Shown here: piece after piece, positions 1 through 64,000 of the stretch | How positions within the stretch are numbered: the first letter of the stretch is position 1 | Layout: every line of letters begins with the position of its first letter | Source: a virus | Direction: 5' to 3' (one strand) | DNA length: 64,000 bases | Virus record (IMG/VR): IMGVR_UViG_3300019360_000001 | Notes under the pieces: model-generated | The model's input: only the letters and a program-made list of their open reading frames with translations | Told to the model about the DNA's origin: nothing | Databases searched by the model: none | Made by a program: the position numbers and the translations under genes

Positions 1-836
1 ATTCCTGGAGGAATGCCGAATGCTTTTTTTGCCTCTATTTTATCTATTGGCTTAAATATGCTATTGTCAACTCCTGCCTGAATTACATCTGTCACATTTA
101 ATGGTTTTATATTCATTTTTCTAGCCAAAAGACATCTGCTTTGCTCTTCTAAAACTTTTTTGCCAAACCAAGAGTAAGCAAACAGATGGTCAACTTTAGA
201 ATAGTCTCTTAGCCATTCCCATTTTTGTGGATGAGAATCTACACAAGCAGACAAGAAAAACAAAAAATTATCTCTTAAAGGAGATTGGTTTATATGTTCA
301 ACCATCCATGCATCTCGCAAATCAAATAAAACATCTGGCTTAAAATCTGCCAATGCATATGAAAGTTTCCACTTGCCAAATTGATTTTGTCTATAATTAG
401 ATTGATATTCTTGTGCCTCTATATTATTAATAGGAAGTACGTGGTAATATTGCCAAGGTATACTTTCGGCCCTTGGCTCTAAAGATCTTGCATTTCCGTA
501 ACTGGCTATTTCTGCAATATCGAATTTGCCGATTTTATGAAGTCTTTGCATTACTTCACTTGTAAAAGTTGCAAATCCAGTATTCAAATAAGATGCCTCG
601 CTACTAAAAAGTATTCGTCTTTTGTAGTCAGACTTAGGTAAGGCATTAATTTTTCTTTTAATTTCGACTATATCATTACCAATATCTTGGAAATCTGCTC
701 CAATAATATCTGGCATTGAGTTTAACTTAAAAGACTGAGCAGGCGTACAATGAGATTGTTCTTGAAACCTTGTTCTTGCCGCTCTCTTTTCTGCTCTTCT
801 TTGGGCCTTAATCTGTTGATTCCTGTTCTTGCTCAT
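1..836 (-). CDS. Glycosyltransferase (GT4-like), runs off the left window edge
   Basis: Manual translation from ATG 836 gives MSKNRNQQ...RILFSSEASYLNTGFATFTSEVMQRLH...FGKWKLSYALADFKPDVLFDLRDAWM...GVDNSIFKP. This is a GT-B N-terminal pattern. Absent from the ORF track because it is truncated. Confidence 0.75.
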   Translation of the reverse strand, partial: MSKNRNQQIKAQRRAEKRAARTRFQEQSHCTPAQSFKLNSMPDIIGADFQDIGNDIVEIKRKINALPKSDYKRRILFSSEASYLNTGFATFTSEVMQRLHKIGKFDIAEIASYGNARSLEPRAESIPWQYYHVLPINNIEAQEYQSNYRQNQFGKWKLSYALADFKPDVLFDLRDAWMVEHINQSPLRDNFLFFLSACVDSHPQKWEWLRDYSKVDHLFAYSWFGKKVLEEQSRCLLARKMNIKPLNVTDVIQAGVDNSIFKPIDKIEAKKAFGIPPG

Positions 837-1170
837 TATAGGAATTCTCCGAATCATAATTACCGACAGATATAATAGAAACTTTGTTGGCCGTTATTTT
901 AAGCTTGGACAATGTTTCCCCAGTTTGCTTGGAAACCCAAATATCACGTCGTAATTGTCCTACTATCTCAACAAGATCGCCACGAAATATATTATCTTTA
1001 ATATTATTTACTTCTTCTCCCCAAACTTCTATGTCTATAGATAGAGGATTTTTTACTTTCCTAGTTTTATGAACTACCCTAAAATCTGCTACTGGAATTT
1101 GATGTTTCTTGGTGCTCCTAAAAGATATATCTGAGGATACTCTTGCACTAAGCTGTATTTGATTAGACAT
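808..1170 (-). CDS. ssb: Single-stranded DNA-binding protein
   Basis: OB-fold pattern IEVWG...GDLVEIVGQLRRDIW...SKLKITA, with an acidic tail. Confidence 0.8.
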   Translation of the reverse strand: MSNQIQLSARVSSDISFRSTKKHQIPVADFRVVHKTRKVKNPLSIDIEVWGEEVNNIKDNIFRGDLVEIVGQLRRDIWVSKQTGETLSKLKITANKVSIISVGNYDSENSYNEQEQESTD

Positions 1171-1179
1171 GTTTTCTCC

Positions 1180-1572
1180 TTAAAAGTCTCCCACTGGAGC
1201 TTTATTTTCCTTTTTTGTTGCGTGTGAAGATTCTGTCTGTTTGTTGTCGAACTTCTTAAGAGGCCCAAGAACAGAAACACTACTGCCAGATACATATAAT
1301 TTTTTCCTCTTTGCTCCGCTGGCCTTATCTACCCAACTATCTTGACGGAATGACCCTTGAACATAGATCTTTATATTTCCTTGTCCTTCGCTAAGAGATT
1401 TTCGCAAAGAATCAGTCAAATCCCAAGATTCTACCGAAACAAAAATTCCGTCATCATTGTCTTTAACTGGTGGAATACGAACAGAGAACGAGGAAATACA
1501 ATGCTGTCCAGCATATCTCTCTTCGTAATTATAGAGTCCACCCTCTATGTAAATAAAATTGTTTCTTGCCAT
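1180..1572 (-). CDS. ssb: Single-stranded DNA-binding protein
   Basis: FVSVESW...IYVQGSFRQDSWVDKASGAKRKKLYV; C-terminal tip GDF. Confidence 0.85.
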   Translation of the reverse strand: MARNNFIYIEGGLYNYEERYAGQHCISSFSVRIPPVKDNDDGIFVSVESWDLTDSLRKSLSEGQGNIKIYVQGSFRQDSWVDKASGAKRKKLYVSGSSVSVLGPLKKFDNKQTESSHATKKENKAPVGDF

Positions 1573-1638
1573 GAATTTCTCCTTTAAAAACAGGCTTTTT
1601 ATAATTTTCTATAATACTAATAAATAATTTACAAACAT

Positions 1639-4600
1639 TTATGACTGTTCTACATGATTAACTATGAAAGATCCTCCTTTTTTATGGCCTTTAAAAAGTA
1701 AAACACTATCTTGTTTTATAAGTGTTTTGTGAATCGAATAACAACTATTAAACATTACTGCATCTAACATAAAACTTTTATCTTCTAATGTAATAAATGC
1801 CATTTCTCTCTGTCTTTTATCAAGAATCTGTCTAAAAGAAGATATTTTTGCCACTACACAAATTTGTGTATTATCTTTCTCTTTCTCAACTTCAATTAGG
1901 AAATGACTAACCTTCTCATTTAAGAACGAATCGACAGATGAACAAGTTGCAGGAATGCCCAAATAATGTCCTTCAAACCTTGCCAAATCTCTTATACAAT
2001 ATTCTTTCCCATTATCATAATTACTAATAAAATACTGACATTCTATAGCAAGATTACTCGCTCTATTTGCATTAATTATTTTCAATTCTTTGTTTTCTTT
2101 GTTTATAAAATCCAGCATGGTTTGCACAGATTCCTCAAATGATTTTCCTTTTTGTAATTGCAAGCTTTTTATTTCGCTTTTAGTTTCCTTTGTTATTTTA
2201 TCAGGAATACCAGTAAATATATGATTAAATATTGGCAATTCTTTTTCTGTTAGTTGATTAATAAATTCTTTGCACATCATCATTTGTTTTCTGCTTAGTC
2301 CGAAATGGCTCATTGCTCCGCTTAGAACCATACCGTCGAATATGTTTTTCTTGATTTTGCTGAATAATATATCGTGCCAACTCATACCACTGATTTTCTC
2401 TATATATTTTATGGCACTTTCTCCTATTCCTTTAACGTGACTTAAGCCAAAATATATATTGTTGCCATCTACTTCAAAATCTTTGTTTGCCCTTTTTATA
2501 CTTGGCGGCAAAATATGCACATTAAATCTTTTGGCATCAAAAAATATTGACCTTATTTCTTCTTGAGGATTTTGCTCATTTTTAGAATAATAAAGTAATG
2601 ACCAAAAGAATTTTGACGGATCATTTAATTTAAGATATGCAGTAATATATGCAAGTTTAGCATAAGCTAGAGAATGCGAATTAGAACATACCATCCCATT
2701 TGCGACAAAATTATGTTCTTCTGTGTCCATTTCAATATCATAAGTATCTTCCAATCCATGGTATTCTATGGAAATGACTATACTTTCTTCTGTTTCATTT
2801 AAGTTATTACAAATTATACTGGTTTCGTTTATTAAAAAATCCTCTACTTTTACATATCCATTATTGGTATAAAATTTATGGTCTTTTGTTGTCCTTATGC
2901 TTTTGCCATTAGATAAAGTAATAGTGTAAGTTTCTTTTTTGCCATTAAAATAAATATCCTTTATTTTTCTTGGTCTAATACGACCATCTTTATCTAGAGC
3001 AAGTATTTGCCCATATCCATGTATAGCATATTGTTTATCATTTTTTATTTTGAATAAATGCTCTATAGAAATAATACTTTTTGACCGTTCTTTGTTGCCA
3101 CGATAAACTAAAGTTTCTCCTGAAATGCACTTGTTAAAATTATAGCCGGAAGAAGCATCGATCCATTTCCAAAGCTCTTTTGCGAGTTCTTCTTTGTATT
3201 TGTTTTTAATACAACCCTCTATAAAATTTTTCTCATGTTTAATCATTTCTTGTGGGAGTTTTCTGGCGAAACATTTCCTCACTGCATCGCTCTCAACAAG
3301 ATTAAATCCGGCAAACTTTTTAATGATTTCAATTAATTCTTCCTGATATACACATATTCCATAAGTATCTTTTAATATCGGTTTCAATTCTTCGTGCAAA
3401 TATATAATCTCTTCTGGTTTTGCCCTATTTTTTAAATATTCATCGGCCATTTCTATTTCCAAAACTGCGGGTCTTAATAGAGCGTTAATATCAGAAAGCT
3501 CATTTAGGTTTTTTGGCTTAATTTTTTTACACCAGTTTTTACCTAAAGGAGTTTCAAGTTGAAATATTCCTCTGGTATAACCATTGCTTATTAGCTCATA
3601 AACTCTTTTATCGCTAAAATCTTTAAAGTCTCTAATATTTCCATTGTATATTTTACTACATACATCAAGGGTTTTTAATCCTAGAATGTCTAATTTTAGA
3701 TATCCCATTTCTTCTAGATCATACATGTCAAAAGCCGTTAACGTTTTGCCATTTTTTGCGTCATAACAAAGAGGAATTTTTCCGAATACTGGCTCATCAG
3801 CAATTAATATGGCCGATGCATGAGAAGATCTTTGCCTAGCTATATTTTCAAGTCTTTGTGCTACGTCAAATGTGACTTTTAATTGCCTTTGTCTTTCGGC
3901 AATCATATCTTCAAGAACTTTTATTTGGGCTTTATCTTTAGATCCAGATATTTCTTGCTTCCATCGTTCTGTGTCTTTATCTTCGCCTTCAGTTGCCAGC
4001 GCTTTTATTTCTGGTACTTCTTCTATTGCTTGTTTTATGCTTTCACACTTATGAGGGAAAAGATCAGTAAGTTCATTCATATAGGAAAATGGCAGCCCAA
4101 TAACTTTGCCAACATCTTTTATTGCGGCTTTAGATGCCATCGTAGACACGGTACACATTTGGAAAATTCTATCTTCTCCAAATTTATTTCTTAGATAATC
4201 TACAACCTCATTTCTTCTTTCTATACTAATGTCCAAATCTATATCAGGATATGAGCCTTTTCTTCCTATATTGTAAAATCTCTCCCAAATTAAGCCATAT
4301 TCTATAGGATCAACTGCTGTTATCTCCAATAGATAAGCACACAGGCTTCCAGAAGCAGAGTTATGAACCACAAAGTTTGAAGTAAGATAAGAATGACTAT
4401 TATTTACAGTAATGTCATAAACAAAATTTGATCTCGAAGTTTTTATATCTAAAATTCTAACTATATTTTTATGTTCATCTTTTGTTTTACTAGGAACAGA
4501 AAGTCCTTTAAATCGTATCTTATAAGATTCTTTGCACAAATATTTGTCACGTTTAAAAGGTTTTCTGGTTATTCTTGAACTTTTTATGCCCATATAAAGT

Positions 4601-6822
4601 AAAGAAGTTCTTATATCTTTCGCTAATCTGGGACTTGTAGTATCTATACATTCTCTATATTTTTCTACATGTCCATCAGCACTCTGCAATCCAAGAATTA
4701 AACTTCTTAATAAATTATTTGGAAGATAAACAAGATCTCCCAAATATTTAGTTTTTGATGTGTTTTCGTAATCACAAAAAAATGATTTAATCCAAAGTGC
4801 CAAAAGTTTATTGTTTATAAGTAACTGTGTTAATTTTGTATCTTTTTCTTTTCTTATACTAACTTTAAATCCTTTGTCAATAAAAAACTTTTGTGTACGT
4901 TCAATCTCAAAAGTATCATCTGAATTGAATGCTATTCCAACTTGGTATTTGGTTTTTGTTGCTACCCATCCATCTCCAACCCATTTACCTATTTGATAGG
5001 CAAATTCTTCATCCCATTTTAAATATCTATCAAATGTATTTATATTTGTATTTTTATTTTTCTTCCAAGTTTCATAGTCTATTGAGTTTTTATTTAAATG
5101 CTCGCACAAAGAATTTAATGATTTAATAGTTCTTGTAGCAATACGACCATCCGATGTATAGTCTGATAATTTGCCACGCTTAGCTTTTTGTAGAAAATTT
5201 CTAGAAATTCCTAGAGTTTTTGACAATGCTCTAATGCCTATATAATTTTTAATTGGTATATTTTTTGAGATTTTATCATTTTCTATAATAAAATCATTGT
5301 CCGCATAACTAGACAAATCAACATTATTTTGATTTATGATTCTTCTATTATTTATATTTGGAATAATTAATGCATCTCCTTTTTTTAATAGGCCTGCCTC
5401 GATCCATTCTGGTTTAGTATTTATATTTTGATATACTCCATCGCAACCTATTTTTCTTCTGAATGCATAAACTTTATGATCTTTGGTTAACGTTATTGAC
5501 CCAAAAGAATTTGTGGTTTTTATGTTTAATAATTCCTCGTCTACTGGATATTTATAAGTTTTCAATACTTTTTGTGGTAATCCAAGATGGTCATAAACTG
5601 TATCTCCGATAATAACATCGGAAAGATTTATCAAACCTCTTTCCGTATGTACTAGACAATCTCCGGTAAGACACCCTCTCCCTATGCCTACGGGAATTTT
5701 GTTATTTAAACAAAACTTAACAACGTCCCAAACAATAAGGAAATAATCTTGCAAAAATGCTTCTTCGATGTCTGCTATTTCTTTTTTAACTCTGTCTAAA
5801 TATTCTTGTTTATTTATTTTTTTAGCAATTCCCAATTTAGCCCATCCTTCTCTTAGCTTTTCTTTAAGAAGCTCTATAGATTGAGATGGGCTTAAATCTT
5901 TATCAAATTTTGGCATATGATTTTGCTTTAGAGGAATTTCAGCATTACACATTTCTGCCACTAATTTAGTATTATTAATTTCTTCTTCTGTAAATTTTGC
6001 CTTCATTTCATCTTCAGATCTCAAATAATAATCATAGCCATTAAATACTAATCTTCCTCTTTCTCCTGTGTCTCTATTTGCTGGCGGATCATTTAATGTT
6101 GCTCTTGCCTCAATTGCTTTTAGACACTCATGTGGAAAAGAATCGTCTTTGTTTACGTAGTGCGAATCTGAAGTAGCGCAACATCTTAGTCCTAAATCTT
6201 TTGCAAGTTTTCTACTGGATTCTATGATAATGTCCTGTTCTTTAATAAATATTTCTCTGTCTGGTTTGTCAAGAGGATCATTAACAAGCTGAATTTCTAC
6301 GAAAAATCTATCTTTCCCTAAGATCTTAATAAATCTTTCTGCATATTCTTTGCCCAGTTGATAATCATTATTACTAAAAGCTCGGTTAATTATCGAGGCC
6401 ATACATCCAGACAAAACTATAAGCCCCTTGTGATACTTTTCAAGGTCTGCCCAACTTATTCTTGGCTTATAATAAAAGCCACCTTCTTGCTCAACTGGTT
6501 TACTTGATATATATGTTAGCTTATAAAGATTGGAAAGCCCCTCGTTGTTTTGACACAAGACTGTTAAATGATTTGACTTTCTTTCTTTGGCCTGATGATC
6601 ATTTGTCCAATATGCTTCAATGCCCAAAATTGGTTTTATGCCATATTTTTTACAGGACTTTTGAAATTCTATATGTCCCGTGACATTTCCATGATCACCT
6701 AATGCCAATGCACTATAGCCAAGTTCTTTGGCTTTTTTAGCCATCTCATCTGGTCTAGCAAGGCTATCTAAATAACTATAATAAGAGTGATTGTGCAAAC
6801 TAATGTATTTAGAATTACTCAT
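1639..6822 (-). CDS. dnaE: DNA polymerase III alpha subunit containing two inteins
   Basis: PHP domain (LHNHSYYS, DHG), GRG/SASGS, catalytic PDIDLD, KLDILGL, FNK/SHSLAY and a C-terminal OB fold (MAFITLED). Confidence 0.97.
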   Translation of the reverse strand: MSNSKYISLHNHSYYSYLDSLARPDEMAKKAKELGYSALALGDHGNVTGHIEFQKSCKKYGIKPILGIEAYWTNDHQAKERKSNHLTVLCQNNEGLSNLYKLTYISSKPVEQEGGFYYKPRISWADLEKYHKGLIVLSGCMASIINRAFSNNDYQLGKEYAERFIKILGKDRFFVEIQLVNDPLDKPDREIFIKEQDIIIESSRKLAKDLGLRCCATSDSHYVNKDDSFPHECLKAIEARATLNDPPANRDTGERGRLVFNGYDYYLRSEDEMKAKFTEEEINNTKLVAEMCNAEIPLKQNHMPKFDKDLSPSQSIELLKEKLREGWAKLGIAKKINKQEYLDRVKKEIADIEEAFLQDYFLIVWDVVKFCLNNKIPVGIGRGCLTGDCLVHTERGLINLSDVIIGDTVYDHLGLPQKVLKTYKYPVDEELLNIKTTNSFGSITLTKDHKVYAFRRKIGCDGVYQNINTKPEWIEAGLLKKGDALIIPNINNRRIINQNNVDLSSYADNDFIIENDKISKNIPIKNYIGIRALSKTLGISRNFLQKAKRGKLSDYTSDGRIATRTIKSLNSLCEHLNKNSIDYETWKKNKNTNINTFDRYLKWDEEFAYQIGKWVGDGWVATKTKYQVGIAFNSDDTFEIERTQKFFIDKGFKVSIRKEKDTKLTQLLINNKLLALWIKSFFCDYENTSKTKYLGDLVYLPNNLLRSLILGLQSADGHVEKYRECIDTTSPRLAKDIRTSLLYMGIKSSRITRKPFKRDKYLCKESYKIRFKGLSVPSKTKDEHKNIVRILDIKTSRSNFVYDITVNNSHSYLTSNFVVHNSASGSLCAYLLEITAVDPIEYGLIWERFYNIGRKGSYPDIDLDISIERRNEVVDYLRNKFGEDRIFQMCTVSTMASKAAIKDVGKVIGLPFSYMNELTDLFPHKCESIKQAIEEVPEIKALATEGEDKDTERWKQEISGSKDKAQIKVLEDMIAERQRQLKVTFDVAQRLENIARQRSSHASAILIADEPVFGKIPLCYDAKNGKTLTAFDMYDLEEMGYLKLDILGLKTLDVCSKIYNGNIRDFKDFSDKRVYELISNGYTRGIFQLETPLGKNWCKKIKPKNLNELSDINALLRPAVLEIEMADEYLKNRAKPEEIIYLHEELKPILKDTYGICVYQEELIEIIKKFAGFNLVESDAVRKCFARKLPQEMIKHEKNFIEGCIKNKYKEELAKELWKWIDASSGYNFNKCISGETLVYRGNKERSKSIISIEHLFKIKNDKQYAIHGYGQILALDKDGRIRPRKIKDIYFNGKKETYTITLSNGKSIRTTKDHKFYTNNGYVKVEDFLINETSIICNNLNETEESIVISIEYHGLEDTYDIEMDTEEHNFVANGMVCSNSHSLAYAKLAYITAYLKLNDPSKFFWSLLYYSKNEQNPQEEIRSIFFDAKRFNVHILPPSIKRANKDFEVDGNNIYFGLSHVKGIGESAIKYIEKISGMSWHDILFSKIKKNIFDGMVLSGAMSHFGLSRKQMMMCKEFINQLTEKELPIFNHIFTGIPDKITKETKSEIKSLQLQKGKSFEESVQTMLDFINKENKELKIINANRASNLAIECQYFISNYDNGKEYCIRDLARFEGHYLGIPATCSSVDSFLNEKVSHFLIEVEKEKDNTQICVVAKISSFRQILDKRQREMAFITLEDKSFMLDAVMFNSCYSIHKTLIKQDSVLLFKGHKKGGSFIVNHVEQS
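2680..3129 (-). mobile_element. Mini-intein (150 aa) in DnaE at FNK/SHS
   Basis: Starts CISGETLV, block B TKDHKF, ends HNFVANGMVCSN before the +1 Ser. No endonuclease domain. Confidence 0.9.
4360..5673 (-). mobile_element. Intein (438 aa) with LAGLIDADG homing endonuclease in DnaE at GRG/SASGS
   Basis: Starts CLTGDCLV, block B TKDHKV, LAGLIDADG blocks IGKWVGDG and ILGLQSADG, ends VVHN before the +1 Ser. Confidence 0.93.
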
Positions 6823-6935
6823 ATTATTTGTGTCTTTCGTTTCTGTTACTAAGACGACTATCTAGCTTATGTTTAATCAATACACAAGTTAAATTGCTTA
6901 TAAATGTTATAATGAATATTGCCAAGTAATTCATG

Positions 6936-7970
6936 TTATTTTTTTAATTGTGGTTTACTATTTTTAGATAGTCTTTTTAGCCATTCAAGTTTTTCTACCT
7001 TTGTTTCACTTGGAGGGCCTACTTTCCTTCCGTTTCTTACAAATTCTTTGTGGTGCTCCTTGCATAGCTCTATGCTACACATATTCTTACAATAAAAATC
7101 AAAATTTACTGTGCCATCTGACCTATCACATCTTCGACTAGGGTTTGTATCGCCTTTAATAAGATGCCAGTATTTTTTTATAGATTCTTCTGTCCTTTTT
7201 TCAGCATCTGGCTCAAAAGATAAAGTAATAGGACCGCTTCTAAGATAATATATTGTTATTAAAATATTTTTGTACTGCTTATATTTATTTCTTACTGCTA
7301 AGTTGTAAATTAAAAGCTGAGGATCGTTTAAACACTCATTATAAGACATTTTGTGTTTGCCAGATTTATAGTCTGTTATTTCTAATGTATCAGCATTTAT
7401 TTCGTTTACAATGTCTAAAAGACCAACAACAGGAATTTCTTCATCTCCATCTTTAATTTTTAGCTCAAACCATTCTTCTACTTGCAAGACCTTTTTGTTT
7501 ATTGGATTTTGCAGAGTCTTATCGTTTACTATTTTTTCTATTAGTTTTATCACGTCTTTAAATTCTTCTATTGGACAGCCTGCAAATGTATCGATAGATT
7601 TTCCTGCTATATTACAGTTACCATCCATATAGAAGGAGCAAGTATTACATTCTTTTTCTCGCTCCAAAGCCTTATTTGATAATTTCCAAATTCCTTCTTC
7701 TCTAAAACAATAGAGAATTTCATCGTACCATGTAGAAGCTATTGTCGGGTTTTCTATGCCATCTCTTTTTGCTTCTCCTAGTTTCTCAAAAACTATATGA
7801 ACTAAAGTGCCTGCTTCTGCGGCCCAAGAAGTTCCTCCTCCTAATCCAAGATGATATGTTAAATAGTAAGAAAAAGGACAAGCCTTATATTTCTCTATTT
7901 TGCTTTTGCTAATTGAATTAATTTTCAATGTTTTTCTTTTCTTGTTCTGTAAATGCAACGGATGATGCAT
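6936..7970 (-). CDS. PD-(D/E)XK nuclease (RecB/AddB-like exonuclease)
   Basis: SKSKI..Y..CP, GTLVH, VGLLD...ITDYKSG, QLLIY and C-terminal Cys cluster. True start is probably near LKINSISK. Confidence 0.85.
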   Translation of the reverse strand: MHHPLHLQNKKRKTLKINSISKSKIEKYKACPFSYYLTYHLGLGGGTSWAAEAGTLVHIVFEKLGEAKRDGIENPTIASTWYDEILYCFREEGIWKLSNKALEREKECNTCSFYMDGNCNIAGKSIDTFAGCPIEEFKDVIKLIEKIVNDKTLQNPINKKVLQVEEWFELKIKDGDEEIPVVGLLDIVNEINADTLEITDYKSGKHKMSYNECLNDPQLLIYNLAVRNKYKQYKNILITIYYLRSGPITLSFEPDAEKRTEESIKKYWHLIKGDTNPSRRCDRSDGTVNFDFYCKNMCSIELCKEHHKEFVRNGRKVGPPSETKVEKLEWLKRLSKNSKPQLKK

Positions 7971-8007
7971 CTAATAGATTTTATCCAACTAAACATTTAA
8001 TGTTCCT

Positions 8008-8832
8008 TTAAAATAAAAGTTCTGTGCTTTCCATTCCGCTTGCCGATTTATGACCCCCGCCATTAAATATTTTAGCTATTTCACTACAGTCAAAATCTTT
8101 GCTTGATCTAAGACTGTATTGCCATTTTCCGTCGCCTCGTTTAAAATAACCTATCGCCAATGGACACTTTTCCTTGACTATCTTATTGTTTAAGAGCCTA
8201 CTTATAGACCAATAAGGACAATTAATAACCGGCACATTCATTCCGGCAAATTTACCAAATGCATTAGAAAGTACAACATTGATAAAATTGGGCATCATTT
8301 GGCATATGTATAGCTCTGTGTACTGAGCAACCATTAGTCCTTTTTCATATAATTCATTAAATGAAGCATTGCTTAGTTTTTCAAAGTCTTCTATTGTGTT
8401 GTTGTACAAACTAGATCCTGCTGCAATTTCTCTAGAAGAGGGTAGTTCCCAGGCCCATCTATCTGCATCATCAATGTATTTAATAAACATTGGCACAGCT
8501 TCTGATGGATTAAAATGTTCCCAAGCTAAAACGGCACCAGACTTATTCATGTCAAATTTAGCGAAGTCAAGCCCTTCTAGTTCTTTTTCAGCCGTAGCAT
8601 GATGATCAAGAATCAATAAACTTTTTGCCACTTCTTTTATTTTTAAACAAAAATCTCTTTTAAATGAAAAATCTAAAATATAAACCTCTTTGTCTATAAA
8701 ACACTGAAGGTCAATATTTTCTCCGTAATTCATTTGCAAGTATCGTGCTGAGTCTTTGAATTTGTGCCAAGCACACCAAGCCGCAGCAGTCCCATCTTTA
8801 CAATTTTTATGCGATATAACCAGTCTATTCAT
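8008..8832 (-). CDS. DHH/DHHA1 phosphoesterase
   Basis: H..C.DG, ILDFS, LDHH, SLRS and GGGHKSASG motifs. Confidence 0.9.
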   Translation of the reverse strand: MNRLVISHKNCKDGTAAAWCAWHKFKDSARYLQMNYGENIDLQCFIDKEVYILDFSFKRDFCLKIKEVAKSLLILDHHATAEKELEGLDFAKFDMNKSGAVLAWEHFNPSEAVPMFIKYIDDADRWAWELPSSREIAAGSSLYNNTIEDFEKLSNASFNELYEKGLMVAQYTELYICQMMPNFINVVLSNAFGKFAGMNVPVINCPYWSISRLLNNKIVKEKCPLAIGYFKRGDGKWQYSLRSSKDFDCSEIAKIFNGGGHKSASGMESTELLF

Positions 8833-9109
8833 TTGTCACCATTTCCTCGTCTTTAATATACTCTATATTGTAATGTTCCTTTTTCCATGTTCTTGCCATA
8901 ATCATTGTGGCAAATAAAACGGCATCTTGTGAAGATTCTGCGCCCAAAACTTCTACTATCTGTTCAAAATGCACCCTTTCTTTTGTATTTGTAAAGTCTA
9001 AATGTTTTGGCTTCATTCTTATGTCTGTTATTATAAAAATAACTCGAAAATTCTTAAGATCTTTATCTTTAACTTCTGTTTTATCTTTTGACTCTATTTG
9101 TTCATCCAT
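8825..9109 (-). CDS. Hypothetical protein
   Basis: ORF coupled to its neighbour, with an SD-like sequence upstream. Confidence 0.6.
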   Translation of the reverse strand: MDEQIESKDKTEVKDKDLKNFRVIFIITDIRMKPKHLDFTNTKERVHFEQIVEVLGAESSQDAVLFATMIMARTWKKEHYNIEYIKDEEMVTNE

Positions 9110-9126
9110 TTTTTCCTACTCCAATT

Positions 9127-9160
9127 ATAAACTACCCACCAGCTAAAGCAAATGGGTTTC
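9127..9160 (-). mobile_element. Solo IS200/IS605-type right-end hairpin (scar)
   Basis: Minus strand GAAACCCATTTGCTTTAGCTGGTGGGTAGTTTAT resembles tnpB element right ends (GAA.CCC...CTTTAG...GGGTAGTTCAC). Intergenic; no transposase nearby. Confidence 0.6.
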
Positions 9161-9178
9161 TGGCGAGTCCGAAATAAA

Positions 9179-9748
9179 TTAGTTATTTTCATTTTCCCTC
9201 CAGATACTATATACTATATAATGAAGTATGCTCATTGACAAATCTTCGACATATGAGAATTCATTGCTAGGAATTACTATTTTCTCATCTGCTATACTTG
9301 CTAGACCATTTTCTATATTTTCATTTCCAGTAATAGATACTGTGGATAATCCGTGTTCCTTTGCCCATTCCGTAGCTTTTATAAGATTTTTAGATGTGCC
9401 ACTAACACTAATTGGAATAAATAAATCGCCAATACTTGCAAAAGTAGACAATTCTAATACAAAAGATTCTGAGTGTCCTAAATCATTTTCTATAGCAGAC
9501 TGTAATCCTGGGTTTGATCCTAGAGCAAATACTTTTGCGGTTTGTCCATTCTTAATTTTCATGTGTTTTAATAAGTCTTGTGCAAAATGGAAAGCATTCA
9601 AAGCACTGCCGCCATTACCAGCAACTATTATCTTGTTGCCAAAAATAATACTCGTCATAACTAGTTCTCTTAAAGATTCTATTTCATAATAATCCAGCTT
9701 ATCTATTATATTAATATTTTTGTCAAAATATTCTCTTGCTTTTTTCAT
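9179..9748 (-). CDS. gmhA: Phosphoheptose isomerase (SIS domain)
   Basis: AGNGGSA..A.HF, ND.G, ISVSGTSKN and VED...ILH motifs. Confidence 0.85.
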   Translation of the reverse strand: MKKAREYFDKNINIIDKLDYYEIESLRELVMTSIIFGNKIIVAGNGGSALNAFHFAQDLLKHMKIKNGQTAKVFALGSNPGLQSAIENDLGHSESFVLELSTFASIGDLFIPISVSGTSKNLIKATEWAKEHGLSTVSITGNENIENGLASIADEKIVIPSNEFSYVEDLSMSILHYIVYSIWRENENN

Positions 9749-10017
9749 TCTTCTTGGTTCCTTTTAGACAAAAATAGATTACTATTAAGCATCTTGTCCC
9801 ACTGAGCAGAAGTTATTGCAAATAGCTTTGCATTTTCTGGCATTTCCTCTTCTATGTCTTTTATCTTTTTTAGGAAAATAGTTTCTTCTTTGTTTTGGTC
9901 AACAACAACTGTTTCGAAACCATCAGATGAATTAACTGATATAGCAATTATTCCTTTGTTGCTTGATATAAAGTCTTCTGGAATTCTATTTTCTGCCATT
10001 TTATCTTTAATTTTCAT
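9745..10017 (-). CDS. Hypothetical protein
   Basis: ATGA-coupled ORF. Confidence 0.6.
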   Translation of the reverse strand: MKIKDKMAENRIPEDFISSNKGIIAISVNSSDGFETVVVDQNKEETIFLKKIKDIEEEMPENAKLFAITSAQWDKMLNSNLFLSKRNQEE

Positions 10018-10754
10018 ACTAAAAATCCTTGTCCTAAAAAACCTTCCACTGTCAATACTTTAATAGCAAAATTTCTTAGATGTGTCATATTAATATTATT
10101 TTCTTCATGAAGAACATGATCAAAGTCTTTATCCTGCATTTTATCCATTTCTAATTCAGAAGAGTGTGGAATAGAATTATATGTGTTAACATCTCTATAT
10201 AGTCTTATTAATTTTGCCCCAGCTTTCTTTAGGCAAATAAGTTCGTTTATAAACCTAACATCTGAAATTAAAATAATATCATAATTGTCTTTTTGTTTTT
10301 CAATGTCGTTTATTAGGATATCAATCCAAATATTATTGTAATCATAATTAGGATTATTAGATATAAATGGCGCCTTTTTAGAGAGCCATAACAATATTTT
10401 TTCATATTGATCTTGATTAGACATTTTATTAAAATCACCACTTCTCATTACTTCGGTTCCAAGCAATTGCATAAATTCTCTTCCTGTAAGAAGATCATTA
10501 TATCTTTTATTATATTTATCTATTATGCCATTGTGGAAATAATCTCCCCAAGTTGATATTGGGTAATTTTTATCACTTTCACTTCCATGCACATATTTTT
10601 TGTCTAATCCGAAAACATCTATCGCAAGGTCTTTCAAAGTCTTGGCGAATGACATTTCTTTTACTTTTAGACTAGGCAGCATTTTAATAATCAAACTGCA
10701 AACACTAGATTTGCCAGAAGATTTTTTACCACATATTCCTATTACTTTAGACAT
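10014..10754 (-). CDS. Deoxynucleoside monophosphate kinase
   Basis: GKKSSGKS P-loop, SFAKTLK, REFMQLLGTEVMR, SDVRFINE and HSSE motifs. Confidence 0.9.
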   Translation of the reverse strand: MSKVIGICGKKSSGKSSVCSLIIKMLPSLKVKEMSFAKTLKDLAIDVFGLDKKYVHGSESDKNYPISTWGDYFHNGIIDKYNKRYNDLLTGREFMQLLGTEVMRSGDFNKMSNQDQYEKILLWLSKKAPFISNNPNYDYNNIWIDILINDIEKQKDNYDIILISDVRFINELICLKKAGAKLIRLYRDVNTYNSIPHSSELEMDKMQDKDFDHVLHEENNINMTHLRNFAIKVLTVEGFLGQGFLV

Positions 10755-11728
10755 TTCATCTCCTTCATAGCACTAACAATTTCTTCAGTAGAACATTCTC
10801 CTATGTCTTTGTGATCGGATATATGAGGTAAAACATTTATTCTAAACAAAGCTTTTTCTAATTTTCGTGTTGTTTTTTCTGATCCTGTTGTACCAGCAAT
10901 ATCATTGTCCAGCGCCAAAATAGCTTCAGAAAATCCACATTTTTTCAATATGTCAACTTGACCATTACTCATTATATTGCCAAATATAGATATACAATTA
11001 TCAAATCCTGACATTATAAGTTTCATTGCATCAAATGGACCTTCTGTTATTATTATAGGCTTATTAGTATGATTTTTTGCCATATCTATATTGAATAGAT
11101 TTATACTTTTGCTAAAGCCATTGATTTTTATTCCATTTAAATTAAATTGTGAATTAGGATAATGAAACCATTTTGGCTTAAAGTCTTTTATTGCTCTTCC
11201 AGAATACCCCACTATAGTTCCATTAATATTTTTAATTGGAACAACAAATCTATCTGCCATTTTACCTTTGTCTTGGCAAATAAATGCGCCCAGTCTTTTG
11301 ACTACATCCATTGATATACCCCGCTTATTACAGTATTCATCAGGAGAACTTTTAGCCTTGAAGAAATCTCCTACATAAATTTGGCTACAATGTTTTTCCC
11401 AATAGTCTATCTTCTTTATTTTTTCCATTATCTCTGTTTTAGAATATAAATAGTTTGCGTCTTGAGCTATGTCACTAATTATTTTTTGTGCTTCAATTTT
11501 ATCAACCTTTTTAATAGCCATTACAAGGCCCAAAATACCCTTAGGGAAATCATCATGACATCCTCTCGTGAAACAAAGCCAAATGCCAGAATTATAATAA
11601 TAGCAAAATCCAGAAGGGTTGTCGCCATTATGACAAGGACAGGGACCTTGTAAATAAGAAGACGTATCTATATATCCATTAGATTGATTTAAACCAATGG
11701 ATTCTAAAATTATTTCATTATTGTTCAT
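10742..11728 (-). CDS. dnaG: DNA primase (Zn-binding domain plus TOPRIM)
   Basis: CPCH...CFTRGC, VGYSGR, TEGPFD and LDND.AG motifs. Start placed at ATG 11728, which overlaps the helicase stop. Confidence 0.9.
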   Translation of the reverse strand: MNNNEIILESIGLNQSNGYIDTSSYLQGPCPCHNGDNPSGFCYYYNSGIWLCFTRGCHDDFPKGILGLVMAIKKVDKIEAQKIISDIAQDANYLYSKTEIMEKIKKIDYWEKHCSQIYVGDFFKAKSSPDEYCNKRGISMDVVKRLGAFICQDKGKMADRFVVPIKNINGTIVGYSGRAIKDFKPKWFHYPNSQFNLNGIKINGFSKSINLFNIDMAKNHTNKPIIITEGPFDAMKLIMSGFDNCISIFGNIMSNGQVDILKKCGFSEAILALDNDIAGTTGSEKTTRKLEKALFRINVLPHISDHKDIGECSTEEIVSAMKEMKCLK

Positions 11729-13179
11729 TTTATTGTGATCGTCGTTTGAATACATCTCTCTTCTATTATTCCACAAACCTCATCTTCTTTTATTAATGGG
11801 TCATGAAAATCACAATATAGAGATATGTATTTTCTTCCTGGGGTTCCACGTCCATGACGTGAACATACAATCTTAAATTTACAATTCTCTGGTTTTCTTG
11901 CGTTTGGATCATTGGCATTTGCTTGGTGTTTTTGCATAACTTCTACTTCATCAAGCTTAGAAAATATAGTGAAATTATCACAAAGCCAAATTATTCTGTC
12001 TGATCCAGACATAGTACTTTCGTCTTCTTTTTCTAGCCCATCTCTATTTTGTTGTGCAAATGCTAACATCGGAGCATTATAAGATCCCATTAGATCATGT
12101 AATGTTGTCATTCTGTAGCCAAGAGCTTCCCATTCTTTGTCTTTGTTTTTGTCATTAGAGTTCATTAGTTTAAGATAATCAAGTATAACAAGACATTTAT
12201 TGAATTTTCCTTCAGAGTTTTGCCCAACTATTTTGGCGAAAAACCTTCTTATGATGCTTATTTGTTCTTCTAACGTCCACCCCTTTATATCAACATAATG
12301 TATCTTATTGTCTTTAAGATATTGAGACATATTTTTTATAGACTCTAATTTATTTGTATCGGCAAAAAACCTACCTTCATCTAAACTTACCAAAGGAGTT
12401 TTTGTTGCTATTGCAGACCATCTAATTGTTTGATATAAATCATCTAATTCTGTGTCCAAGTATAAAACAGGAATTCCTTGTTTTGCGACATTGTTTGCTA
12501 TATTCATTGCGACCGTGGATTTTCCAAATTTTGCTCTGGATGCTATAATACTTATTGTCCCGTCTCTAAACCCGCCCCCTATAGATCTCTCATACAACGG
12601 AAAGCCAAATTTTATTCCAACATGAACTTTGCCTTGTTTAACTTCTTGGGCTTTATTATATAGCCAATTGTCAAAATTTTTGCCCAATATATCTATTTCG
12701 GAAGACTTAAATAAATTAGTAGTAAATTCAAGGGTTGAACACTCTATGATGTTTGATACTTCATCTGGAGATTTTGCAGAATCAATTGCCTCTTTAATCT
12801 CTTCTACTTTTTGATAATATTTTCTTTTAACAGAATTATTAAGAACTATTATTAGTAGATCTTCAAAATCTTTCTTGGAAACAGAATTTTCTGTTGCAAA
12901 CTTTATTGTTTCTTGTATTATAGGTTTTTGGCTCTTATAGTATTCAGGGTACAAAAATGCTATTTTTTCAGATAAGATAACATCGTCTATGGGCTTGTTA
13001 TCATTTAAGTTAGAACTTTCAGAATATATATTTTTCACCGCACTGAAAGAACACCTAACAGATTGTGAGCTAAAATCATCTAAACCAAGTCCATTATAAT
13101 CAAAAATAGTTTTTGGATTTTTAATAAACCAAGATAGTACTTTTTTCTCTGCTAAATCGTTTGTGTATTTTGTCTGCAT
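11725..13179 (-). CDS. dnaB: Replicative DnaB-like helicase
   Basis: Walker A ASRAKFGKS, YLDTE, ILDYLK, AQQNR and SGSDRI motifs. Confidence 0.92.
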   Translation of the reverse strand: MQTKYTNDLAEKKVLSWFIKNPKTIFDYNGLGLDDFSSQSVRCSFSAVKNIYSESSNLNDNKPIDDVILSEKIAFLYPEYYKSQKPIIQETIKFATENSVSKKDFEDLLIIVLNNSVKRKYYQKVEEIKEAIDSAKSPDEVSNIIECSTLEFTTNLFKSSEIDILGKNFDNWLYNKAQEVKQGKVHVGIKFGFPLYERSIGGGFRDGTISIIASRAKFGKSTVAMNIANNVAKQGIPVLYLDTELDDLYQTIRWSAIATKTPLVSLDEGRFFADTNKLESIKNMSQYLKDNKIHYVDIKGWTLEEQISIIRRFFAKIVGQNSEGKFNKCLVILDYLKLMNSNDKNKDKEWEALGYRMTTLHDLMGSYNAPMLAFAQQNRDGLEKEDESTMSGSDRIIWLCDNFTIFSKLDEVEVMQKHQANANDPNARKPENCKFKIVCSRHGRGTPGRKYISLYCDFHDPLIKEDEVCGIIEERCIQTTITIK

Positions 13180-13649
13180 ATTGCCCTCTGGTATGCTATT
13201 TTTAATATGTCTATTTTACGGTCTATTGCGTAAGGAATATCTTTTATTCTTGCTAATTTTGCTTTTAAAATAATCAGGTCTTTATATCTGTCATCTATAT
13301 CTTTATTTTCATTTCTAACTATAGCTATTTTCTCTTCGATTTTTTTAAATCGGCAATCTTCAGAAAGATTACTTACAGCAGAGTATAGCTGTTTATTAAC
13401 TTCTGGTGTTAGTATCTCTATTTGGCATTCTAAAGATGCTTTTTGCGACCTTACATAAATATTATATGAAACTATTTTATTCATTAGTTGTTCTATTTTT
13501 TCTATTGGCATTGAAATAAAACTTTCCACATCTATTTGGGCTATTTCGTCGCAAGATATTGTATTTTTATTAACTGGATGAATACCTGTTGACTTTACCC
13601 AGTTTGTAATTTCACTTATGATTTCTTCCATGTATTGCACATTTAACAA
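13152..13649 (-). CDS. Hypothetical coiled-coil protein
   Basis: Helical ORF coupled to the helicase gene. Confidence 0.6.
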   Translation of the reverse strand: MLNVQYMEEIISEITNWVKSTGIHPVNKNTISCDEIAQIDVESFISMPIEKIEQLMNKIVSYNIYVRSQKASLECQIEILTPEVNKQLYSAVSNLSEDCRFKKIEEKIAIVRNENKDIDDRYKDLIILKAKLARIKDIPYAIDRKIDILKIAYQRAICRQNTQTI

Positions 13650-14382
13650 TTTCGGATATGTTTTTTAAAATAAGAACAGTTTCTTCTATTCCGCTTGTTT
13701 GAATACAGTCAACTCCATATTTTAGCACAGGAAAATCATTACCACCCTCATATAAAGCATCTCCTACATATAAAATATCTTCTTTATGATAGAGACCTTT
13801 TTGTATCAAGTATTTTATTGCATAAGACTTATCTATACCTTTTATCGTAACATCTATTGATGTTGTGCCACCTATTTTATATTCAAATTCTGGTGCCATA
13901 GGAGCAGATTTTGCCAATATTGCTTTTCTTTTTGAGCAATCAGGATCCCAGATTTTCTTTATTTCAGATGTAGCATCTTGCCCAAGTGCTGAATAAGTAA
14001 TTTGCGAACCTTTGTCCTCGAATAAGTTTCCATAGATTTTATAAGTAGGTACATCAAAAGTAGATATTATTTTAGCCTTTTCTTCTTCTAAAAGTTTAAA
14101 AGAATATCTTTCTATATATTCACCATTAACCCCATATTCAAATAACGATGCTCCACATGTAGGGAATATAAGAATTTGTGGTATATGATGTGGGTTAATG
14201 TAATCAAGAATTTGTTTTCTTATTTGGTTTAATGATGCTCCTGATATTATTGCACAATTAGAAAATTTTAATAGTTCTTCAAATGCGTGTATAATTTCTT
14301 CTGAGGCTTTTTGTTTGCTTGGGGTTAAAGTTTCATCAAGGTCAAAACAGAATAACTTTTTCTTTCCACATTTCAAAATCAT
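13612..14382 (-). CDS. HAD-IIB hydrolase, phosphomannomutase-like
   Basis: FDLDETL, ISG, GGTTSIDV and GDALYEGGNDFP motifs. Confidence 0.85.
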   Translation of the reverse strand: MILKCGKKKLFCFDLDETLTPSKQKASEEIIHAFEELLKFSNCAIISGASLNQIRKQILDYINPHHIPQILIFPTCGASLFEYGVNGEYIERYSFKLLEEEKAKIISTFDVPTYKIYGNLFEDKGSQITYSALGQDATSEIKKIWDPDCSKRKAILAKSAPMAPEFEYKIGGTTSIDVTIKGIDKSYAIKYLIQKGLYHKEDILYVGDALYEGGNDFPVLKYGVDCIQTSGIEETVLILKNISEIVKCAIHGRNHK

Positions 14383-14777
14383 TTTCTGTTTCCTATCATA
14401 TCTATTATAATTTCTTTTTTAAGATCTTCTTCTTTTATGATTAGTAAAGCAATATTATTAATATCACACCATTGCTGTTTTCTACAATCTCTTTCCAAAG
14501 AATCGAGAAATCTTATTCTAGTCCTATGAAAGTGATATACATATTTATCGTGCTGTATTCCATTAAATTCCAGGGCAATTTTAAGAGATGGTATAAAAAA
14601 GTCTAGGAAAAGTTTTTCGCCGAAACATGGAACTTCTTCATATATAGGCACATTAGGATATATATTTTCAAGGATTTCCCCAAGTTTAGTTTGCCCTTTA
14701 GATTTACTGCTTTGCTTTTTCTTGTATTTGGTTATGTTTTTCCGATGGATTTTTCCGTTGGTATCTATGAACTTCAT
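14379..14777 (-). CDS. Vsr/DUF559-like endonuclease
   Basis: LDFFIP...ALEFNGIQH...RD..K..WC..NNI pattern. Confidence 0.7.
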   Translation of the reverse strand: MKFIDTNGKIHRKNITKYKKKQSSKSKGQTKLGEILENIYPNVPIYEEVPCFGEKLFLDFFIPSLKIALEFNGIQHDKYVYHFHRTRIRFLDSLERDCRKQQWCDINNIALLIIKEEDLKKEIIIDMIGNRK

Positions 14778-14890
14778 TATATTTTATCTTACATAAATAC
14801 TTTAAAACAATTAATGAAAAACAATAAATTATATCTGGCAAAAAACAACAAGCAAATAAAAACGCTATTAGTATAATATGTTTGGTCATT

Positions 14891-15907
14891 TTAGCTCATT
14901 ATTTCTTTTAGCTTGCTCTCTACCAAATTTCTAGCCTTTCTATCTTCTCTTATAAAATTAGCCATCTTTTCTATTCCTTGAGACTTGTTTATTTCTTTAT
15001 CTTCGTCGTAAAGAACAAACCAAGCGCCTGACTTCTTTATAATGCTAAACATAATAGCATATTCAACCATTTCTCTTTCTAGATCAATTCCCTTGCCATA
15101 TATTAAAGGTATAATTGCCTCCTTATATGGAACTCCACATCTATTTTTAACTATCTCTGCCTTTATGTAGTGTCCTATTGTATCTTCTCCGGACTTAATC
15201 TCTGGCGATGGGTATTTTTTGTCTATCTTTATTCTTATGTCACAGTAAAACTTTAATGCATAACCTCCAGGCTGACTTGACCCTCTTGCCATTGGGCCTA
15301 TTTTTGCTCTTTCTTGGTTTAACTGTATAAGTATATTATTATTGAGAGAGCAGAACTTTTTAGCCTTGGGCATGAATGGCGAAAATAACCTCGCCAGTGC
15401 GCCTACTTGGCTCTCCTCGGCGCTCGCCTCTAGAGTTATAGACGGAACACATGCCGGAATCGAATCGTTTATTATTAGGCATTTTTGCTGAGTTTCTAAG
15501 ATATGAGTCATTATATTGATTGCATTTTCTCCTGTTTCTGGGGTAATCCAGGATATCTTGCTCACATCTAAATCAGTGAAACATTTAGTTATGCTTTCAT
15601 TGATTGATCTTTCGGCATTTATGTAAAAAACTTTAATATCTTGTTTTTGGGCCATTGCAGATATATGTAATGATAAACTACTTTTACCTATACCAGCGGG
15701 GCCAAACAATTCTATTACTGCATTACCTGGAATTCCGCCTTTTTCTGAAAGGGCTTTGTCAAGTGAAAATATTCCAGTATTAAGAAAATAAGAAGGAGCA
15801 AGATCGCCTATGCTTTGCGAAACTCTTCCTCCAAGTTTTTCTATCTCTTTATGCAAAGATTCTATTTCAGATATACTATCCTCTTTTTCTACTTTTGTTT
15901 TAGCCAT
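14891..15907 (-). CDS. recA: RecA recombinase
   Basis: ELFGPAGIGKS, INDSIPA, NQER, GGYALKFY, VKNR and GAWF motifs. Confidence 0.95.
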   Translation of the reverse strand: MAKTKVEKEDSISEIESLHKEIEKLGGRVSQSIGDLAPSYFLNTGIFSLDKALSEKGGIPGNAVIELFGPAGIGKSSLSLHISAMAQKQDIKVFYINAERSINESITKCFTDLDVSKISWITPETGENAINIMTHILETQQKCLIINDSIPACVPSITLEASAEESQVGALARLFSPFMPKAKKFCSLNNNILIQLNQERAKIGPMARGSSQPGGYALKFYCDIRIKIDKKYPSPEIKSGEDTIGHYIKAEIVKNRCGVPYKEAIIPLIYGKGIDLEREMVEYAIMFSIIKKSGAWFVLYDEDKEINKSQGIEKMANFIREDRKARNLVESKLKEIMS

Positions 15908-16442
15908 TGCTCCCCTTAATGAAATGATTAATAGTTTTTGGCTTCATATTATCATTTAAAAACTCAGTGGCTGCATCAGAAGCCTCTTTAGATGGAAAAT
16001 CGATACTATTATCGTGAGTTTTACTCTCTGTTTTTACTTCTATTTCTTCGATGGACTCTTTGATTTCCTTGCTTATAACGTTGATATGGAATAATCCTTT
16101 TAGGGAATTTGCTGCCCATAGCTTGTTTTTTGTCCAAGAGTAAGACATTTTTAAACAGTTAAAGAAAAACTTTTTTACTTGATCATCCGTGCTACTTTGT
16201 TTTTTCCAAAATTCCATAGACTGTAAGCCGAATTTCATTATCGTCATTGTTTCGGCCAATATATGGGCAAGATCAACTTTTATACTTGGCGTTGTTAAAG
16301 ATGTATATATGTTTTTTGAGTTGATTTTTTCTTGCTTTTCAGCTTCTGCTATTTTTCTTATCTGTTGACAGTCTGCACAATTAGCATTTCTTTTCCCTAA
16401 AGGAGAAATGCCTTTATATCGAATGTGTATTTTACAAATCAT
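15900..16442 (-). CDS. Hypothetical protein with N-terminal C..H..Y.G...C..C motif
   Basis: Coupled ORF. A similar motif occurs at the C-terminus of 55412..55912. Confidence 0.6.
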   Translation of the reverse strand: MICKIHIRYKGISPLGKRNANCADCQQIRKIAEAEKQEKINSKNIYTSLTTPSIKVDLAHILAETMTIMKFGLQSMEFWKKQSSTDDQVKKFFFNCLKMSYSWTKNKLWAANSLKGLFHINVISKEIKESIEEIEVKTESKTHDNSIDFPSKEASDAATEFLNDNMKPKTINHFIKGSNG

Positions 16443-16690
16443 ATATATTTATGAAACTTACTAACATCTTTGTGGTTTTTATCAGGCGCAAAATAAGCAG
16501 TTATGCCGTCTCTTTTTATTTCTATAGCATCTATTTTTTCCCACGGCTTTGTGTTAAATAATTTATTTAACATATCTATGAATTTTTTGCTTTTAAAATG
16601 TCTTGTAGAAACAGTTGAACATCCTTTATTAAATTTAATGTCATGATTATATAAAATAGCAAAGCCTTCATCTGTTTTTATATTGCGCAT
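16439..16690 (-). CDS. Hypothetical protein
   Basis: Coupled ORF. Confidence 0.55.
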   Translation of the reverse strand: MRNIKTDEGFAILYNHDIKFNKGCSTVSTRHFKSKKFIDMLNKLFNTKPWEKIDAIEIKRDGITAYFAPDKNHKDVSKFHKYI

Positions 16691-16955
16691 TTTTGCCCTT
16701 TCGCTTTATTTCTTCATTTGTAATTAATCCGTCCAAAGGATCGTACTTATATTGCCTAATTCTGCCTCCTATTTTATTTATGAATTTTGCCACTTTATCA
16801 TAACAATCTGAGCAACAAACACATTCGTCATATCGTCCATCTTTGTTTGAGCAATATCCCCATCTTTCTTTTATAACTGTCCAATCGTGTTTTGTTTCAA
16901 TTAATTTTTTGTGACAAACATCACATTTAGTAGATCGCACCATTAATTTCTCCAT
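16668..16955 (-). CDS. Hypothetical Zn-finger protein
   Basis: CDVC...CSDC. Confidence 0.55.
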   Translation of the reverse strand: MEKLMVRSTKCDVCHKKLIETKHDWTVIKERWGYCSNKDGRYDECVCCSDCYDKVAKFINKIGGRIRQYKYDPLDGLITNEEIKRKGKNAQYKNR

Positions 16956-16961
16956 TAATAT

Positions 16962-17318
16962 TTATTTTTCGCTATAATATTTTTCCATTTTATCTAATAG
17001 CTTATTTATTGCTGAACGTGCCAAATTATCATCCATTCCTATAAAAGAAACACTTTCATGTTTTTTAGGATAATCTATAAAAAACGTAAACTCTGCGCTC
17101 CAATAGTTATCTGAATGCCAATAGAATATAAATGTCCAATTTTTGTCTATATATTTTCTAACTTCTTTGAAACATTCTTCGAAACTAAGGTTAAGCTTAT
17201 CTTTAGTGCTTGAGGATAGATGGGATTTGGATACCTTAACCTCAAAGACCTTACAAGTTTGGGTTTTCCTTTTGGATTTGGTAGCCTTTAATGATTGAGA
17301 TATTTTAGATTTACTCAT
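16962..17318 (-). CDS. Chimeric ORF: TnpB-like N-terminal fragment fused to a hypothetical domain
   Basis: First ~44 aa (KISQSLKATKSKRKTQTCKVFEVKVSKSHLS) resemble the N-terminus of a TnpB subfamily. No RuvC or Zn ribbon follows. Confidence 0.55.
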   Translation of the reverse strand: MSKSKISQSLKATKSKRKTQTCKVFEVKVSKSHLSSSTKDKLNLSFEECFKEVRKYIDKNWTFIFYWHSDNYWSAEFTFFIDYPKKHESVSFIGMDDNLARSAINKLLDKMEKYYSEK

Positions 17319-17351
17319 ATTTTGTTACATTTCCTTATTTATTACCCTCAT

Positions 17352-17846
17352 CTAAGGATCACATCCGTCTTCTTTTGCGTATTTTCCGTTATATTCTTCC
17401 CATTGAACCCATTTTCTCTTCCCGTCTTTATTTGTTCGCCAAAATCCCCAGTTTCTTGTCTTCTTAAAAGCAAGTAATAAAGTCCAAGCTGGCTTGTCTT
17501 TTAGTAGAGTAACTCTATGAGAATGACTAGCAGAGAACTTTCTAATACATGGTGCTTTAAAAATTTGTGTCTTTATTAATTTAGACTTAGTATCCCAATA
17601 TTCCTCAGAATATCCGTTTTTAAAAACAAAACTTATCATTGTGCATGGATGATCATGTACAGATATAGAACAGTCGCCTTTATTAAAACGATGAATGTAA
17701 ATCCTTATGTCATTAATTTTTAGCAGTTTCCACAGCCAAAATGTATTAGATAATCTAAGCAATGTCCACCTTGATAGATAAGACTGACCATCGCTTCTAG
17801 CTATTTCTTCTCTTCTTAGAATCTTGTCAATTAGCTTTTGTAGCAT
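17352..17846 (-). CDS. Cupin-like phage protein
   Basis: YLSRW...IYIHRF..D....HDHP...GYSE...HRV...WTL...WGF. Confidence 0.7.
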   Translation of the reverse strand: MLQKLIDKILRREEIARSDGQSYLSRWTLLRLSNTFWLWKLLKINDIRIYIHRFNKGDCSISVHDHPCTMISFVFKNGYSEEYWDTKSKLIKTQIFKAPCIRKFSASHSHRVTLLKDKPAWTLLLAFKKTRNWGFWRTNKDGKRKWVQWEEYNGKYAKEDGCDP

Positions 17847-18252
17847 TTTCTTTCTCTATAGCATACTTTCTGTACATTGGGTTTGGATCATGCACTCTTT
17901 CGGTGTAAATCATTGGATTTCCAGAAACCTTAAACCATTTTATCCTACATGAATTATCTGGCATAAATCCTCCAACTCCTATTTTAAGGTGTTGATTTTT
18001 ACCGCCATCAAGAACATTAGGAATAAAGGCTTCATATAAAATAAAATGATGCTTAATATAAGACTCTTTGTTCATCTCTATGCCATTAAATGTTAATTTT
18101 CTAATTTTTAGATTTTCTTTTTGGCATCTAATTGCAAGATTTTTCCAACAAGAAACCTCGGCTTCATTTTGCTTTATTATTTCGCCGTTAGATAGTATTG
18201 CTTCCCACGGCATATATTTATAGCGATCTTCTATAGCTTGCCAGAAGTTCAA
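17827..18252 (-). CDS. Hypothetical protein
   Basis: Overlapping ORF in operon. Confidence 0.55.
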   Translation of the reverse strand: MNFWQAIEDRYKYMPWEAILSNGEIIKQNEAEVSCWKNLAIRCQKENLKIRKLTFNGIEMNKESYIKHHFILYEAFIPNVLDGGKNQHLKIGVGGFMPDNSCRIKWFKVSGNPMIYTERVHDPNPMYRKYAIEKENATKAN

Positions 18253-18754
18253 ACCATTTTCTGTATTCTATAAGAGTTGTAACTTGTTTTGACACTTCTT
18301 TCATTAGAGATAATTTTGAATAGAAAAATTCATCTACTCTACTTAGAATCCATGGCGAAACATTTTTCCAACGTTCATTTAAGAAATACCCAAGTACTAT
18401 TTTATTGTGATCTTTGGCAACAGTTACTTCACTTGCAGTTCCTGCTCCACAGTTTTCATCAAGTAAAACTATAATAATATCAGCTCCTTTAACTGCTTTT
18501 ATATCGCCATCCACTATGACAGAACAATGTCTAACACAACTAGATAAATTATGAGACTTCTTTTCCTGATAAGACAACATAGTTGGATACTTTCCTTGAT
18601 TGTACTTGAAATCGCATGGGTCTATGATTTTAACTACATCTTTATTGTTAAAAAGACGTTTTATTTCACGTTTTATTTCTTTTCTAATACCAACTCCATA
18701 ATCTTTTGATCGCTCAATAGCACCTGCAATATATATACTAATTGGTTTAATCAT
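18218..18754 (-). CDS. Nucleoside 2-deoxyribosyltransferase-like protein
   Basis: IYIAGAI...D...V..ADI...GTASEV..A...K. Confidence 0.8.
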   Translation of the reverse strand: MIKPISIYIAGAIERSKDYGVGIRKEIKREIKRLFNNKDVVKIIDPCDFKYNQGKYPTMLSYQEKKSHNLSSCVRHCSVIVDGDIKAVKGADIIIVLLDENCGAGTASEVTVAKDHNKIVLGYFLNERWKNVSPWILSRVDEFFYSKLSLMKEVSKQVTTLIEYRKWFELLASYRRSL

Positions 18755-19053
18755 ATCAAATCCTCCCAGATAATGCTATTAAATCCGTATGTTTTAAGAC
18801 AAGAGTATGCTTCGCTACGTATTGCATCTGTAATCTGTGGGCGTTTATTACAGCACGGGAAAAGCCCTGCGTGAATCTTATCTTTATCGAAGTCAAAGAT
18901 ATGAAACTGAATACCAGAATTATATAATGACAATAAGAAGTTTCTGTTATCTTGTACAAAAGATTTAATGAAGCCTTGGTTTTTGCTTATTTTTTCTAGT
19001 CTTTCTTCCTCTGTTTTATAGAATTTTTCTGTTATTTTATTTAAATTTAACAC
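18751..19053 (-). CDS. Hypothetical protein
   Basis: Coupled ORF. Confidence 0.55.
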   Translation of the reverse strand: MLNLNKITEKFYKTEEERLEKISKNQGFIKSFVQDNRNFLLSLYNSGIQFHIFDFDKDKIHAGLFPCCNKRPQITDAIRSEAYSCLKTYGFNSIIWEDLI

Positions 19054-19278
19054 ATTATTTATTAGATTTTGTTGTACTTGAAATTACATGGGTAATCGTA
19101 CTTTCCACAGCTAAATTCACAGTTTACAATAGTACTTTTTATACTAGGATTTGCCTTTGAAATACATGATAATCTATAAAAACCAACATGATGTATCTTG
19201 GTATTTTTTAGAATCTCAACATAAGGAAGTCCATAAATCATTGTGCATATTGCATATCTTAGTCTTTTTAAAAATTCT

Positions 19279-19575
19279 TTAAACATTGCGACGTACCTCA
19301 AAAACCCCAACATCTGTATCTGTTTCTTTTCCGTCCTGCATTCCACGGCCTAGAGAACCAATTGGATTGGCAACAATTGCTATTGCCTTTGCTGTTTTAG
19401 GCTTAAGAGCTTCTACATTCTTTGTTTCTTCTTTGACAATAGGTTCTACTACCTTGGAAGATTCTTGATATCTCTCAATAGCTTCTGTAAGTGCAACCGT
19501 TAAAGCATTCATATTATTAACAGTCAAGGTTTTGTGTTTAAACTTAAACACCACTTCTTTAATTATCTCTATCAT
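19279..19575 (-). CDS. Hypothetical protein
   Basis: ORF preceded by AAGGAG. Confidence 0.55.
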   Translation of the reverse strand: MIEIIKEVVFKFKHKTLTVNNMNALTVALTEAIERYQESSKVVEPIVKEETKNVEALKPKTAKAIAIVANPIGSLGRGMQDGKETDTDVGVFEVRRNV

Positions 19576-19577
19576 AA

Positions 19578-20102
19578 TTATTCTCCTTCTTTTCTGTTTT
19601 CTGTTGGCTGTGCACTAGGGGTAATTGTCATTCTAACATTATTTTCAAGAATTGCTCCGTTTTGCAACAAAACATAATTTGCCCCTTCTCTAATTCCTGC
19701 TACGAAAGCTCTAACAATAGATACTTGTCCAAGTGTCAAGATATCATTTGGTCCTGGCACAGTAAAATGAAGGCTTAATGTAGTAAAAGCCAAAGACATT
19801 AATGGCCGATATTCTGCTGGTACGACGCTAACAAACTCTTGTATTAATTCTCCTGTTATAACAGAATCGTTATTATTCAATATAGGCATAATATCTATAT
19901 CTATAACAGCAACTATTTTGGCTGCATTTAAAGATTGTTTTACCCTATCATCTTTGTCTAGTGTAAGGATTGCTGTTGATGTGGTAGTTTTTGCAACTTC
20001 AAAAACTATTTTTTGCCTATCTTCTGGTGTTAAATCTTTAGGAACTAGAATTCCACAACCAGATAACATAAAACTAGTCAACATCAAAATTATTGATTTC
20101 AT
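19578..20102 (-). CDS. Lipoprotein
   Basis: Signal peptide with lipobox LSGC. Confidence 0.7.
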   Translation of the reverse strand: MKSIILMLTSFMLSGCGILVPKDLTPEDRQKIVFEVAKTTTSTAILTLDKDDRVKQSLNAAKIVAVIDIDIMPILNNNDSVITGELIQEFVSVVPAEYRPLMSLAFTTLSLHFTVPGPNDILTLGQVSIVRAFVAGIREGANYVLLQNGAILENNVRMTITPSAQPTENRKEGE

Positions 20103-20529
20103 CTTCAGGATCCTCCCTTATTATAGGAAAATTTCCATGGAAAGAATTAATACTTAAAGTAGACATACCCAAATGTGCCTCTATTCTGTCTTTTACGTCC
20201 TCTTCTGTTAATATTATACCGTGACTCTTCATGTCTTTTATTATATATTCACATGCTTTGCTCAATTTATGATTTCCTAAAATATCTCCAGATACGCCAG
20301 ATTGTGAAATGCCAACAGGTTTAAAAGCTTTAAACTCTTCTTGTTCTGCATATGAACATCCGCCTAAAACCGAAGAATTAATCATTTCTTGTATTTTAGA
20401 CTGACTAATGACTTCTATTAGATTATTAAAGTTATTTAATACTGGCAAAATCTTTAAATAAAGAATAATAAACATTATAACAAAAGATAATGCTGAACCT
20501 AAGATAATATAATTTAACATGTTACTCAT
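20074..20529 (-). CDS. Single-TM membrane protein, LL-H holin-like C-terminus
   Basis: N-terminal TM helix; G..KL..ACEYI...MKSHGIILTEEDVKDRIEA resembles LL-H family holins. Confidence 0.45.
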   Translation of the reverse strand: MSNMLNYIILGSALSFVIMFIILYLKILPVLNNFNNLIEVISQSKIQEMINSSVLGGCSYAEQEEFKAFKPVGISQSGVSGDILGNHKLSKACEYIIKDMKSHGIILTEEDVKDRIEAHLGMSTLSINSFHGNFPIIREDPEDEINNFDVD

Positions 20530-20531
20530 TG

Positions 20532-21188
20532 TTAAGCCTTTTTCTTTCGCTTAGAATTAAGTTTTTCTATCAAAAAAGCTGCATCTGATTTAGTAAGTTT
20601 GGCCACATCGTCAAATTTCTTTTCTAAAATTTCATTCATTTCTTCTATTGTGAAATTAAGTTCTCCCATAAACTTTGTCTCAATCAATACCTTTTGTGCT
20701 TGTTCTATTGGAGAATTGTCAATTTGTTTTTTCTCGGAAGATGCAAGTTCTTCCTTTGAGCAAAACTCCACTCCCAATATATTTCTTAACGCCCTTGCAC
20801 TAGCCCTTGTTTCAGAAACGGTAGTAGTATATTGTTCAAATCCTCTCATTGAATTATCTACTCTACAATCAGCAACAGAAGTCCAGTTGTATGTTGCTTC
20901 TTGCAAAGCTCGATTTAATGAAGTATGAATCAAATAATTTACTTGTGTAATACAACACCAGTTATTTTCCTTGGTCGGATTATTAACCACAGTAGCCTTG
21001 TAAAAACTTATTGTAAATAAATCTTTCGTAACTCTCAATAGAGCAGAATGTTTTACAAACAGTCCTCCATCTTCGCCAAGCACAAAATCAGAAATATTAA
21101 AATAATCTCCAACTTTGTAAGTATTACCATTTAATGGATAAAAATTACCATTCTTAGCAACTTCATACGCCTGTTGTTTTGTTTCCAT
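20532..21188 (-). CDS. Putative single-strand annealing protein (Rad52-like)
   Basis: SETRASARALRNILGV...EE motif and C-terminal LTKSDAAFLIEKL helix typical of phage SSAPs. Confidence 0.55.
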   Translation of the reverse strand: METKQQAYEVAKNGNFYPLNGNTYKVGDYFNISDFVLGEDGGLFVKHSALLRVTKDLFTISFYKATVVNNPTKENNWCCITQVNYLIHTSLNRALQEATYNWTSVADCRVDNSMRGFEQYTTTVSETRASARALRNILGVEFCSKEELASSEKKQIDNSPIEQAQKVLIETKFMGELNFTIEEMNEILEKKFDDVAKLTKSDAAFLIEKLNSKRKKKA

Positions 21189-21190
21189 TA

Positions 21191-22168
21191 TTATTCCTTA
21201 TTATATTTTTCTGCGAAATTAAAACAACTTTCCATTTCTAACTTAGATAAACAATAAGAACCTTTATGTCTTATTCCTATAGACGCTCCCTTACTAGCCG
21301 CAACAACTGCATTTTTAATATCTATTCCATAATATAAAGATAATCCTAAAATAGAACAGCAAGTGTCACCTAGTCCAGTAATGTCGACAACATATTTTTG
21401 ATCTGTTAATGCAGGATAAAAGAATATTTCTTCTGCATCTCTATACACCTTCATTCCGTCCTTCCCCAGTGTATTAACCAAATATGTTTCGTCAAGTTCA
21501 TCGGACAAAAATTTTGCGTCATGGTTCGTAATTTTAACTTCTATTGAATTCGGCTTTATTATACTGATATTTTTTATCTTATAATAAGTTGGCCTTTTTG
21601 GATCTAAAATTGTTGGTATTTTTTTTGCATAACAATAATGTGCCACGTTTTGTATCATTTGGTCTGTAAGACATCCCTTTGAATAGTCTGACATTATGAC
21701 GCAGCCAACGTTGTTATTGTTTATTATACCTATTATTTTATTAATCCATTCTGACTCTATTTGTTTATTTGGCGGATCAGCATTTTCGTTGTCTATTCTA
21801 ACGACCTGTTGATTGCCAGCCCAAATTCTTTCTTTGACAGATATTGAACTTATAATGCCAAAATCAAGTGGTTCAACCTTTACATTTTCCTTATCACACA
21901 TCGATAAAAAAATTTCATTGTAATTATTATTCACAGGAGGAACAAATGACTTGTATGCCAAAATACATTTAATTCCTGTTCTAGATATATGGGCAGATAC
22001 ATTTGCTGCCCCACCAAGAGATGTTACAATATCTTTATCATGAATATTAACTATGGGAACTGGGCTTTCTGGACTAATTCGATGGCACTGTCCGAAAAAA
22101 TGCCGATCAACCATCACATCTCCAAGGACAAGAATACTTCGACTCATATTATATATACTTCTGGCCAA
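21191..22168 (-). CDS. rfaE1: D-glycero-manno-heptose-7-phosphate kinase (HldE/RfaE domain I, PfkB family)
   Basis: VLGDVMVD...RISPESPVP...GGAANV...SDYSKG...LDPK...DITGLGDT. Confidence 0.9.
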   Translation of the reverse strand: MARSIYNMSRSILVLGDVMVDRHFFGQCHRISPESPVPIVNIHDKDIVTSLGGAANVSAHISRTGIKCILAYKSFVPPVNNNYNEIFLSMCDKENVKVEPLDFGIISSISVKERIWAGNQQVVRIDNENADPPNKQIESEWINKIIGIINNNNVGCVIMSDYSKGCLTDQMIQNVAHYCYAKKIPTILDPKRPTYYKIKNISIIKPNSIEVKITNHDAKFLSDELDETYLVNTLGKDGMKVYRDAEEIFFYPALTDQKYVVDITGLGDTCCSILGLSLYYGIDIKNAVVAASKGASIGIRHKGSYCLSKLEMESCFNFAEKYNKE

Positions 22169-22180
22169 ACTAAACTAAAT

Positions 22181-22627
22181 TCAATCATATTTTGATTCTC
22201 TTATTTCTTTAAATATTTTAGAAACGGATTCTGGTCTATTGATTTTATCTATAAACTCAATTTCATCAGCAAAACCATATCCTGGAATTTCTTCTTTTTT
22301 TAGATCTTTAAGTTCGTCGCTGTGGAAAACTATTAATTTGGCATTTTGTCCGAATTCTTGATGTAGTCTATTTTCTTTAAAGTTTTTAATCCAAGAGTGC
22401 TCAGATGGACCGCTATAATAGCCAACCTCATCTACTCCTTTAATATGGCTAAGAATATACAACCTATCTTTTAGTTTTATAGGACAAACCTTTTTTTTCT
22501 TTAAAATATATTCATCGTCATTATTAAGGATGATAAGATGTGAGCATTTTTTCTTAGCCTCTTGAATGCACCAAATATGTCCAGCATGCAAACTGAGGAA
22601 AACTCCAGATTTAATGCCCACTAACAT
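22181..22627 (-). CDS. Nucleotidyltransferase (HldE domain II-like)
   Basis: GVFLSLHAGH (HxGH)...N.D.Y...KK...R...L.HIKGVDEV, adjacent to the kinase. Confidence 0.75.
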   Translation of the reverse strand: MLVGIKSGVFLSLHAGHIWCIQEAKKKCSHLIILNNDDEYILKKKKVCPIKLKDRLYILSHIKGVDEVGYYSGPSEHSWIKNFKENRLHQEFGQNAKLIVFHSDELKDLKKEEIPGYGFADEIEFIDKINRPESVSKIFKEIRESKYD

Positions 22628-23696
22628 AATAGTCTTCTAAATTTTTCATAAAGTTATCAATTGAACTCCACTCAAAATCATCTACGTAACTAGGAGCATC
22701 TTTAACATTTTCTAAAATCCATTTTTCATGCTCCATCGTATTTCTAGTTTCTCCATTTATTATAGAAAAACTATCTTTTAGTAACTTTCCCCATTTAAAA
22801 TTTATATTTCTATCTATTTGTTTCACTGGACATTCTATTTTATCAAAATATCTTTTATTATCCTCATTTAGGGGATTACTTCTACATTCTGCTGGATGAT
22901 ATAAATGGATAGAACAAAAATTCTTGTTTTGCCCATCATAAAACCTAAGTCCTTGAGCTAAAAATCTTTCTCTAATAGAGTCGTCTTCGCATCTATATCT
23001 AAAACCTCTAACGTAAATCTCGTCATAGGCACCCATATTAAGTACATTTTCTCTTTTAACAGCCCAAGTCCATAAAGTATTGTTAATTCCGTGAGGAATT
23101 TTAAAATGAGAATATGTATGTAATATTTTATTGCCAATATTGGCCATAGAAATTATTGACTTATTTATTATTTCTGCTTTTGGGTCAAACATACAGGCAC
23201 AAAGTGACGACTTAGAGCTGTCAACTACATAGCCACGATTTATTATATTGCTTGGCTTATTTTTAGTAACTTGACCATTTAAATATTCTAATCTATTTTC
23301 TACAGTGCCAATATCTTTATTTATAATAACCTTGAAATTGCTATCATCTATAAATGGATTCAACATGCCAAAAACAATATTTTCTCCAGGGAAATGATCT
23401 ATGTCTATCATGGCTATTATTTGCCCTTCACACATTCTTAATAATACATTTCTTGGATATGCTGCGTTTATAAACCTACCAATTGGTAAATAGACATATT
23501 TTAGATTTATGTATTGCGCCAAAGTTCTACATAGATCTATTGTGTCGTCTGTTGAACCTCCATCGGCTATAAGAACTTCAAAAGTATGATCTGGAAATAC
23601 CGCCTTATTAAGTGTTAGTCTAGATAATATGGCTGCAACTCTTTCTTTTCTGCCAGGAGCACATGGAACTATAACACTTAAAAGTGGTTTACTCAT
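22611..23696 (-). CDS. Glycosyltransferase family 2
   Basis: LSVIVP, ADGGSTD, RN, DID, YDE...ED and HLYH motifs. Confidence 0.85.
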   Translation of the reverse strand: MSKPLLSVIVPCAPGRKERVAAILSRLTLNKAVFPDHTFEVLIADGGSTDDTIDLCRTLAQYINLKYVYLPIGRFINAAYPRNVLLRMCEGQIIAMIDIDHFPGENIVFGMLNPFIDDSNFKVIINKDIGTVENRLEYLNGQVTKNKPSNIINRGYVVDSSKSSLCACMFDPKAEIINKSIISMANIGNKILHTYSHFKIPHGINNTLWTWAVKRENVLNMGAYDEIYVRGFRYRCEDDSIRERFLAQGLRFYDGQNKNFCSIHLYHPAECRSNPLNEDNKRYFDKIECPVKQIDRNINFKWGKLLKDSFSIINGETRNTMEHEKWILENVKDAPSYVDDFEWSSIDNFMKNLEDYYVSGH

Positions 23697-24301
23697 TAAT
23701 TCCTCAGTATAACTAATGGCCTAATTCTAAATAGTAATTTGGCTTCTATTTTTTCTTTTATTACTGGGCCAAAATTTCTACAATCGTAAGACATTGGCCT
23801 ATTGTCACCCATCATAAAATATTCATTTTCTTCAAGTTTCCAAAATTTACTAGTTTCATTTTCTGGTAATTTAGTTTCATAATTTATTATGTTACTATTA
23901 CTCTCTGGAATTGTATTGACAAATACTCTGCCATTTGATATTAGTACAAAGTCTCCTGGAATACCTATAACTCTTTTTATAAGATATATATAAGACGATA
24001 GTCTGTCATTTCCTGTAAAACAAACTATATCTCCTCTTTCAATTTTCTCAAACTTAAGTTGCACAAGTATTCTGTCACCATTCATTATAGATGGGAACAT
24101 GCTAGGGCCAACTACTTTGGAAATTTTAGGGTCATATATCTTTTTTAAGACCAAAATGGGCAGTATACAAACTAACACTAATAAAAAGAAACTTATTACA
24201 AAAGAAGTAATAGATAAATTCTTTTTTTCTATCATGTAAGGTAAATTTCCCCATTTGGGAACTGAAAATTTCTTTGTGTTTTTGCCTAATTTATTTTTCA
24301 T
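23696..24301 (-). CDS. lepB: Signal peptidase I
   Basis: TM helix, GPSMFP (catalytic Ser), IKRVIGIPGD (catalytic Lys) and GDNR..S.D.R.FGP. Confidence 0.92.
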   Translation of the reverse strand: MKNKLGKNTKKFSVPKWGNLPYMIEKKNLSITSFVISFFLLVLVCILPILVLKKIYDPKISKVVGPSMFPSIMNGDRILVQLKFEKIERGDIVCFTGNDRLSSYIYLIKRVIGIPGDFVLISNGRVFVNTIPESNSNIINYETKLPENETSKFWKLEENEYFMMGDNRPMSYDCRNFGPVIKEKIEAKLLFRIRPLVILRN

Positions 24302-24473
24302 AATATAAATCCTTCATTTTATTTTTACAGTTTTCTTTAAAAGTTACAGTAGTTGTAATAACCCCTGATTTATGGTTTGCTATATATTGTTAGCAGTTAC
24401 TACATAAACAATATTCGAAGTTGTTATATGATACTAAGTATCTCAAATTATCATTATGGCATTTAATGGGCAT
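24291..24473 (-). pseudogene. Small C-terminal-tag family member with an in-frame TAA
   Basis: MPIKCHNDNLRYLVSYNNFEYCLCSNC*QYIANHK...KMKDLYYEK*; the internal stop is at 24390-24392. Confidence 0.6.
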
Positions 24474-24681
24474 AATATATTCCTATCATTGCACATTTAT
24501 GGGAATGTGGATTTGGTGAACGACTTAATAATCCTATAAATTCCTGTTTACATTTGCAGCAAGTTAACATTGATGGAATATTATCAAGAATCTGCATGTT
24601 GGACCATTTAGTTGGCGGCATCAGATAACCTGTAGGTGCTATTCTTAAATAGTCTTCATTAATAGACATATTTTGTATCAA
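24463..24681 (-). CDS. Small Zn-finger protein, C-terminal tag GIYYAH
   Basis: CCKC...HKC; shares the C-terminal motif. Confidence 0.6.
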   Translation of the reverse strand: MIQNMSINEDYLRIAPTGYLMPPTKWSNMQILDNIPSMLTCCKCKQEFIGLLSRSPNPHSHKCAMIGIYYAH

Positions 24682-25127
24682 AATCTTATCCTATACATAA
24701 ACATAAGGTCAGTTTCTAGGTCTGAATTTAAAGAACTTCTTAAAGAAAAATTGTCAATGGTTAATTTTGCCTTTATTTTGTTTCCATTTATACCGATATC
24801 TAGATCAACAAGATCTTTGTGTTCCGAAAAACTATTTTTATTATCTTTTTCAACGCTGTTAATCAAGAATCTTAGATGCCCTCTATTATCTATAAAAAAA
24901 CTGTCAAATTTTATCATTTTTAATCTAATGTTTCTGGACCGATAATTTCTTATTTGGCTTAATCTTTTTTGATATAAGTCATACGACATACTAAAATCTT
25001 GTTCAAATTCATCCTTCACAATAGATCTAGAAAAAGAGATAATCTCTTTGTTTATTTGATAAGTTATAAAGTCATGCAAAGCACTATTATTGATCTCTAT
25101 AGATGAACATGAAGTAAGTAAAAACAA
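24678..25127 (-). CDS. Hypothetical protein, possible lipoprotein
   Basis: LLTSC lipobox-like sequence at the N-terminus; true start is probably a few codons upstream. Confidence 0.5.
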   Translation of the reverse strand: MFLLTSCSSIEINNSALHDFITYQINKEIISFSRSIVKDEFEQDFSMSYDLYQKRLSQIRNYRSRNIRLKMIKFDSFFIDNRGHLRFLINSVEKDNKNSFSEHKDLVDLDIGINGNKIKAKLTIDNFSLRSSLNSDLETDLMFMYRIRF

Positions 25128-25141
25128 TAGAAAAAATTTCT

Positions 25142-25936
25142 TTATTTTATACTCCTTACTATATCAAATAGAGCCTGAGTTTCTGGATGATTTACATCTA
25201 AGTCTTTAAAGTTGTTTCCATTGCCACACATAGCAATACAATGCTTGCCCCATTCAAGATTAAAATAATGATTAACTAGAGTGTGCGAATGAAAATGTAT
25301 AATAGTAGGCTTTCTAATAGCGCAACTATAGTAACCTAAAATACCATCTTGGGAAATAGTAAGGGCCGCATTGTTTATGCAGCTAATTGCATCAATTATA
25401 TTGTCAGTGCCTGTGTGATTTAATACATTGTCTAGTTTAAAACACTCTTCGTATTCAGAATCTTTTGACAATAATTCTGGGCTCAATAAAACTACATATC
25501 TATCATTAAAGGTTTTTGCTAAATTTTCTACAACTAGTCTATCTACCGATCTTCTTGTTGAATCATTTAATCTACCAGATAATAGATTTATAACAATATG
25601 AGGCTTGTGCCCAAAGGTTTTATATTTATTGCCAATTTTATTAGTTAAATAAGGATTTGTCCAATTAACTATTTTAGTGTCAACGTACAATCTTTCCTCT
25701 GTGCCTATTAACTCTTGTGAATTTTTTTCTGGTGTATCACAAATAATACAATGTGCTTGAGCTAATGGCAAAGTTTCCTCCATAATTGATTCTATTGGAG
25801 CTTTGTGCTGTTCATGTTTTTCAAAGTGTTTCCAGTCAATATTGACAGGATTAATATTACATTTTTGTAATTTGATAGCACAAATTAAACTATCCCCAAC
25901 TCCTCCGGCACTTGTAACAAAAATTTTCCCGTTCAT
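25142..25936 (-). CDS. GT9-like (ADP-heptose:LPS heptosyltransferase-like) glycosyltransferase
   Basis: GGVGDSL at the N-terminus; NHTG...I..A.L.ISQDG...Y....KPTI near the C-terminus. Confidence 0.65.
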   Translation of the reverse strand: MNGKIFVTSAGGVGDSLICAIKLQKCNINPVNIDWKHFEKHEQHKAPIESIMEETLPLAQAHCIICDTPEKNSQELIGTEERLYVDTKIVNWTNPYLTNKIGNKYKTFGHKPHIVINLLSGRLNDSTRRSVDRLVVENLAKTFNDRYVVLLSPELLSKDSEYEECFKLDNVLNHTGTDNIIDAISCINNAALTISQDGILGYYSCAIRKPTIIHFHSHTLVNHYFNLEWGKHCIAMCGNGNNFKDLDVNHPETQALFDIVRSIK

Positions 25937-26847
25937 ATAATAAGACTTTCTTTATTAGAGATTATATATTGCCGCCAATCGTCTTTAATGTCGGATAATA
26001 TATCTAGTACAACTCCATTATACGGCCGAAGTCTGTTGTTATTTCCTTCGCAAAATCCCGTACCAAAATAAGGCGGAATATTACTATTATTTTTATAGGC
26101 TAAATTTTCATTGAATGGATATAAAAGGTATACATTATTCCACCACAAAATATGCGAAGGCCTTTTAAAGGACAGTATTTTATCTCTTAAAAGCTTTGGG
26201 TGTTTCATATAACTTAAATGATACATATTAGAATGTTCTTCGTCTATAAAAACACTATGATCTTTTGTTAAATCTTTATTAACGTTTGGATGGAAAAAAT
26301 GTTGGCTTGCAGTATAATAAGATCCTGGAATCCACCTTAAAAATCTTCCTTCATGACTACTAGGAAAATACAACTTCATTGAATATGCAAATTGAAACTC
26401 TCCTATTTTTACATGATTAATATGTTCATTTTTACTAATTAACTCAGTAATATCAAAAAAACATTCCGGCTTCCAAAATTCATCTGTGTCTAATTGGAAT
26501 ATACAATCTCCGTTCTGTATATTTGAAATTTTGAGCATCTCATTTTTTACTATTGCTTCAAAACTTTCCCTGTTAGGAATATTAAAACTTTCTCTAAAGT
26601 CCTTGGAGATCAGCTTACATTTGCCTTTGTGATCTTTTTCTTTTATAAACCTTTTTATTTCATTTAATGTATTGTCTGTCGAATGTGCTGGCTGATCATT
26701 GAAAACAGAAACAGTTCCCTCAAAAATTATAAACTCATCTATTAAATCATACAAATGAGATAAAGACTTATAAATCAAAAGTTCTTCATCGTAACACATT
26801 GCAAGACAAATTGTTTTCATGGCATAAGAAAAAATAGGCGGTTTCAC
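25933..26847 (-). CDS. Glycosyltransferase family 2-like
   Basis: DEE...DEFIIFEG...STDNT...LDTDEF...YH.SY. Confidence 0.75.
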   Translation of the reverse strand: MKPPIFSYAMKTICLAMCYDEELLIYKSLSHLYDLIDEFIIFEGTVSVFNDQPAHSTDNTLNEIKRFIKEKDHKGKCKLISKDFRESFNIPNRESFEAIVKNEMLKISNIQNGDCIFQLDTDEFWKPECFFDITELISKNEHINHVKIGEFQFAYSMKLYFPSSHEGRFLRWIPGSYYTASQHFFHPNVNKDLTKDHSVFIDEEHSNMYHLSYMKHPKLLRDKILSFKRPSHILWWNNVYLLYPFNENLAYKNNSNIPPYFGTGFCEGNNNRLRPYNGVVLDILSDIKDDWRQYIISNKESLII

Positions 26848-26913
26848 TATTGCTATCCTATCTTGACACTAGGCTAGCTGTATAATTACTCCCGCCTATT
26901 ATATTAATCTAAA

Positions 26914-27342
26914 TTACTCTGTACGTAGATTTCCAGGCACTTCCAGACAAGAACCATAAAAACGAACTAGAGGAGCAGTCCAATCGGAATAAACAGGAGC
27001 AGAAGGACCGGCGCCATCTGTATCAGTCATAGCTCGAACTTGAAAAGCATAAACTCCAGGCTTTCGAGGCTGTAGAAGTTGTAACAAAGCAAGTCTAGTA
27101 TCTGCAACAGAAACAACTGCAAAAGCGGTTGTTCCAGGAACATTCATATCCTTGCCGCCAAAAATAATTGCAACCTCATAAGTAATTGGAGTGGTTGCTG
27201 TACTTCCGTCTATAAACTTAGTAACCGCATCCCAAACTAAGGCGTTATTCTTTGTTACTTCTTGAACGGATTGGGCATTAACTGGATTGGCGCCCAAAAA
27301 AAGAATACCGGCAGTAAATATCCCAAGAAAAAACTTATTCAC
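26914..27342 (-). CDS. Secreted FnIII-like beta-sandwich protein
   Basis: Signal peptide ending VNA; LVWD...YEV...Y.FQVRA...SDW. Confidence 0.6.
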   Translation of the reverse strand: MNKFFLGIFTAGILFLGANPVNAQSVQEVTKNNALVWDAVTKFIDGSTATTPITYEVAIIFGGKDMNVPGTTAFAVVSVADTRLALLQLLQPRKPGVYAFQVRAMTDTDGAGPSAPVYSDWTAPLVRFYGSCLEVPGNLRTE

Positions 27343-27350
27343 AAACCCTC

Positions 27351-28001
27351 CTATTTCTTTTCCCCATAAACAATTGACTTACAAAACCCGTGAACATAAG
27401 AACAATTATCTATAACGTATTTTTTTGCTATACAGGCTGCTCCTTCCTCAAAATCATGTGAACTTTGATTTGCGTCATGAAAAACAATAAATCCGCCCGA
27501 TACAACTAATGGAGACCACATTAAAAAATCTTTTTCTACCCATGAACGAGCGTGAAGACCATCTATAAAGAGAAGCCCAATTTTACTATTTTTATGCAAA
27601 AATCCACGCTTTACATTGTTAGTGATATCATTATATGCTTGTTCAGATGTTTTCTTTATTGAAATTATAGAATCTTCTAAATCTAGCCTATTCATATTCT
27701 CTGTAAATTCTACGTATGAATCAGTGTAAGTACCTTTTGCCCATTCATCATATTCTTTTGGAATTTCAAAATCAGGCTTTTGATGTGGATCTATAGAGAA
27801 CAATAAGCTTATTTTATTTTTTTTTATTGAAGAAGCCAGCATTATAGTACTTTTGCCATAGGCCGATCCTATCTCTATTATATCAGTATCTTGTGGAATA
27901 TCAGCCCCCAAATTATAAAGCAACTCTGCCTCTTCTTTATGTAGCCATCCCTTTACTTTTTTTGACTCTTCTAAAGCCCATTGAATAGAATATTTTTGCA
28001 T
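27351..28001 (-). CDS. Class I SAM-dependent methyltransferase (Methyltransf_24-like)
   Basis: IEIGSAYGKST, SIDP, LFIDGLH and GGFIVFHD motifs. Confidence 0.88.
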   Translation of the reverse strand: MQKYSIQWALEESKKVKGWLHKEEAELLYNLGADIPQDTDIIEIGSAYGKSTIMLASSIKKNKISLLFSIDPHQKPDFEIPKEYDEWAKGTYTDSYVEFTENMNRLDLEDSIISIKKTSEQAYNDITNNVKRGFLHKNSKIGLLFIDGLHARSWVEKDFLMWSPLVVSGGFIVFHDANQSSHDFEEGAACIAKKYVIDNCSYVHGFCKSIVYGEKK

Positions 28002-28002
28002 A

Positions 28003-28614
28003 TCAAATCATCGCATTAAAATGTTTTTTAAAAACAGATGTTAAATTTGCCTTTAGCTTTTTTATTTCTATTGTTTTTTTCATTTTTGGCAATAAACCAG
28101 TAATTACATAGCTATTTATTTCCTCTATAAAGTCTCTTTTCATGTATCCTTGTTCTCTTAATGCATTTTTAATATTTCTTAGGCCAAACTTCCTTATTAC
28201 TTTATTTACATCTTTTCTATAGTTTTCATACAAGTCATAATGAGCATGTACAAGTTCATGCCTAATAGTTTCCAGATCATTTTTTAATGTAACAATAATA
28301 GAATACTTATTATTTATATTAAGCCTTTTTAGTTTATTAAAAATCCATTTTTCGTCTTTGGATAAAGATCTCTTAAAAACTTTATAAAATTTATACATCT
28401 CTAAAGATGGAATAGTAAATCCTACATTTAAATCCATGTAATCAAACTTACCATGTTTATCGATATAGTCACCAATAAAATCATTAACTTTAAAATATTT
28501 ACAGTCAAATTCTACTATTCGCATAAAAGCCATACACATTTTATGCTGATTATTAAACTCGAAGTGATAAATAGGAAAATTTCCTAGTTTGTGTACTTTG
28601 CAAAATTTATTCAT
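28003..28614 (-). CDS. HExxH-motif protein
   Basis: IRHELVHAHY...EEINSY. Confidence 0.6.
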   Translation of the reverse strand: MNKFCKVHKLGNFPIYHFEFNNQHKMCMAFMRIVEFDCKYFKVNDFIGDYIDKHGKFDYMDLNVGFTIPSLEMYKFYKVFKRSLSKDEKWIFNKLKRLNINNKYSIIVTLKNDLETIRHELVHAHYDLYENYRKDVNKVIRKFGLRNIKNALREQGYMKRDFIEEINSYVITGLLPKMKKTIEIKKLKANLTSVFKKHFNAMI

Positions 28615-28820
28615 AAGCCATTACTATCTTGTACCTTCATGTACTTTATAGACCATTTTTTAACGCCGTCGCCATAAAGCCATAAGCTTTCAGATTGTTG
28701 TAATGCATAGTTTCTATGTGGCTCAGGAACTTTATCAACTGCATTAGATTTTTTTAGAAAAATTCCAATAGTGTTTTTTTCTGGATCTGACACAATAAAC
28801 ACATAGTTAAAACTATCCAT
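28611..28820 (-). CDS. Hypothetical protein
   Basis: SD AAGGAG upstream. Confidence 0.55.
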   Translation of the reverse strand: MDSFNYVFIVSDPEKNTIGIFLKKSNAVDKVPEPHRNYALQQSESLWLYGDGVKKWSIKYMKVQDSNGL

Positions 28821-28829
28821 ATATTCTCC

Positions 28830-29063
28830 TTATATCCCACTTATATCTTCTAAATTTAACTTCATTGTCATTAAATATTTACCTTCACATATTTCTTTTT
28901 CATTGCAAATGCCGCATCTTTGTTTTTCAAACCAGTAAACATCCTTGCAACACTTAGGGCAAAGAAAAACATCATCAACAGCATGAAGATTTAATTCTTT
29001 AACATTGTAAATAAAAACAGTGTTGCATTTGCCGCATTTGCCCTTTACTCTTTTTATTGCCAT
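28830..29063 (-). CDS. Small Zn-ribbon protein
   Basis: CGKC, CPKC, CGIC. Confidence 0.55.
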   Translation of the reverse strand: MAIKRVKGKCGKCNTVFIYNVKELNLHAVDDVFLCPKCCKDVYWFEKQRCGICNEKEICEGKYLMTMKLNLEDISGI

Positions 29064-29437
29064 TATTTACCTTTAATTCCTCTTTTCATTGCTTTTTTAT
29101 ATCTGTCAACTTTGCTTGTATTTCTCTTTTTAAAATCATTATAAGACTTTCTGCCCTTTCTTCTTTCGGCGATTACTTCGTTTGAGTTTTTTTGATCATC
29201 TTTGTCTTGCTTTAATTTTTCTTGGGTTTTTTCTTTTTGTTTGCCAGATATATAATCGTTTTGTTTTAAATCCTTTCCCGGCCACCCATGGCCATAAAGC
29301 AAAAAATGTCCCCCAAGTTGGTGTATCATATCAATATTACATTTATTGCACTGTACATTCTTAGGAGGACCAATGCTTATCGGAGAACTAAACTCCAACT
29401 CAGAGTTACATTTATCACATAAGAAATAATATATCAT
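29063..29437 (-). CDS. FmdB-like zinc-ribbon protein
   Basis: MIYYFLCDKC...CNKC...F.L.G.GW. Confidence 0.7.
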   Translation of the reverse strand: MIYYFLCDKCNSELEFSSPISIGPPKNVQCNKCNIDMIHQLGGHFLLYGHGWPGKDLKQNDYISGKQKEKTQEKLKQDKDDQKNSNEVIAERRKGRKSYNDFKKRNTSKVDRYKKAMKRGIKGK

Positions 29438-29727
29438 ATATATCTTTTAAACCAAAAGAATATTTTTTTATACCAAGGTAAATTTTTCCACATTTCTTCA
29501 TTTTGATTTATAAAAATTTGTTCATCGCATCCCTGGGAACAAACCATTTTAACCAAGTTTATCTCCATAAAAGTAGTAAGATTGCCACAAACACAGCATT
29601 TGTCTTGCGTACCAGTTTTCATATATCTACTTTCTATTCCCCATGGGAAATTTAAATTTTGATTTGAAACTATATTGCCAGGTCTTACATTTTCCCATAG
29701 TTTCTCAAACTCCATGTTACCATTCAA
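29434..29727 (-). CDS. Hypothetical protein (TRASH-like CCVC...CS..C)
   Basis: Cys pattern. Confidence 0.5.
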   Translation of the reverse strand: MNGNMEFEKLWENVRPGNIVSNQNLNFPWGIESRYMKTGTQDKCCVCGNLTTFMEINLVKMVCSQGCDEQIFINQNEEMWKNLPWYKKIFFWFKRYI

Positions 29728-30676
29728 TCATAGAAATAATTTTTTCTAAACGAGCTTTGTAACAATGTTTGCTTCTATTATTTTCTATATTCTTTTTCAT
29801 TTGAGCAATTAGCTTTTTATCCATAGCCATTTCTAATGTTTCTTTTAAGTTATCTTTGTTATAGAATAATATATCTTTACCGTGCTCAAATAACTTATTT
29901 GTGTCTTTAGGTATTTCATTAGTAATACAGACTTGACCAGCTCCATAACTTTCATAGATCCTTTGTTGTAAACCATAAGCCTTTAAATCTTCTACTGGTC
30001 CTGATCCTGGTATATAAAGACCTAGATTTAATACGGCAAGATGCATATTATATGCCCTATTAACCCTTGTTGCATCAAATATAGTAGCTGCATTTATTTT
30101 AAACCCAAAATCTTTCACTCGGTTTAAAAAGTAATGTCTGTTGTTCCATTTTCCGCCAACAGAACCAACAAAAATAAAAGAATCATTGAATCTTTGGTTA
30201 TTTGGCAACCATAAAGGATTGTACCATGCAGGATTATATCCTTGAGGTGCCCAAGCAGCATCTATTCCTATTTCTTTGTATATCGGAATTTCGCTTTGAT
30301 CAAAGGTAAATATATAATTAAATCTTCCTTTTTGTTTGATCATTTTAGCTTTATATTCTATAAGTCTAATTGGTTCAGATGTCCAAAGAACTTTAATACA
30401 TAGTTTATATTTTTTCCATATATCAGATTCTACTACTTCGTCAGGAAGTCCTGGTCCCAAACACAACACTATATCTGTTGCATCATTCTTAATTACTTCA
30501 AGCAATATATTTTTATCTGATATTTTTATTTTAATACCTTCAGATGACAAGTATTCTCCGGTTCTATAATCATAGACGCTAACATTATGCCCTAGTTCTT
30601 TTAGACCAGAATAGACTCCTTGTTCGGCTCCGTGTAATTTATTGCCAAAAAAAGGTCCAAAGATAGTAAAATTCAT
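29717..30676 (-). CDS. CgeB-family (GT-B) glycosyltransferase
   Basis: FVGS...R...VLN...QRIYE..GAG...LFE.GKDI.FY...H.Y..R. Confidence 0.8.
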   Translation of the reverse strand: MNFTIFGPFFGNKLHGAEQGVYSGLKELGHNVSVYDYRTGEYLSSEGIKIKISDKNILLEVIKNDATDIVLCLGPGLPDEVVESDIWKKYKLCIKVLWTSEPIRLIEYKAKMIKQKGRFNYIFTFDQSEIPIYKEIGIDAAWAPQGYNPAWYNPLWLPNNQRFNDSFIFVGSVGGKWNNRHYFLNRVKDFGFKINAATIFDATRVNRAYNMHLAVLNLGLYIPGSGPVEDLKAYGLQQRIYESYGAGQVCITNEIPKDTNKLFEHGKDILFYNKDNLKETLEMAMDKKLIAQMKKNIENNRSKHCYKARLEKIISMIEW

Positions 30677-30679
30677 AAG

Positions 30680-30952
30680 TCAAAGCCATCCATCAAAATC
30701 ATCATTTACATTTTCCTTTTTTTCGTTATTTTTCTTTTCAATCTTTTCTTCATCAAAATCTTGTTTATATTTTTTATCACAATCAAAATTTGTTCTTCTT
30801 GAAGATGTATATCTTTTATAAAACTTGCAGTTTTTATTTGCACACTCTATATCTTGCACTCCTAAATAATAACAAGAAATTTCATGACAAAACGGACACT
30901 CTTTCAATTCATCTTTATTTATTCCATATGTGAAAGAGTTTTTGTCTATCAA
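30680..30952 (-). CDS. Hypothetical Zn-finger protein
   Basis: CPFC...CANKNC. Confidence 0.55.
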   Translation of the reverse strand: MIDKNSFTYGINKDELKECPFCHEISCYYLGVQDIECANKNCKFYKRYTSSRRTNFDCDKKYKQDFDEEKIEKKNNEKKENVNDDFDGWL

Positions 30953-31473
30953 GAATATTTTTTTCTTATAATTTTAATAATATAATTAATGTGCCTAGAT
31001 ATGGTAGCAATATTAATACCAGTTTTATTTACTATTTCTTCGTAATTTAAACCATCTTTAAAATACAATTTGGCTATATTATTTTTGTCATATTTTTTAA
31101 TTAAGTAATTCAAATCTATCTTTAGGTCTAAGTCTATATTCCTTTTAGAATAAAGTGAAAATTGTAGATTTTGTATATCTATTCCTTGTAGGCTTTTTAT
31201 TTTTTGTGAGTTTCCTTTAATCGTTCTTAGTGATCCTGCCGGAAAATGAACACAAAAAGAACCGCTAACAGCCTTATCATGTATTCTTCTACGAATAACT
31301 GTTTTTATATACGCTTCATAGTTTCCGTACTTTTCTAGATAGTTCTTTTCTCCCTCTAGTAGTGCTACAACTCCTTCATTAAATAAGTCGTCTTTTTGGT
31401 TTTTCAAATTTTTAAACTTATTTGCCATTACTCCGATGTAACTTGACCATCTATCTAGCTCTTCTTTAATCAT
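30949..31473 (-). CDS. Sigma-70 family RNA polymerase sigma factor
   Basis: Region 2 DDLFNEGVVALL...YIKTVIR; region 4 HTH LNYEEIVNKTGINIATISRH. Confidence 0.8.
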   Translation of the reverse strand: MIKEELDRWSSYIGVMANKFKNLKNQKDDLFNEGVVALLEGEKNYLEKYGNYEAYIKTVIRRRIHDKAVSGSFCVHFPAGSLRTIKGNSQKIKSLQGIDIQNLQFSLYSKRNIDLDLKIDLNYLIKKYDKNNIAKLYFKDGLNYEEIVNKTGINIATISRHINYIIKIIRKKYS

Positions 31474-31922
31474 TGCTCTCCTTTTTGTTGATATTTTTTC
31501 AATTCTATTCCTGCTTCTTTTAGAAGTTCGTAAGACAGGTTATAGTCGAATGCACTAGAACTTGGCTCGTTTAAATAAAGTATTCTTGATATACCCGACT
31601 GAATAAGCATAAGAGAACATTTTTCACAAGGCGGCATTGTAAGATAACAAGTCCAGTTTTGCAAATCTTCTTTAGCATTAATAATACAGTTTGTTTCTGC
31701 ATGTATAGTTCTTTTATATTTTTCTGGAGATTCTAATCTTTCAAGAGTATCTTTAATGCCGATTGGTTGACCATTAAATCCAAAATGAGCTTTTCTATTA
31801 TCAGGGCTTACAATAGCACAACCTACTTTTGTTCGTAAATCTTTACTTTTCTTAGAGATTACTTGCGCCATTTCTATCCAAATATCATCCCAAGTACAAG
31901 GTGATTTTATAAATGTGTCCAA
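31470..31922 (-). CDS. dCMP deaminase
   Basis: KVGCAIV, GFNG, HAE and PCEKC motifs. Confidence 0.92.
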   Translation of the reverse strand: MDTFIKSPCTWDDIWIEMAQVISKKSKDLRTKVGCAIVSPDNRKAHFGFNGQPIGIKDTLERLESPEKYKRTIHAETNCIINAKEDLQNWTCYLTMPPCEKCSLMLIQSGISRILYLNEPSSSAFDYNLSYELLKEAGIELKKYQQKGEQ

Positions 31923-31951
31923 GTTTTATTTATCCTCATATACAGCAGTTC

Positions 31952-32593
31952 TCAAAATACAATATCTCCACTAGCTATAATTGAAAGAACTTTTTTAGAC
32001 ATGAAAGATAACGATTTCAAAAGTTCTTGATCATACTTAATAATAGAACATGGCATATTAATAGAATTGTTTGCGTTTCTTGGCACAAGACTTATGCTTT
32101 TAGAGCTGTCGAATAAACATATATAAATTGGCATTATAAATCTCTTGTCCATAGAGCATACGGCTTTTTGTGTAGAAATTATTTTTATTTCTTCGTCGTT
32201 TAAATCTACGTTTATTGTCGTGGGTAAATCCTTTATTTTAGTTTTTGCCGCACAAACTTTAGGGAAATATACTTTTTGCTCTATTTTTAAGAAATGCTCT
32301 CGGATACTTAATAGTATTGACTCATAGATTATATTCTCTAAGCTTTCACCGTTTTTTATATATTTGTCTAATTGTTTTGATTGGCCAATAAAGAAAGAAA
32401 GGCCAATACTAATATTATTTTCTTCTTTGAAGGATATTATTTCATTTCCATTTGTAATTAAAAAATAAGGTTTAATTATACTAAAGTTATAGTCTGTTTC
32501 TGGTTTGAAATAAAACGTCTTTATAAGACTAGAATATAAATCATTGTAAGATGTTTTGTCTGGCAATATATCTGTACAAAGGCATTTTACCAA
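31952..32593 (-). CDS. Hypothetical protein
   Basis: Long ORF in operon. Confidence 0.55.
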   Translation of the reverse strand: MVKCLCTDILPDKTSYNDLYSSLIKTFYFKPETDYNFSIIKPYFLITNGNEIISFKEENNISIGLSFFIGQSKQLDKYIKNGESLENIIYESILLSIREHFLKIEQKVYFPKVCAAKTKIKDLPTTINVDLNDEEIKIISTQKAVCSMDKRFIMPIYICLFDSSKSISLVPRNANNSINMPCSIIKYDQELLKSLSFMSKKVLSIIASGDIVF

Positions 32594-32604
32594 AAATATA
32601 TACC

Positions 32605-33741
32605 TTATAACAAATTAACAAGTTTTGAGTCATTATTATCTTTATTTATATCTTTACTAGTTAGTTTTACGGCATATTTATTGTTACCTAAGTAACAAAT
32701 TATTTTATTTAATACCATTTTGTCTAAAGTTTTACGAAGATGGCCGAAATTTGGCATTTGCCCAGTTTTTTCACAAGTATTAGCCAATTCTTTAAAAGTC
32801 ATTTCACTTTTAGATAGGGTATTATATATAATTTGCTCAAAAGAAGACATTTGCATTACATTAATATTATTAAATACTATTAAATCATCAAACATTTCAT
32901 TTATTAAGGTTTGCGCACCTTTATCCGTATTTAAATTTTCTACGCCAAAAAACCTTTTAACGAACAAAAATATATCATGTGCCAACCATGCGTTCCTAAA
33001 CTGAGAACTTTCTTTATCTATTATATGTTCTGATTTTATTTCCCATTTGGATTTTAATAGAAGTATTTCATCTGGGCTTAAACTACTATAATTTTCCTTG
33101 CATAAACTTTCTTTAATTATTTGCCAGTTACATTTAGCCGATGAAGGCTCTAATATTTGTCCTATTAAGTCTTCCTTATCGCTACTATTTTTTGCTTTAA
33201 CAACAACAAATCTATCAAGCACAGCGCATATATGCTCTAATTGATTTGGTTTATTTGGGATATTGATTCCATTAGTTGCCGCCAGAACTAGGCCATTAAA
33301 TTGAACTGGTTCTATATTTCTATGTTTTGGCTTTATTATTTCGCCATTACCTATTTGTTTAAGTACATGTATATGCTGTTTAGTTTCAAGAGAAAATTCA
33401 TCAATAAAAATGATTGAGTTATTATAACATTCGAGAGTTTCGTATATACCGATTCCAGTAGAAGCTCCTGCCGAGGATATCCATCTAGCTACTTTTTGCC
33501 CATATTTATTCTCACTGCCTAGACCCAATCCTTCATAAATTGATTTTAACAATTGGGTTTTACCTGATCCTGCACGCCCTAATAATAGCACATGTCGGTT
33601 TCCATCGTGAAACACTCTTCCGATGCGGTTAAATAAGCCAGCCTTATGCTCCATGCGGGCTTTAATCGCCATAATCACCGCAAGCGGCAGACTTTTTTGG
33701 TCGCAAATTTTATTTATTTCGCCAATTAGATTAGACAGCAT
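32605..33741 (-). CDS. AAA+ ATPase with C-terminal winged helix
   Basis: Walker A GRAGSGKT, Walker B IFIDE, sensor ATN, Arg finger LDRF; wHTH-like tail. Confidence 0.8.
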   Translation of the reverse strand: MLSNLIGEINKICDQKSLPLAVIMAIKARMEHKAGLFNRIGRVFHDGNRHVLLLGRAGSGKTQLLKSIYEGLGLGSENKYGQKVARWISSAGASTGIGIYETLECYNNSIIFIDEFSLETKQHIHVLKQIGNGEIIKPKHRNIEPVQFNGLVLAATNGINIPNKPNQLEHICAVLDRFVVVKAKNSSDKEDLIGQILEPSSAKCNWQIIKESLCKENYSSLSPDEILLLKSKWEIKSEHIIDKESSQFRNAWLAHDIFLFVKRFFGVENLNTDKGAQTLINEMFDDLIVFNNINVMQMSSFEQIIYNTLSKSEMTFKELANTCEKTGQMPNFGHLRKTLDKMVLNKIICYLGNNKYAVKLTSKDINKDNNDSKLVNLL

Positions 33742-33979
33742 AATATATACCGCTCATTTTATTAATATAATAATATATGGGCAAAAATTTACGATAACAT
33801 TTCGCACAAAGAAAACAATAAGAAACATCATTTTTACAGTTTATACAAGTTCCATATGTCCATCGCCCAAACATCGCAATAGCTATATGTTGTAAACAAT
33901 CAATACATTTACAACAATACTTGCTATCGGTGTAAATATCTTCTCTAAAAATATCTCTGCAACCAGCACAAGTATTCAT
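33731..33979 (-). CDS. Cys-rich small protein, tag GIYYAV
   Basis: Four CxxC pairs; paralog of 58120..58326. Confidence 0.7.
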   Translation of the reverse strand: MNTCAGCRDIFREDIYTDSKYCCKCIDCLQHIAIAMFGRWTYGTCINCKNDVSYCFLCAKCYRKFLPIYYYINKMSGIYYAV

Positions 33980-34227
33980 AATATATAGTATATACCTTTA
34001 AATTTACAACCATAATGTGTGATAGGCAAATTTTTACCATAACAAGAATTACATAAAATAGATTCATCCATTAGATCGTTGCAATTAAAACAACGATTCT
34101 CTCCCACCTTTAAATTAAACTTTATCAAATGAAGTTTACTTCGCAATAGTAAATTCCAACATTCATCACAATAGTTATCATTGTTAACTGTAATGTTGTG
34201 CCCACAAGAACAATATTTTTTATCCAC
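33976..34227 (-). CDS. Cys-rich small protein, tag GIYYIL
   Basis: CxC plus three CxxC; paralog of 58323..58559. Confidence 0.7.
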   Translation of the reverse strand: MDKKYCSCGHNITVNNDNYCDECWNLLLRSKLHLIKFNLKVGENRCFNCNDLMDESILCNSCYGKNLPITHYGCKFKGIYYIL

Positions 34228-34675
34228 GAAGTTTTTTCATAGCCTTTTTAATATCTTTATCTACTTTCCTCATAGGAATATTGAAGAACTTTTCGCCCTC
34301 AACATATTTATTGTCCAAAATTATAGTAGGACATTCTAATACAACAAAAGACCATACGCAAAGATACCTTAAACCATCTTCTGAAAAAAGCATAAAAAGT
34401 GTAGGAAGATCTAATTGCATGTATTTACATTTGCGGTCTAGTATGCGCAAAGTGTCATATGCAAAATCTTCATCTGAATGTATGCTCTTTTTTACTTCAG
34501 TTTCTACATAAAACACAACATCTTTTTTATCTGATATTATTAAATCAACGCCCATTTTATTGGGGTTAACTTCTACATTAAATCCAGCATCAGACAAAAC
34601 TTTTTCGGCATATTTTTTTGCCTTAGAGTCATATTTTTTGTACAAACCTTTATCAAAAGGCTTTCTATTACACAT
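34220..34675 (-). CDS. PD-(D/E)XK-type nuclease-like protein
   Basis: GVDLI...YVETEVK. Confidence 0.6.
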   Translation of the reverse strand: MCNRKPFDKGLYKKYDSKAKKYAEKVLSDAGFNVEVNPNKMGVDLIISDKKDVVFYVETEVKKSIHSDEDFAYDTLRILDRKCKYMQLDLPTLFMLFSEDGLRYLCVWSFVVLECPTIILDNKYVEGEKFFNIPMRKVDKDIKKAMKKLRG

Positions 34676-34676
34676 T

Positions 34677-34859
34677 TTAATCCTGTGAACTTGGAGATCT
34701 CTCAGCCAGATCTTTTGCCAACTTTGCCTTAAAACCTTCTGTATAATAAGATTTATGGATTTTAACTTTCGTACTAGAATGTATATAAACAGCTACTACA
34801 AAAGATATACATACAACAATTGCTACAACTCCAAATATAAGATAATCACTATTAAGCAT
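34677..34859 (-). CDS. Small membrane protein
   Basis: Single TM helix. Confidence 0.5.
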   Translation of the reverse strand: MLNSDYLIFGVVAIVVCISFVVAVYIHSSTKVKIHKSYYTEGFKAKLAKDLAERSPSSQD

Positions 34860-34899
34860 ATTAATCTATCCTAACTACGTTTTATTAAAATGCAACATA

Positions 34900-35133
34900 T
34901 CAGTTTGCATTATAAATTATACCATCGCCAATTTGATACCAAAATCCTCTAGGACCTCTTTTTACAGGAATTTCCCGTCCAGACAAACGAGCAATTCCAG
35001 GAGTTTTTATCTTTGCAGAAACTCCATTATCTAAACGATAATATTCAATTAGCCTTTGTGTAGCTATCCTAATATTTTTATTCTTATGAACAATTCCTTT
35101 AAAATCAACCAAAGATGCATTTTTAAATCGCAT
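34900..35133 (-). CDS. Hypothetical protein
   Basis: SD GGAAG upstream. Confidence 0.5.
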   Translation of the reverse strand: MRFKNASLVDFKGIVHKNKNIRIATQRLIEYYRLDNGVSAKIKTPGIARLSGREIPVKRGPRGFWYQIGDGIIYNAN

Positions 35134-35135
35134 AG

Positions 35136-35399
35136 TTATTCTTCCTTTAAAAAATCTATTTCGTTAAAACAACCAAAACAAATATTTTGTTCCAAATCAT
35201 CAATTTCAAACCATTCTCCACAAGAAGAACATTTGTCTAATGACGGAACTTTTTCATCTTTTTCTGCCTCCTTTTCTATTTTCGTGCCTAATTTTATGTC
35301 TTCTACTTTTGGCATTCTGTATGGCCTTGTTCTCTTGCCACTTGCATCATCTCTATGTTTTCTTAATGACACTATTATTAAATCCTTAAATATCACCAT
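35136..35399 (-). CDS. Hypothetical Zn-finger protein
   Basis: CSSC...CFGC. Confidence 0.5.
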   Translation of the reverse strand: MVIFKDLIIVSLRKHRDDASGKRTRPYRMPKVEDIKLGTKIEKEAEKDEKVPSLDKCSSCGEWFEIDDLEQNICFGCFNEIDFLKEE

Positions 35400-35667
35400 T
35401 TTTTAGAATGGCTAAATCTTCCCTGGGATCAAGATATCTTCGTCTAAATTCATCTGCGGCATGTGCAGCAGCATAAACACAATTATGCAGTTCTGTATAT
35501 TTTTGCTCTCGGTTTGACATATATATTTTCATTAATAGAAATATACAATACTCAAGATCGCCTTTAGACGCAATCTCTGTTAATTGTGACATGGCTTGAT
35601 TATATTTCGCCCTGTCTTGTTGTGTTATATATGGCATTACTACTCCTGATATTCTATTTTTTGGCAA
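35386..35667 (-). CDS. Conserved phage protein (MPYI...GDL.Y...EF.RR...ED..I..NGDI family)
   Basis: Recognisable motif string; probable start at MPYITQ. Confidence 0.7.
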   Translation of the reverse strand: MPKNRISGVVMPYITQQDRAKYNQAMSQLTEIASKGDLEYCIFLLMKIYMSNREQKYTELHNCVYAAAHAADEFRRRYLDPREDLAILKNGDI

Positions 35668-36104
35668 ACGATATTACGCTTTTTTAACTCCTTGATAGCC
35701 CTGGACAAAGAAATCTTACAGCCAATAGATTTATTAAACTGATCTTTAATAGAACAAAAGGAAAAACCTTCTGTGATAAGTTCTTTTTTATCATTTACAA
35801 TTCTACATTTAGTTAAGGCAATAGCATCAACAACAAAAAGTCTTGGTATTACTAATCTATTAATTACAAAATAACTATTTGGATGCCTTAAATAGTCCTT
35901 AACTTGACCAGACTCATAGGCTTTAATTTTATGCTCTGACAAAATATTATAAAAATCATCATGTATATCTTCTCTAAAGTGAGAAAATAAAGCCCTAAAC
36001 TTTTCTCCTGTTTCCGTCACAATAAAAGTCCTCATTAAAACTTTACCTCCTGTAATAAATTCCTTTGTACCTATAACTTGCATTTCTTGCCAATATTTTA
36101 ACAA
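35640..36104 (-). CDS. Hypothetical phage protein
   Basis: C-terminal G.S.CS.KD.FNK.IG.KISL.RA motif common in phages. Confidence 0.6.
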   Translation of the reverse strand: MLKYWQEMQVIGTKEFITGGKVLMRTFIVTETGEKFRALFSHFREDIHDDFYNILSEHKIKAYESGQVKDYLRHPNSYFVINRLVIPRLFVVDAIALTKCRIVNDKKELITEGFSFCSIKDQFNKSIGCKISLSRAIKELKKRNIVCQKIEYQE

Positions 36105-36357
36105 AATTATCTTCTGGCAAGTCTTTTGTTCTATTTTCTATTTCTTCTTTTATATAACCATAAATAAAATGGTATTTATCAATATAAATATGAAAATGTA
36201 AGTGATAAAAAGGACCCCTATGTATTTTATCTCTTGTGTTTAAGAGATGTGAAAGTTTCATATCAATAAGAAGAATTTTTTTGCCATCTTTTGTTATCCA
36301 GAATCTTTCATTAAGGGCCGATTGTTTTAGTTCTGTTAGATATAGATGTCGTGTCAT
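36043..36357 (-). CDS. Small protein, tag GIYYRR
   Basis: W.TKDG....I.DM...HL.N domain plus the shared C-terminal motif. Confidence 0.65.
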   Translation of the reverse strand: MTRHLYLTELKQSALNERFWITKDGKKILLIDMKLSHLLNTRDKIHRGPFYHLHFHIYIDKYHFIYGYIKEEIENRTKDLPEDNFVKILARNASYRYKGIYYRR

Positions 36358-36358
36358 T

Positions 36359-36967
36359 TTAAAACCTATATTCTATTCCCAGTGACACAACATCGGTATT
36401 TATACCACGATTTGGTCTTGGACTACCAAATATAGAACTTCCATTTGAAAAATGCCAAACTTCATATTGCGCAAAAATAGATGTGTTTTCACTTGTTTTT
36501 AGTCCAATTCCAGGCCCTGCGCCTAAAACAAATCCCCAGTTTGTTGCTTGTTCATTAGGCTTATGATCAAAATAATGAAATCCTGCTTTTAGCGAAAAAT
36601 ACAGTTCAAAACTTTTTATTGGATATATAATTCTTGGTTTTAGGTCCAGTCCAGTTCCTATACAATCTTGTCCATTTATAGTTTGTGCTCCGCTTATTCC
36701 CAAACCAACAGCAGTTTCTATATTTTTAACTTTAAAAACTTTTGTCTCGATATAACTTGATTCATGAACTATATCTACTGGATTGCCTTTGCCGTTTCTT
36801 ATAATAGTCTTAGAAATAAAAATAGGTTTTCCAATTCCTACTTCTGTGCGACTATAGTTTTTAACTAGAAAATCTTTGTGACATCCAGATAAAAAAATAA
36901 GAAGATATATAAATTTAACTTTCATTTTTAATACCACCATTTTGGACTGTTTTCTTTCTGTTAACAT
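36359..36967 (-). CDS. pagL: PagL-like lipid A 3-O-deacylase / acyloxyacyl hydrolase beta-barrel
   Basis: Catalytic H-x-S-N (WHFSNG), NRGIN, alternating beta strands, C-terminal YRF; N-terminal LSGC (probable start 36925). Confidence 0.7.
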   Translation of the reverse strand: MLTERKQSKMVVLKMKVKFIYLLIFLSGCHKDFLVKNYSRTEVGIGKPIFISKTIIRNGKGNPVDIVHESSYIETKVFKVKNIETAVGLGISGAQTINGQDCIGTGLDLKPRIIYPIKSFELYFSLKAGFHYFDHKPNEQATNWGFVLGAGPGIGLKTSENTSIFAQYEVWHFSNGSSIFGSPRPNRGINTDVVSLGIEYRF

Positions 36968-37259
36968 AAATATCTACATTTCTATCGTTTAAATCTTTAA
37001 ACCAAGACTCAATAGAATCAAATTTCTCTGTCTTTAATGCTTTTATGTGTTTTGCCATTTCAACTGACTTATCATTAAATAATGAAAATATTGAAGGCGA
37101 AACATATGCAATTCCTAATTTGGCCACAATAAATATATATTTTGTATTATTAAGCAAATCTAAAGCTTTTACAGGATATTGTTTACTTCCCTCTTTAATT
37201 GTGTGCATTAATTTTCTCCTTTGCCAATTTAGAATTAACACTTTTAATGTCAAAATCAT
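36915..37259 (-). CDS. Hypothetical protein
   Basis: ORF in operon. Confidence 0.5.
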   Translation of the reverse strand: MILTLKVLILNWQRRKLMHTIKEGSKQYPVKALDLLNNTKYIFIVAKLGIAYVSPSIFSLFNDKSVEMAKHIKALKTEKFDSIESWFKDLNDRNVDIYVNRKKTVQNGGIKNES

Positions 37260-37506
37260 TCCAAGAATAAATATTTATATTATTTCTGGTTTTGCCTGTG
37301 TTAATCACCCCAACCCCTTTTAAGGTGTTTATACATCTTATTGTCGTTAACCTTTTTATGTTTGTCGCTTGACAAATATCTTTTATTGTAATTTCAGAAG
37401 ATTGATTATAATTTCCGGTCCTAGAAAACAAAAATATCATAATTCTAAGTGTTGATCCGGTAAATTCTAGCTTGCACCATTCCATATTAAATTTTGCAAA
37501 CGTCAT
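37195..37506 (-). CDS. Winged-helix DNA-binding protein (replication-initiator-like)
   Basis: ITIKDICQATNIKRLTTIRCINTLKGVGVI...NIY. ATG 37506 has an AAGGA SD; the track start at TTG 37557 is less likely. Confidence 0.7.
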   Translation of the reverse strand: MTFAKFNMEWCKLEFTGSTLRIMIFLFSRTGNYNQSSEITIKDICQATNIKRLTTIRCINTLKGVGVINTGKTRNNINIYSWNDFDIKSVNSKLAKEKINAHN

Positions 37507-37560
37507 AAAATCCTTAAATTTTTTACATATTTCTGAAAATTTCCAAAGGTTAAACAAGTG

Positions 37561-37644
37561 GTATCAAAAATGATACTAGGAAGGTATCAAAAATGATACT
37601 GCCTAAGTATCATCCATGATACCAAGTAGTATCATCCGTGATAC
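37561..37644. repeat. Four palindromic GTATCA-N4-(T/G)GATAC-type repeats (iterons/operators), candidate origin
   Basis: Copies start at 37561, 37584, 37607 and 37629 (period 23, 23, 22 bp) and are followed by an AT-rich tract. Confidence 0.85.
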
Positions 37645-37910
37645 CCCCTGTTTCCATAAGTCTAATTATAATTAATAGTTACGGGAAAAATCTACATCTA
37701 TAATGTCTGAATATCTATATTAATGCCGGAAGGCCTTTTCCCTTATAAACAAAGGACTTAGGTTTTTGCATCATGCAGTTACCTTGCTTTATTTATTAAA
37801 ATAATAGCTTCTACAGGGCAATCCTCTAAAATCGCTAAATAATCGCACCGTTGGGCGCCTACGGCCACCCGTTGCCTTGTTTTTAGCTGAGTTAACCCAC
37901 ATCATTTCTT

Positions 37911-38192
37911 CTACAGTCTAAAATATAGGTTTTTTAACTTGTTTGGCTTATAATATTTACTACATTCAATACATAGATAGTCTGTACGTTCCCCTCCGTA
38001 GTATGAATGGGTGTCGTTATCACATTTTTGATTAGCACACTTGTAATGTTTTTTTGAATTTTCAACCTTATCCTTATAATTTTGTCTGATTAAAATATAA
38101 CATTCATAACAATATTTGTAATCATTTCTATTCAAAAAATTACCACAAAGACATTTTCTATCTGGCATAATAAATACCACTTGTTGTGTCAC
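37911..38192 (-). CDS. Cys-rich small protein, tag NLYFRL
   Basis: CLC, CYEC, CANQKC, CIEC; probable start MPDRK at 38168. Confidence 0.7.
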   Translation of the reverse strand: MTQQVVFIMPDRKCLCGNFLNRNDYKYCYECYILIRQNYKDKVENSKKHYKCANQKCDNDTHSYYGGERTDYLCIECSKYYKPNKLKNLYFRL

Positions 38193-38391
38193 GACCCATT
38201 ATTATCAAAGATCTATTATTAATCCATCGTAACAAAGAAGGCATATTATATACATAACGTCCATTGATGTATATTTCTTCTTTATATATTTTAGTTATTT
38301 CTCCTGTATATAGAAAAGATCTATGTGTTTTTATGTTTAATTTTATTATATCACCAATTTGTATATCATCAGCACTATAAATTTTTGCCAT
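38158..38391 (-). CDS. Small SH3/KOW-like protein, tag GIYYAR
   Basis: IQIGDII...YTGEITKI; no Cys. Confidence 0.65.
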   Translation of the reverse strand: MAKIYSADDIQIGDIIKLNIKTHRSFLYTGEITKIYKEEIYINGRYVYNMPSLLRWINNRSLIIMGRDTTSGIYYAR

Positions 38392-38395
38392 TAAA

Positions 38396-38638
38396 TTAAA
38401 GCCTGTAATAAATATCTTTTATTTGTTTTTTTATTATATTTTCTATTTCTTTAACAGTTGATTTTTTGTCCATACATAATAAAAGACTGTTTAGTGATTT
38501 ATGCCCACAAACCAAACATAATTTTTTAGAAAAATCGTAATTAATTAACGAAGCAAGGTTATATAAATCTATAAAATAATAATGACAATATGTGCCGTGG
38601 TGCCATTTAGTTTCTTTGACACAATTACATTTACTCAT
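38396..38638 (-). CDS. Cys-rich small protein, tag DIYYRL
   Basis: CNC...CLVC. Confidence 0.7.
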   Translation of the reverse strand: MSKCNCVKETKWHHGTYCHYYFIDLYNLASLINYDFSKKLCLVCGHKSLNSLLLCMDKKSTVKEIENIIKKQIKDIYYRL

Positions 38639-38886
38639 TTAAAGAAATAAATACCTGAAACTTCTTTAATAATTGATTCTTTTATTTTTACTAAAGAAGG
38701 AGCTGTCTCAAAACAAGCGTGACAAATTAATCTAAAATCTTGTTTTCTACAGAAGATACAATTTTTACGTACTCCCATCCAGCCATGATCTGCATATAGC
38801 AAAGGATATATTTCTTTCCAACAGTCTTCGCAATAATAACTTGTTTTGTTTTTATTTTTATTACACGAACATATATTTTTATTCAT
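38635..38886 (-). CDS. Cys-rich small protein, tag GIYFFK
   Basis: CSC, CEDC, CIFC, CHAC. Confidence 0.7.
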   Translation of the reverse strand: MNKNICSCNKNKNKTSYYCEDCWKEIYPLLYADHGWMGVRKNCIFCRKQDFRLICHACFETAPSLVKIKESIIKEVSGIYFFK

Positions 38887-39107
38887 AGAAGATAATAAAG
38901 GTCAACGAGCCTGTACTTATTAGTTAATTTTTTAGCTGGAATTTTTAAAGCATAACATTTGTCGCACAGTACAGCCTTAACAACAATTGAAGTTCTACAA
39001 TTTATACATATTCTCTGTAATGTATGTTCGGCATGTTTTTCTATCATCTTCCAGCAATCTACACAATAGACACAACCACGTTTTTCACATTCTTCACATG
39101 TATTCAT
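38883..39107 (-). CDS. Cys-rich small protein, tag DLYYLL
   Basis: CEEC, CVDC, CINC, CDKC. Confidence 0.7.
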   Translation of the reverse strand: MNTCEECEKRGCVYCVDCWKMIEKHAEHTLQRICINCRTSIVVKAVLCDKCYALKIPAKKLTNKYRLVDLYYLL

Positions 39108-39319
39108 GGTCTGACTAATTGTCTCCTCTTGCCTTTTTGGTCTTCTAGTAGTATTTTATTACCATTCTGCTCTTCTTTATAAAGGAACAATTCTCGTTCT
39201 AATAAACGTCGGATAGTTGTGGTTACGGTAGAGCCATACTTTTTCGAGATGTCTTCTATTTGGTCGATTATCCATTCGGGAATTCTGACGGATATTGTTA
39301 CGATTTTTTCTTTTGTCAT
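39104..39319 (-). CDS. Ribbon-helix-helix DNA-binding protein
   Basis: TISVRIPEWIIDQIEDISKKYGSTVTTTIRRLL. Confidence 0.75.
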   Translation of the reverse strand: MTKEKIVTISVRIPEWIIDQIEDISKKYGSTVTTTIRRLLERELFLYKEEQNGNKILLEDQKGKRRQLVRP

Positions 39320-39335
39320 AAAATTGATCTTTAAT

Positions 39336-39602
39336 TTATAGCCTGAAATATAATCCGTTGTATTGATTGAATATTATAAGTTTCATATTTCTTATTGTTA
39401 ATTTTCTATTATAACACTTTTTACAAAAATAAACATCGACATATGATTTTAAAAACACATGTTCAATCTCAACACGACATAAAATACATGTTTTGTAATC
39501 AATAAATTCCAGGTTTTTATCAATAAAATCTAAAAGTTCATCTATGCAAACGTTGCAATAAATATTTTCGATAGCTATATCTTGGCAAAAACATTTGCTC
39601 AT
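39336..39602 (-). CDS. Cys-rich small protein, tag GLYFRL
   Basis: CFC, CNVC, CILC, CKKC. Confidence 0.7.
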   Translation of the reverse strand: MSKCFCQDIAIENIYCNVCIDELLDFIDKNLEFIDYKTCILCRVEIEHVFLKSYVDVYFCKKCYNRKLTIRNMKLIIFNQYNGLYFRL

Positions 39603-39874
39603 AATAGATAATAAATGTCATTTAACTTTTTTGTTATTTTTGATATAATTTCTTCACTCGTCATTTTTTGAGCAATACATTTTTCGCATAATACTAAGTT
39701 GTCAATTGATTTATATTTTTTGTCGCCACAAACACAACATCCGTTGCTAATTCCCTCAAATGAATAACAAGCTGATTGTATTTCTGTAACGCATATTTTA
39801 CATAAACCCAATCCGTCAATAATTGAACTTCTTTCGCATGGACATGGAAAATCAGATAACATAATAAATTCCAT
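39599..39874 (-). CDS. Cys-rich small protein, tag DIYYLL
   Basis: CPC, CKIC, CCVC, CEKC. Confidence 0.7.
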   Translation of the reverse strand: MEFIMLSDFPCPCERSSIIDGLGLCKICVTEIQSACYSFEGISNGCCVCGDKKYKSIDNLVLCEKCIAQKMTSEEIISKITKKLNDIYYLL

Positions 39875-40105
39875 GCATTTTTAAACTATAAGATTCTAAA
39901 ATTTCATTTGTAGAAAGATTTTTTAGCATACATTTTGCACAAAATATTCACAATATTTCAAATGATCATCTAAAGAAATTTTACAAACTAAGCATTTATT
40001 TTTAATATTACTTTTTAAAATAAAATTGTCTAGAATTGACATACATTTTTTACAATAAATATATTTAAATCTATTGGTATTTACTACGCAAGTACAAAAA
40101 CTCAT
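39852..40105 (-). pseudogene. Frameshifted Cys-rich protein, tag GIYYVI
   Basis: MSFCTC...CKKC...CLVC...YCEYF, then after a 1-nt shift in a T run CAKCMLKNLSTNEILESYSLKMHGIYYVI*. Confidence 0.65.
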
Positions 40106-40182
40106 AATAAATAGTAAATACATTGTTCATGATAATAACTTGAACATTCTTTTTTACAAATAAAGCACATAGTATTTTTCAT
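40102..40182 (-). CDS. 26-aa mini member, tag CIYYLL
   Basis: MKNTMCFICKKECSSYYHEQCIYYLL*, ATGA-coupled on both sides. Confidence 0.55.
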   Translation of the reverse strand: MKNTMCFICKKECSSYYHEQCIYYLL

Positions 40183-40400
40183 AAGATGTAATATACTCCC
40201 TGTGTCTTATTTCTGGCATTTTCTAGTAATTTTGCGGTTTTAATCTCTGATGAATATTGCCAAAAATTATCACAACATGTAATGCACATTTTCTGTATTT
40301 CATTGTTTAATACAAAACTGCAATATTTTATGACGTTTGTATAACAAAAAAAACATTTTCCTTCATCGCTAATATTATGACCAGTATGTCTATTTAGCAT
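40179..40400 (-). CDS. Cys-rich small protein, tag GVYYIL
   Basis: CFFC...CITC. Confidence 0.65.
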   Translation of the reverse strand: MLNRHTGHNISDEGKCFFCYTNVIKYCSFVLNNEIQKMCITCCDNFWQYSSEIKTAKLLENARNKTQGVYYIL

Positions 40401-40647
40401 AATATAACCCGGACATAAAAGTATTTTTTCTTTTTATGATATCTTCAATTGTCCAAGATAGTTTAATACATTTATCTATACATTTTTCACACATATAGTT
40501 ATAAAATTGATTGGCTTCGTGAAGACATAGTGAACATATTGGATCCTTTGGATCTAAAATACTTGTTAGATGTTTCCAACAACCTGTACAAAAAGGATAA
40601 TCCCATGTATAGGGAATGTTAATTTTACAATTGTTGCATTTATTCAT
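40390..40647 (-). CDS. Cys-rich small protein, tag GLYYAK
   Basis: CNNC, CTGC, CSLC, CEKC; ATGA-coupled to the vWA gene. Confidence 0.7.
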   Translation of the reverse strand: MNKCNNCKINIPYTWDYPFCTGCWKHLTSILDPKDPICSLCLHEANQFYNYMCEKCIDKCIKLSWTIEDIIKRKNTFMSGLYYAK

Positions 40648-42401
40648 TTGTTAGAAGTATTACAGATAATAGTAAATTCCCCTCCATTTAGTTTTCCTAA
40701 GTCAGATGACATGTCTCGGAGTTGATCTTTGGTTTGATAATGTCTTCCATGTCCATATCCGTAACTTAGATTAACTGGATCAGCAAAATAGATCGTATAG
40801 CATTTTTTATTAGTTTTATTAAATTCTTCAATCGCCGGAGGCGATATAGATGATAGTCCATCTGTGAACACAATAATAATATCTACTTCGTCTTCATTTA
40901 TTCTATTTATTGCATGCCTAACTATAATTTCAAAAGAAGTTCCATATCCGCCACGAACTTCTCCCTTCATAAACTTTTCCCAGTCTTCTATACCTTTTAC
41001 TTTTTCTGAGAAACAATATTTCCCATGGTAATTTCCCCCTGTAATTTCACATTCATCACAGTTATGAAAGAAATTTGCTATGTCTACCATATAAGGGATA
41101 AAAGCATGCATAGAAGGAGATGTATCAAAATAACAACAAATCTTTTTCTTATTTCCTTTTCTTTCTTCATTAAAATATAATGGGATTTGATCAGGTCCAC
41201 AAATATCTAGTACTATTAATTCAAACCCAGTTCTAGTTAAGTCTTTTGGAATAATATCTATGGTAGTTGATGTTTTAATTTCGGCATAAATAGTATCAAT
41301 GGCACTTTCTATTAACTTTTCTGTTTGCCATTTAGATATAAACTCATTTAACCCTTGATCTTCTGCACTCGCCGGAGTAAAAATATATTTGTCAAATATT
41401 GCATTTGGATTATTATAATTACTAAATCCATCTCCTTTTATTATTTTGGCACCATCAACTTCTTCTTTTATTGTTTTTTTATCGTTAGCTCTTACACCAT
41501 TCATTCCTCCACGAAATAGGACATCGTCTATTTCATCGTCTTTCATTCTTTCAAATGGAGTAGATGTATTTGCATCGTTTGTGTCATGGCTATCATCCTC
41601 ATCTTTTTCTGTTGGTTTATTTTCTTCTTTAGATTGATTTTTCCCATCTTCTGATTCTTGAGAACCAGTATAGTTTGTTTTTTCTTTGCCATCTGATCTA
41701 TACCCATCTTTTATCCACTCATACATTTCTTCTATTTTCTTTTTGTCTTCTGGATTTAGCAACGAAGACATTTTATTATATAGTAATAGCGGATCTGGTA
41801 TGTATGCATTAAATTCACTTGGATTTTTAGCCTCTGCACAAGTCGTATTTACTCGTGTTCTTACATAGTTTCCGTTCTCTGTTCGGGTTACCTTTTCGAC
41901 TTGTGTTAGGTATATTTCATCAAATATTTTTTGCACCCTATTAGGCAACTCATTTCTCTCTCTCATTAAAATAGATGGATTCATTACACAATAAAGCCCT
42001 TTTGTTCTTGATTCTTCTGTTGGAAACAAGAAATTGCCAAGCTTTATCATACCTCTTGGATTACATAAAAACAAAATTTTATTAATTGCGGCATCTAATG
42101 CAAAATTTATTAGTGCCTTATTAGTCGCTCCTCTAATATTCCTGTACATCGCTTTGTGCAACATTTCATGCCGCAAAACTAGTACAAGTAAATTTACAGG
42201 CAAAGACTGTAATATATTTGCAGAAAATAGAATTTTTTCTCGCTTAGAAACTGGATCAAAGATCCAACAAGCCGTTTGGCATCCATCTGGCATTCTATCA
42301 GAATAATCAACAATGGAACTATAAGTAACCCAGTTTAAGCCAGATTTAACTATTACTCTGGTTAGTTTATTTCGTAGTTTTCTTTCATTAGATGTTAACA
42401 T
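40644..42401 (-). CDS. HExxH metallopeptidase-like plus vWA domain protein
   Basis: LRHEMLH...N.A.D..IN, acidic linker, MIDAS DTSPSM, GYGT and VFTDG. Confidence 0.85.
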   Translation of the reverse strand: MLTSNERKLRNKLTRVIVKSGLNWVTYSSIVDYSDRMPDGCQTACWIFDPVSKREKILFSANILQSLPVNLLVLVLRHEMLHKAMYRNIRGATNKALINFALDAAINKILFLCNPRGMIKLGNFLFPTEESRTKGLYCVMNPSILMRERNELPNRVQKIFDEIYLTQVEKVTRTENGNYVRTRVNTTCAEAKNPSEFNAYIPDPLLLYNKMSSLLNPEDKKKIEEMYEWIKDGYRSDGKEKTNYTGSQESEDGKNQSKEENKPTEKDEDDSHDTNDANTSTPFERMKDDEIDDVLFRGGMNGVRANDKKTIKEEVDGAKIIKGDGFSNYNNPNAIFDKYIFTPASAEDQGLNEFISKWQTEKLIESAIDTIYAEIKTSTTIDIIPKDLTRTGFELIVLDICGPDQIPLYFNEERKGNKKKICCYFDTSPSMHAFIPYMVDIANFFHNCDECEITGGNYHGKYCFSEKVKGIEDWEKFMKGEVRGGYGTSFEIIVRHAINRINEDEVDIIIVFTDGLSSISPPAIEEFNKTNKKCYTIYFADPVNLSYGYGHGRHYQTKDQLRDMSSDLGKLNGGEFTIICNTSNK

Positions 42402-42410
42402 GTAAATTCC

Positions 42411-43679
42411 TTAAAAAGATAGTGGGGCCAAATTGGCCTCTTCGTTTTTAGCGTATTCAAATAGCCGCAATTTTGCGGCATATTCTGCTTGGCGGCACAA
42501 ATCAGCACTCTTAATAGCCTTATGCAATTCGACTAAATCCTTTACTTCTTCTTCTTTTTCATCGTTTATTTCATTGATGATGTTACCTAACATATTAACT
42601 CGATCTGCATAGTCAAATCGTTCTTTAATAGGTTTTAGATACTTAGAAACAGATTTAATACGATCACCAACAGATCCTGTATTTACCGAAATACTAATTC
42701 GTGCCATAAGAGAATCTCCGTCTATTAAGAGGTCCTTAAGTGTTTCAAATAATGGCCTAGTTTTATCTGAGTTAAATCCAAGTTTGGATGCAATAGAATA
42801 TTGAATCGCATCCCATGCTCCGCTTTCAAGATATTCTGTATCTTGCATTACATGTTTATAATAAGCTGCCACAGAAACAAGCAGCGGAACAAACTGGTTG
42901 CTAATTTGCCTAAAAGATATTTCTATCTTATTAGATCCGGCAGTCTTATTAAATTCTTTCACGTTAGCTAGCAACGTAGAAAAGAATTTTGCCGTAAAAT
43001 CATTAATATTTGTCATTAATTTTTTATTGTTCCATATTTCATCGTATGTTTCTCTGACCTTATTTACCGTATCAAAAAGTTTTGTATTGTTTTCTGCAAT
43101 GTTTTCGTCCCTTTTCCCCTGATTTAATTCAATCATCTTGGAAATTTCCTCAACCCCAACAATATTACTTTTGTTATGAGTAGAGGGAACAGGAATTACC
43201 GCAAAAAATCTGTCAAGAAGTGCGGCATCAAGTTTATAGGCTCCCTTATACGTTTCTTCGTTCGCAGTTGCGATCACGAATTTATACTTTAAGGGAATTC
43301 CAAAAACTGTTCTCTCCTCAAGAATTTCTAAAACCATATTCCCTGTTTCTCTAGGGGCTCTAGTAATTTCGTCCATCATTATTACATCTGCATTGCACAC
43401 GCTTCTTTCATGTGTTGCATAAGTAATTTTGCCCTTTTTAATGTCTTCTGGATTAGGACATCCTACCATCGAGAGAAGATTTTCCTTGGACATTTCATAT
43501 TTAATGAACCTATAATTCGGATCATTGCCAGAAAGTGCGGCTGACACAAATCTCGCTACCGAACTTTTGCCACATCCGTGTGACCCAAGTAATAGGAAAT
43601 TATTTCCTCTGGCAAGACATGCTATGATAATAGGCTCTAGATTATGCCATCCATAAATATAATTGTTAAGGTGACTCAT
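42411..43679 (-). CDS. MoxR-family AAA+ ATPase
   Basis: GSHGCGKS, MMDEITRA, LEILEER, ATAN, LDAALLDRF and ISFR motifs. Confidence 0.9.
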   Translation of the reverse strand: MSHLNNYIYGWHNLEPIIIACLARGNNFLLLGSHGCGKSSVARFVSAALSGNDPNYRFIKYEMSKENLLSMVGCPNPEDIKKGKITYATHERSVCNADVIMMDEITRAPRETGNMVLEILEERTVFGIPLKYKFVIATANEETYKGAYKLDAALLDRFFAVIPVPSTHNKSNIVGVEEISKMIELNQGKRDENIAENNTKLFDTVNKVRETYDEIWNNKKLMTNINDFTAKFFSTLLANVKEFNKTAGSNKIEISFRQISNQFVPLLVSVAAYYKHVMQDTEYLESGAWDAIQYSIASKLGFNSDKTRPLFETLKDLLIDGDSLMARISISVNTGSVGDRIKSVSKYLKPIKERFDYADRVNMLGNIINEINDEKEEEVKDLVELHKAIKSADLCRQAEYAAKLRLFEYAKNEEANLAPLSF

Positions 43680-44767
43680 GCTTGCTCCTTTTTGGTATTA
43701 TTATTAAAAGTTAACGAATTAATAACATTATCTATTAAATCACCGTCGAATGCGGAAATAGCAATGGGAGACGTTTCTAGAACTGTATACATCATTTGTG
43801 CAATATCATCTGTTGTATTTTCCACTATACTGGCAAATATTTCAGTGGAAGTTGGATCTTTGGAATAGGTTGATATTATCTTCATGTTTGCCGCATGGGT
43901 CAATATCCAGTCCATCGGCATCATATCTAATCCGCTAGAAATATTTCTATTAATAGCAGTGATTTTTAGATGGTATGCTTTATTTATTTTTTCTTTAGTG
44001 TCGGCATATTTGATAGCCAATGTCTTCAAACATTCAGACAAAGTTTCTACTTTCGTAGCATTTCTTTTCCTAGTCCCAAAAAACCTCATCATTCCTTCAA
44101 TTGTCAGTTGAGGAATTATTTTATAGCTAATTTGTTTCCTCAATTTAGAAGAATCAGTTTCAGAAATACCATGAACCTCATAATAAGGGAACATTCTGCC
44201 AGGAATATTCATCCTATTAATGATTTTGGTTTCATATTTTTCTATGCCTTCTATTGGCATAATAATCGTTTCTACGGGATTTGAGAATAGTAAGTTTGTT
44301 GTTTTTGTTGTGTTTTTTGATACGTCTTTGATATTTAATGCAAACTCTTCTCCAGAAATATCAAGCGTATAATCTTGTTTATTGTAAGTATATTTTGAAT
44401 CATTTTTTAAAAATGTAAATAATTCAGTAGTGTCTATGGCTTTGTCTTTATTTTTATATCTAGAAACAATAGAATTAAACTCATTAAGAGGATGTTCTTT
44501 TGACTTTACAGAAATCTCCTCTTCTATTTTTGTCAAATTATCTATAGTCAATATTTGACTATCTTTGACCAAGATGAACAATGGATGGTCTGGAAACTGT
44601 CGTAACCATGTAAACTTTGGAATATCAATATTAACAAAACGGGGAAGACTATCAGGATCTTTGCTTGGTAAGTTGCCCGATAAATCAGAAGATTTTATTT
44701 TTAGTATTTTAAAATCTTTCTCATTCATCAAAACATCGCCACGGACGTTCGACATCGTAAACAGCAT
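43676..44767 (-). CDS. Hypothetical protein, first large gene of the MoxR operon
   Basis: SD AAAGGAG; ATGA-coupled to the ATPase. Confidence 0.7.
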   Translation of the reverse strand: MLFTMSNVRGDVLMNEKDFKILKIKSSDLSGNLPSKDPDSLPRFVNIDIPKFTWLRQFPDHPLFILVKDSQILTIDNLTKIEEEISVKSKEHPLNEFNSIVSRYKNKDKAIDTTELFTFLKNDSKYTYNKQDYTLDISGEEFALNIKDVSKNTTKTTNLLFSNPVETIIMPIEGIEKYETKIINRMNIPGRMFPYYEVHGISETDSSKLRKQISYKIIPQLTIEGMMRFFGTRKRNATKVETLSECLKTLAIKYADTKEKINKAYHLKITAINRNISSGLDMMPMDWILTHAANMKIISTYSKDPTSTEIFASIVENTTDDIAQMMYTVLETSPIAISAFDGDLIDNVINSLTFNNNTKKEQA

Positions 44768-45013
44768 TTAAATCTCCTTTATTAAATTAAACAAAACTCT
44801 TGTACCCACATTTTACACAAACGTAAACATTTTCTCTAGTTCTTTTTGAATAATAACAATGGGCGAAAGAATGTTTACAGTCTGTTGGGTTTAAAATAAC
44901 CCCTTTCTTTTCTCCTGCTTCCCTGTCCTTGCCCCTGTTTTTATTTTTATCTTTGGGCAAAAATTCTCCTTGTTTAAAAAGGTTTGGGATATGGTCTCGG
45001 ACGCCTAACCGGA

Positions 45014-45042
45014 ATTATACCATGGTGCGTCGATTCTGTCAA
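45014..45042 (-). promoter_or_regulatory. Consensus sigma70 promoter
   Basis: TTGACA-17 nt-TATAAT with extended TG. Confidence 0.85.
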
Positions 45043-45051
45043 CCTCATGTA

Positions 45052-45273
45052 CTAGTCCAAATCATAAGTAACTATTTCAAATTTAATACTGGTTATATCT
45101 AAACCAATAATAACAAAGTCTAATCTACCTTTTGTTCCAGTAACTAAATCTTCTACTAGTTTCTTGGCTTTGTTTTCTTTAGAAACTATTTTTATAATAT
45201 GGGCTGTTTTTGCCCCGCTATTATATTCTATTATCTGCTTTATTAAGAAAACTTTTTTGGTCTTAAAAAACAT
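45052..45273 (-). CDS. Hypothetical protein
   Basis: SD AAGGA upstream. Confidence 0.55.
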   Translation of the reverse strand: MFFKTKKVFLIKQIIEYNSGAKTAHIIKIVSKENKAKKLVEDLVTGTKGRLDFVIIGLDITSIKFEIVTYDLD

Positions 45274-45281
45274 ATTAGTCC

Positions 45282-45488
45282 TTATAAGTTATAATAAATA
45301 CCATTATAATTTTTTTTGGATATTGTTCCATTTTCTATTAGCTCTGAAAAAAATTTTTCTGTCCTTTTATAGATATATAGTTTGTTAGCAATATCAACAA
45401 AATGAACTAATCCATTTTTGCAGTTAGTTATAACAAATAGACGTTCACCATATAAATATTTAAAAACAGTTCCAACTGGGTAATTCAT
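45282..45488 (-). CDS. Small SH3-like protein, tag GIYYNL
   Basis: YPVGTVFKY...; shared C-terminal motif. Confidence 0.65.
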   Translation of the reverse strand: MNYPVGTVFKYLYGERLFVITNCKNGLVHFVDIANKLYIYKRTEKFFSELIENGTISKKNYNGIYYNL

Positions 45489-45718
45489 CGGACGAAATAA
45501 AGCCCTACATAAAAGCTGCGAGAAATCATTTCTTTTTCAAAGAAACTTGCATGCTTTCCCAAACAATCAGTGCAAGTATACCATCCTGGTTTGTTTTTAC
45601 AATTTTTACCTGGACATCTTTTTTTATATTGTTTATAAGCACACATTACTTCAAGGCATTTGCCACAATAAACTTGTCCTATTCTTAGCTTTTCTTTAAA
45701 GCACATTGTACATTTCAT
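45485..45718 (-). CDS. Cys-rich small protein, tag GLYFVR
   Basis: CTMC, CGKC, CPGKNC, CTDC. Confidence 0.7.
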   Translation of the reverse strand: MKCTMCFKEKLRIGQVYCGKCLEVMCAYKQYKKRCPGKNCKNKPGWYTCTDCLGKHASFFEKEMISRSFYVGLYFVR

Positions 45719-46272
45719 ATTAAATTCTTCGCCGAAATTAGATTGGCAATAGTTTTTTCTTGTAAAGTTTTGTCATGAAAACTTCTAAGCAAATAAGATG
45801 GATGGAAAATAGGTACAAAAGTTTGGCCAAAATCTGTATGTGTCAAACTTAGGCCTATTGATTTTGTGATTTTATAATTTGGGAAAAATATATTTAATGC
45901 AACTGCCCCAACTAATATTATAACATTTGGCTTAATTATGTCTATTTGCGCTCTAAGAAAAGGAAAGCATTTTTGAATTTCATCATTTGATGGCTTTCTA
46001 TTTTCAGGAGGACGACACCTGACGCTATTAGCTATAAAAACATCTTTTCTTTGAATGTCTGCCTTTTCCAGTAGATTATTTAATAACTGTCCGGACCTGC
46101 CCACGAAAGGAATGCCGGATTGCGACTCTGAGGCACCCGGAGCCTCTCCTATTAGTATAATTTTTGCCATAGGATTGCCATCCCCCGGAACCGAAGTTAT
46201 TCCTTTAGATTTAAATAAAGGACATAAGGCGCAGGAATGAATTTGGCTTGCAATTTCTTCTAATGTTTGCAC
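45715..46272 (-). CDS. Uracil-DNA glycosylase family 4
   Basis: C..C.L, IGEAPG..E, PFVGRSG, CRPPENR and HPSYLLR motifs. Confidence 0.95.
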   Translation of the reverse strand: MQTLEEIASQIHSCALCPLFKSKGITSVPGDGNPMAKIILIGEAPGASESQSGIPFVGRSGQLLNNLLEKADIQRKDVFIANSVRCRPPENRKPSNDEIQKCFPFLRAQIDIIKPNVIILVGAVALNIFFPNYKITKSIGLSLTHTDFGQTFVPIFHPSYLLRSFHDKTLQEKTIANLISAKNLI

Positions 46273-46604
46273 TATAGCTCTAATGTATAAGAGAATTTAT
46301 CTTCTTTCTTATAACATTTAAGATTTTTTATTTTCTTTAATAAAGGCTCTAGTGGCTCTTTTCTAAGAATTTCATAAGCAATTTTTTCTATGGCCAAAAT
46401 AGTGATAGGATGACAACGTAAAACAACTAAATTTTTTATGTCTTTTCGATTAACGAAATCATTTTCCATGTATTCGTTTTCAGAAAATCCAGCATTCCAA
46501 ATCTTAATGACAACCATTTCTTTGGTTTCAATTACATCGGCTTTTCCCATGCCGAAACTATTATATTCATTGATAAAAGTTAATATTCTGTCAAGTGTGT
46601 TCAT
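46272..46604 (-). CDS. Hypothetical protein
   Basis: ORF with W.AG.SENE motif. Confidence 0.55.
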   Translation of the reverse strand: MNTLDRILTFINEYNSFGMGKADVIETKEMVVIKIWNAGFSENEYMENDFVNRKDIKNLVVLRCHPITILAIEKIAYEILRKEPLEPLLKKIKNLKCYKKEDKFSYTLEL

Positions 46605-46607
46605 TGT

Positions 46608-46896
46608 TTATCCCATAATTATACTAAGTTTATTTGTTAACTCATTTAAAACAGGATTTTCTCTGCCAAAACGTCTATTAAAAATACCAATTAAATTATA
46701 GGCTCTTTCTCTATTTTTTGCCTTTTTTCTGGATCTGCATTTTCATTATTGTCAATCATGTCGGCCAATTTAATAAGCACTGGTTTTTTTGGCACAATTT
46801 CATTATCAAGTCTTTTTATGGCATCAATTTTATTTTCGTCTTTCCTTAGTGTAAGTGCCCTGCAAAATTTACGGCCGTTAATAGATTATTACTCAT
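46608..46896 (-). pseudogene. Decayed HD-domain (SpoT-hydrolase-like) gene
   Basis: Fragments in different frames: MSNNLLTAVNFA, then ALTLRKDE...VLIKLADMIDN, then a C-terminal helix. Central HD core is missing. Confidence 0.5.
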
Positions 46897-47051
46897 TTGT
46901 TTTCTCCTTGGCGTTTTTTATTTCCGACTCTAAAAGCTCTATAAAAAATTGCCAGTGTTCCTTTTTAATTGCATCATTTTTTTGCATTGTATCAACTGCT
47001 CTTCTTATAAAAATCTTTACAGCTTCAAATGGATGTTGCGAAAACGGAGCA

Positions 47052-47294
47052 TTAGATCTCATAGTATATTCCTTTTGTCAATAAACTAGGATCTATTAAA
47101 TCAATTTCATCTAAAGTATATCCGTGGCTATGACAACAATAAACAATAGTTAGGTTTTTGCAGCCTTTAACTGGACATTTTTTAAAAGTTCTAGAAAAGA
47201 AGGCCATTTTATTTAAACAATTTCTACAAAACGTATTAGAACTACGTTCTCCGCAGCATCCTTTAACTTTACATTTATTCATTTTTAAAAACAT
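47052..47294 (-). CDS. Cys-rich small protein, tag GIYYEI
   Basis: CKVKGC, CRNC, CPVKGC, C..H. Confidence 0.7.
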   Translation of the reverse strand: MFLKMNKCKVKGCCGERSSNTFCRNCLNKMAFFSRTFKKCPVKGCKNLTIVYCCHSHGYTLDEIDLIDPSLLTKGIYYEI

Positions 47295-47571
47295 ATTTTG
47301 GTAATGACATTATTGCACTAATCCAATCCTTGTTATTTTTTTTCTTATTTGATGTAAAAAGATCAGAAATAATATTATCCCAAGGTTTGGCTGTATAATT
47401 AAATATAACCTCACAATGTTCAAAAAAAACTGTATTATAATAAATCTTAAATTCAACATTAAATTCTTTCTCTAGAAAATTTTTCGCTTCTTCTACAGAA
47501 GAAAAATCTTTTACTATGTTATCTACTTTTAAATTTTTCCAAAATCCTTTAATATGCATTCTTTGCTCCAT
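47275..47571 (-). CDS. Hypothetical protein
   Basis: ORF in operon. Confidence 0.5.
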   Translation of the reverse strand: MEQRMHIKGFWKNLKVDNIVKDFSSVEEAKNFLEKEFNVEFKIYYNTVFFEHCEVIFNYTAKPWDNIISDLFTSNKKKNNKDWISAIMSLPKYVFKNE

Positions 47572-47684
47572 TACATATTTTTGGCTTAATTCTTTTCCGC
47601 CAACATTTGATTAACACCAACAAACCACCTACAATTAAGGATAAAACTTCTAAAGTAAACCCACAAATACATGCAATTATCATT

Positions 47685-48056
47685 TTATATATTTTTTGCC
47701 TGATAAAATTCTTTTGGTGTCATTTCAGTTCTTTCTTTTCGTTCATCGCTATTGGACCAAATTGGACCATCTACAAAAACACGAATTAATTTGGCTCCAT
47801 TAGCGAACCTCATCCTACGACGTTTATTAAAAGGCTTATAGATTATATTTTCACAGCCAGTTCCTCTACAAGTAATACAAACCCTGGCTTGTCCTCGGCC
47901 TTCTGCAAATCCTGCATACAGTCCAGTTCCATGACAATTAGAGCATTCAGCCTTTACTTCCAATTCTATGTTCTTTTTAGACATTATTATAGTTCGCTCT
48001 ATATACACCATAATATCAAATTCATAATGTATATTTACCTCATTTCTTTGTGCCAA
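47685..48056 (-). CDS. DnaJ-type CxxCxGxG Zn-finger protein
   Basis: CSNCHGTG and CITCRGTG. Confidence 0.65.
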   Translation of the reverse strand: MAQRNEVNIHYEFDIMVYIERTIIMSKKNIELEVKAECSNCHGTGLYAGFAEGRGQARVCITCRGTGCENIIYKPFNKRRRMRFANGAKLIRVFVDGPIWSNSDERKERTEMTPKEFYQAKNI

Positions 48057-49556
48057 TTACATTTTTTTAGCATAATCTGACAGCAAAAATTCTTTTCCGT
48101 GCAATTTAACAATCATTCTTCCCAATCTTTCACTCCATCTTTCTACAGAGGGCTTAATAACAATTCCTTCTCTATTATGGCAACCATTACCGATTATTGT
48201 TGGGCCATCTGCTAGTTGTTCTACTTGTTCAAATGATATTAATGGGCCACGATAGATTATTGGAACCGAATTAAATTCTAATTTATCGAAAATAAACTTA
48301 GCATCATCATAGTTTAAGTATTTTCCCTTCGTAATATCAAAGATATCAAAAAATGCTACTTTACATAAATTTGGATGACCATAATGGTATTTGTTTCCTG
48401 CTTGAGTTTTACCATATAGCTCGCCAAAAAACAAGAGATTAGGATAATTTGCTAATTTTTCCCCAATATTATTTTCTCTAGCCCACTTAGACCATTCATT
48501 ATTGTCTTCGTTTTCCTTAGCTAGTCTATGAGAACCCACCCATAAATCATTATCCACGTATGAAAATCTAGCGTTGGAATTATGTACCAAAATATCTGGA
48601 CAAAAGAAATTATTAGTTTCGGTTTCTATATCATATTTACTAGATTTTATTTTATATGTAACATCTGTTATGGATATAATTTCTTGTTCTATTGTAATTC
48701 TTTTGTATTCTAACTGTATAGGCGTGAGCGATAAATCATTTCTTATGCCAGATACTTTATCATTAACATTTAAATCTTTTAATTCTTTATATGAATCAAT
48801 ACTAGGACAATAAAATTTATGATTTGGTGTTGCAACTACCTTGGAAAATGAATTTCCCTTCCCCAATCCTCTTCTTTTAGTTTTTATTTCAAGCCATTTA
48901 TTACATTTTCCATTATTAAATGTATTTAAAACCTTAGATGGAATGATGTTTCTATTATTATCTTGTCCTAAAACATATTCTCCTATTTTTATTTTATTAA
49001 TAGGTTTACTTGTTCCATCTGCCATCCTTATTCTTTGATTAGATTTTAAACATCCATGGATTTTTTCTGTAAAAATAACCTCTTCTCCAAGAGTGAATTC
49101 TTTAATATATTTTCTAGCACTTTCAATATCTGTGTACAATGAGAACCATGCTGGACTTTTTCTATTTTTGCCACTCATATTGCAAGGTTCTACCGGATCA
49201 GGAGACTTAACAGCTCCTAGAATTTCGGCAACATTAGTCCCAACTTCTTTATCTTCTAGGCCAAATAATTTGACTGGCATTATAATTCCCATAGAAAATA
49301 TCCCACGTAGCTTTTTGGCCTTGATAGTTCTTTGTCGTTCGCTTGGATTTTCTCTGTTTTGCCAAATAAATGCAAATTCTGGCTTAATTGGCAACATTGC
49401 ATCAACTGGGAAATATATTGCTTTGTCACCTTCTTGAAATTCACCTAGTTTGAATATTACAGGGAATTGATATACATGAGTAATTCCAAGAGTATCAGCT
49501 TCGGGATGTTTGCCCCATTTCCCTACTTTAATTATCTCAACTATTAATGTACTCAT
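48057..49556 (-). CDS. ATP-dependent RNA ligase (DRB0094/Rnl5-like) with intein
   Basis: N-terminal OB domain (HPEADTL...GDKAIYFPVDA...KLRGIFSMG), motif I TEKIHG/SN, FGELYG, FFDI and REGIVIK. Confidence 0.88.
   Translation of the reverse strand: MSTLIVEIIKVGKWGKHPEADTLGITHVYQFPVIFKLGEFQEGDKAIYFPVDAMLPIKPEFAFIWQNRENPSERQRTIKAKKLRGIFSMGIIMPVKLFGLEDKEVGTNVAEILGAVKSPDPVEPCNMSGKNRKSPAWFSLYTDIESARKYIKEFTLGEEVIFTEKIHGCLKSNQRIRMADGTSKPINKIKIGEYVLGQDNNRNIIPSKVLNTFNNGKCNKWLEIKTKRRGLGKGNSFSKVVATPNHKFYCPSIDSYKELKDLNVNDKVSGIRNDLSLTPIQLEYKRITIEQEIISITDVTYKIKSSKYDIETETNNFFCPDILVHNSNARFSYVDNDLWVGSHRLAKENEDNNEWSKWARENNIGEKLANYPNLLFFGELYGKTQAGNKYHYGHPNLCKVAFFDIFDITKGKYLNYDDAKFIFDKLEFNSVPIIYRGPLISFEQVEQLADGPTIIGNGCHNREGIVIKPSVERWSERLGRMIVKLHGKEFLLSDYAKKM
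48579..49052 (-). mobile_element. Mini-intein (158 aa) in RNA ligase motif I
   Basis: KIHG/CLKSNQRI...TPNHKF...KYDIETETNNFF..ILVHN/SNARF. Confidence 0.9.
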
Positions 49557-49598
49557 ACTTTTTTACCTCTATCATTTTGTACTCTTTTTGGTTTGAAT

Positions 49599-49868
49599 TC
49601 ACATCCTTAGCCTTTTTTCTCTGTTATGATTGTTTTCCATGTAATTTTTAGCGGTTTGTAATAGTTGAATTAATTCATCTATCCAAAATGATGAAAAAGA
49701 CGATTTATTAAACCAATTGTCATCATCTTCACAGTCAATTTCTACTGCTATATGCATGTCCCCATCTTTTCTGTTTCTAGGGCGCAAACATATTCTGTGA
49801 GCTGTTCCTTCAAACTTTATAACTGACTCATCAAAATCTTGAGATGAACTTGGCATATTATTTTCCAT
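49599..49868 (-). CDS. Hypothetical protein
   Basis: ORF. Confidence 0.5.
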   Translation of the reverse strand: MENNMPSSSQDFDESVIKFEGTAHRICLRPRNRKDGDMHIAVEIDCEDDDNWFNKSSFSSFWIDELIQLLQTAKNYMENNHNREKRLRM

Positions 49869-49901
49869 TTTATGTTGTCAGCTTATTTCCAAACAAAGCA
49901 A

Positions 49902-50441
49902 TTATATTTCTTCATTATTTTCTATAGGAATCCATCCTAATTGTTTCATGTCTTTTGCAAATTCCAAATCTATTATCCCTTCCCCAGAAGAACAGAAGAA
50001 ATCCATATAATCTTCGCCTTGATTTCTTATTTCTGCTATTATTCCCCCTGCATATCGCCAACTACAACTATAAAGCCATTTAGGATCTGGCTCGGGGAAA
50101 ACCCAAAATTTATACTCAAGTTTCATTAGCTTAATATTAAGCAAACTCCAATATTTAACAGTCTTGTAAATTTTCTTACCATTTTCTTCAACACAAGGAT
50201 AAGCCATTGGAATAATTATTGACTTTCTTATCCATCCAAAAAACAATCTTGGCAACTTGCGCCAAAATTTAGCGTTAGATTTTTCCCAATCAGTATCTTT
50301 TTGTTTTAAATAATCACGCCAATCAGAAGGCGCTTTATTATTTAACCATTCAACATTGCATAAAGATGCATAAGTTCTTATGGCATAATTTTTGTTCATT
50401 AACTTTGTTTTTAATTTTATTAGATCTTCTTCAAAATTCAA
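49902..50441 (-). CDS. Conserved phage protein
   Basis: YASLCN.EW...SCSWRYAGGIIAEIR..GEDYMDFFCS..EG pattern. Confidence 0.7.
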   Translation of the reverse strand: MNFEEDLIKLKTKLMNKNYAIRTYASLCNVEWLNNKAPSDWRDYLKQKDTDWEKSNAKFWRKLPRLFFGWIRKSIIIPMAYPCVEENGKKIYKTVKYWSLLNIKLMKLEYKFWVFPEPDPKWLYSCSWRYAGGIIAEIRNQGEDYMDFFCSSGEGIIDLEFAKDMKQLGWIPIENNEEI

Positions 50442-50452
50442 TTAATATCTCC

Positions 50453-50695
50453 TTAAATAACTATTTCTGAACAACGAAATGCCTGAATTGTTTTCAGGTT
50501 TACCTTTCTATATTGTCCCTTTTTTACATCCAGGACAACAATATGTCCACTGACATCAACATCTTTTGCGCTCACCTTAGAAGGAATTTTCCCATTCAAA
50601 ATCCTCAAAGAACCATCTTGTTTGACGAACTGCACTGTAAAAAACCTTCCGGCGCTCAAATTAAACAAACGCAACCAAATGTCTTGTGCCGTCAT
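50453..50695 (-). CDS. WYL_2/Sm-like SH3 barrel protein
   Basis: FFTVQFVKQDGSLR.LNG...V.DV.KG.YR.VNL.TI. Confidence 0.7.
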   Translation of the reverse strand: MTAQDIWLRLFNLSAGRFFTVQFVKQDGSLRILNGKIPSKVSAKDVDVSGHIVVLDVKKGQYRKVNLKTIQAFRCSEIVI

Positions 50696-50793
50696 TTTGG
50701 CTCCTTAAAAAAACATCTTAGACAAAAACAAAAACACTCCTAACAAAAAACAAGCAATGAAAATTAATTTTTCTTTTGTGTTCATTAAGTCTC

Positions 50794-51105
50794 CTAGTCA
50801 ATAAAATAAAGTCCTCTCATTGTCGGTTTATCAGTTAAATTTGCTTCTAAAACATTACATGAAGACATCTCAATAATCTTACCATGAATATCGTTAATGA
50901 AACATTTTTCATAAAAACGTATAGTACATATGTAAGAAGATTTTAATTTTTTATTTGTGAATCTTGCTATTTTTTTTGCTCCAATTAATTTTTTCGATGA
51001 ATAATAGTCAAACGCATTTTTATAATGGGTTATTATTCCTTTAATACCTTTATTTGTTCCCCCAGTAAAATATACTGTTTGCCCAATTTTAAATTTTGGC
51101 TCCAT
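50794..51105 (-). CDS. KOW/SH3-like protein, tag GLYFID
   Basis: PKFKIGQTVYFTGG.NKG.KG. Confidence 0.65.
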   Translation of the reverse strand: MEPKFKIGQTVYFTGGTNKGIKGIITHYKNAFDYYSSKKLIGAKKIARFTNKKLKSSYICTIRFYEKCFINDIHGKIIEMSSCNVLEANLTDKPTMRGLYFID

Positions 51106-51117
51106 AATATTATATTC

Positions 51118-51561
51118 TCATAGTATTTCGTTAGAATAAGTATTTTTCCTAACATCCCAAAGGCCTATTTCTTTTTCTGATATAGAATAATAAACACGAA
51201 AAATGTTACAAGACTTAATAATCGCTTGACAATATTTACATGGTTTTGCAATAGCCATTTTAGTTTTATTAAATGCTAGCCTAACCACAAACAAAGAAGA
51301 CCCAAATAAATCGGCGGCAGATACATTAAGTATAGTGTGAAGTTCGCAATGAATGTTTTTCCATTTATTATTGCTTTGAGGGTGCGTTTTATATGGCTGA
51401 TTAAAGCCAATAGAAATAATTTTCCCTTTTTTAAATAACACCCCCCCGAAAAAGAAAGTAGATCCATTATTGGTTTTGCTGGCCAACTTAATGGCTAGCT
51501 GTAAGTATTTATTTTGTCTATTGTTCATTATGCTTTTTCTTTTATGAAAAAATCTAAACAA
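51118..51561 (-). CDS. Cytidine-deaminase-fold protein
   Basis: IIS.GFN...HCE...KPCKYC...I.RVYYS. Confidence 0.75.
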   Translation of the reverse strand: MFRFFHKRKSIMNNRQNKYLQLAIKLASKTNNGSTFFFGGVLFKKGKIISIGFNQPYKTHPQSNNKWKNIHCELHTILNVSAADLFGSSLFVVRLAFNKTKMAIAKPCKYCQAIIKSCNIFRVYYSISEKEIGLWDVRKNTYSNEIL

Positions 51562-51812
51562 AACATTTCAAATTCAAACTCTAAAAGCAACAAGTCTGCT
51601 AAATATTTTAATTCCCTTTTCTCCCACGGACTAGAAACTTTTTGCATTAAATCTAATGCCGAATTAATTAATTGCTTTGGGGTATTTATATTTTTAAAAG
51701 CCGTTGAGTATTTTTGCTCTGCCAGTAATTCATATAATAGATTGGCAAATTTATATGTAGAATCAGGCTTTCTTTCTTTTACCGCACTTAAATAATAGAT
51801 GAAGCTTTCCAT
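51528..51812 (-). CDS. Hypothetical protein
   Basis: ORF. Confidence 0.5.
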   Translation of the reverse strand: MESFIYYLSAVKERKPDSTYKFANLLYELLAEQKYSTAFKNINTPKQLINSALDLMQKVSSPWEKRELKYLADLLLLEFEFEMFCLDFFIKEKA

Positions 51813-51813
51813 T

Positions 51814-52055
51814 TTAGGCTTTATTTACATGAAAAATGTAATCAGGCGTAAAGTCTATAACCTTTAATTTCCGATTATGAAAAACAAGATTACGACAATG
51901 ATGATCTAATAATTCTATTCCATATTTTTCTCTTAAAAGCTTATTAATTTTAAGCCAATTGTACCAAACTGAAAATATGTACCATATGAACCAAATTTAC
52001 GTTTAGATTTTGTATCAACCGTATTTATTTTTCGTATTTTATCTTTAATAGTCAT
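51814..52055 (-). pseudogene. Internally deleted protein-kinase-like gene
   Basis: N-terminal FGSYGTYF...GLK (Gly loop plus Lys); in another frame DHHCRNL...KVIDF (catalytic loop plus DF). Confidence 0.55.
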
Positions 52056-52062
52056 ATTTAAA

Positions 52063-52092
52063 ATGGCAGGGCCCAATTAAGGGCCCAACCAT
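52063..52092 (-). terminator. Intrinsic terminator
   Basis: ATGGTTGGGCCC-TTAATT-GGGCCCTGCCAT followed by TTT. Confidence 0.65.
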
Positions 52093-52113
52093 TATATCAG
52101 TGTCGGTTTTTAA

Positions 52114-52383
52114 TTATCCGTTAATTTTGCTTTGCAAATCTGCAACAAGAGCCTTTTTCTTTTCTAGTTGCTTGACTAGTTCATCACGATTTGCTCGTTC
52201 GGCAACGATTAGTTGCTCCAAAAGAATTCTGAGAGTTGCTAACTTTGTTTCGTTGATTTGTAGATGTTCTCTCTGGCGTTCAACTACGCCTAATAGATTA
52301 TTGATTTGCTTTTCCGTGCCTAGAACCGTTGGCTTTCGCCCTTTACGCTTTTCTTGTGACATTACTAAATCCTTTCCGCCCAT
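52114..52383 (-). CDS. Coiled-coil hypothetical protein
   Basis: Probable start MSQEK; heptad pattern. Confidence 0.6.
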   Translation of the reverse strand: MGGKDLVMSQEKRKGRKPTVLGTEKQINNLLGVVERQREHLQINETKLATLRILLEQLIVAERANRDELVKQLEKKKALVADLQSKING

Positions 52384-52391
52384 AAAAGGGC

Positions 52392-52625
52392 TTACTCTTT
52401 AACCCATTCTCCTAGATTGTGATTATCTCTAAGTCTTGAAACATACATTCCAAGATATTCATCCGGAGTTGATCTAATCATAGTTTCTTCGTAATTCTTT
52501 TTTGGATTTCCATCTGCGTCAAGTTTCATAGTCCAAGTTCGGCCCTTCATCATTGGGGCATTTCTTGGATAGTGCTTTTTTGAATCAAACTTTATTGCGG
52601 TTTCTTTTGTATTTGTAATGGTCAT
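52392..52625 (-). CDS. Hypothetical protein
   Basis: SD AAGGT upstream. Confidence 0.55.
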   Translation of the reverse strand: MTITNTKETAIKFDSKKHYPRNAPMMKGRTWTMKLDADGNPKKNYEETMIRSTPDEYLGMYVSRLRDNHNLGEWVKE

Positions 52626-52789
52626 TTTAATACCTTACTGGTTTCAAGTTAAGCCCAAGCTCCCTAGAAAGCTTTTGGGCTGTTTTCTCACAAATCCATA
52701 ACTCAAATGTTCCATCATGTGTAGTTAGAATGTATTTTCGCATAATTTACCTCTTAATCATGATTGGCCTTTCTAAAATATTTATTCCA

Positions 52790-53050
52790 TTATTCATTCA
52801 TGGCCTCATTACAACTCCTTTTGGAAGGGCAAATAGTTAAACTTTCACAACCATTTTTTGCCTCATTATATTGAGGATGATTCTTATTCCATGTACCATT
52901 TTGTGGCGAATAACAAGTTCCAACAGCAAACTCAATAGGATCTTCAATTCCACATTCCAGACAATATGCTCCTGGATAACCAGACCATCTATGTGATTGC
53001 CAATTTTTAATTATCTGTTGTTCCATAATTAGTCTATCCATTTTGTCCAT
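52790..53050 (-). CDS. Hypothetical protein
   Basis: HRWSG.PGA.CL.CG.ED motif. Confidence 0.55.
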   Translation of the reverse strand: MDKMDRLIMEQQIIKNWQSHRWSGYPGAYCLECGIEDPIEFAVGTCYSPQNGTWNKNHPQYNEAKNGCESLTICPSKRSCNEAMNE

Positions 53051-53391
53051 ACGCCATCTTTAAAAACTTCGATCTTTAAATTTTCTGGACTCATAGACTC
53101 TTCAACTTCTTGTTCAACGGTTTTTTTATTGAGTATTTCATAAACCTTTCTATGCCACCATATCTTAAACTTTGGATTATTTACTAGCGTATTAAGAGCA
53201 TCTTTGATATTTCGACTTTTTTCTCTGTGATTTTGCCCGGTACTTCTTGCTCCGCTTTCAGGATGATGTATTCTTACACAATTTTTACATTTATTTCTAT
53301 GTTGGCCTCCCGGACCATGGCCAGAAAAATAACTTATTTCTAGATCATTTTTTGACACTGTAAATAGCAATTCTTTTTTTGGGCTATTCAT
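53029..53391 (-). CDS. Peptide chain release factor-like GGQ-domain protein
   Basis: GHGPGGQHRNK...VRIHHPESGA...R...N...A. Confidence 0.85.
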   Translation of the reverse strand: MNSPKKELLFTVSKNDLEISYFSGHGPGGQHRNKCKNCVRIHHPESGARSTGQNHREKSRNIKDALNTLVNNPKFKIWWHRKVYEILNKKTVEQEVEESMSPENLKIEVFKDGVWTKWID

Positions 53392-53705
53392 CGATTATAG
53401 TAGATCCCATCCATTCTATTTGGGTCTGAAAAAGAAGTTCTTTGGAAAAGATAATCATGCTCTGGTTTTCTTTGCCAACTAGTTATTTTTTTTGCCCATT
53501 GAATACGTACAAAATCTGATGATGACTCAATAATTGTTCCATTTATATGCAAATCGCCTTTTTTATAAATTACTTTATCGCCAATCACTAGTTTTGTTTT
53601 ATAATTCATAAAAAATGGTAGACCGGCTTGGTAATGCTCCAAGTGGAACTGAGATATAAGCTCAGTGGATGGACTTCCTTCCTCCCGGTCTACTATTATA
53701 TCCAC
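53388..53705 (-). CDS. SH3-like protein, tag GIYYNR
   Basis: LVIGDKVIY...GTII...VRIQW. Confidence 0.6.
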   Translation of the reverse strand: MDIIVDREEGSPSTELISQFHLEHYQAGLPFFMNYKTKLVIGDKVIYKKGDLHINGTIIESSSDFVRIQWAKKITSWQRKPEHDYLFQRTSFSDPNRMDGIYYNR

Positions 53706-54054
53706 TTAAGGATATTATTTATTTTTTATCTTTTCGTAAGTTTATATGAAACTTCGGCCAAATAACAGGAAACATCGGTATCATCACTGGCTTTTTTATC
53801 TTTACGTTTTCGCCTACATTTTTTGACGCACTCTCCATAATTAATATAATACTCCCTTTTAAATTTTGGCTTCATATTTGATCCAATCATCACAAGACAG
53901 TTCAATACAATGTAAACTGTTTCTGTTAGTGTGATTGCTCAGTTGTAAATTAATAGACCCGTCTTCTTTGATTTCAACGAAACATTCTCCATTAGTTTGG
54001 GTCCAGCTTTTTTTGGTTATCTTTTTGAACTTTCTTGCTGCTTCAATGAATGTA

Positions 54055-54321
54055 TTAAAATACAGTCAAATCACAAGTTAAGAAAGTGTATGTTTCTATA
54101 TACTCTTGCCAATCAAGAGCCAACAAATCACTAATAGGGATTATTGCTACACAACTCGAATCGTATGTCTTATTACCATCTCTAGTGACAAAAGAATATT
54201 GCCAATAACTAGGACTACAAGGCATAGTTAAGCAATATTTGCCAACTAAAATATATTGGCTATCTGGCCAAACTACTCTTTTAATTTTCTTGTACAGAGA
54301 AATTGCATCGCAAAAATTCAT
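54055..54321 (-). CDS. DUF2829/Tad2-like protein
   Basis: MNF.DA...KKIKR..W...YI...P.SDLLA.DW. Confidence 0.55.
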   Translation of the reverse strand: MNFCDAISLYKKIKRVVWPDSQYILVGKYCLTMPCSPSYWQYSFVTRDGNKTYDSSCVAIIPISDLLALDWQEYIETYTFLTCDLTVF

Positions 54322-54554
54322 TAATCCTCCAGTTCACTAAATGGCAAATCTTCATCTAAATCATCGGGTTCTTCATCCATGTCCATTTGTCTTTCTTCTT
54401 CGTTTCGCCAAAGTTCTTCGATTTCTTCATCTGACAAAAGATCTGGTCCTAGATCTTTCATCATCTCATCAATCATATTTTCATCTCTTTCGACGAGTTC
54501 ATCCGGATCATAGTTTTCATCTGACTCTGTATCAATCATTTTATTTCCTTTCAT
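54321..54554 (-). CDS. Highly acidic small protein
   Basis: Over 40% Asp/Glu. Confidence 0.65.
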   Translation of the reverse strand: MKGNKMIDTESDENYDPDELVERDENMIDEMMKDLGPDLLSDEEIEELWRNEEERQMDMDEEPDDLDEDLPFSELED

Positions 54555-54805
54555 AAAAGAATTTCTACAATTTCCCTATTGTTTCTTTGGTCTACAATTC
54601 TACCTCCTAGTATTTGTGTTTCTGGAAATCTTTGTTTGATGTTTTCGTTTAGACCTCCCGGGTTTAGGCTATTAATATAAGATTCAATATATATAGCTAA
54701 ATTTATATCGTTAGGATTTCCGTTTAGTTTTGGATCCCACTTTGAACAACCAAAGTAGCATCCAGAAGTATAAAGTTCTACTCTATATTTATAGTCAAGT
54801 TTCAT
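54551..54805 (-). CDS. Hypothetical protein
   Basis: Coupled ORF. Confidence 0.55.
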   Translation of the reverse strand: MKLDYKYRVELYTSGCYFGCSKWDPKLNGNPNDINLAIYIESYINSLNPGGLNENIKQRFPETQILGGRIVDQRNNREIVEILL

Positions 54806-55024
54806 TTAATCACAACTTGCGTAACAATGCCAAGTTGCAACGAAAAGTTTATTAGAAACTTCTTTGCAATCAAAACAATAAAATCCATAGCCAACATGAT
54901 TATAACCTAATTCGCATTGTGATTCTATTGCCTCTGACTTTTTAACTGGCTTATCTGATTCAATTTTAAAAAAAATTTGTCCACCAGTTCCATTTCCTAT
55001 TTGGCTAGTAATTTTTGCCTTCAC
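54806..55024 (-). CDS. Hypothetical protein
   Basis: SD AGGAG; Q..LGY...GYGFY...W.C..SCD. Confidence 0.6.
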   Translation of the reverse strand: MKAKITSQIGNGTGGQIFFKIESDKPVKKSEAIESQCELGYNHVGYGFYCFDCKEVSNKLFVATWHCYASCD

Positions 55025-55126
55025 TTTGTTCTCCTGATTATTTTTACTTGTCCTTTATAGGAAACAAATACCCACATGAATTGTGATTTGACCAGTTTTA
55101 TTACTTTCATTTCAAAAATTAAATCC

Positions 55127-55318
55127 TTATCTATTTTTTACAAAAACAATTTTTTTCTTAAACTCTCTATCAGAAAGAGATGAATTACATTTATTGCATT
55201 GTTTTATTTGGATAGTATATGTTGGAATATATTCTACGAACCAAGTTTGACCGCATATTAAACACGGAACTTTTGCTAATGGCAACGCATGCTTAGAAAA
55301 AGAAAATATTTGTTGCAT
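55127..55318 (-). CDS. Small Zn-ribbon protein
   Basis: CLIC...CNKC; SD GAGG. Confidence 0.55.
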   Translation of the reverse strand: MQQIFSFSKHALPLAKVPCLICGQTWFVEYIPTYTIQIKQCNKCNSSLSDREFKKKIVFVKNR

Positions 55319-55334
55319 TTTTCCTCTTTAAAAT

Positions 55335-55400
55335 TCCGCCCCGGACTTATATTTAGTTCCCTCGACCCTAATTAAGGAGTTCATAATAGTCCAGGGCGGA
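55335..55400 (-). other. Long intergenic hairpin (processing site or terminator)
   Basis: TCCGCCCTGGACT...AGTCCGGGGCGGA 13-bp basal stem with one GU pair on the minus strand. Confidence 0.55.
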
Positions 55401-55411
55401 CAAATGTAATG

Positions 55412-55912
55412 TTATCTTCGTGTTTCAACTACACCAATATCTCTATTGTGTTGGTAAATCTTTAAACAATTTGGGCATTCTTTTACTGTCTTCCCTAATC
55501 TCAGGCCTCGATAGTTGGGATGGGATGGGCATGGTCCTACGGTAGATTTGCCGTTCGCCTGAGCCCCTATGGGCTTCTCCGTAGGCTTCTCAGTTGTCGA
55601 TACGGTTCCCTCGATAGGTTCCGGACCTCCGGTTTCGACAGATTTTTCTTTTAACTTATCGTCAATTCTCTTTTGCATTTCTTCAATTCTTTTATTTGTT
55701 TGGCGCAAAGTCTTCTGGATATCTTCTTCAAATTCTCTCTGTACATCATCATCTTTTGCCTCAATATGCTCTTTTGGATTAAAAGGAGGAATATCTTTTG
55801 CGCCTTCCCCTTGTTCTATTCCTGTAATAAAATATTTGATGTCTTCAGGATTCCAATCGTTCGGAATAGGAAGTTTTAAGTGTTTGCCTTTGTGACAAGT
55901 GTAAAAGTACAT
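55412..55912 (-). CDS. Hypothetical protein
   Basis: SD AAGGAG; coiled coil; C-terminal C..HP.Y.G...CPNC. Confidence 0.65.
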   Translation of the reverse strand: MYFYTCHKGKHLKLPIPNDWNPEDIKYFITGIEQGEGAKDIPPFNPKEHIEAKDDDVQREFEEDIQKTLRQTNKRIEEMQKRIDDKLKEKSVETGGPEPIEGTVSTTEKPTEKPIGAQANGKSTVGPCPSHPNYRGLRLGKTVKECPNCLKIYQHNRDIGVVETRR

Positions 55913-55920
55913 TGTACTCC

Positions 55921-56274
55921 TTAGCTTATAAAATAAAGCCCAAAATGCTTTCGATGTATTTTATACAATAATTCGCCCACCAAAACTGATGGATTATAAC
56001 ATAATCCACAAAGTTTAATCACATCAAATATTTCTTTTTTAATGCATTTGCCACAAATTAAACAGCTTGGTTTATACACCTTTCTTATATTGGAATGGGA
56101 AAAAACCTCTGCTATTTTACAATAGCATACATAACAATGCATGTGTGTATTGATATCAGCATGATAAAATGCTGTATTTTCTCCGCAAGAACATTTATTC
56201 AATGTTTTTCCTTTTCTATAGACGAAAATGTTCCTAGTTACATCATAATTTATAGTAAACATCCTTTCTAGCAT
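55921..56274 (-). CDS. Cys-rich small protein, tag GLYFIS
   Basis: CSC, CYVC, CLIC, CGLC. Confidence 0.65.
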   Translation of the reverse strand: MLERMFTINYDVTRNIFVYRKGKTLNKCSCGENTAFYHADINTHMHCYVCYCKIAEVFSHSNIRKVYKPSCLICGKCIKKEIFDVIKLCGLCYNPSVLVGELLYKIHRKHFGLYFIS

Positions 56275-56473
56275 TTTTCCATTTTTCTATTAATATTTCA
56301 CTAGGAATTAATTCTTTAGAAGCACAAGCAGTACAAAACACGAGATAATAAAGTGGAATATTTTTTTCACATATTAAACACACTTTGATAAGATTTTTTT
56401 GTTTTAAAGCTAAAAGTGCATCAGAACAATTGTAGCAATAACGCCCAGTTTTATAGCAATAACATTTATTCAT
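56243..56473 (-). CDS. Cys-rich small protein, tag DVYYKL
   Basis: CYC, CYNC, CLIC, CTAC. Confidence 0.7.
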   Translation of the reverse strand: MNKCYCYKTGRYCYNCSDALLALKQKNLIKVCLICEKNIPLYYLVFCTACASKELIPSEILIEKWKNARKDVYYKL

Positions 56474-56483
56474 ATTTATTAAT

Positions 56484-56560
56484 TGGTAGCTCCGGTCAGA
56501 TTTGAACTGACACTAACATCCTTTTAAGAGATGTGCCTCTGCCAATTGGGCTACGGAGCC
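56484..56560 (-). tRNA. tRNA-Leu(UAA) with encoded CCA and short variable loop
   Basis: Acceptor GGCTCCG/CGGAGCT, D loop AATTGGCAGA, anticodon arm CATCT-CTTAAAA-GGATG, T arm GTCAG-TTCAAAT-CTGAC, 3' ACCA. Confidence 0.9.
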
Positions 56561-56633
56561 ATATAAATCTCTGAATCATTCAAATCATCTTAGCAAAAAT
56601 TTCATCATTCGGGGCAGAATTCGACTCCGTTAA

Positions 56634-56662
56634 AGTATACCATGGGAGCCTTATCCAGTCAA
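56634..56662 (-). promoter_or_regulatory. sigma70 promoter upstream of the tRNA
   Basis: TTGACT-17 nt-TATACT with extended TG. Confidence 0.75.
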
Positions 56663-56687
56663 GGGATTTCACAAGTCGTTTCCACGT

Positions 56688-56951
56688 TTAGACTTGAGGA
56701 ATAAAGCCCAGTATATTATCAATTTCTTCTTCTTGAATTTGCTCTACATTTATATTATTATTTCTGGCCAAATCTTTAAACCACTTATTTATATGTCTTG
56801 AAGTGGTTACTGATTTAAATAGTGCCAATTTGTAATATTTTCCACTTTCCCTGTTTCAAAATGCAACTGGTTTACCATAAGAAAAAAGAATACTTAGATG
56901 GCCAATTTCAACTTCTATGGCAGTTTTTGAGTTTAATTTAGTAACTTTCAT
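56688..56951 (-). pseudogene. Conserved phage protein with an in-frame TGA
   Basis: MKVTKLN...ILFSYGKPVAF*NRESGKYY...SVTTSRHINKW...; TGA at 56856-56858. Confidence 0.65.
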
Positions 56952-57352
56952 TTTTCTACCAAAGTAAATTGCCTACAGCATCTATTACAAGTAAAAATTT
57001 CAGAAACGTCATTTAATATAAGTGTTCCAACACGACAAAACCTACAAATTGAACACTTTAATTTTTTCTCAAACTTTTCCTCGAATTCTTTCCTCGCTTC
57101 ATCTTCTCCTTCGCAACGTCCTAGATGATAAGAATCTTGTTTTTCTGTTTCTATTCTATTATTTATTTCGTCTATAATATCATTGAAAACATATTTAAGA
57201 TTTTCAATAATATGTTCATAAAGCTCTTTTGCTAATGTTGGCGAAAATTTTTGCTCTTTGAAATATATGTTATCGTATACTGTATGTTGAAAATCATTAA
57301 TAGTCTGAATAATGAATTCATTAATACGTTTGATCATATCTTCTGGATACAT
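56948..57352 (-). CDS. Hypothetical protein with C-terminal Zn ribbon
   Basis: CRFC...CNRC. Confidence 0.55.
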   Translation of the reverse strand: MYPEDMIKRINEFIIQTINDFQHTVYDNIYFKEQKFSPTLAKELYEHIIENLKYVFNDIIDEINNRIETEKQDSYHLGRCEGEDEARKEFEEKFEKKLKCSICRFCRVGTLILNDVSEIFTCNRCCRQFTLVEK

Positions 57353-57534
57353 TAGTATTTTCCCTCATCAAGAATTTCATCGTATATTAGCCTAGCATTA
57401 TCCGGGCTAATTCCTAATGCAATAAAAAATCCTATGGCAATTGATTCAGGGTCCAAATTGCCTTCGGGATCTACTTCCTTAGATTTCTTATAGATTTGCT
57501 TGCACCACAAATCTTTTGCTTGTTCGTTAGTCAC
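57352..57534 (-). CDS. Hypothetical protein
   Basis: Coupled ORF. Confidence 0.55.
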   Translation of the reverse strand: MTNEQAKDLWCKQIYKKSKEVDPEGNLDPESIAIGFFIALGISPDNARLIYDEILDEGKY

Positions 57535-57849
57535 GTTACACCCAAAATAAAAGCAAATAAAGGCAAAGAATAATTAAAACTTTAGCCACAAATACAGTCA
57601 AGTACTTTGTCATTTTTGTCCTTTTCTAAGGCTTATATATAAACACCAGAGTTTTATGTATCTCATGTTTGCCTTTCCATTCAAAACTTTGTGAAACTTA
57701 TTTCTATTACATCTTCCCAAGGAATCCAAACATGAATTAAATTTCCTGCACTACATTGATATTCGATGCTGATTTCTTCTTCCATTATGTCACAAACATA
57801 ACCGCCATTCGTATAAGAACTTTTTACATTTACGTAACACATATTTCCC

Positions 57850-58104
57850 TCACTTGGTTTCTTCTTCGGTCAAAGAAAGAAAAAACAAATTTAGTTCGTC
57901 AATAGCATCGTGGTGATAAAGCCCATGTTTGATAGGAACTCTTACTTTTTCTGGATATCTTTTCCAGGTTTTTGGTTTGCCTGAAACTCGCCATTTTTGC
58001 CTTTTTCCCTTAGAGTTACGATTGACGACATGATAAAGGATTTGACCATAAATCAATCCCTTGGCTTGCTCTAAAGTAAGCATAAATTCTCCCTTAAATC
58101 CCAA
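57850..58104 (-). CDS. Conserved phage protein
   Basis: WRVSGKPKTWKR.P...RVPIKHGLY; probable start MLTLEQ. Confidence 0.65.
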   Translation of the reverse strand: MGFKGEFMLTLEQAKGLIYGQILYHVVNRNSKGKRQKWRVSGKPKTWKRYPEKVRVPIKHGLYHHDAIDELNLFFLSLTEEETK

Positions 58105-58119
58105 TGCATTTATTAGCTC

Positions 58120-58326
58120 TTATAACCAGTGATAAAGTCCATTCATTTTTTTTGAATAATAACTGACAGGTAAAAATTTTCTAATGCATATATCACATAA
58201 AAAATAATTACAGTTTATTTTACAATCTATACATTTCCAATCATTGGAATGCCAAAATATATCCCATAACGTACTGGAGCATTTGTAACAATGAACAAAA
58301 TCTTCACACTTATTACAATTATTCAT
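58120..58326 (-). CDS. Cys-rich small protein, tag GLYHWL
   Basis: Four CxxC pairs; paralog of 33731..33979. Confidence 0.7.
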   Translation of the reverse strand: MNNCNKCEDFVHCYKCSSTLWDIFWHSNDWKCIDCKINCNYFLCDICIRKFLPVSYYSKKMNGLYHWL

Positions 58327-58559
58327 ATTATATAGTAAATCCCTTTTAATTTGCCACTATAATATGTTAGTGGCAAGTTTTTCTTGTAACAAGACGAACA
58401 TAAAATATGATCGCCATACATGTTTTTAATGCCACAATTTAAGCAAATTGTATCTTCATCAAAAAACCTCGCTTCATGAATTGTAACTAGATGGTTCCAA
58501 CAATAATCGCAATAGTTTGCATTGTTATTTAAAATATTGTTCCCACAAGTGCATTTCAT
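58323..58559 (-). CDS. Cys-rich small protein, tag GIYYII
   Basis: Paralog of 33976..34227. Confidence 0.7.
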   Translation of the reverse strand: MKCTCGNNILNNNANYCDYCWNHLVTIHEARFFDEDTICLNCGIKNMYGDHILCSSCYKKNLPLTYYSGKLKGIYYII

Positions 58560-59353
58560 ATAATAAATCCAGTTGAATCTTTGGCATGTCCCTTTACGGA
58601 CAGACCTATTATAATTCCTTTTTTGTCAAGTGGTCTAAAGTCTATTAGATCACCATTAACAACTTCATATCCCAAATAACCATTTTTAATTGCCGACTCA
58701 TGGTCTTTAAATACCATGGCGACATTTTTGCCTGCATTTAATATTCTTTTGCAAGTTTCTTCATTGTCTTCTGACCTAGAAAAAGTCAAATGATAATTTG
58801 TTGGCAAAACTTTGTAAAGTCTGCTTTCTATTTTCGTATAATCGTAAAATGCTATGTCAGGAAATTCTGTAAACAATTCAGGCATTATTTCTTCATACAG
58901 AATATCCGAAGTTCCATTTAATCTCACGGATCCTTTTAGACCTAATGATTTTGCCCTAGTTCTAAACTTATATAATTCGTCCATTAACATTTTCTTAAAC
59001 AAATCACGTCTATAGACGAACAATAAAGTTTTCCAAGCCTTTGAATTTCTGCCTGTTGTAACTCTTAGTCTGTAGGACTTTATTCCTAAACAGGCAAGAG
59101 AACATCCAAGAGATGCAAATGGGCAAATATTTCGGCCACCATAAGTAATTGACTCAGATGAAGGCGCAAGATAAACAATAGACGTTAAGAATCCTCTTTT
59201 TAGATTCTTTTGAACTTTTGTTGAAGTTCCAAGGATATTAATTTTTGCAGTAGGAAATCTAATGCGCCTTGCCCTGTATAATTGTCCTTTCGTAATCCTA
59301 TTGGCCTTATAGGCCTTTATTACTTCGTGCATTACTAGTTTACGTAAATTCAT
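58556..59353 (-). CDS. Gp88-like radical-SAM-type phage protein
   Basis: YLAP...CPFAS.GC...CL...VRLNGTSDI...FYDYTK...YHLTFSRSE. Confidence 0.75.
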   Translation of the reverse strand: MNLRKLVMHEVIKAYKANRITKGQLYRARRIRFPTAKINILGTSTKVQKNLKRGFLTSIVYLAPSSESITYGGRNICPFASLGCSLACLGIKSYRLRVTTGRNSKAWKTLLFVYRRDLFKKMLMDELYKFRTRAKSLGLKGSVRLNGTSDILYEEIMPELFTEFPDIAFYDYTKIESRLYKVLPTNYHLTFSRSEDNEETCKRILNAGKNVAMVFKDHESAIKNGYLGYEVVNGDLIDFRPLDKKGIIIGLSVKGHAKDSTGFII

Positions 59354-59366
59354 ATTCTCCTATTAG

Positions 59367-60179
59367 TTAAATATCTATATATTCTAACTCATTCAAACAA
59401 ATAAACTTAGTGCCCTTAATGTTTACTGTTAATGATTTATGCCAATGGCCAAAAATATGTAATTTCGGCCTATGAAATTCAAACATCGCTTGTAATAGTT
59501 GCCCCGTCCTAGTTTTAATAATCTTTTTGCCCAAAATCCCAATTCCATTGTTTACCATGAAGTCTTTTACTTCGTCCGGACAATCATGGGACAGCATAAT
59601 ATCAGGTTTTGCGTTTTTGTAAGATTCAAGTGCCCAATAAGAACTTTCCATTGAAAGTTCTTCTGTCGGCCACCAATCTATTCCTTCTTTTCTAAAGCTT
59701 TTATCAATTGAAAAAGCCCCACGAACAAAGAAAAATTCTACGCCACCCCTTATTAAATGTCCATAATCCCCCATGGCATTTGGACAATCATTATAAAGAT
59801 AATAATTTTCGTGGTTTCCAGCGAAAAACCTATGATTATTTCGACTCAACTTATAATGTTCAAAATGCTCGTATGAAAGTCCATGATCTCCGATTTGAAC
59901 TGTAAAATAACCTTTTTGTTCTGCATCTTGACAGATTTTGACATAATCTTTATATTTCCCGTGAACATCACCAATTATACGCAAAGTCATTTTACATGCC
60001 TCCATTATTCTAAGCATTTTACAATGTGTAATAAATATCGTCCATTTGTGAAATTCTTTCGGCAGCTCTTTTAAGAATGCAAACTCTATCAGAAGCAGAT
60101 GATCCTTTGGGCCAATTATGTACATTACCAAGTTGAAATTGGCCATATTTAATAGGACATGTAATTTCTGCCCATCCAT
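59367..60179 (-). CDS. Calcineurin-like metallophosphoesterase
   Basis: IGDVHG, QIGD, GNHE, SHDCP and FGHWH motifs; true start probably MTLRIIGD near 59990. Confidence 0.9.
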   Translation of the reverse strand: MDGQKLHVLLNMANFNLVMYIIGPKDHLLLIEFAFLKELPKEFHKWTIFITHCKMLRIMEACKMTLRIIGDVHGKYKDYVKICQDAEQKGYFTVQIGDHGLSYEHFEHYKLSRNNHRFFAGNHENYYLYNDCPNAMGDYGHLIRGGVEFFFVRGAFSIDKSFRKEGIDWWPTEELSMESSYWALESYKNAKPDIMLSHDCPDEVKDFMVNNGIGILGKKIIKTRTGQLLQAMFEFHRPKLHIFGHWHKSLTVNIKGTKFICLNELEYIDI

Positions 60180-60369
60180 CCCAAATATTTAATGGAATAT
60201 TATTAAAATTTTGGTCAATCTTATACTTATCCCTTATTAATTTTCTAGGCATTTTAATTATTCTTGCAACTTTAGCTAATCCTCCCATTTGCTCAATGAA
60301 AGAATCATCCTTTGCATTAAAATTTTCGTTCATATAGAATTTTATTGAGGATTTCATGAACTTGCTCAA
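60019..60369 (-). CDS. Phage protein with tag DIYYTL
   Basis: D.NFNNIPL..WD...S.SD.VC.LK.AA domain followed by the shared motif. Confidence 0.65.
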   Translation of the reverse strand: MSKFMKSSIKFYMNENFNAKDDSFIEQMGGLAKVARIIKMPRKLIRDKYKIDQNFNNIPLNIWDGWAEITCPIKYGQFQLGNVHNWPKGSSASDRVCILKRAAERISQMDDIYYTL

Positions 60370-60592
60370 ATGTCACAATTTATTATACATCTTCTGTTAT
60401 TGCTATTTCCTGGTTATCTTGTAGAATGTTAGCTTTGCGCAACATATCATCAATCTCCATTACCATTTCGATGGAATCTGATTTCACTTTGATTTGGTCA
60501 ACGATTTCGTTATTCACTATTAGCGAAATGTATTTCATTTTTTCCTCCATTTAATATTTTACTTGGTTTCCCAATTTCCGTTAATATCTTGT

Positions 60593-61114
60593 TCAGTCAA
60601 AAAGATCAAAAAAACAAGTGTAAATGGAATCTAAAACCCAAAGATAATCCTTATGATGAATTCCTGTAAGTCTTTCCCTAAAAACAACATAATGTGCAAG
60701 TTCATGAAGTAAAACTCTAAGGTTAATATGATTGCACTGAATAACAATATTCTTACCAGCGCAATAACCTGAAACTAATCCACCAACATTAATATACTGA
60801 TAAAGATGTGGATTTCTCTTGACTCCCAAAGATGAACAAATACGATTGCAAATTAGCTTAGCTTCTGTCAAATCCTTGGGATATATATGTTTGGAAAGTC
60901 TATTAGAATGCTTTGCTTCAATCTTTCTACATTCCCCATATTCTTTTTCGTTTTCATCCTTGTACTTTTTCAAGGCAACATAATCCCAAATAGGAGGAAG
61001 CTTTACAATAGGTTTAGGAATTACTTTGAATTCAAAATTCCTAGTTTTCTTGTAAGTTTTCATCGGATACAATTTCCGGCCCAACTCAAATTCTGATTCC
61101 GGACAGTATACCAT
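60593..61114 (-). CDS. SprT-like HExxH metallopeptidase
   Basis: VLLHELAH...HH. Confidence 0.65.
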   Translation of the reverse strand: MVYCPESEFELGRKLYPMKTYKKTRNFEFKVIPKPIVKLPPIWDYVALKKYKDENEKEYGECRKIEAKHSNRLSKHIYPKDLTEAKLICNRICSSLGVKRNPHLYQYINVGGLVSGYCAGKNIVIQCNHINLRVLLHELAHYVVFRERLTGIHHKDYLWVLDSIYTCFFDLFD

Positions 61115-61133
61115 GCGCCTTCGATTCTGTCAA
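61105..61133 (-). promoter_or_regulatory. sigma70 promoter
   Basis: TTGACA-17 nt-TATACT; spacer nearly matches the 45014 promoter (GAATCGA...CATGG). Confidence 0.85.
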
Positions 61134-61176
61134 GTTTACACAAGTGCTTAAGGCGCCTAGACTTGCGATAATAAAG

Positions 61177-61395
61177 TTAAACCCAATAAATAAATATGTT
61201 TTTGCGTTTTCTCCTAGCAGAATCACCATTCCAGAAGTTAATAAGTTCATAAATTTTCTTGGCATCGGCAAGATAAACCGTTTTCTTGCCTCTATGTTGA
61301 GTATTCCCATAATATTTCCAGTTATAAACTACTGGAACAAAGTGTTTTGGCCTAATAAGTTCATCTTCAAAGTAATATTCAAACGGTGCATACAT
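61177..61395 (-). CDS. Hypothetical protein
   Basis: ORF in early region. Confidence 0.45.
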   Translation of the reverse strand: MYAPFEYYFEDELIRPKHFVPVVYNWKYYGNTQHRGKKTVYLADAKKIYELINFWNGDSARRKRKNIFIYWV

Positions 61396-61652
61396 AATTT
61401 AAGTTTCACTCCATAACAATTTGGGCCAAATTTCCGTGTTTATCCTTCTTCATAAGAAGGATCTGACCAAATATAATTTTCCATCGGAGTTTCGATGAAA
61501 AACTCATTGCCAAAACTCCAAGTAAATTCACCAAACAACTCAAATACTTCGTTCATTTCCAATTTTCTTTATTAAATTCCCTCGGCACGTTTTTTTCGGC
61601 CGACTCTAATGAATTTTTGCCCCTATATTCCATTTCTTTTTGTTTTATAAGT

Positions 61653-61731
61653 CTAGCAATTGTTTGACAGGCCTAACATTTGATTTGTTTGCTAAACCCA
61701 ACGTTTGTTAGTTCGACCTAGCAATTGTTTG
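61653..61731. repeat. Array of imperfect palindromes, consensus CTARCAWWTGYTAG
   Basis: Copies at 61653, 61673, 61698 and 61718; best copy CTAGCAAATGCTAG at 62837-62850. Confidence 0.55.
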
Positions 61732-61769
61732 TTGTGACTAGTGGCTAAAAATTAGCTATTTTTCACTGT

Positions 61770-61950
61770 CATTTTGGCATATTCCATTCAAAGCGAATGC
61801 TGCCCATTAGGGCGCCTTTGGTCTAGTTTGCTCACGATAGACCATTCTGCCGTTCAGCTCGCAGCTCGGAGACAGATAGGCGCCTTCCTTTGGCATTCTC
61901 TTGCGAGTTCACATGGCGAAATGGCCATGGGCAGTAGGCATGGCCATGGT
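61770..61950 (-). ncRNA. Unassigned structured RNA candidate
   Basis: GC-rich island with nested stems CTGCCCAT/ATGGGCAG, GGCGCCT/AGGCGCC, TGGTCTA/TAGACCA, TCTGTC/GGCAGA, and CTC-GCAA-GAG (GNRA on the minus strand). Confidence 0.5.
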
Positions 61951-62040
61951 GTACGTAGTAGGGGGAAGCAATGTCAAAATTTGATTTTTCCATTTATTGG
62001 AAACCTGTACAAAAATTTGACATCGAATGGCAAAAAAAAT

Positions 62041-62074
62041 AGAAGAGAATTCCAGGAATACCGAATTCTCCTCT
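62041..62074 (-). terminator. Intrinsic terminator
   Basis: AGAGGAGAATTC...GAATTCTCTTCT followed by ATTTTTTTT. Confidence 0.8.
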
Positions 62075-62091
62075 AACCATCGAAAAAATAA

Positions 62092-62109
62092 GGCCTAATA
62101 GCCTAGGCC
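62092..62109 (-). terminator. Intrinsic terminator
   Basis: GGCCTAG-GCTA-TTAGGCC followed by TTATTTTTT. Confidence 0.7.
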
Positions 62110-62275
62110 GTTTGTGTTGGGTTAAAAATGCGCCCGAAAATCTTTATGGATTTCCGGTTCTTGTTGGCACAAGCATGCGATTTGTTAGGGCTTGCCTTGC
62201 CCCTTTTTGTCCGCAACGTAGGCGCAAATCGTGAAAAGGGCTGAAGATACAAAAACTTATGGGTTAATATGTATT

Positions 62276-62339
62276 GGCCTCTTCAGTATCCGCTTCACGG
62301 ATAAACAAAGGGACGGTATACCGTCCCAGTGTTTCGGCC
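62276..62339 (-). ncRNA. Type II hammerhead ribozyme
   Basis: 5'-GGCC GAAA CA [hairpin GGGACGG-UAUA-CCGUCCC] UG U U UAUCCG UGAAG CGGAUA CUGAAGA GGCC-3'. Full core present, G10.1-C11.1 pair, GUU triplet, predicted cut between 62304 and 62303. Confidence 0.85.
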
Positions 62340-62361
62340 TGTCTTCTGTAATTTTATAGTC

Positions 62362-62661
62362 TTACGAAATTCGGGCCAACATCTCCTCAAGTTGCTTGAC
62401 CTTGGCGATTTGCTTCTCCAGTCGGGCCCGGAGCTGTTCGGGGTTTTCGGATGCCGTTCCTTCGCCTTCGTATTCTCCGCTGGCGTCCAATTCGGCCTTT
62501 CGAGTCTGCAGATATTCGAGCCGCTCTTGCCATTCGAGTAGCATGCGCTCGTTGCTGGCGATCCGGTCTTGCGCTTCCCGAATGTGCGCAATCAATGCAC
62601 TCCGGGAAAATCGCCGACCTCGCCTAGCGATGGTTTCGATTTTTTCCGTGACTACTGACAT
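62362..62661 (-). CDS. Coiled-coil early protein
   Basis: Start MSVVTEK at 62661 after SD AGAAAGGA; GC-richer codon usage than the rest of the window. Confidence 0.7.
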   Translation of the reverse strand: MSVVTEKIETIARRGRRFSRSALIAHIREAQDRIASNERMLLEWQERLEYLQTRKAELDASGEYEGEGTASENPEQLRARLEKQIAKVKQLEEMLARIS

Positions 62662-62667
62662 GTGGAT

Positions 62668-62693
62668 CCTTTCTGGGCTTTTCGCCCTAAGTT
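62668..62693 (-). repeat. 26-bp leader hairpin plus SD, copy 1
   Basis: AACTTAGGGCGAAAAGCCCAGAAAGG, identical to 63823-63848. Confidence 0.85.
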
Positions 62694-62750
62694 GTTTATT
62701 TTCCTTCAAAAAGGGTTAAGCATGTGCAATGCCAATACCAAAATTTTCGT

Positions 62751-63353
62751 TAAGTGTAAGCCCTATAAGGACTTAGAACGTTATAGAGTTCTCATGAGAT
62801 GTCCAAATGCCTACTTTTTGTCATGGTTGAGTACACCTAGCAAATGCTAGACCTAGCAAACTTCTTCATGTACATATTTGGGACTATACATAAAAGGTTT
62901 CAACTTAAAAGCTTATGTAAACCTATTTAAGGTGATTCCTAAATAGTTCATCCATCAATACATATAACAAACCAATATAAATGGTAATAGAAGCACAAGA
63001 TACAAGATGATGGATGTGATTTATGGTAAGATGTTGTAAATAAAGGACTTATGACTTTCACCCTTTTCGCCATTTTTTTGTCATAAACCCTTACCACATA
63101 AGCACTTATGACGTTTTGATTTAACCTTTTGGGCTGGTTAATTCACGTTCAAAACTAGGCAAAAAAGTAATGGAATGGAGTATTTTCGTTACGATCTATT
63201 ATATTGTGGGTATATTTTACATTAAATAGTAAAAAAGATGTGCAATGATGGGTGAATCCGCATCGATTTTCGAGAACTGGCCTAAAACTTGCAAGGATGA
63301 AAAATCGTGCCAGACCATTTTTGCTTCGTAAACCCTTACTACATCAAGACTTA
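62751..63353. repeat. Dispersed TAAR-N17-CTTA inverted-repeat sites
   Basis: Copies at 62751-62775, 63027-63051, 63084-63108 and 63329-63353. Confidence 0.65.
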
Positions 63354-63443
63354 CAGCTTAACATTTCCGCAATCTGCCGTTATTAACTTTTGGAAAAAGC
63401 ATGGGCATTCTCCCGCCTCGAAGGCCCATCAAAGGCTCAATTT

Positions 63444-63471
63444 AATTTATCATGGCCGAAAAATATGTCAA
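63444..63471 (-). promoter_or_regulatory. Possible sigma70 promoter
   Basis: TTGACA-16 nt-TAAATT with extended TG; shares CCATG with the other promoters. Confidence 0.45.
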
Positions 63472-63559
63472 GTCAAAAAAATTTGTAAAAACTTTGGGCA
63501 AATAATAGAGTAACATTGTAAAATGTTACATTTTGCAATGTTAAATCTACAAAAAGTTT

Positions 63560-63582
63560 AGGGCCGGCGATAAGCCGGCCCT
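63560..63582 (-). terminator. GC hairpin after ORF 63595..63816
   Basis: AGGGCCGGC-TTATC-GCCGGCCCT followed by AAACTTTTT. Confidence 0.6.
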
Positions 63583-63594
63583 TTGTCGAACATG

Positions 63595-63816
63595 CTAACC
63601 CAGATTGATTCTGCCCACAATTTCCTTGGCAAGAATCCCATAGAACCTCTCCGAGGTTTTCCATTCTGTGCAGGGCACATGAGGAAACATCTTTTTAATC
63701 GCTTCAAGCTCATGCCCATCGGCTTGAACTTCGAAAACTGTTTGCACTGGATGGTTTGCCTTTTCGCCGACATGCCATTCCGTGACATCTCCTTTGTTTG
63801 AGACAATATACATCAT
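63595..63816 (-). CDS. Hypothetical early protein
   Basis: Preceded by the leader hairpin and SD repeat; QADGHELE motif. Confidence 0.7.
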   Translation of the reverse strand: MMYIVSNKGDVTEWHVGEKANHPVQTVFEVQADGHELEAIKKMFPHVPCTEWKTSERFYGILAKEIVGRINLG

Positions 63817-63822
63817 TTTGGA

Positions 63823-63848
63823 CCTTTCTGGGCTTTTCGCCCTAAGTT
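63823..63848 (-). repeat. 26-bp leader hairpin plus SD, copy 2
   Basis: Identical to 62668-62693. Confidence 0.85.
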
Positions 63849-64000
63849 ATGGTTGTGGCATTATTTAAAGCAACTAGAGGGTTAAACTTTTGCCGTAAGT
63901 CTAATCTCCGCATATCCTTCGGAAGCCTTTTCTTTGAAGGCTTTTAAGGCTTCCTTGAAACTTTCAAAATCTTCGACTGTTTCAAAGTCTTTTTGCTCAA

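Follow-up and report, generated by a model that had tools for sequence, protein, structure and literature searches.

About 1 in 5 genes in the accessory region of an uncultured, ~150-kb phage end in the same short peptide. A 64,000-nucleotide stretch of this phage (the window; IMG/VR record IMGVR_UViG_3300019360_000001) was analyzed, and the tail is best explained as a portable, C-terminally anchored docking peptide with the consensus [K/R]-[M/L/Y/F]-x-[G/D]-[I/L/V]-Y-[Y/F]-x-x-COOH, a reading to which we assign a probability of roughly 60%. One common reader, either a host or a phage protein, would recognize both the aliphatic-Tyr-aromatic core and the end of the chain. Joint sensing of the two would account for the stop codon always lying two codons past the core. 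The data establish the motif with its statistics, peptide-level selection, a modular makeup, and the distribution over lineages; binding, and whatever would follow from it, is inferred.

Frequency and composition of the tail

A preliminary description of this DNA had listed 26 ORFs ending in the motif, and all 26 ends are present on the minus strand at the left coordinates it gave. The list needs some qualification, however, as it comprises 22 intact genes with the strict form [GDN][ILV]Y[YF]-x-x-stop, one gene that deviates at one position (58120), and three relics or broken genes (24291, 39852, and 40102). Five further carriers just outside the window are visible on the contig of a close relative, which brings the lineage to at least 31. 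Shuffled controls show that the shared tag is real: in a set of 128 genes, the strict tail occurs in 22 intact ones, whereas within-protein shuffles gave 0.028 such genes on average and never more than 2. When the cysteine-free carriers were taken separately, the count was 6 of 111 genes compared to 0.024 expected (P = 2.7e-13), and a position-specific scan detected G-aliphatic-aromatic-aromatic at offset 2 (p = 1e-41). In the window, 25 stop-to-stop segments on the minus strand matched the strict expression compared to 2 on the plus strand. A 27th strict match, at 40660 to 40701, is out of frame within the vWA gene and is no more than chance predicts. Inside proteins, the four-residue core was found at merely 4 of 18,395 positions. 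The two-codon distance from the aromatic pair to the stop was claimed earlier for all cases and indeed applies to every carrier; distances of 0, 1, or 3 to 7 codons occur in none.

Across the 31 carriers, the motif exceeds six residues, with Lys or Arg at position -9, Met, Leu, Tyr, or Phe at -8, and a Lys-rich -7. Met is found at -8 in 11/31 carriers, compared to a 2.6% background. In the core, -6 is Gly in 23, Asp in 6, Asn in 1, and Cys in 1; -5 is Ile in 18, Leu in 10, and Val in 3; -4 is Tyr in 31/31; and -3 is Tyr in 23, Phe in 7, and His in 1. Any residue is accepted at -2, and -1 is Leu (15), Arg (6), Lys (3), Ile (3), or others; Arg, Lys, Glu, Asp, and Asn all occur among these final two positions. 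With a last residue that is hydrophobic in some carriers only, the tail does not fit simple PDZ-type or ssrA-type pockets, which counts against the docking reading. As described previously, no recognizable enzyme carries the tag; in the gene set, every protein of 135 aa or more, including the DNA polymerase, lacks it.

Carriers in the window

The carriers are all encoded on the minus strand. The main array begins with a zinc-ribbon family carrier ending in GLYYAK (40390 to 40647), the start of which overlaps the vWA stop. It is followed by a Cys-rich carrier ending in GVYYIL (40179 to 40400; GIYYLL in ortholog P0006), a 26-aa mini-ORF or relic ending in CIYYLL, with Cys at the Gly position -6 (40102 to 40182), and a zinc-ribbon paralog that is frameshifted at a T-run (39852 to 40123; 5′ ORF at 39923 to 40123 and 3′ segment, ending in GIYYVI, at 39852 to 39947). 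Further zinc-ribbon family members end in DIYYLL (39599 to 39874), GLYFRL (39336 to 39602), DLYYLL (38883 to 39107), GIYFFK (38635 to 38886), DIYYRL (38396 to 38638), and NLYFRL (37911 to 38168, the final gene). A cysteine-free carrier ending in GIYYAR (38158 to 38391) also lies within the array; DUF5026 or a small barrel is a tentative lead for its body.

Other zinc-ribbon family carriers end in GIYYAV (33731 to 33979), GIYYIL (33976 to 34227, ATGA-coupled to the former), GLYFIS (55921 to 56274), DVYYKL (56243 to 56473), the deviant GLYHWL with His as the second aromatic (58120 to 58326), and GIYYII (58323 to 58559). Two Cys-rich carriers, ending in GLYFVR (45485 to 45718) and GIYYEI (47052 to 47294), form a sister group of this family. 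A carrier with 4 Cys ends in GIYYAH (24463 to 24681), and its tail is kept in the 99%-identical strain G001 amid nearby substitutions. A relic ending in KMKDLYYEK (24291 to 24389), in which no start codon is credible, is a 32-aa segment that is cut to 13 aa in G001. The remaining cysteine-free carriers end in GIYYRR (36043 to 36357), GIYYNL (45282 to 45488), GLYFID (50794 to 51105), GIYYNR (53388 to 53705; GIYYCR in a relative), and DIYYTL (60019 to 60369).

Selection on the peptide

Several lines of evidence show that selection acts on the peptide. First, the three bases of the Gly codon have relative entropies of 1.91, 1.32, and 0.03, which means that the third, the wobble base, is free. Second, codon use in the tails is that of the genome, for instance a TAT:TAC ratio of 20:6 for Tyr compared to 80:20 genome-wide, and TAA, TGA, and TAG all serve as stops. 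Third, the junctions to the next gene are of every type, including gaps over 60 nt, with ATGA overlaps in 7/23. Finally, among strains that are 91 to 99% identical, changes amounted to 1/44 in the core, 3/22 at the two end positions, and 34/889 in the bodies. The synonymous codon variation, the varying register of the next start codon, and the protein-level rather than RBS constraint proposed in the preliminary description are thus all borne out, and other nucleic acid signals do not account for the constraint either. The length is also kept despite randomized wobble positions, an argument that the tail's distance from the chain end is itself selected.

The exact two-codon spacing to the stop, and the location of many carriers in tightly packed operons with the ATGA overlaps noted above, might instead suggest a nascent-peptide effect at termination, such as ribosome stalling or re-initiation coupling to the next gene. 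This is very unlikely, because the two residues nearest the peptidyltransferase center vary freely and neither the stop codon nor the junction type is fixed. Moreover, the equivalent motif of a distant relative (L024; see below) is 4 to 46 residues from the stop.

Unrelated bodies behind a common tail

About 19 of the 31 carriers belong to one lineage-specific family, a hypervariable double zinc-ribbon of ~80 aa, and about three quarters of the carriers would simply have inherited their tail as members of a single paralog family. The bodies of at least 11 other carriers have no sequence relation to it. With the last 8 residues cut off, nine cysteine-free carriers showed no similarity to one another or to the zinc-ribbon family, and hence the carriers are not all homologous. 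Homologs of two of these bodies elsewhere lack the tail. The 60019 body, in phrog_25437, has homologs in gp04 of Ralstonia phage phiAp1 and in an ORF of a fecal phage, each with another C-terminal end, and the 36043 body is homologous to a protein of the relative L025 (12587 to 12877) that has no motif. One 35-aa carrier is little beyond a helix and the tail. Together, these comparisons support a modular tag. The earlier count of about 20 Cys-rich carriers and six that are not agrees with the sequences. Judging from sequence dissimilarity and two independent outside families, the carriers may have different folds, as stated earlier, and the SH3/KOW-like reading of four carriers is tentative, with sub-threshold leads only.

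In an AF2 model of the zinc-ribbon carrier at 58323, the body has a pLDDT of 76 to 87, whereas the last eight residues average 51 and have no secondary structure. The model supports the view that the tail would not be part of the zinc-ribbon fold. An unpacked tail in a monomer model, with a strand-prone, hydrophobic/aromatic core preceded by Lys/Arg, would also suit carrier-carrier association (strand pairing or mixed oligomers) or membrane association with no dedicated reader. We consider this quite unlikely, since the invariant Tyr at -4, the Gly/Asp turn residue, and the constant length suggest that a specific pocket is involved and not general stickiness, and the charged and polar residues at the last two positions suit membrane insertion poorly.

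The prevalence of one family raises another reading, that the tail is functionless, either a zinc-ribbon family end spread by recombination in the tandem array or a translated RBS, promoter, or terminator signal. Carrier relics exist as possible donors of 3′ ends. However, this reading is disfavored and is the least probable of those considered here, because the amino acids are fixed while the wobble positions vary, and the core is better conserved than the bodies between strains. DNA upstream of the motif is dissimilar between cysteine-free and Cys carriers (0.34, compared to 0.29 for the control), and both the core and the exact length are retained in at least 11 cysteine-free carriers, which are of several unrelated types. 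The degenerating copy at 38396 has lost two Cys zinc ligands compared to its ortholog P0008 and yet retains the tail. In addition, the equivalent motif of a relative has other codons and flanks. Nevertheless, descent also runs contrary to the docking reading, as it may account for part of the strict spacing: most carriers come from a single paralog family, and copying of very short 3′ ends might leave no detectable DNA similarity.

Distribution among relatives

The tag is confined to one species-level lineage, with a variant in one relative. In the distant relative L024, the vWA protein of which is 41% identical, [L/I]-S-x-G-G-[I/V]-F-F occurs on seven small proteins, both Cys-rich and Cys-poor, compared to 0.007 expected. 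The distance of the GG[IV]FF element from the end ranges from 4 to 46 residues, and one copy is N-terminal. Its codons and flanks differ from those of the tail. In the L024 homolog of 36043 (13158 to 13571), GGIFF aligns with the GIYY of the window at the same C-terminal site. The L024 motif appears to be equivalent to the tail and to behave as a free linear motif, and since it would work away from the C terminus, chain-end reading would not be universal, a further point against the docking reading. The closest distinct relative (G002), the genome of which is complete, has no such motif, which indicates that the system is young or easily lost.

The variable placement in L024 bears on a further possibility, that the tail is a degron for a host protease (Lon, FtsH, ClpXP/ClpAP, or similar), making the carriers short-lived and gone after the early phase. 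Bacterial degrons usually take this form, a C-terminal peptide recognized along with the end of the chain, for example, the ssrA tag and the C terminus of SulA for Lon. Carrier genes occupy accessory blocks that lie upstream of the replication module, and they also head a divergent unit; the tail is exposed in the AF2 model. Nevertheless, a degron seems unlikely: the core does not look like any known degron consensus, timed removal would make little sense for the 35-aa carrier that has almost no body, and the L024 motif is also N-terminal and mid-chain.

The adjacent zincin-vWA/MoxR operon

A special case of docking is that the tag marks substrates of a neighboring machine, also encoded on the minus strand. 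The candidate reader (40644 to 42401) has a zincin-like DUF2201_N domain with an HExxH motif (HEMLH) and a vWA domain with a complete MIDAS motif (DTSPS). The operon also encodes a MoxR-type AAA+ ATPase (42411 to 43679) and a conserved third protein of 363 aa and no known family (43676 to 44767). The MIDAS site or the peptidase domain would capture the tail, and the carriers would be remodeled, cleaved, or released. vWA domains capture extended peptides (PMC7159879), and some vWA-MoxR systems have a zincin peptidase and a small, rapidly evolving protein in which a C-terminal peptide is conserved (PMC7159879), of the FxSxx-COOH, RxD, or acidic type (Kaur, Burroughs, Iyer, and Aravind 2020, PMC7159879). 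The carriers are likewise small and fast diverging, with the C-terminal peptide as the sole conserved part, and zincin-like HExxH, vWA, and MoxR genes adjoin them; the vWA stop overlaps the start of the first gene in an array of 11 to 12 genes. In the FxSxx-COOH type, too, the motif is followed by exactly two residues (PMC7159879). In L024, motif genes are downstream of the vWA gene and around a Peptidase_M10 gene.

The differences are considerable, however. The motif is another one, the window has no radical-SAM/SPASM gene and no AP-ATPase/TPR effector, and NCBIfam models of the FxSxx system gave no match. The carriers are predicted to be folded zinc-ribbon or other domains rather than leader-type precursors, number more than 30, scattered over a phage genome, and in half of the cases are far from the operon, five of them in the divergent unit. 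Finally, the operon is 39 to 59% identical in L023/G002, L025, L026, L027, and L028, all without the tag, and it is weakened as the reader because these tag-free relatives retain it. The operon is the only concrete partner candidate, though an improbable one. The docking or address label proposed earlier is partly supported, as regards protein-level constraint, modularity, and the free tail in the AF2 model, but its candidate MoxR/vWA partner is weakened.

Comparison with known systems and proposed function

No description of such a tag system was found in the literature searched, in line with the preliminary description. Some resemblances are apparent. C-terminal tags read with the chain end include PTS1 (SKL-COOH, read by Pex5 TPRs), the SspB ClpX-binding peptide, the SSB tip, and ssrA. 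Like the tail, these are short and lie on unrelated bodies at a fixed distance from the C terminus; their sequences are unrelated to the tail, which is set in a phage proteome, and each has one reading partner, whereas for the tail such a partner is proposed. The HbYX motif of proteasomal ATPases is likewise an aromatic docking tail read with the terminal carboxylate, but the suggested HbYX/YYX likeness fails on the defining spacing, with Tyr penultimate in HbYX compared to an invariant Tyr at -4 and a second aromatic at -3 here. A PagL-like gene indicates a probable Gram-negative host, and a host with a 20S proteasome is unlikely. The T4 gp43, gp33, and gp55 clamp tails are aromatic/hydrophobic C termini of unrelated phage proteins that act on a ring hub, gp45. 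Unlike the T4 setting, no clamp gene was recognized in the replication module of the window, and the DNA polymerase, like the other proteins of at least 135 aa, has no tail.

An analogy in logic alone is offered by the poxvirus ankyrin-repeat PRANC/F-box-like proteins, a large and fast-evolving paralog family, and by cellular F-box and SOCS-box proteins, in which variable target-binding bodies are joined to a constant C-terminal handle that fits into a shared machine. Their handle is a folded domain, whereas that of the phage is a ~9-residue peptide in a bacterial virus with no ubiquitin system. The outcome we favor for the carriers follows the working logic of such adaptor families: the variable bodies would bind different targets, and the constant tail would link every carrier to a single shared machine or site.

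A fixed C-terminal tag on small accessory proteins

In a set of 128 genes from the window, 22 intact genes end in the strict tail [GDN][ILV]Y[YF]-x-x-stop, compared to 0.028 in shuffled controls. The regex matched 25 minus-strand segments and 2 on the plus strand. The core, the four residues before the last two, was found at internal positions 4 times in 18,395. A constant distance of two codons between the aromatic pair and the stop had been proposed in the preliminary description, and exactly two residues separate the tag from the chain end in every carrier, as we call the small proteins ending in the tag (named here by left coordinate). Of the 26 tagged ORFs proposed there, all but three are intact; the exceptions are a relic (24291), the 3′ half of a paralog that has undergone a frameshift (39852), and a 26-aa mini-ORF (40102). 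Carrier 58120 is an intact gene that deviates from the motif at one position. Five more tandem carriers (35, 86, 90, 106, and 103 aa, none Cys-rich) lie just past the window's right edge on a close relative's contig, where they head a divergent unit. Across the 31 carriers the motif spans about 9 residues, with an invariant Tyr at position −4 counted from the chain end and a strong enrichment of Met at −8 (11/31). A scan of IMG/VR for the tag combined with an ATGA overlap gave multiple real matches in this lineage only.

Two further observations concern these regions. Inside the vWA gene, at its 3′ end, an out-of-frame segment of 13 codons (40660-40701, minus strand) ends in GIYYYL-stop; this match is at chance level, which is one or two such segments per strand. 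Behind the five tagged genes at its head, the divergent unit (contig L008, 11124-20321, plus strand) encodes NADAR, PhoH, a BCS1-like AAA ATPase, thymidylate synthase, DHFR, and a Macro domain protein, and also has an IS605 OrfB/TnpB (Cas12f-like) gene.

Genome context of the tagged genes

Every gene in the window is on the minus strand, and the GC content is about 31%. A replication module with genes for DNA polymerase, exonuclease, primase, DnaB-like helicase, and UvsX-like recombinase occupies the first 24 kb, and the region from 24 to 61 kb is densely packed with small accessory genes. This accessory block also encodes uracil-DNA glycosylase, dCMP deaminase, an RNA ligase that contains an intein, a PagL-like outer-membrane barrel, a MoxR ATPase (42411-43679), and an HExxH/vWA protein (40644-42401). 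The phage is uncultured; sequences of the same lineage, 93 to 99% identical, are found in ENA (a 153.9-kb contig) and IMG/VR (fragments), and megablast against phage records gave no match to it.

Three of these genes have features of their own. The RNA ligase (48057-49556, minus strand) has Hint and Intein_splicing matches at about residues 164 to 326, and its homolog in the related locus L023 is 355 aa long, without the intein. The PagL-like/outer-membrane beta-barrel protein (36359-36967, minus strand), also found in relatives L023, L026, and L027, suggests that the host is Gram-negative and, possibly, that lipid A is modified. The DNA polymerase ORF (1639-6822, minus strand; 1,727 aa) joins two PHROG polymerase families and carries an extra stretch at residues 1278 to 1333 with a weak match to the terminase family phrog_17415; it is possibly a fusion, or contains an insertion such as an intein.

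The constraint acts on the protein

Several lines of evidence place the constraint on the peptide and not on the nucleic acid. First, the relative entropy of the Gly codon is 1.91, 1.32, and 0.03 at bases 1 to 3, and the tail Tyr codons are used at a TAT:TAC ratio of 20:6, which equals the genome's 80:20. The synonymous codon variation seen earlier was thus borne out. Second, the start of the next gene falls in varying registers, as had also been described: the junctions comprise 7 ATGA overlaps, 7 other overlaps, 4 gaps of 0 to 15 nt, 3 of 16 to 60 nt, and 2 of over 60 nt. The mild excess of ATGA overlaps is due to tandem duplication, since a carrier follows a carrier in 10 of 23 cases. Third, changes between strains affected 1 of 44 core positions (V to I) and 3 of 22 positions at the two-residue end, compared to 34 of 889 in the bodies.

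With the wobble position free and the junction types so varied, a ribosome-binding site, promoter, or coupling element is ruled out. So is stop-codon reassignment, as carriers end in TAA (11), TGA (11), and TAG (4) alike. The ‘M-x-G-I-Y’ resemblance to GIY-YIG nucleases was also considered. Those enzymes hold the GIY strand, the YIG strand, and the catalytic Arg/Glu within one domain of about 90 aa, whereas here the stop comes two codons past the aromatic pair in every case, and the carriers are rejected as fragments of such a nuclease. No GIY-YIG Pfam match was found on carriers or downstream genes.

A zinc-ribbon family with the tail predicted outside the fold

BLAST placed 15 carriers in one family and two in a sister group, and these, together with 40179 and 24463, yield an alignment of ∼80-aa proteins in which four Cys pairs are conserved. 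The best Pfam DZR_2/DZR scores on the Cys-rich bodies were 20.6 to 21.4 bits, below the 27-bit cutoff; PHROGs gave no match to the zinc-ribbon family, and no known family in Pfam, PHROGs, or NCBIfam scored above its threshold on the carriers. A profile search of 1.84 billion representatives recovered small tailed proteins from this lineage only; the 80-odd longer matches were Cys-rich, aligned over the zinc-ribbon part only, and lacked the tail in every case. The family is also absent from the six relatives' loci, except for one weak, tail-less match in G002, the complete genome of the closest distinct relative.

An AlphaFold2 (AF2) model of carrier 58323, built from 23 sequences, paralogs and orthologs taken together, has a confident body (pLDDT, 76 to 87). 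The last eight residues fall to a pLDDT of 51, with residues 76 to 78 below 50, and have no assigned secondary structure; because of this, the tail is not predicted to belong to the zinc-ribbon fold. Foldseek found no PDB match to the model at an E value of ≤0.001.

Individual members of the family and a neighbor also deserve mention. At 39852-40123 (minus strand), a one-base frameshift in a T run just before the last Cys pair divides a paralog into two ORFs; this may reflect slippage, an error of assembly, or a pseudogene. Carrier 38396 (38396-38638, minus strand) has lost two zinc ligands relative to P0008, its ortholog in a related strain, and retains an intact tail; its body thus seems to be degenerating while the tag is conserved. 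The gene for a GP88-family protein (PF17338; 58556-59353, minus strand) is joined through an ATGA overlap to the paired carriers 58323 and 58120, and G002 lacks a homolog of it.

Cysteine-free carriers and modularity of the tag

Nine Cys-free carriers, the six of the window and three of the five beyond its edge, were compared after removal of the last 8 residues and showed no similarity to each other, and none to any window protein (best E value, about 0.07, in a tiny database). The carriers are therefore not all homologous over their full length. The earlier statement that the tag sits on different folds stands as far as the sequences are unrelated; the AF2 model of 60019 has a mean pLDDT of only 39.8, so the fold difference is argued from sequence. 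The sole leads from the ESM Atlas, which were to small-barrel families and DUF5026, scored below 0.9, and a Pfam check gave them no confirmation.

Two Cys-free carriers have homologs elsewhere, and in both cases the tail is missing from outside relatives, a comparison the preliminary description had called for. The body of 60019 matches phrog_25437 and aligns with gp04 of Ralstonia phage phiAp1 (pairwise E value, 1e-11) and with a fecal-phage ORF; these alignments run up to the final helix, after which the homologs continue or end in another way, without the tail. The body of 36043 is homologous to a protein of related locus L025 (12587-12877; E value, 1e-6) with a motif-less end and to one of locus L024 (13158-13571; E value, 1e-5) in which GGIFF is present, and the latter two match each other at an E value of 1e-16. 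In the three-way alignment GIYY, GIFF, and TKFQ share the C-terminal columns. These alignments indicate that the tag is modular in two independent cases. No outside homologs of 53388 and 50794 were found in phage records, and a related-locus search with the 36043 family found nothing. Recent recombination of 3′ ends was rejected, as the DNA upstream of the motif shows no similarity; over the 30 nt upstream of the core, in-register identity between Cys-free and Cys carriers was 0.34, compared to 0.29 for coding controls.

A free-position equivalent in one relative

Related phages were picked through homologs of the vWA protein, which is 52% identical in L023/G002, 53% in L026, 46% in L027, 40% in L028, 39% in L025, and 41% in L024. 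In all related phages found, three genes are conserved, for a ∼370-aa protein, MoxR, and the HExxH/vWA protein; a related-locus search with MoxR or vWA returned this phage and G002 only. The tail was absent from the regions compared in L023/G002, L026, L027, L028, and L025. The G002 genome is complete (168.6 kb) and has terminal repeats; in it the Gly-type tail pattern had no match, the motif class showed no excess (4 observed versus 8 expected), and no other C-terminal word was enriched, whereas the window scores a P value of 1e-41 in the same test. Homologs in G002 were found for 0 of 24 carriers, compared to 62 of 105 other window genes.

An equivalent motif is found in the distant relative L024, where [L/I]-S-x-G-G-[I/V]-F-F occurs in seven copies against 0.007 expected, all in coding frames, with both Ser codon families used. 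Its carriers are small proteins, Cys-rich and Cys-poor alike. The motif lies 4, 4, 5, 8, 17, 26, and 46 residues from the end, the last of these being N-terminal. In an unbiased k-mer scan, G-aliphatic-aromatic-aromatic was the top non-Cys word in both the window and L024, and it found nothing comparable elsewhere. The genes of the seven L024 proteins (5560-17192, plus strand; GCA_004196295.1, SDBS01001541.1) surround one for a Peptidase_M10 protein (14175-15368), of which the window has no homolog.

A candidate reader and comparison with known systems

The adjacent zincin-vWA/MoxR machine is the sole concrete candidate reader. vWA domains capture extended peptides, and zincin peptidases pair with small, fast-diverging proteins whose C-terminal peptide is conserved, one type being FxSxx-COOH, with two residues following the motif (PMC7159879). 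In vWA-MoxR peptide modules, a zincin-like metallopeptidase, a vWA protein, and MoxR adjoin, and that arrangement is found here: 40644-42401 has HEMLH and the MIDAS motif DTSPS (DUF2201_N is subthreshold, at 22.0 versus a 23.2-bit cutoff), and 42411-43679 is a MoxR (AAA_5, AAA_3, bpMoxR). The tag also shares the two-residue end format of FxSxx-COOH. However, membership in the FxSxx-COOH/zincin module fails on four grounds. The sequence differs from FxSxx-COOH, RxD, and acidic peptides; FxSxx-type precursors adjoin a radical-SAM/SPASM maturase, and none was found among the annotated proteins of the 64-kb window; five carriers had no NCBIfam match at E values up to 1; and the operon is kept in tag-free relatives, being present in six relatives, of which only L024 has a motif (its own variant) and the complete genome G002 has none. 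PDB sequence searches of the vWA protein, MoxR, and the 363-aa protein (43676-44767) gave nothing informative.

Directly upstream of this operon is a small Cys-rich protein (44787-44960, minus strand) with counterparts in L023 (6985-7206), L026 (2506-2667), and L027 (7316-7453), ending …CVNCGKWLY[CI]. It is 52 to 64% identical to its copies in L023 to L026 and may be a fourth operon member.

The window genes absent from G002 include 28003-28614, 58556-59353 (GP88 family), 59367-60179 (phosphoesterase), and 60593-61114; presence and absence across the 64-kb window thus yielded no candidate for a phage-encoded reader, as none of these genes carries a peptide-binding signature. The likeness to HbYX tails proposed earlier did not hold up: the HbYX Tyr is penultimate, whereas here the invariant Tyr is at −4, the second aromatic is at −3, and −2 is free. 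PDZ-type and ssrA-type ligands are recognized mainly by a last residue that is hydrophobic or small, whereas the last residue of the tag is L (15), R (6), K (3), I (3), or also D, S, H, or V. Finally, in the T4 gp45 system a phage sliding clamp is present and the DNA polymerase shares the tail; here, the 64-kb window showed no clamp family and the polymerase C terminus is unrelated, which speaks against a clamp-binding tail.

What the tag may do

An exposed peptide under selection on unrelated bodies, gained by members of families that are elsewhere tailless, with a free-position equivalent in a relative, behaves as a short linear docking motif. The distance to the stop is invariant although the wobble positions are randomized, and this suggests that in the window lineage the reader would also sense the chain end. 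The zinc-ribbon bodies are hypervariable, with only the zinc ligands and tail conserved, which suggests variable binders on a constant handle. A bolder reading, to which we give roughly three chances in ten, is that this phage clade has a dedicated protein-addressing peptide through which one specific reader would collect dozens of hypervariable mini-proteins, acting as ‘bait plus common handle’ adaptors for host takeover or counter-defense. The G-aliphatic-aromatic-aromatic peptide would be C-terminally anchored in the window lineage and position-free in a relative. Bacterial viruses would then have a counterpart to the F-box/PRANC adaptor families or to PTS1-type sorting. The rivals of the docking explanation are that the tag is a degron, that it mediates self-association, that it acts at the level of termination, or that it is passively inherited; the last two are disfavored by the data on peptide constraint, modularity, and distribution. 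The preliminary description knew of no system like this, and likewise none of the papers searched describes a tag of this kind in phages.

The small accessory genes of large phages are mostly without a known function or an experimental handle. A tail common to about 30 accessory proteins provides one experimental entry point: one peptide could serve in pull-downs for the reader, and all the carriers should lose their activity through one and the same alteration, either the replacement of YY by AA or an extension of the C terminus. The presence of the tag here, its GG[IV]FF version in one relative, and its absence from G002 make its origin and turnover tractable by comparative genomics. If the bodies are variable binders on one handle, they would constitute a natural library of host-targeting or anti-defense modules.

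Follow-up and report, generated by a model that had tools for sequence, protein, structure and literature searches.

The minus strand of the uncultured large phage IMGVR_UViG_3300019360_000001 carries, at positions 37911-45042, a region built of two evolutionary layers. The first is a conserved module of four genes, among them a MoxR-type ATPase and a protein that joins an HExxH domain to a vWA domain. The second is a lineage-specific and fast-evolving set of mini-proteins, mostly double zinc ribbons together with some unrelated bodies, whose sole common feature is a free C-terminal hexapeptide, [GDN]-[ILV]-Y-[YF]-x-x-COOH. We tentatively favour the view that this tail is a docking or recognition handle read by the MoxR/zincin-vWA machine, that the bodies it is attached to are exchangeable, and that both layers belong to one early transcription unit. 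A first-pass annotation had described a consensus promoter followed by a small ORF, a 363-aa protein, the MoxR ATPase and the HExxH-vWA protein, and then a run of 11 tag-bearing ORFs that includes one frameshifted member and is broken by an RHH gene. All of these elements are present at their coordinates (Table 1), as are the two tagged genes said to precede a second AAA+ ATPase. The window, as used below, is the whole 64-kb stretch of DNA that was analysed.

Table 1. Features of the tagged array, its upstream module and related loci in the window
Feature	Coordinates	Strand	Remarks
Two tagged genes just upstream of promoter	45282..45718	-	tails GIYYNL and GLYFVR
Sigma-70-type promoter	45014..45042	-	TTGACA-N17-TATAAT, TG-extended -10; perfect consensus
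57-aa zinc-ribbon ORF, module gene 1	44787..44960	-	TTG start after SD AAGGAG
363-aa protein, conserved third partner of module	43676..44767	-	
MoxR-type AAA+ ATPase, 422 aa	42411..43679	-	Pfam AAA_5, AAA_3, bpMoxR
Zincin-like HExxH N-domain, disordered acidic linker and vWA (MIDAS), 585 aa	40644..42401	-	
HExxH motif	42156-42170	-	H78-E79-x-x-H82
MIDAS D426/S428/S430	41112-41126	-	plus T513/D514
Double zinc-ribbon mini-protein	40390..40647	-	tail GLYYAK; ATGA-coupled to vWA gene
Tagged mini-protein	40179..40400	-	tail GVYYIL (sibling strain GIYYLL)
26-aa ORF, one CxxC	40102..40182	-	tail CIYYLL; probably a truncated array member
Frameshifted member	39852..40123	-	tail GIYYVI; 1-nt shift parts body (39923-40123) from last CxxC and tail (39852-39947, other frame)
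Zinc-ribbon mini-protein	39599..39874	-	tail DIYYLL
Zinc-ribbon mini-protein	39336..39602	-	tail GLYFRL
RHH/CopG-like protein, 71 aa, within array	39104..39319	-	PHROG 876 and 7325
Zinc-ribbon mini-protein	38883..39107	-	tail DLYYLL
Zinc-ribbon mini-protein	38635..38886	-	tail GIYFFK
Tagged mini-protein, two degenerate Cys knuckles	38396..38638	-	tail DIYYRL; both knuckles intact in variant copy P0008 (database search)
Cysteine-free mini-protein, unrelated body	38158..38391	-	tail GIYYAR
Final array member	37911..38192	-	tail NLYFRL
Weak terminator-like hairpin 3' of array	37845..37858	-	
Two tagged zinc-ribbon genes directly before second ATPase	33731..34227	-	
Second P-loop/AAA+ ATPase, 378 aa	32605..33741	-	Pfam, NCBIfam, PADLOC and PDB matches all weak

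The module is conserved in the related phages G002, L018/L021, L019 and L027. G002, a complete genome of 168,570 bp with terminal repeats, holds it at 52-57% identity and keeps all catalytic and MIDAS residues. The zinc-ribbon ORF that opens the module is kept in G002, L018 and L021. The 363-aa protein has no family match in Pfam, PHROG or NCBIfam; its identity over the full length is 27% in G002 and 23-24% in L018/L021, and the L019 match is only partial. Three Pfam models recognize the ATPase well above their cut-offs (AAA_5 at 51.5 bits with a cut-off of 22, AAA_3 at 36.9 with 27, and bpMoxR at 33.9 with 27). Its Walker A motif GxxGxGKS (residues 32-39) and the pair D103-E104 are invariant across five lineages, and its top PDB sequence match is 2r44 (E 6e-4), which we take to be a MoxR-family ATPase. 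The MoxR gene overlaps the gene upstream by 4 nt, the vWA gene starts 9 nt past the MoxR stop, and this gene order is kept in G002, L018/L021, L019, L027, the distant 260-kb phage G004 and the Thermus phage phiYS40.

Neither the complete vWA protein nor its C-terminal part is matched by the Pfam vWA or DUF2201 models. We nevertheless assign a vWA domain because the MIDAS residues are invariant and the predicted structure points the same way. Specifically, D426-x-S428-x-S430, T513 and D514 are unchanged in 20 homologues and are also found in G004, and a Foldseek search with the AlphaFold model (pLDDT 73.7) returned as its best PDB matches only vWA/MIDAS structures, namely integrin I domains, ITIH1, Rea1-MIDAS and NorD (probability 0.9-1.0, target TM about 0.45-0.5, E about 3e-3 to 2e-2). 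The HExxH motif of the N-terminal domain (H78, E79, H82) is likewise invariant in the 20 homologues. This domain reaches 22.0 bits against DUF2201_N, below the cut-off of 23.2, and 10 of the 20 homologues match the same model at E<=0.01. Against the DUF2201 model, the G004 protein scores 20.9 bits (E 4e-4), below the cut-off of 26.4, and the phiYS40 protein 29.8 bits, which is above it.

The module represents the MoxR/metallopeptidase-vWA pair that had been predicted earlier in jumbo phages, in which a MoxR ATPase and a partner with an N-terminal metallopeptidase and a vWA domain were proposed to act in virion assembly (Iyer, Anantharaman, Krishnan, Burroughs and Aravind 2021, PMC7824862). The two agree in their core of two genes and in domain order (MoxR, then the HExxH peptidase-vWA fusion), and both occur in a large phage. 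However, that paper mentions no tagged small proteins. The pair described here is preceded by a host-type promoter in an early-type region and is accompanied by two further conserved genes.

The promoter sits within a 91-nt intergenic gap and is the only perfect TTGACA-N17-TATAAT in the window, although at least one such match arose in 16 of 100 shuffled sequences. At the equivalent position G002 has an 11/12 match, TTGATA-N17-TATAAT. From the promoter to the array end, the minus strand holds only two terminator-like sites, both weak: the hairpin listed in Table 1 and one at 42885-42868, within the MoxR gene. The array is probably read through from the module promoter. As had been noted earlier, the vWA gene is ATGA-coupled to the first mini-gene, whose start overlaps its stop by 4 nt, but overlaps of this kind are generic in the genome and occur at 24 of the 116 gene junctions in the window.

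The tail is present on eleven ORFs directly 3' of the vWA gene. Of the roughly 25 tags in the window, these account for 11; the others are spread over ten further loci across 36 kb. The second ATPase is conserved in G002, where no tagged genes precede it. The first-pass annotation had described the array members as alike in cysteine spacing and tail; the product of 38158-38391, however, lacks cysteine and is not a paralogue of the others. The RHH gene within the run matches PHROG 876 (E 7e-5) and the CopG-like PHROG 7325 (E 1e-3), and has no Pfam RHH match.

Several lines of evidence indicate that the conserved entity is a peptide. Tagged ORF ends number 24 on the minus strand and 1 on the plus strand, and among ORFs of at least 60 aa the motif lies exactly two residues before the stop in 22 of 26 occurrences. 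Tyrosine occupies position -4 in 32 small ORFs, where 4.8 would be expected. One could instead suppose that a DNA or RNA signal (a promoter, a recombination site or an element of translational coupling) is what is conserved and that the peptide is its by-product, given that the tail codons often read TAT-TAT and many tagged genes overlap the start of the following gene. We give this almost no credence, and the data contradict it: the Gly, Ile, Leu, Val and Tyr codons of the tail vary synonymously, 17 of 28 matches to the DNA pattern fall at the in-frame tag position, and the peptide core is kept in the sibling strain. Moreover, conservation does not extend past the stop, and some tags are followed by the next gene only after more than 300 nt. 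Because the codons vary and the tail lies outside the predicted fold, we conclude that it is selected as a peptide.

That fold also bears on the idea that the tail has no dedicated reader and is simply a terminal beta-strand that serves the tagged proteins in folding, self-association or co-assembly. The succession of one aliphatic and two aromatic residues would suit such a strand, and the tagged proteins of G004 also share an N-terminal K-Y-L-like strand. However, the AF2 model of a window member shows the tail as an unpaired coil (pLDDT 58, compared with about 80 for the body), and at least three unrelated body types bear tails, so that this explanation appears quite improbable. A conserved orthologue carries the tail in two lineages and a degenerate form of it in G002.

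Tail and body differ in their rates of change. Tagged genes have a pN/pS ratio of 0.93, compared with 0.28 in other small genes and 0.17 in large ones (Fisher p=1.5e-3 and p=9e-7), and the bodies evolve non-synonymously about 6-12 times faster than other genes while the tail core is conserved. Between sibling strains, cysteine and tag-core positions take only 2 of 83 amino-acid changes, compared with 8.5 expected (p=0.007). The last two residues of the tail vary freely, and the same trend in rates is seen between L018 and L021.

These last residues matter for a further possibility, that the tail is a degron through which a host AAA+ protease of the Lon, FtsH or Clp type would keep early proteins short-lived and thereby time their action. 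Phage early regulators are known to bear C-terminal instability signals, as lambda CII does for FtsH. A free hydrophobic and aromatic tail at a constant spacing from the carboxyl terminus, encoded in an early-type region with a host-type promoter, would fit. Nevertheless, we rate a degron as improbable: a classical ssrA-type signal would not let its last two residues vary, the related motif of L018/L021 has no fixed distance to the C-terminus and can be internal, and the co-occurrence of tags with the module would go unexplained.

This co-occurrence is seen between genomes rather than within the locus. A scan of IMG/VR DNA for the motif only found one other tag array, that of G004, and this phage also carries MoxR and an HExxH/DxSxS-vWA protein. 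All three tag-bearing lineages have the rare module, one of them having been found independently of it. In all, both occur together in three cases, the module alone in one and neither in 4-5, a small sample without phylogenetic correction. None of 40 (24 + 16) control viral records has the module, pattern scans detect the vWA family in only three IMG/VR contigs, and tblastn against 50,697 GenBank phages yielded no relative of the window or G004 vWA protein or of the window MoxR. Tags are lacking in large RecA-level relatives that do not carry the module. An HExxH/DxSxS protein also occurs in the 636-kb phage LR756504, but the 20 kb to each side of it contain no uniform tails. We regard the association of tags and module at the genome level as suggestive.

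At the level of the locus, the link fails, because G004 is unlinked, G002 is tagless and the genes after vWA differ in each lineage. The first-pass annotation had suggested that the array may serve MoxR/vWA as a library of adaptors or clients, and had named as grounds for rejecting this a tag family that in related phages occurs without MoxR/vWA or unlinked to it, together with no detected interaction. Unlinked tags do occur: in G004 they lie at least 33.7 kb from the pair, the distance from vWA to the nearest tagged gene. In addition, G002 has the module but neither a tagged ORF nor any other enrichment at C-termini. The proposal is supported in part.

One may ask whether module and array are only neighbours, with the tail read by another hub such as the host clamp, RNA polymerase, a chaperone or another phage protein, and the position after vWA serving as a turnover hot spot for small early genes. 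The contents of this slot do differ among the window, G002, L018, L019 and L027, with three untagged genes separating vWA from the first motif gene in L018/L021. The tags of the window occupy 11 loci. A host hub would account for lineage-specific presence and absence. A metallophosphoesterase (59367-60179) is common to the window and the L021 lineage and absent from G002. Shared membership of the early region could by itself explain co-location. We nonetheless consider this explanation somewhat unlikely, since the sole tag-array phage found independently has the same rare module, phiYS40 repeats the arrangement and no alternative reader was found.

In phiYS40, MoxR (YS40_108) is followed by an HExxH DUF2201-vWA protein (YS40_107) between arrays of divergent proteins with one common C-terminal ending, as also in TMA and YS40_Isch. 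Genes of the phiYS40 flanking arrays end in x-F in 32 of 63 cases, compared with 1 of 59 elsewhere. The Thermus arrays differ in that the tail, E-[VI]-F, is at the very end and the proteins are 140-200 aa long without zinc ribbons, and their module is too divergent for tblastn detection. These other phages hint that the machine may read the tail. Short C-terminal peptides shared by unlike proteins and bound by one hub are familiar from the clamp-binding tails of T4 (gp45) and the acidic tails of T7. However, those are found on a few conserved enzymes rather than on dozens of fast-evolving mini-proteins, their motifs are chemically different, and the window has yielded no clamp gene.

One bacterial precedent is a set of vWA-MoxR ternary systems coupled to peptide processing, in which a zincin and small fast-diverging FxSxx-COOH proteins are encoded alongside (Kaur, Burroughs, Iyer and Aravind 2020, PMC7159879, citing Haft and Basu 2011). 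A zincin or zincin-like domain, vWA and MoxR accompany in both cases small, fast-diverging proteins conserved only at a C-terminal motif, with two free residues between motif and carboxyl end. In contrast, the phage motif is Y-[YF] rather than F-x-S, the zincin-like domain of the phage forms part of the vWA protein, which matches no NCBIfam HExxH-system model, candidate client genes number in the dozens instead of one, and the setting is a phage rather than actinobacteria. Pfam searches of about 40 window ORFs found no radical-SAM/SPASM maturase. In the remodellers NorQ/NorD and CbbQ/CbbO, too, the MoxR ATPase is of the AAA_5 type and its vWA partner bears a MIDAS, which accepts a ligand supplied by the target protein (PMC13036017, PMC9976466). 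In NorQD, NorD docks on the ring of NorQ through its hydrophobic extreme C-terminus, and co-purification is abolished when the last two residues are lost (PMC13036017). However, that docking tail is the vWA protein's own, the client is a single enzyme, and these systems have neither a peptidase domain nor a client library.

If the handle reading is correct, the MoxR/zincin-vWA machine would be the likeliest reader of the tail, and recognition might take one of three forms. By analogy with NorD on NorQ, the tail may dock on the ring; its carboxylate may bind the MIDAS metal; or, as has been proposed for FxSxx-COOH proteins, the HExxH domain may clip it. Because G002 keeps the module without tags, the module should also have a core role that is independent of them. 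The pair type itself is known, although the window represents a MoxR/vWA lineage without a tblastn relative among those GenBank phages. In this lineage, a single early transcription unit would combine the conserved machine with an array occupying the variable slot 3' of the vWA gene, and the variable bodies of the array may be exchangeable adaptors or clients.

The first-pass annotation had described a promoter followed by a small ORF, a 363-aa protein, a MoxR ATPase and an HExxH/vWA protein, and behind them 11 tagged ORFs with an RHH interruption and one frameshifted member. Both the gene order and the composition of the array were confirmed at their positions. The window has a GC content of about 31%, carries all its plausible genes on the minus strand, and belongs to an uncultured phage whose proteins are found on contigs of 152-154 kb. 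Family searches gave no match for the 363-aa protein, and the ATPase is a MoxR-type AAA+ protein (AAA_5 at 51.5 bits). The 585-aa protein consists of a region with an invariant HExxH, an acidic disordered linker and a C-terminal domain that matched none of the Pfam vWA models. We call this domain vWA because its MIDAS residues (D426-x-S428-x-S430, T513 and D514) are invariant among 20 homologues, and because the top Foldseek matches of the AlphaFold model are vWA/MIDAS domains, including NorD of the NorQD complex. The module is a new, very divergent member of the known phage MoxR/metallopeptidase-vWA pair, for which a role in virion assembly has been proposed (Iyer et al. 2021, PMC7824862). 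From the promoter to just past the array, this strand has only two terminator-like hairpins, both weak, one inside the MoxR gene and the other immediately behind the array. A second ATPase gene could be assigned to no subfamily from Pfam, NCBIfam, PADLOC and PDB searches, and the PADLOC scan returned no relevant match.

Coordinates of features in the window and in related or compared phages
Feature	Sequence	Position	Strand	Remarks
Promoter TTGACA-N17-TATAAT, TG-extended -10	window	45042-45014	-	sole perfect match in window; within 91-nt gap
Module: 57-aa zinc-ribbon ORF, 363-aa protein, MoxR, 585-aa protein	window			four tightly packed genes downstream of promoter
Array of 11 ORFs ending [GDN]-[ILV]-Y-[YF]-x-x-stop	window	40647-37911	-	first start overlaps vWA stop
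Array member lacking cysteines of two zinc knuckles	window	38396-38638
Sigma-70-like promoter match, 11/12	window	39373-39401		inside mini-gene 39336-39602; 54 nt upstream of RHH gene
Palindromes GTATCA-N4-TGATAC	window	37561-37644		four perfect, 16 bp; spacing 22-23 bp
Winged-helix-like ORF	window	37195-37557		directly downstream of palindromes
Second ATPase	window	32605-33741	-
Tagged-ORF remnants	window	24291-24389, 24463-24681		just upstream of signal peptidase I gene
Signal peptidase I	window	23696-24301		Peptidase_S26, E 3e-30
DnaE-type Pol III alpha	window	1639-6822		intein with LAGLIDADG domain
RNA ligase	window	48057-49556		Hint/intein insert
Calcineurin-like metallophosphoesterase	window	59367-60179		between tagged genes
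Tagged ORFs	G004	224-8383 (L065/L089), 29.7-36.7 kb, 246-258 kb		about 39, including 31 consecutive
Metallophosphoesterase-like ORF	G004	243866-244447
Motif-bearing small genes	L018	7582-10792
Motif-bearing small genes	L021	13044-17078
Region around YS40_107/108	phiYS40 (L281)	80-125 kb		32/63 genes end x-F
Comparison region	phiYS40	1-50 kb		1/59 genes ends x-F

The array behind the vWA gene is one cluster within a genome-wide family of fast-evolving, tail-tagged mini-proteins, and the tags of the window are spread over eleven separate loci across 36 kb. Of all gene junctions in the window, 21% are four-nucleotide overlaps, and neither the adjacency of the array to the vWA gene nor the ATGA coupling is functional evidence in itself. 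A CopG-like RHH gene interrupts the array, one member is a 26-aa stub, and another has its body in one frame and its last CxxC and tail in a different one. A further member has lost the cysteines of two zinc knuckles that are kept in the database variant P0008, and may be decaying. Transcription of the distal half of the array might start at the promoter match ahead of the RHH gene, unless that match is a chance occurrence in AT-rich DNA. Beyond the array, the palindrome cluster, whose count was reached by no shuffle, is a candidate operator or iteron/origin; the winged-helix-like ORF that it precedes is absent from G002, the closest complete relative. The metallophosphoesterase of the window is also present, at 52% identity, in the L021 lineage, which bears tags, but is missing in the tag-less G002.

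The tail itself is a real peptide-level feature. ORFs ending in the motif number 24 on the minus strand against 1 on the plus strand, and among ORFs of at least 60 aa the motif stands exactly two residues before the stop in 22 of 26 occurrences. A conserved element acting at the DNA level was rejected because Gly, Ile, Leu, Val, Tyr and Phe are encoded in the tails by varying codons and because enrichment of the DNA pattern is confined to the position of the in-frame tag; past the stop, the DNA shows no conservation. The tail is attached to a double zinc-ribbon family of 15 members (mean column identity 25%), in which invariance is limited to three Cys and one Tyr, and other tagged members have unrelated bodies. 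When compared with contigs of the sibling strain (95-99% DNA identity), tagged genes have a pN/pS of 0.93, versus 0.28 for other small genes and 0.17 for large ones. Cys or tag-core positions received only 2 of the 83 amino-acid changes, against 8.5 expected, so that the core of the tail is kept as the bodies change.

One mini-protein modelled with AlphaFold has a body with pLDDT of about 80, whereas its last eight residues form a coil (pLDDT 58). The fold of a mini-protein gave no significant PDB match, and the ESM Atlas returned nothing for a mini-protein or for the 363-aa protein. That the tail is a degron, or a structural strand, are both live readings. Clamp-binding, PDZ/OMP beta-signal-like and HbYX-type interpretations were set aside, since the motif has neither the defining glutamine nor an aromatic residue at its end, its tyrosines do not stand in the penultimate position, and the zinc-ribbon proteins are presumably cytoplasmic. 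A word-indexed search and an exhaustive HMM search of 1.84 billion representatives found full-length tagged matches that are identical or near-identical to ORFs of the window, which we take to be the same phage and its sibling of roughly 97-99% identity; the other matches were generic multi-zinc-ribbon proteins.

The module is rare in the databases searched. It was found in 0 of 24 chance-hit viral records and 0 of 16 RecA-related ones; tblastn with the vWA protein of the window, that of G004 (a distant phage) or the MoxR of the window gave no match in 50,697 GenBank phages; and 185,579 GTDB species genomes held no relative. Pattern scans of IMG/VR found it in three contigs only, and vWA and MoxR profile scans recovered the sibling, G002 and G004 only. 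Four large RecA-level relatives without the module carry no tags.

The first-pass annotation had proposed to test whether the module and the tags go together, and in synteny, among related phages; at the level of the locus, this tie failed. G002 (168,570 bp, with terminal repeats and about 50 kb of synteny with the window) has the same four module genes behind an 11/12 promoter match, with MoxR 57% and the vWA protein 52% identical and all key residues present, yet none of its ORFs is tagged, and none of the last eight C-terminal positions shows another enrichment. The small genes that fill the slot from the vWA gene to the next backbone gene differ between the window, G002, L018/L021, L019 and L027, the last three being sequences of further relatives. 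In L018/L021, whose vWA protein is about 41% identical to that of the window, several small cysteine-rich proteins bear L-S-x-G-G-[IV]-F-[FY], either internally or close to the C-terminus, and the motif genes are again the fastest-evolving. This motif lies mostly 4-12 residues from the C-terminus, with an acidic residue within the next four in every case. For one conserved orthologue, the ending is KGIYYRR in the window, GGIFFEHKS in L018 and a degenerate version in G002; the tail thus seems to be older than the array.

At the level of the whole genome, a suggestive association did appear. A DNA-only scan of IMG/VR for three consecutive tag-ends, a pattern with four matches in the window and no match in 100 shuffles, returned 54 stretches, of which 53 were due to chance and the remaining one was G004 (IMGVR_UViG_3300037851_000542; 259,994 bp, 95% complete); the matches listed from a looser second DNA scan for tag arrays were chance ones. 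The very divergent small ORFs of G004 end in [ILV]-[FYW]-[YH]-[LF]-[IV]-stop, a motif whose register relative to the C-terminus equals that of the tail in the window; their bodies can hardly be aligned, and the codons that encode their tails vary. The two phages have seven genes in common, all distant. G004 nevertheless encodes a MoxR ATPase followed directly by an HExxH and DxSxS vWA protein, which matches the profile of the window family at 1.6e-11; the tagged gene closest to this pair is at least 33.7 kb away.

A comparable arrangement is found in the Thermus phage phiYS40 (NC_008584), where YS40_108 is an AAA_5 ATPase and is directly followed by YS40_107, which carries HExxH and DxSxS and matches the vWA-like DUF2201 model above the cut-off. 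The x-F endings around this pair are mostly E-[VI]-F, and the proteins that carry them are very divergent from one another. The 636-kb uncultured phage LR756504 is a counter-example to the association, as it encodes an HExxH/DxSxS protein but shows no uniform tails in the 20 kb to each side of it.

Two published systems offer concrete ways in which such a machine might read a C-terminal tail at a fixed distance. Bacterial vWA-MoxR systems are linked with a zincin and with a small protein that diverges rapidly but conserves a C-terminal peptide of the FxSxx-COOH type, which the peptidase is said to release (Kaur et al. 2020, PMC7159879). In the 2026 NorQD structures, the vWA partner docks on the MoxR ring through its hydrophobic extreme C-terminus, deletion of the last two residues of this end abolishes co-purification, and the proposed role of the MIDAS is to contact the target (PMC13036017).

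Given these precedents, and given that tail families co-occur with a rare module in three or four lineages, the single most likely reading, which we hold tentatively, is that the tail family is tied functionally to the MoxR/zincin-vWA machine. The tie stays putative, being weakened by the tagless G002, the unlinked arrangement in G004 and the small numbers. That the tail is read elsewhere, not by the module, is a live alternative which these same two genomes favour, although it leaves the repeated co-occurrence against it. The earlier proposal that the array is a library of adaptors or clients loses its locus-level tie, to G002, G004 and the variable slot, and gains from the genome-wide co-occurrence in G004 and phiYS40. 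In a broader form, which we consider less likely than not, phage MoxR/zincin-vWA machines would work with genome-wide sets of interchangeable, fast-evolving small proteins plugged in through a lineage-specific C-terminal tail (GIYYxx in the window, hydrophobic-aromatic-Y-[LF]-[IV] in G004 and E-V-F in phiYS40). This would amount to a library of virus-encoded adaptors or clients serving an AAA+ remodeller or protease, acting early in infection and probably against variable host targets.

We know of no substrate for the MoxR/peptidase-vWA pairs of large phages, and to our knowledge there is little explanation for the numerous small early genes that evolve fast in such phages. Even if the link to the machine fails, the analysis defines a peptide-level addressing tail of bounded distribution on rapidly diversifying proteins. 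If the link is true, it would explain why unrelated mini-proteins have one ending in common, would make a six-residue peptide a simple handle for pull-downs and in vivo protein tagging, and would identify clients of a phage machine that is widespread but orphan.

Follow-up and report, generated by a model that had tools for sequence, protein, structure and literature searches.

On the minus strand of an uncultivated cave phage (IMGVR_UViG_3300019360_000001, about 31% GC) lies a complete type II hammerhead motif of 64 nt, at 62339–62276, and the RNA that is made just after it can, according to our folding calculations, pair with the catalytic core and hide it. Phage hammerheads are already known, and it is this second property that sets this one apart. 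We argue that the motif, found in a stretch of 64,000 nt that we call the window, is a genuine type II hammerhead that would cut its own transcript while that transcript is still being made and would later be masked, and that the cut would uncouple a small gene from the RNA that follows it. For this explanation as a whole, we would put the probability at about 0.75.

What might such a ribozyme be for? Thousands of hammerheads are known in phages and bacteria, and their function there is still an open question (PMC6765202). As one more entry in that catalogue, the copy in the window adds little; what makes it worth attention is a clean contrast that can be tested. There are two natural alleles, one with a GUU triplet and a terminator-like stem III and the other with GUC and no such terminator, and the strand that flanks the window ribozyme competes with it nonrandomly, whereas 15 of 18 relatives in its subgroup show no competition. 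The downstream product would be a conserved noncoding RNA, not the next gene. The locus could reveal whether phage hammerheads are gated by cotranscriptional folding.

The Motif and Its Parts

In the direction of the minus strand, the elements come in the order GGCC, GAA, A15.1, stem III hairpin, U17, stem I hairpin, CUGAAGA, and GGCC, and they occupy the following positions.

62276–62339, minus strand: whole type II hammerhead motif, 64 nt (sequence, fold, sole descriptor match, and 53.1 bits with our covariance model R1)
62336–62339, minus strand: 5' strand of stem II, GGCC, preceded at 62340 by an A common to all subgroup members examined
62305–62335, minus strand: GAA (G12–A14) and then the stem III hairpin (sequence and fold; re-paired in the relative)
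62303–62304, minus strand: predicted scissile bond between U17 (62304) and U1.1 (62303), triplet GUU
62287–62303, minus strand: stem I hairpin, 6 bp with the 5-nt loop UGAAG (sequence and fold; size and loop type match most of the subgroup)
62280–62286, minus strand: catalytic core strand CUGAAGA, C3–A9 with N7 = A (sequence)
62276–62279, minus strand: 3' strand of stem II, GGCC, which pairs with 62339–62336 (sequence)

The invariant hammerhead core can be read from the sequence in full (C3 U4 G5 A6 N7 G8 A9 and G12 A13 A14), with A 62332 and U 62305 as the A15.1–U16.1 pair and G 62279 and C 62336 as the G10.1–C11.1 pair; GAA with A15.1 takes up 62335–62332, and GAA itself takes up 62335–62333. 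The open helix is stem II, whereas loops close stems I and III, which is the type II topology. Stem III (62332–62305) consists of an ACA/UGU base (the pairs A15.1–U16.1, C–G, and A–U), a 2×2 internal loop (C·U/U·U), and a 7-bp GC-rich hairpin closed by a UAUA loop, and only the three basal pairs adjoin the core before the internal loop interrupts the helix. Both GUU in the window and GUC in its relative obey the NUH rule for cleavage triplets (H is not G). GUU is cleavable and is listed among the active sites, outside the triplets with the highest intrinsic rates (PMC3138052). Folded in isolation, the 64-mer has the three-way junction as its minimum free energy (MFE) structure at –29 kcal/mol, with a z score of –4.4 and none of 200 shuffled sequences as stable. 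No tertiary contact could be demonstrated for the window hammerhead.

A preliminary description of this DNA had proposed a complete type II hammerhead 3' of a small gene, and that proposal is borne out by a relative with compensatory change, by 14 unrelated phage hammerheads, and by the 53.1 bits of the covariance model. Its coordinates are correct to the base, and the same is true of the 22-nt gap between the stop codon of the ORF (62364–62362) and the ribozyme and of the position of UCUUCAG at 62247–62241.

Could a motif with so small a core be there by accident? Short core motifs do arise at random, and a search of a bacterial genome collection for the core with stem II returned 85 matches, 81 of them by chance and mostly in coding sequence; that number, together with the silence of Rfam on the site, is what a reader who takes the motif for a chance resemblance without ribozyme function could cite. 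However, not one of the 81 chance matches passed a filter that asked for stems I and III. Our own type II descriptor finds one site only on both strands of the 64-kb window; in 300 first-order Markov simulations of the window, loose matches numbered 18 (0.06 per window), and with stems of at least 6/4/3 bp there were 0 in 300. To this must be added the compensatory change in the relative and the E value of 6e-12 from a model built independently of the window. The resemblance is not due to chance, and a motif of this kind that lacks ribozyme function altogether seems to us very improbable.

A search for further hammerheads of any topology in the window or in the relative's contig found none. 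Elsewhere, a recurring sequence of ~59 nt in contigs of metagenome-assembled genomes from Bacilli and Bacteroidales (L052, L054, L056, L063, L082, and L098) matches the pattern of stem II and core and has the same A-GGCC-GAAAC start, but it fails the hammerhead stem filter; in L052, 507 nt separate two copies of it. The sequence could be either a coding motif that recurs or a variant ribozyme.

A Subgroup of Phage Hammerheads

When viral contigs were scanned with the pattern of stem II and core alone, 23 loci were obtained. Among these, 14 distinct and otherwise unrelated sequences form complete hammerheads, and three sequence classes fail to fold, which is about the chance expectation. The 14, together with four hammerheads from bacterial assemblies, make up what we call the subgroup, defined by a GGCC stem II and a CUGAAGA core (loci L001, L007–L024, L030, L061, L065, and L084). 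In all 14, an A precedes stem II, stem II has 4 bp, and nucleotide 17 is C; in most, stem I has 6 bp and a 5-nt loop with U first and usually G or A last.

In an alignment of the 14, 96% of cells are paired, compared with near 40% in slid controls, and double-sided changes number 64 vs. 19.8 in shuffled alignments, with 0 of 500 shuffles reaching 64; nonfolding sequences were removed before alignment, which brings in some bias, and the filter that removed them asked only for three to four pairs. Stems I and III covary across the subgroup; stem II is invariant and therefore gives no covariation evidence. A covariance model made from the 14 without the window or its relative (R1) scores the window at 53.1 bits (E 6e-12) and the relative at 64.4 bits, each being the sole match in its source, although the score is in part a product of the design, since the window supplied the seed pattern. 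No such dependence affects the agreement in flanking A, stem I size, and loop type.

Gene context is shared as well. Among the 14 members from viral contigs, 11 have the end of an ORF of at least 42 aa no more than ~13 nt upstream, and most of the 14 have a ribosome binding site and start codon 16–40 nt downstream. Processing of polycistronic phage RNA by hammerheads has been proposed (PMC3088659, PMC6765202), and the context of the subgroup fits that proposal.

Type II hammerheads occur in bacteria and phages (Perreault et al. 2011, PMC3088659; RF02276, clan CL00010), and those between phage genes have been on record since that year. Why then does Rfam not see this one? The check suggested in the preliminary description, an Infernal search with the type II model, came out negative: RF02276 gives no match on the window, either at the gathering threshold or at E ≤ 10, in scans that covered the whole window at gathering and segments of 301, 110, and 3001 bases at the E-value level. 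The by-matches, a misaligned RAGATH-1 at E 2 and miRNA and snoRNA noise, were set aside. The gathering cutoff of RF02276 is 37 bits, and the window falls below it, but so do controls from the subgroup, for the compact hammerhead L020 reaches only 24.5 bits and the clean hammerhead L001 gives no match at all. Because these controls show the model to be insensitive to this architecture, we do not count the silence against the ribozyme. The reason lies in the different outer parts of the subgroup, whose stem II has 4 bp, whose loop I has 5 nt, and which lacks the pseudoknot; in the window copy, a long stem III depresses the score further. By structural definition, the site is a hammerhead, though one outside the Rfam seed type. 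This architecture is common in phages, and because it scores below the Rfam type II cutoff, annotation pipelines will tend to under-report the subgroup.

A Relative from Caves

The phage is a rare one. DNA and protein scans of viral and metagenome collections led to one 25-kb contig from cave metagenomes (L002, L003, and L005), and it is the sole independent relative. A blastn search of the phage GenBank collection gave no match, and a pattern scan of metagenomes returned only the same relative and two chance matches inside GC-rich coding sequence. The locus was found solely in DNA contigs of cave metagenomes. Two cave-metagenome DNA runs contain the relative's allele and one fragment of the window type, with no third variant; the fragment, from a second cave sample (run X2), is listed with no differences from the window across the ribozyme.

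What the two phages share is a homologous module, made up of a leader hairpin, an ORF, the ribozyme, and a sequence that runs to a U-run at 62122, and homology ends on both sides of it. The parts of the module outside the ribozyme, with features on either side of it, are these.

62664–62740, minus strand: leader with a GGGC-GAAAA-GCCC hairpin, found also before ORF 63816, and ahead of it two overlapping sigma-54-like matches at 62740–62719
62362–62661, minus strand: 99-aa orphan ORF directly upstream of the ribozyme, stop codon at 62364–62362, under purifying selection
62247–62274, minus strand: spacer hairpin AUACA/UGUAU, its stem kept in the relative, where the loop is 10 nt shorter
62230–62247, minus strand: putative antiribozyme strand (pair list, MFE folds, and energy comparison)
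62122–62229, minus strand: conserved branched noncoding RNA domain ending in a U-run, identical in the relative but for one inserted base
62085–62109, minus strand: intrinsic terminator-like hairpin with a U-tract, the predicted end of the 3' product in the window

The relative's hammerhead (L002:2387–2451) has a core, stem I, and stem II identical to those of the window. Its stem III has been rebuilt with compensatory pairs, 15.3–16.3 being A–U in the window and G–C in the relative, while the distal helix differs in both sequence and length and the linker is also heavily diverged. U17 of the window is C in the relative (GUU vs. GUC), the relative has no U-tract, and the window U residues at 62304, 62307, and 62308 are all C there. 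Among the 20 distinct hammerheads examined, U17 occurs in the window alone; the relative and the 18 others have GUC. Pair counts from MAFFT and RNAalifold on three sequences were discarded, stem III having been misaligned.

The 99-aa ORF differs from its counterpart in the relative at 45 of 300 bases, with 26 synonymous vs. 8 nonsynonymous codon differences, and on this ground, we regard it as a real gene. It belongs to no Pfam or PHROG family that we could find, and its protein has one homologue among 5.8 billion proteins; an arginine-rich patch lies near the N terminus. The last 110 nt of the ORF are, like the sequence downstream, nearly identical between the two phages, and the downstream near-identity could reflect recent recombination instead of selection.

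The Transcript Around the Ribozyme

Every gene in the window is encoded on the minus strand. The leader and a sigma-54-like site are a candidate start of transcription on that strand. Two overlapping –24/–12 matches lie at 62740–62719 (minus strand), and the leader begins ~30 nt downstream of them; the window contains 5 matches to this pattern vs. 0.76 expected by chance, and the site at 62719–62740 is not kept in the relative. An identical 23-nt leader sequence at 62668–62690 and 63823–63845 (minus strand) runs into the Shine–Dalgarno sequence of two unrelated small ORFs, and it is kept in the relative.

On the other side of the ribozyme, the domain at 62122–62229 has no ORF, and its counterpart in the relative is at L002 ~2481–2600. 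We see in it a candidate for a small RNA or for a mobile leader module, and a scan for this conserved downstream RNA found only the relative. In the window, it is followed by two terminators. In the relative, it is followed by an extra gene of 86 aa (L003 11381–11641, minus strand) that is absent from the window, a 40%-identical paralogue of the 72-aa ORF at 61177–61395 (minus strand); the two products have a similar YWV tail.

Two other genes of the window deserve mention. One, at 48057–49556 (minus strand), encodes a 499-aa RNA ligase with an OB-fold domain at residues 7–95 and a Pfam RNA_ligase match at 325–485, and weak matches to Hint and intein splicing, which fall within residues 164–326, suggest a mini-intein inside the gene. 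An RNA ligase is of interest in this phage because the 5'-OH and cyclic phosphate ends that hammerheads leave are substrates of RNA repair enzymes. The other is a single tRNA-Leu (anticodon UAA) at 56484–56560 (minus strand) in an otherwise protein-coding stretch.

Pseudoknot or Mask?

The preliminary description had offered two roles for the UCUUCAG segment downstream, a pseudoknot with loop I or a sequestration of the core that could act as a switch. The calculations favor the second. In the masked fold, 62286–62280 (the core) pair with 62247–62241 (UCUUCAG), 62291–62290 pair with 62239–62238 (CC), and 62299–62293 (the 5' strand of stem I with loop I) pair with 62236–62230 (UUUCACG), the whole helix being capped by the spacer hairpin. 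In full context, this is the MFE structure in both phages. When growth of the transcript is simulated, no more than 0.1 kcal/mol separates the hammerhead fold from the MFE up to 62244, the masked fold is ahead by 1.6 kcal/mol at 62240, and from 62228 onward, it leads by 6.5–10 kcal/mol.

Is this any more than what a random tail would do? With 60 nt of native tail, forcing the window RNA into the hammerhead costs 8.9 kcal/mol, a penalty reached by 0 of 60 shuffled tails; in the relative, the penalty is 6.8 kcal/mol (2 of 60). The hairpin of the 3' product has –21 kcal/mol vs. –13.4 ± 2.3 for shuffled tails, of which 6 in 1000 are as stable. In 15 of the 18 other subgroup members, the penalty is 0.0, lower than with their own shuffled tails, and a search for a nearby 6-nt complement to the core found one in 0 of the 18. 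By these folding comparisons, the masking helix appears to be both nonrandom and specific to the lineage of the window and its relative. It draws no support from covariation, because there is only one lineage and the relative is identical across the masking region.

The pseudoknot fares less well. Published ones have at least 4 bp and join loop I to nucleotides immediately 3' of stem II (PMC3088659), whereas the 5-nt complement of loop I in the window comes 29 nt downstream of stem II, after a hairpin, with none directly after stem II. Such a complement is absent from the tails of 13 of 14 other members and present in 1 of 14, about the chance level, so that it is not a trait of the subgroup. 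A pairing of loop I with 62246–62242 was considered and not adopted, since a 5-nt loop has steric room for only ~4 bp and cannot pair fully, the partner does not lie beside stem II, and the subgroup lacks it. We hold the pseudoknot to be unlikely for these reasons, and the masking helix is, in the folding models, much better supported.

A Proposed Mechanism and Its Rivals

The analysis has shown the motif, its conservation, its place in the subgroup, and the competing helix; cleavage itself, its timing, and its biological purpose we infer from these observations, as follows. As soon as 62276 has been made, the nascent minus-strand RNA would fold into the three-way junction and cut itself between U17 (62304) and 62303; the most likely cut is in the transcript between the 99-aa gene and the ~180-nt conserved RNA. 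This would leave the message of the 99-aa gene with the GC-rich stem III hairpin at its end and a 2',3'-cyclic phosphate as its terminus, and the downstream RNA, ~180–215 nt long, would begin with a 5'-OH. Some 36–48 nt later, the strand 62247–62230 would emerge, pair with the unpaired core, and invade stem I by way of loop I. The long hairpin that results would be more stable than the ribozyme fold and would confine cutting to a short cotranscriptional window of time, and after a cut, it would lock the 3' product in a form unable to religate. All told, the small gene and the conserved RNA downstream of it would be uncoupled; in the relative, that RNA also leads into the extra 86-aa gene. Because the masked fold is thermodynamically favored in the full precursor, much of the RNA may never cut.

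The ribozyme is not the only thing that stem III could be. Its 7-bp GC-rich hairpin (62327–62310), with a tail of 7 U in 9, was picked up by a terminator scan as matching the intrinsic terminator pattern, and in the relative, the hairpin keeps its position without the U-tract. The main rival to our reading of the window copy supposes that this hairpin now serves mainly to terminate the transcript of the 99-aa gene and that the hammerhead is decaying or redundant. The supposition would make sense of several facts at once: the U residues at 62304, 62307, and 62308 that are C in the relative, the absence from the window of the 86-aa gene that the relative has after the module, and the U17 unique in the subgroup, which would be a sign that selection on the ribozyme has relaxed. 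Both U17 and the U-rich internal loop would then have been acquired because termination took over after the 86-aa gene was lost. Termination would also give nearly the same 3' end of the message as the ribozyme cut, and for this reason, cut and termination may be redundant in the window. But the core, stem I, and stem II are intact despite heavy divergence of the adjoining linker and stem III, and as read from the sequence, this intact core argues against full decay of the ribozyme. A contig from the second cave sample (run X2) matches the window type across the ribozyme, GUU is a permitted cut site (PMC3138052), and the two functions are compatible in any case, since transcripts that read through would still carry a complete ribozyme. 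We judge it unlikely that termination is the main business of this hairpin.

Nor must the long hairpin (62299–62230) be a mere brake. Perhaps it is itself the functional structure, a 5' stem of the downstream RNA or a site for a double-strand-specific nuclease, so that the hammerhead would be rarely populated in vivo and there would be no self-cut unless a trans factor opened the hairpin, which would make the ribozyme a regulated one. That the masked fold is the full-context MFE in both phages and is better than the forced hammerhead fold by a nonrandom 6.8–8.9 kcal/mol speaks for this possibility, and the core and loop I, single stranded in the ribozyme fold, could be toeholds for fast invasion. 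Thermodynamic folding, however, ignores both the tertiary contacts of hammerheads and the order of transcription, and the ribozyme is complete 36 nt before the competing strand exists. A long hairpin alone would, moreover, fail to explain why the GAA strand with A15.1, stem II, and a stem III with new pairs have all been kept in the relative. We think it quite improbable that the ribozyme rests in this way.

Going beyond the mechanism that we prefer, cotranscriptional cutting with later masking, we offer a more specific and more speculative version. The hammerhead might be a device that matures the 5' end of a conserved phage small RNA (~62303 to 62124 or 62090), and the self-masking strand 62247–62230 might, by capturing the core and stem I after a brief cotranscriptional interval, set the ratio of cut to uncut RNA, with the remnant of the ribozyme turned into a protective 5' hairpin. 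This is a possibility to keep in mind and not one that we would wager on; if true, it would give a DNA phage a natural kinetic switch built on a ribozyme, one that only this lineage of the subgroup possesses.

Comparison with Known Systems

Like the type II consensus (PMC3088659, RF02276), the window motif has an identical core, an open stem II, and capped stems I and III, and it likewise lies between phage genes, beside small ones, a setting for which polycistronic processing has been proposed. In the consensus, stem II counts 2 bp and loop I ~10 nt, and the tail forms a pseudoknot right behind stem II; in the window, the corresponding figures are 4 bp and 5 nt, and no complement comes immediately after. 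To its own subgroup, the likeness is much closer (an A before a 4-bp stem II, a 6-bp stem I, a 5-nt loop with U first, a variable stem III, and a ribozyme that begins at or near the stop codon of the gene upstream), and the differences stand out the more clearly: C17 in 18 of 18 members vs. U17 in the window; a hammerhead that is the MFE structure with native downstream sequence in 15 of 18 but not in the window or its relative; and viral-contig members that mostly precede the ribosome binding site of the next gene by 16–40 nt, whereas the window motif precedes a conserved noncoding RNA of ~180 nt.

Alternative inactive conformers have precedents in the hammerheads of viroids (ASBVd and PLMVd) and in engineered allosteric hammerheads. 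In those systems, a competing fold sequesters strands of the ribozyme and limits cutting to a kinetic window or a trigger, and the window is predicted to be alike. They are, however, replicating circular RNAs or synthetic constructs, whereas here the competitor is the 3' flanking strand in the transcript of a DNA phage. Synthetic insulators of the RiboJ type also place a hammerhead before a hairpin, RiboJ itself having been engineered from a type III satellite-RNA ribozyme. As predicted for the window, RiboJ cuts and leaves the downstream RNA with a hairpin at its 5' end, an arrangement by which upstream and downstream expression are kept apart; the RiboJ hairpin leaves the ribozyme core unconsumed, whereas the hairpin in the window would be made from the core itself. 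Inactive hammerhead conformers are also taken up in the discussion of the 2011 report on type II hammerheads (PMC3088659).
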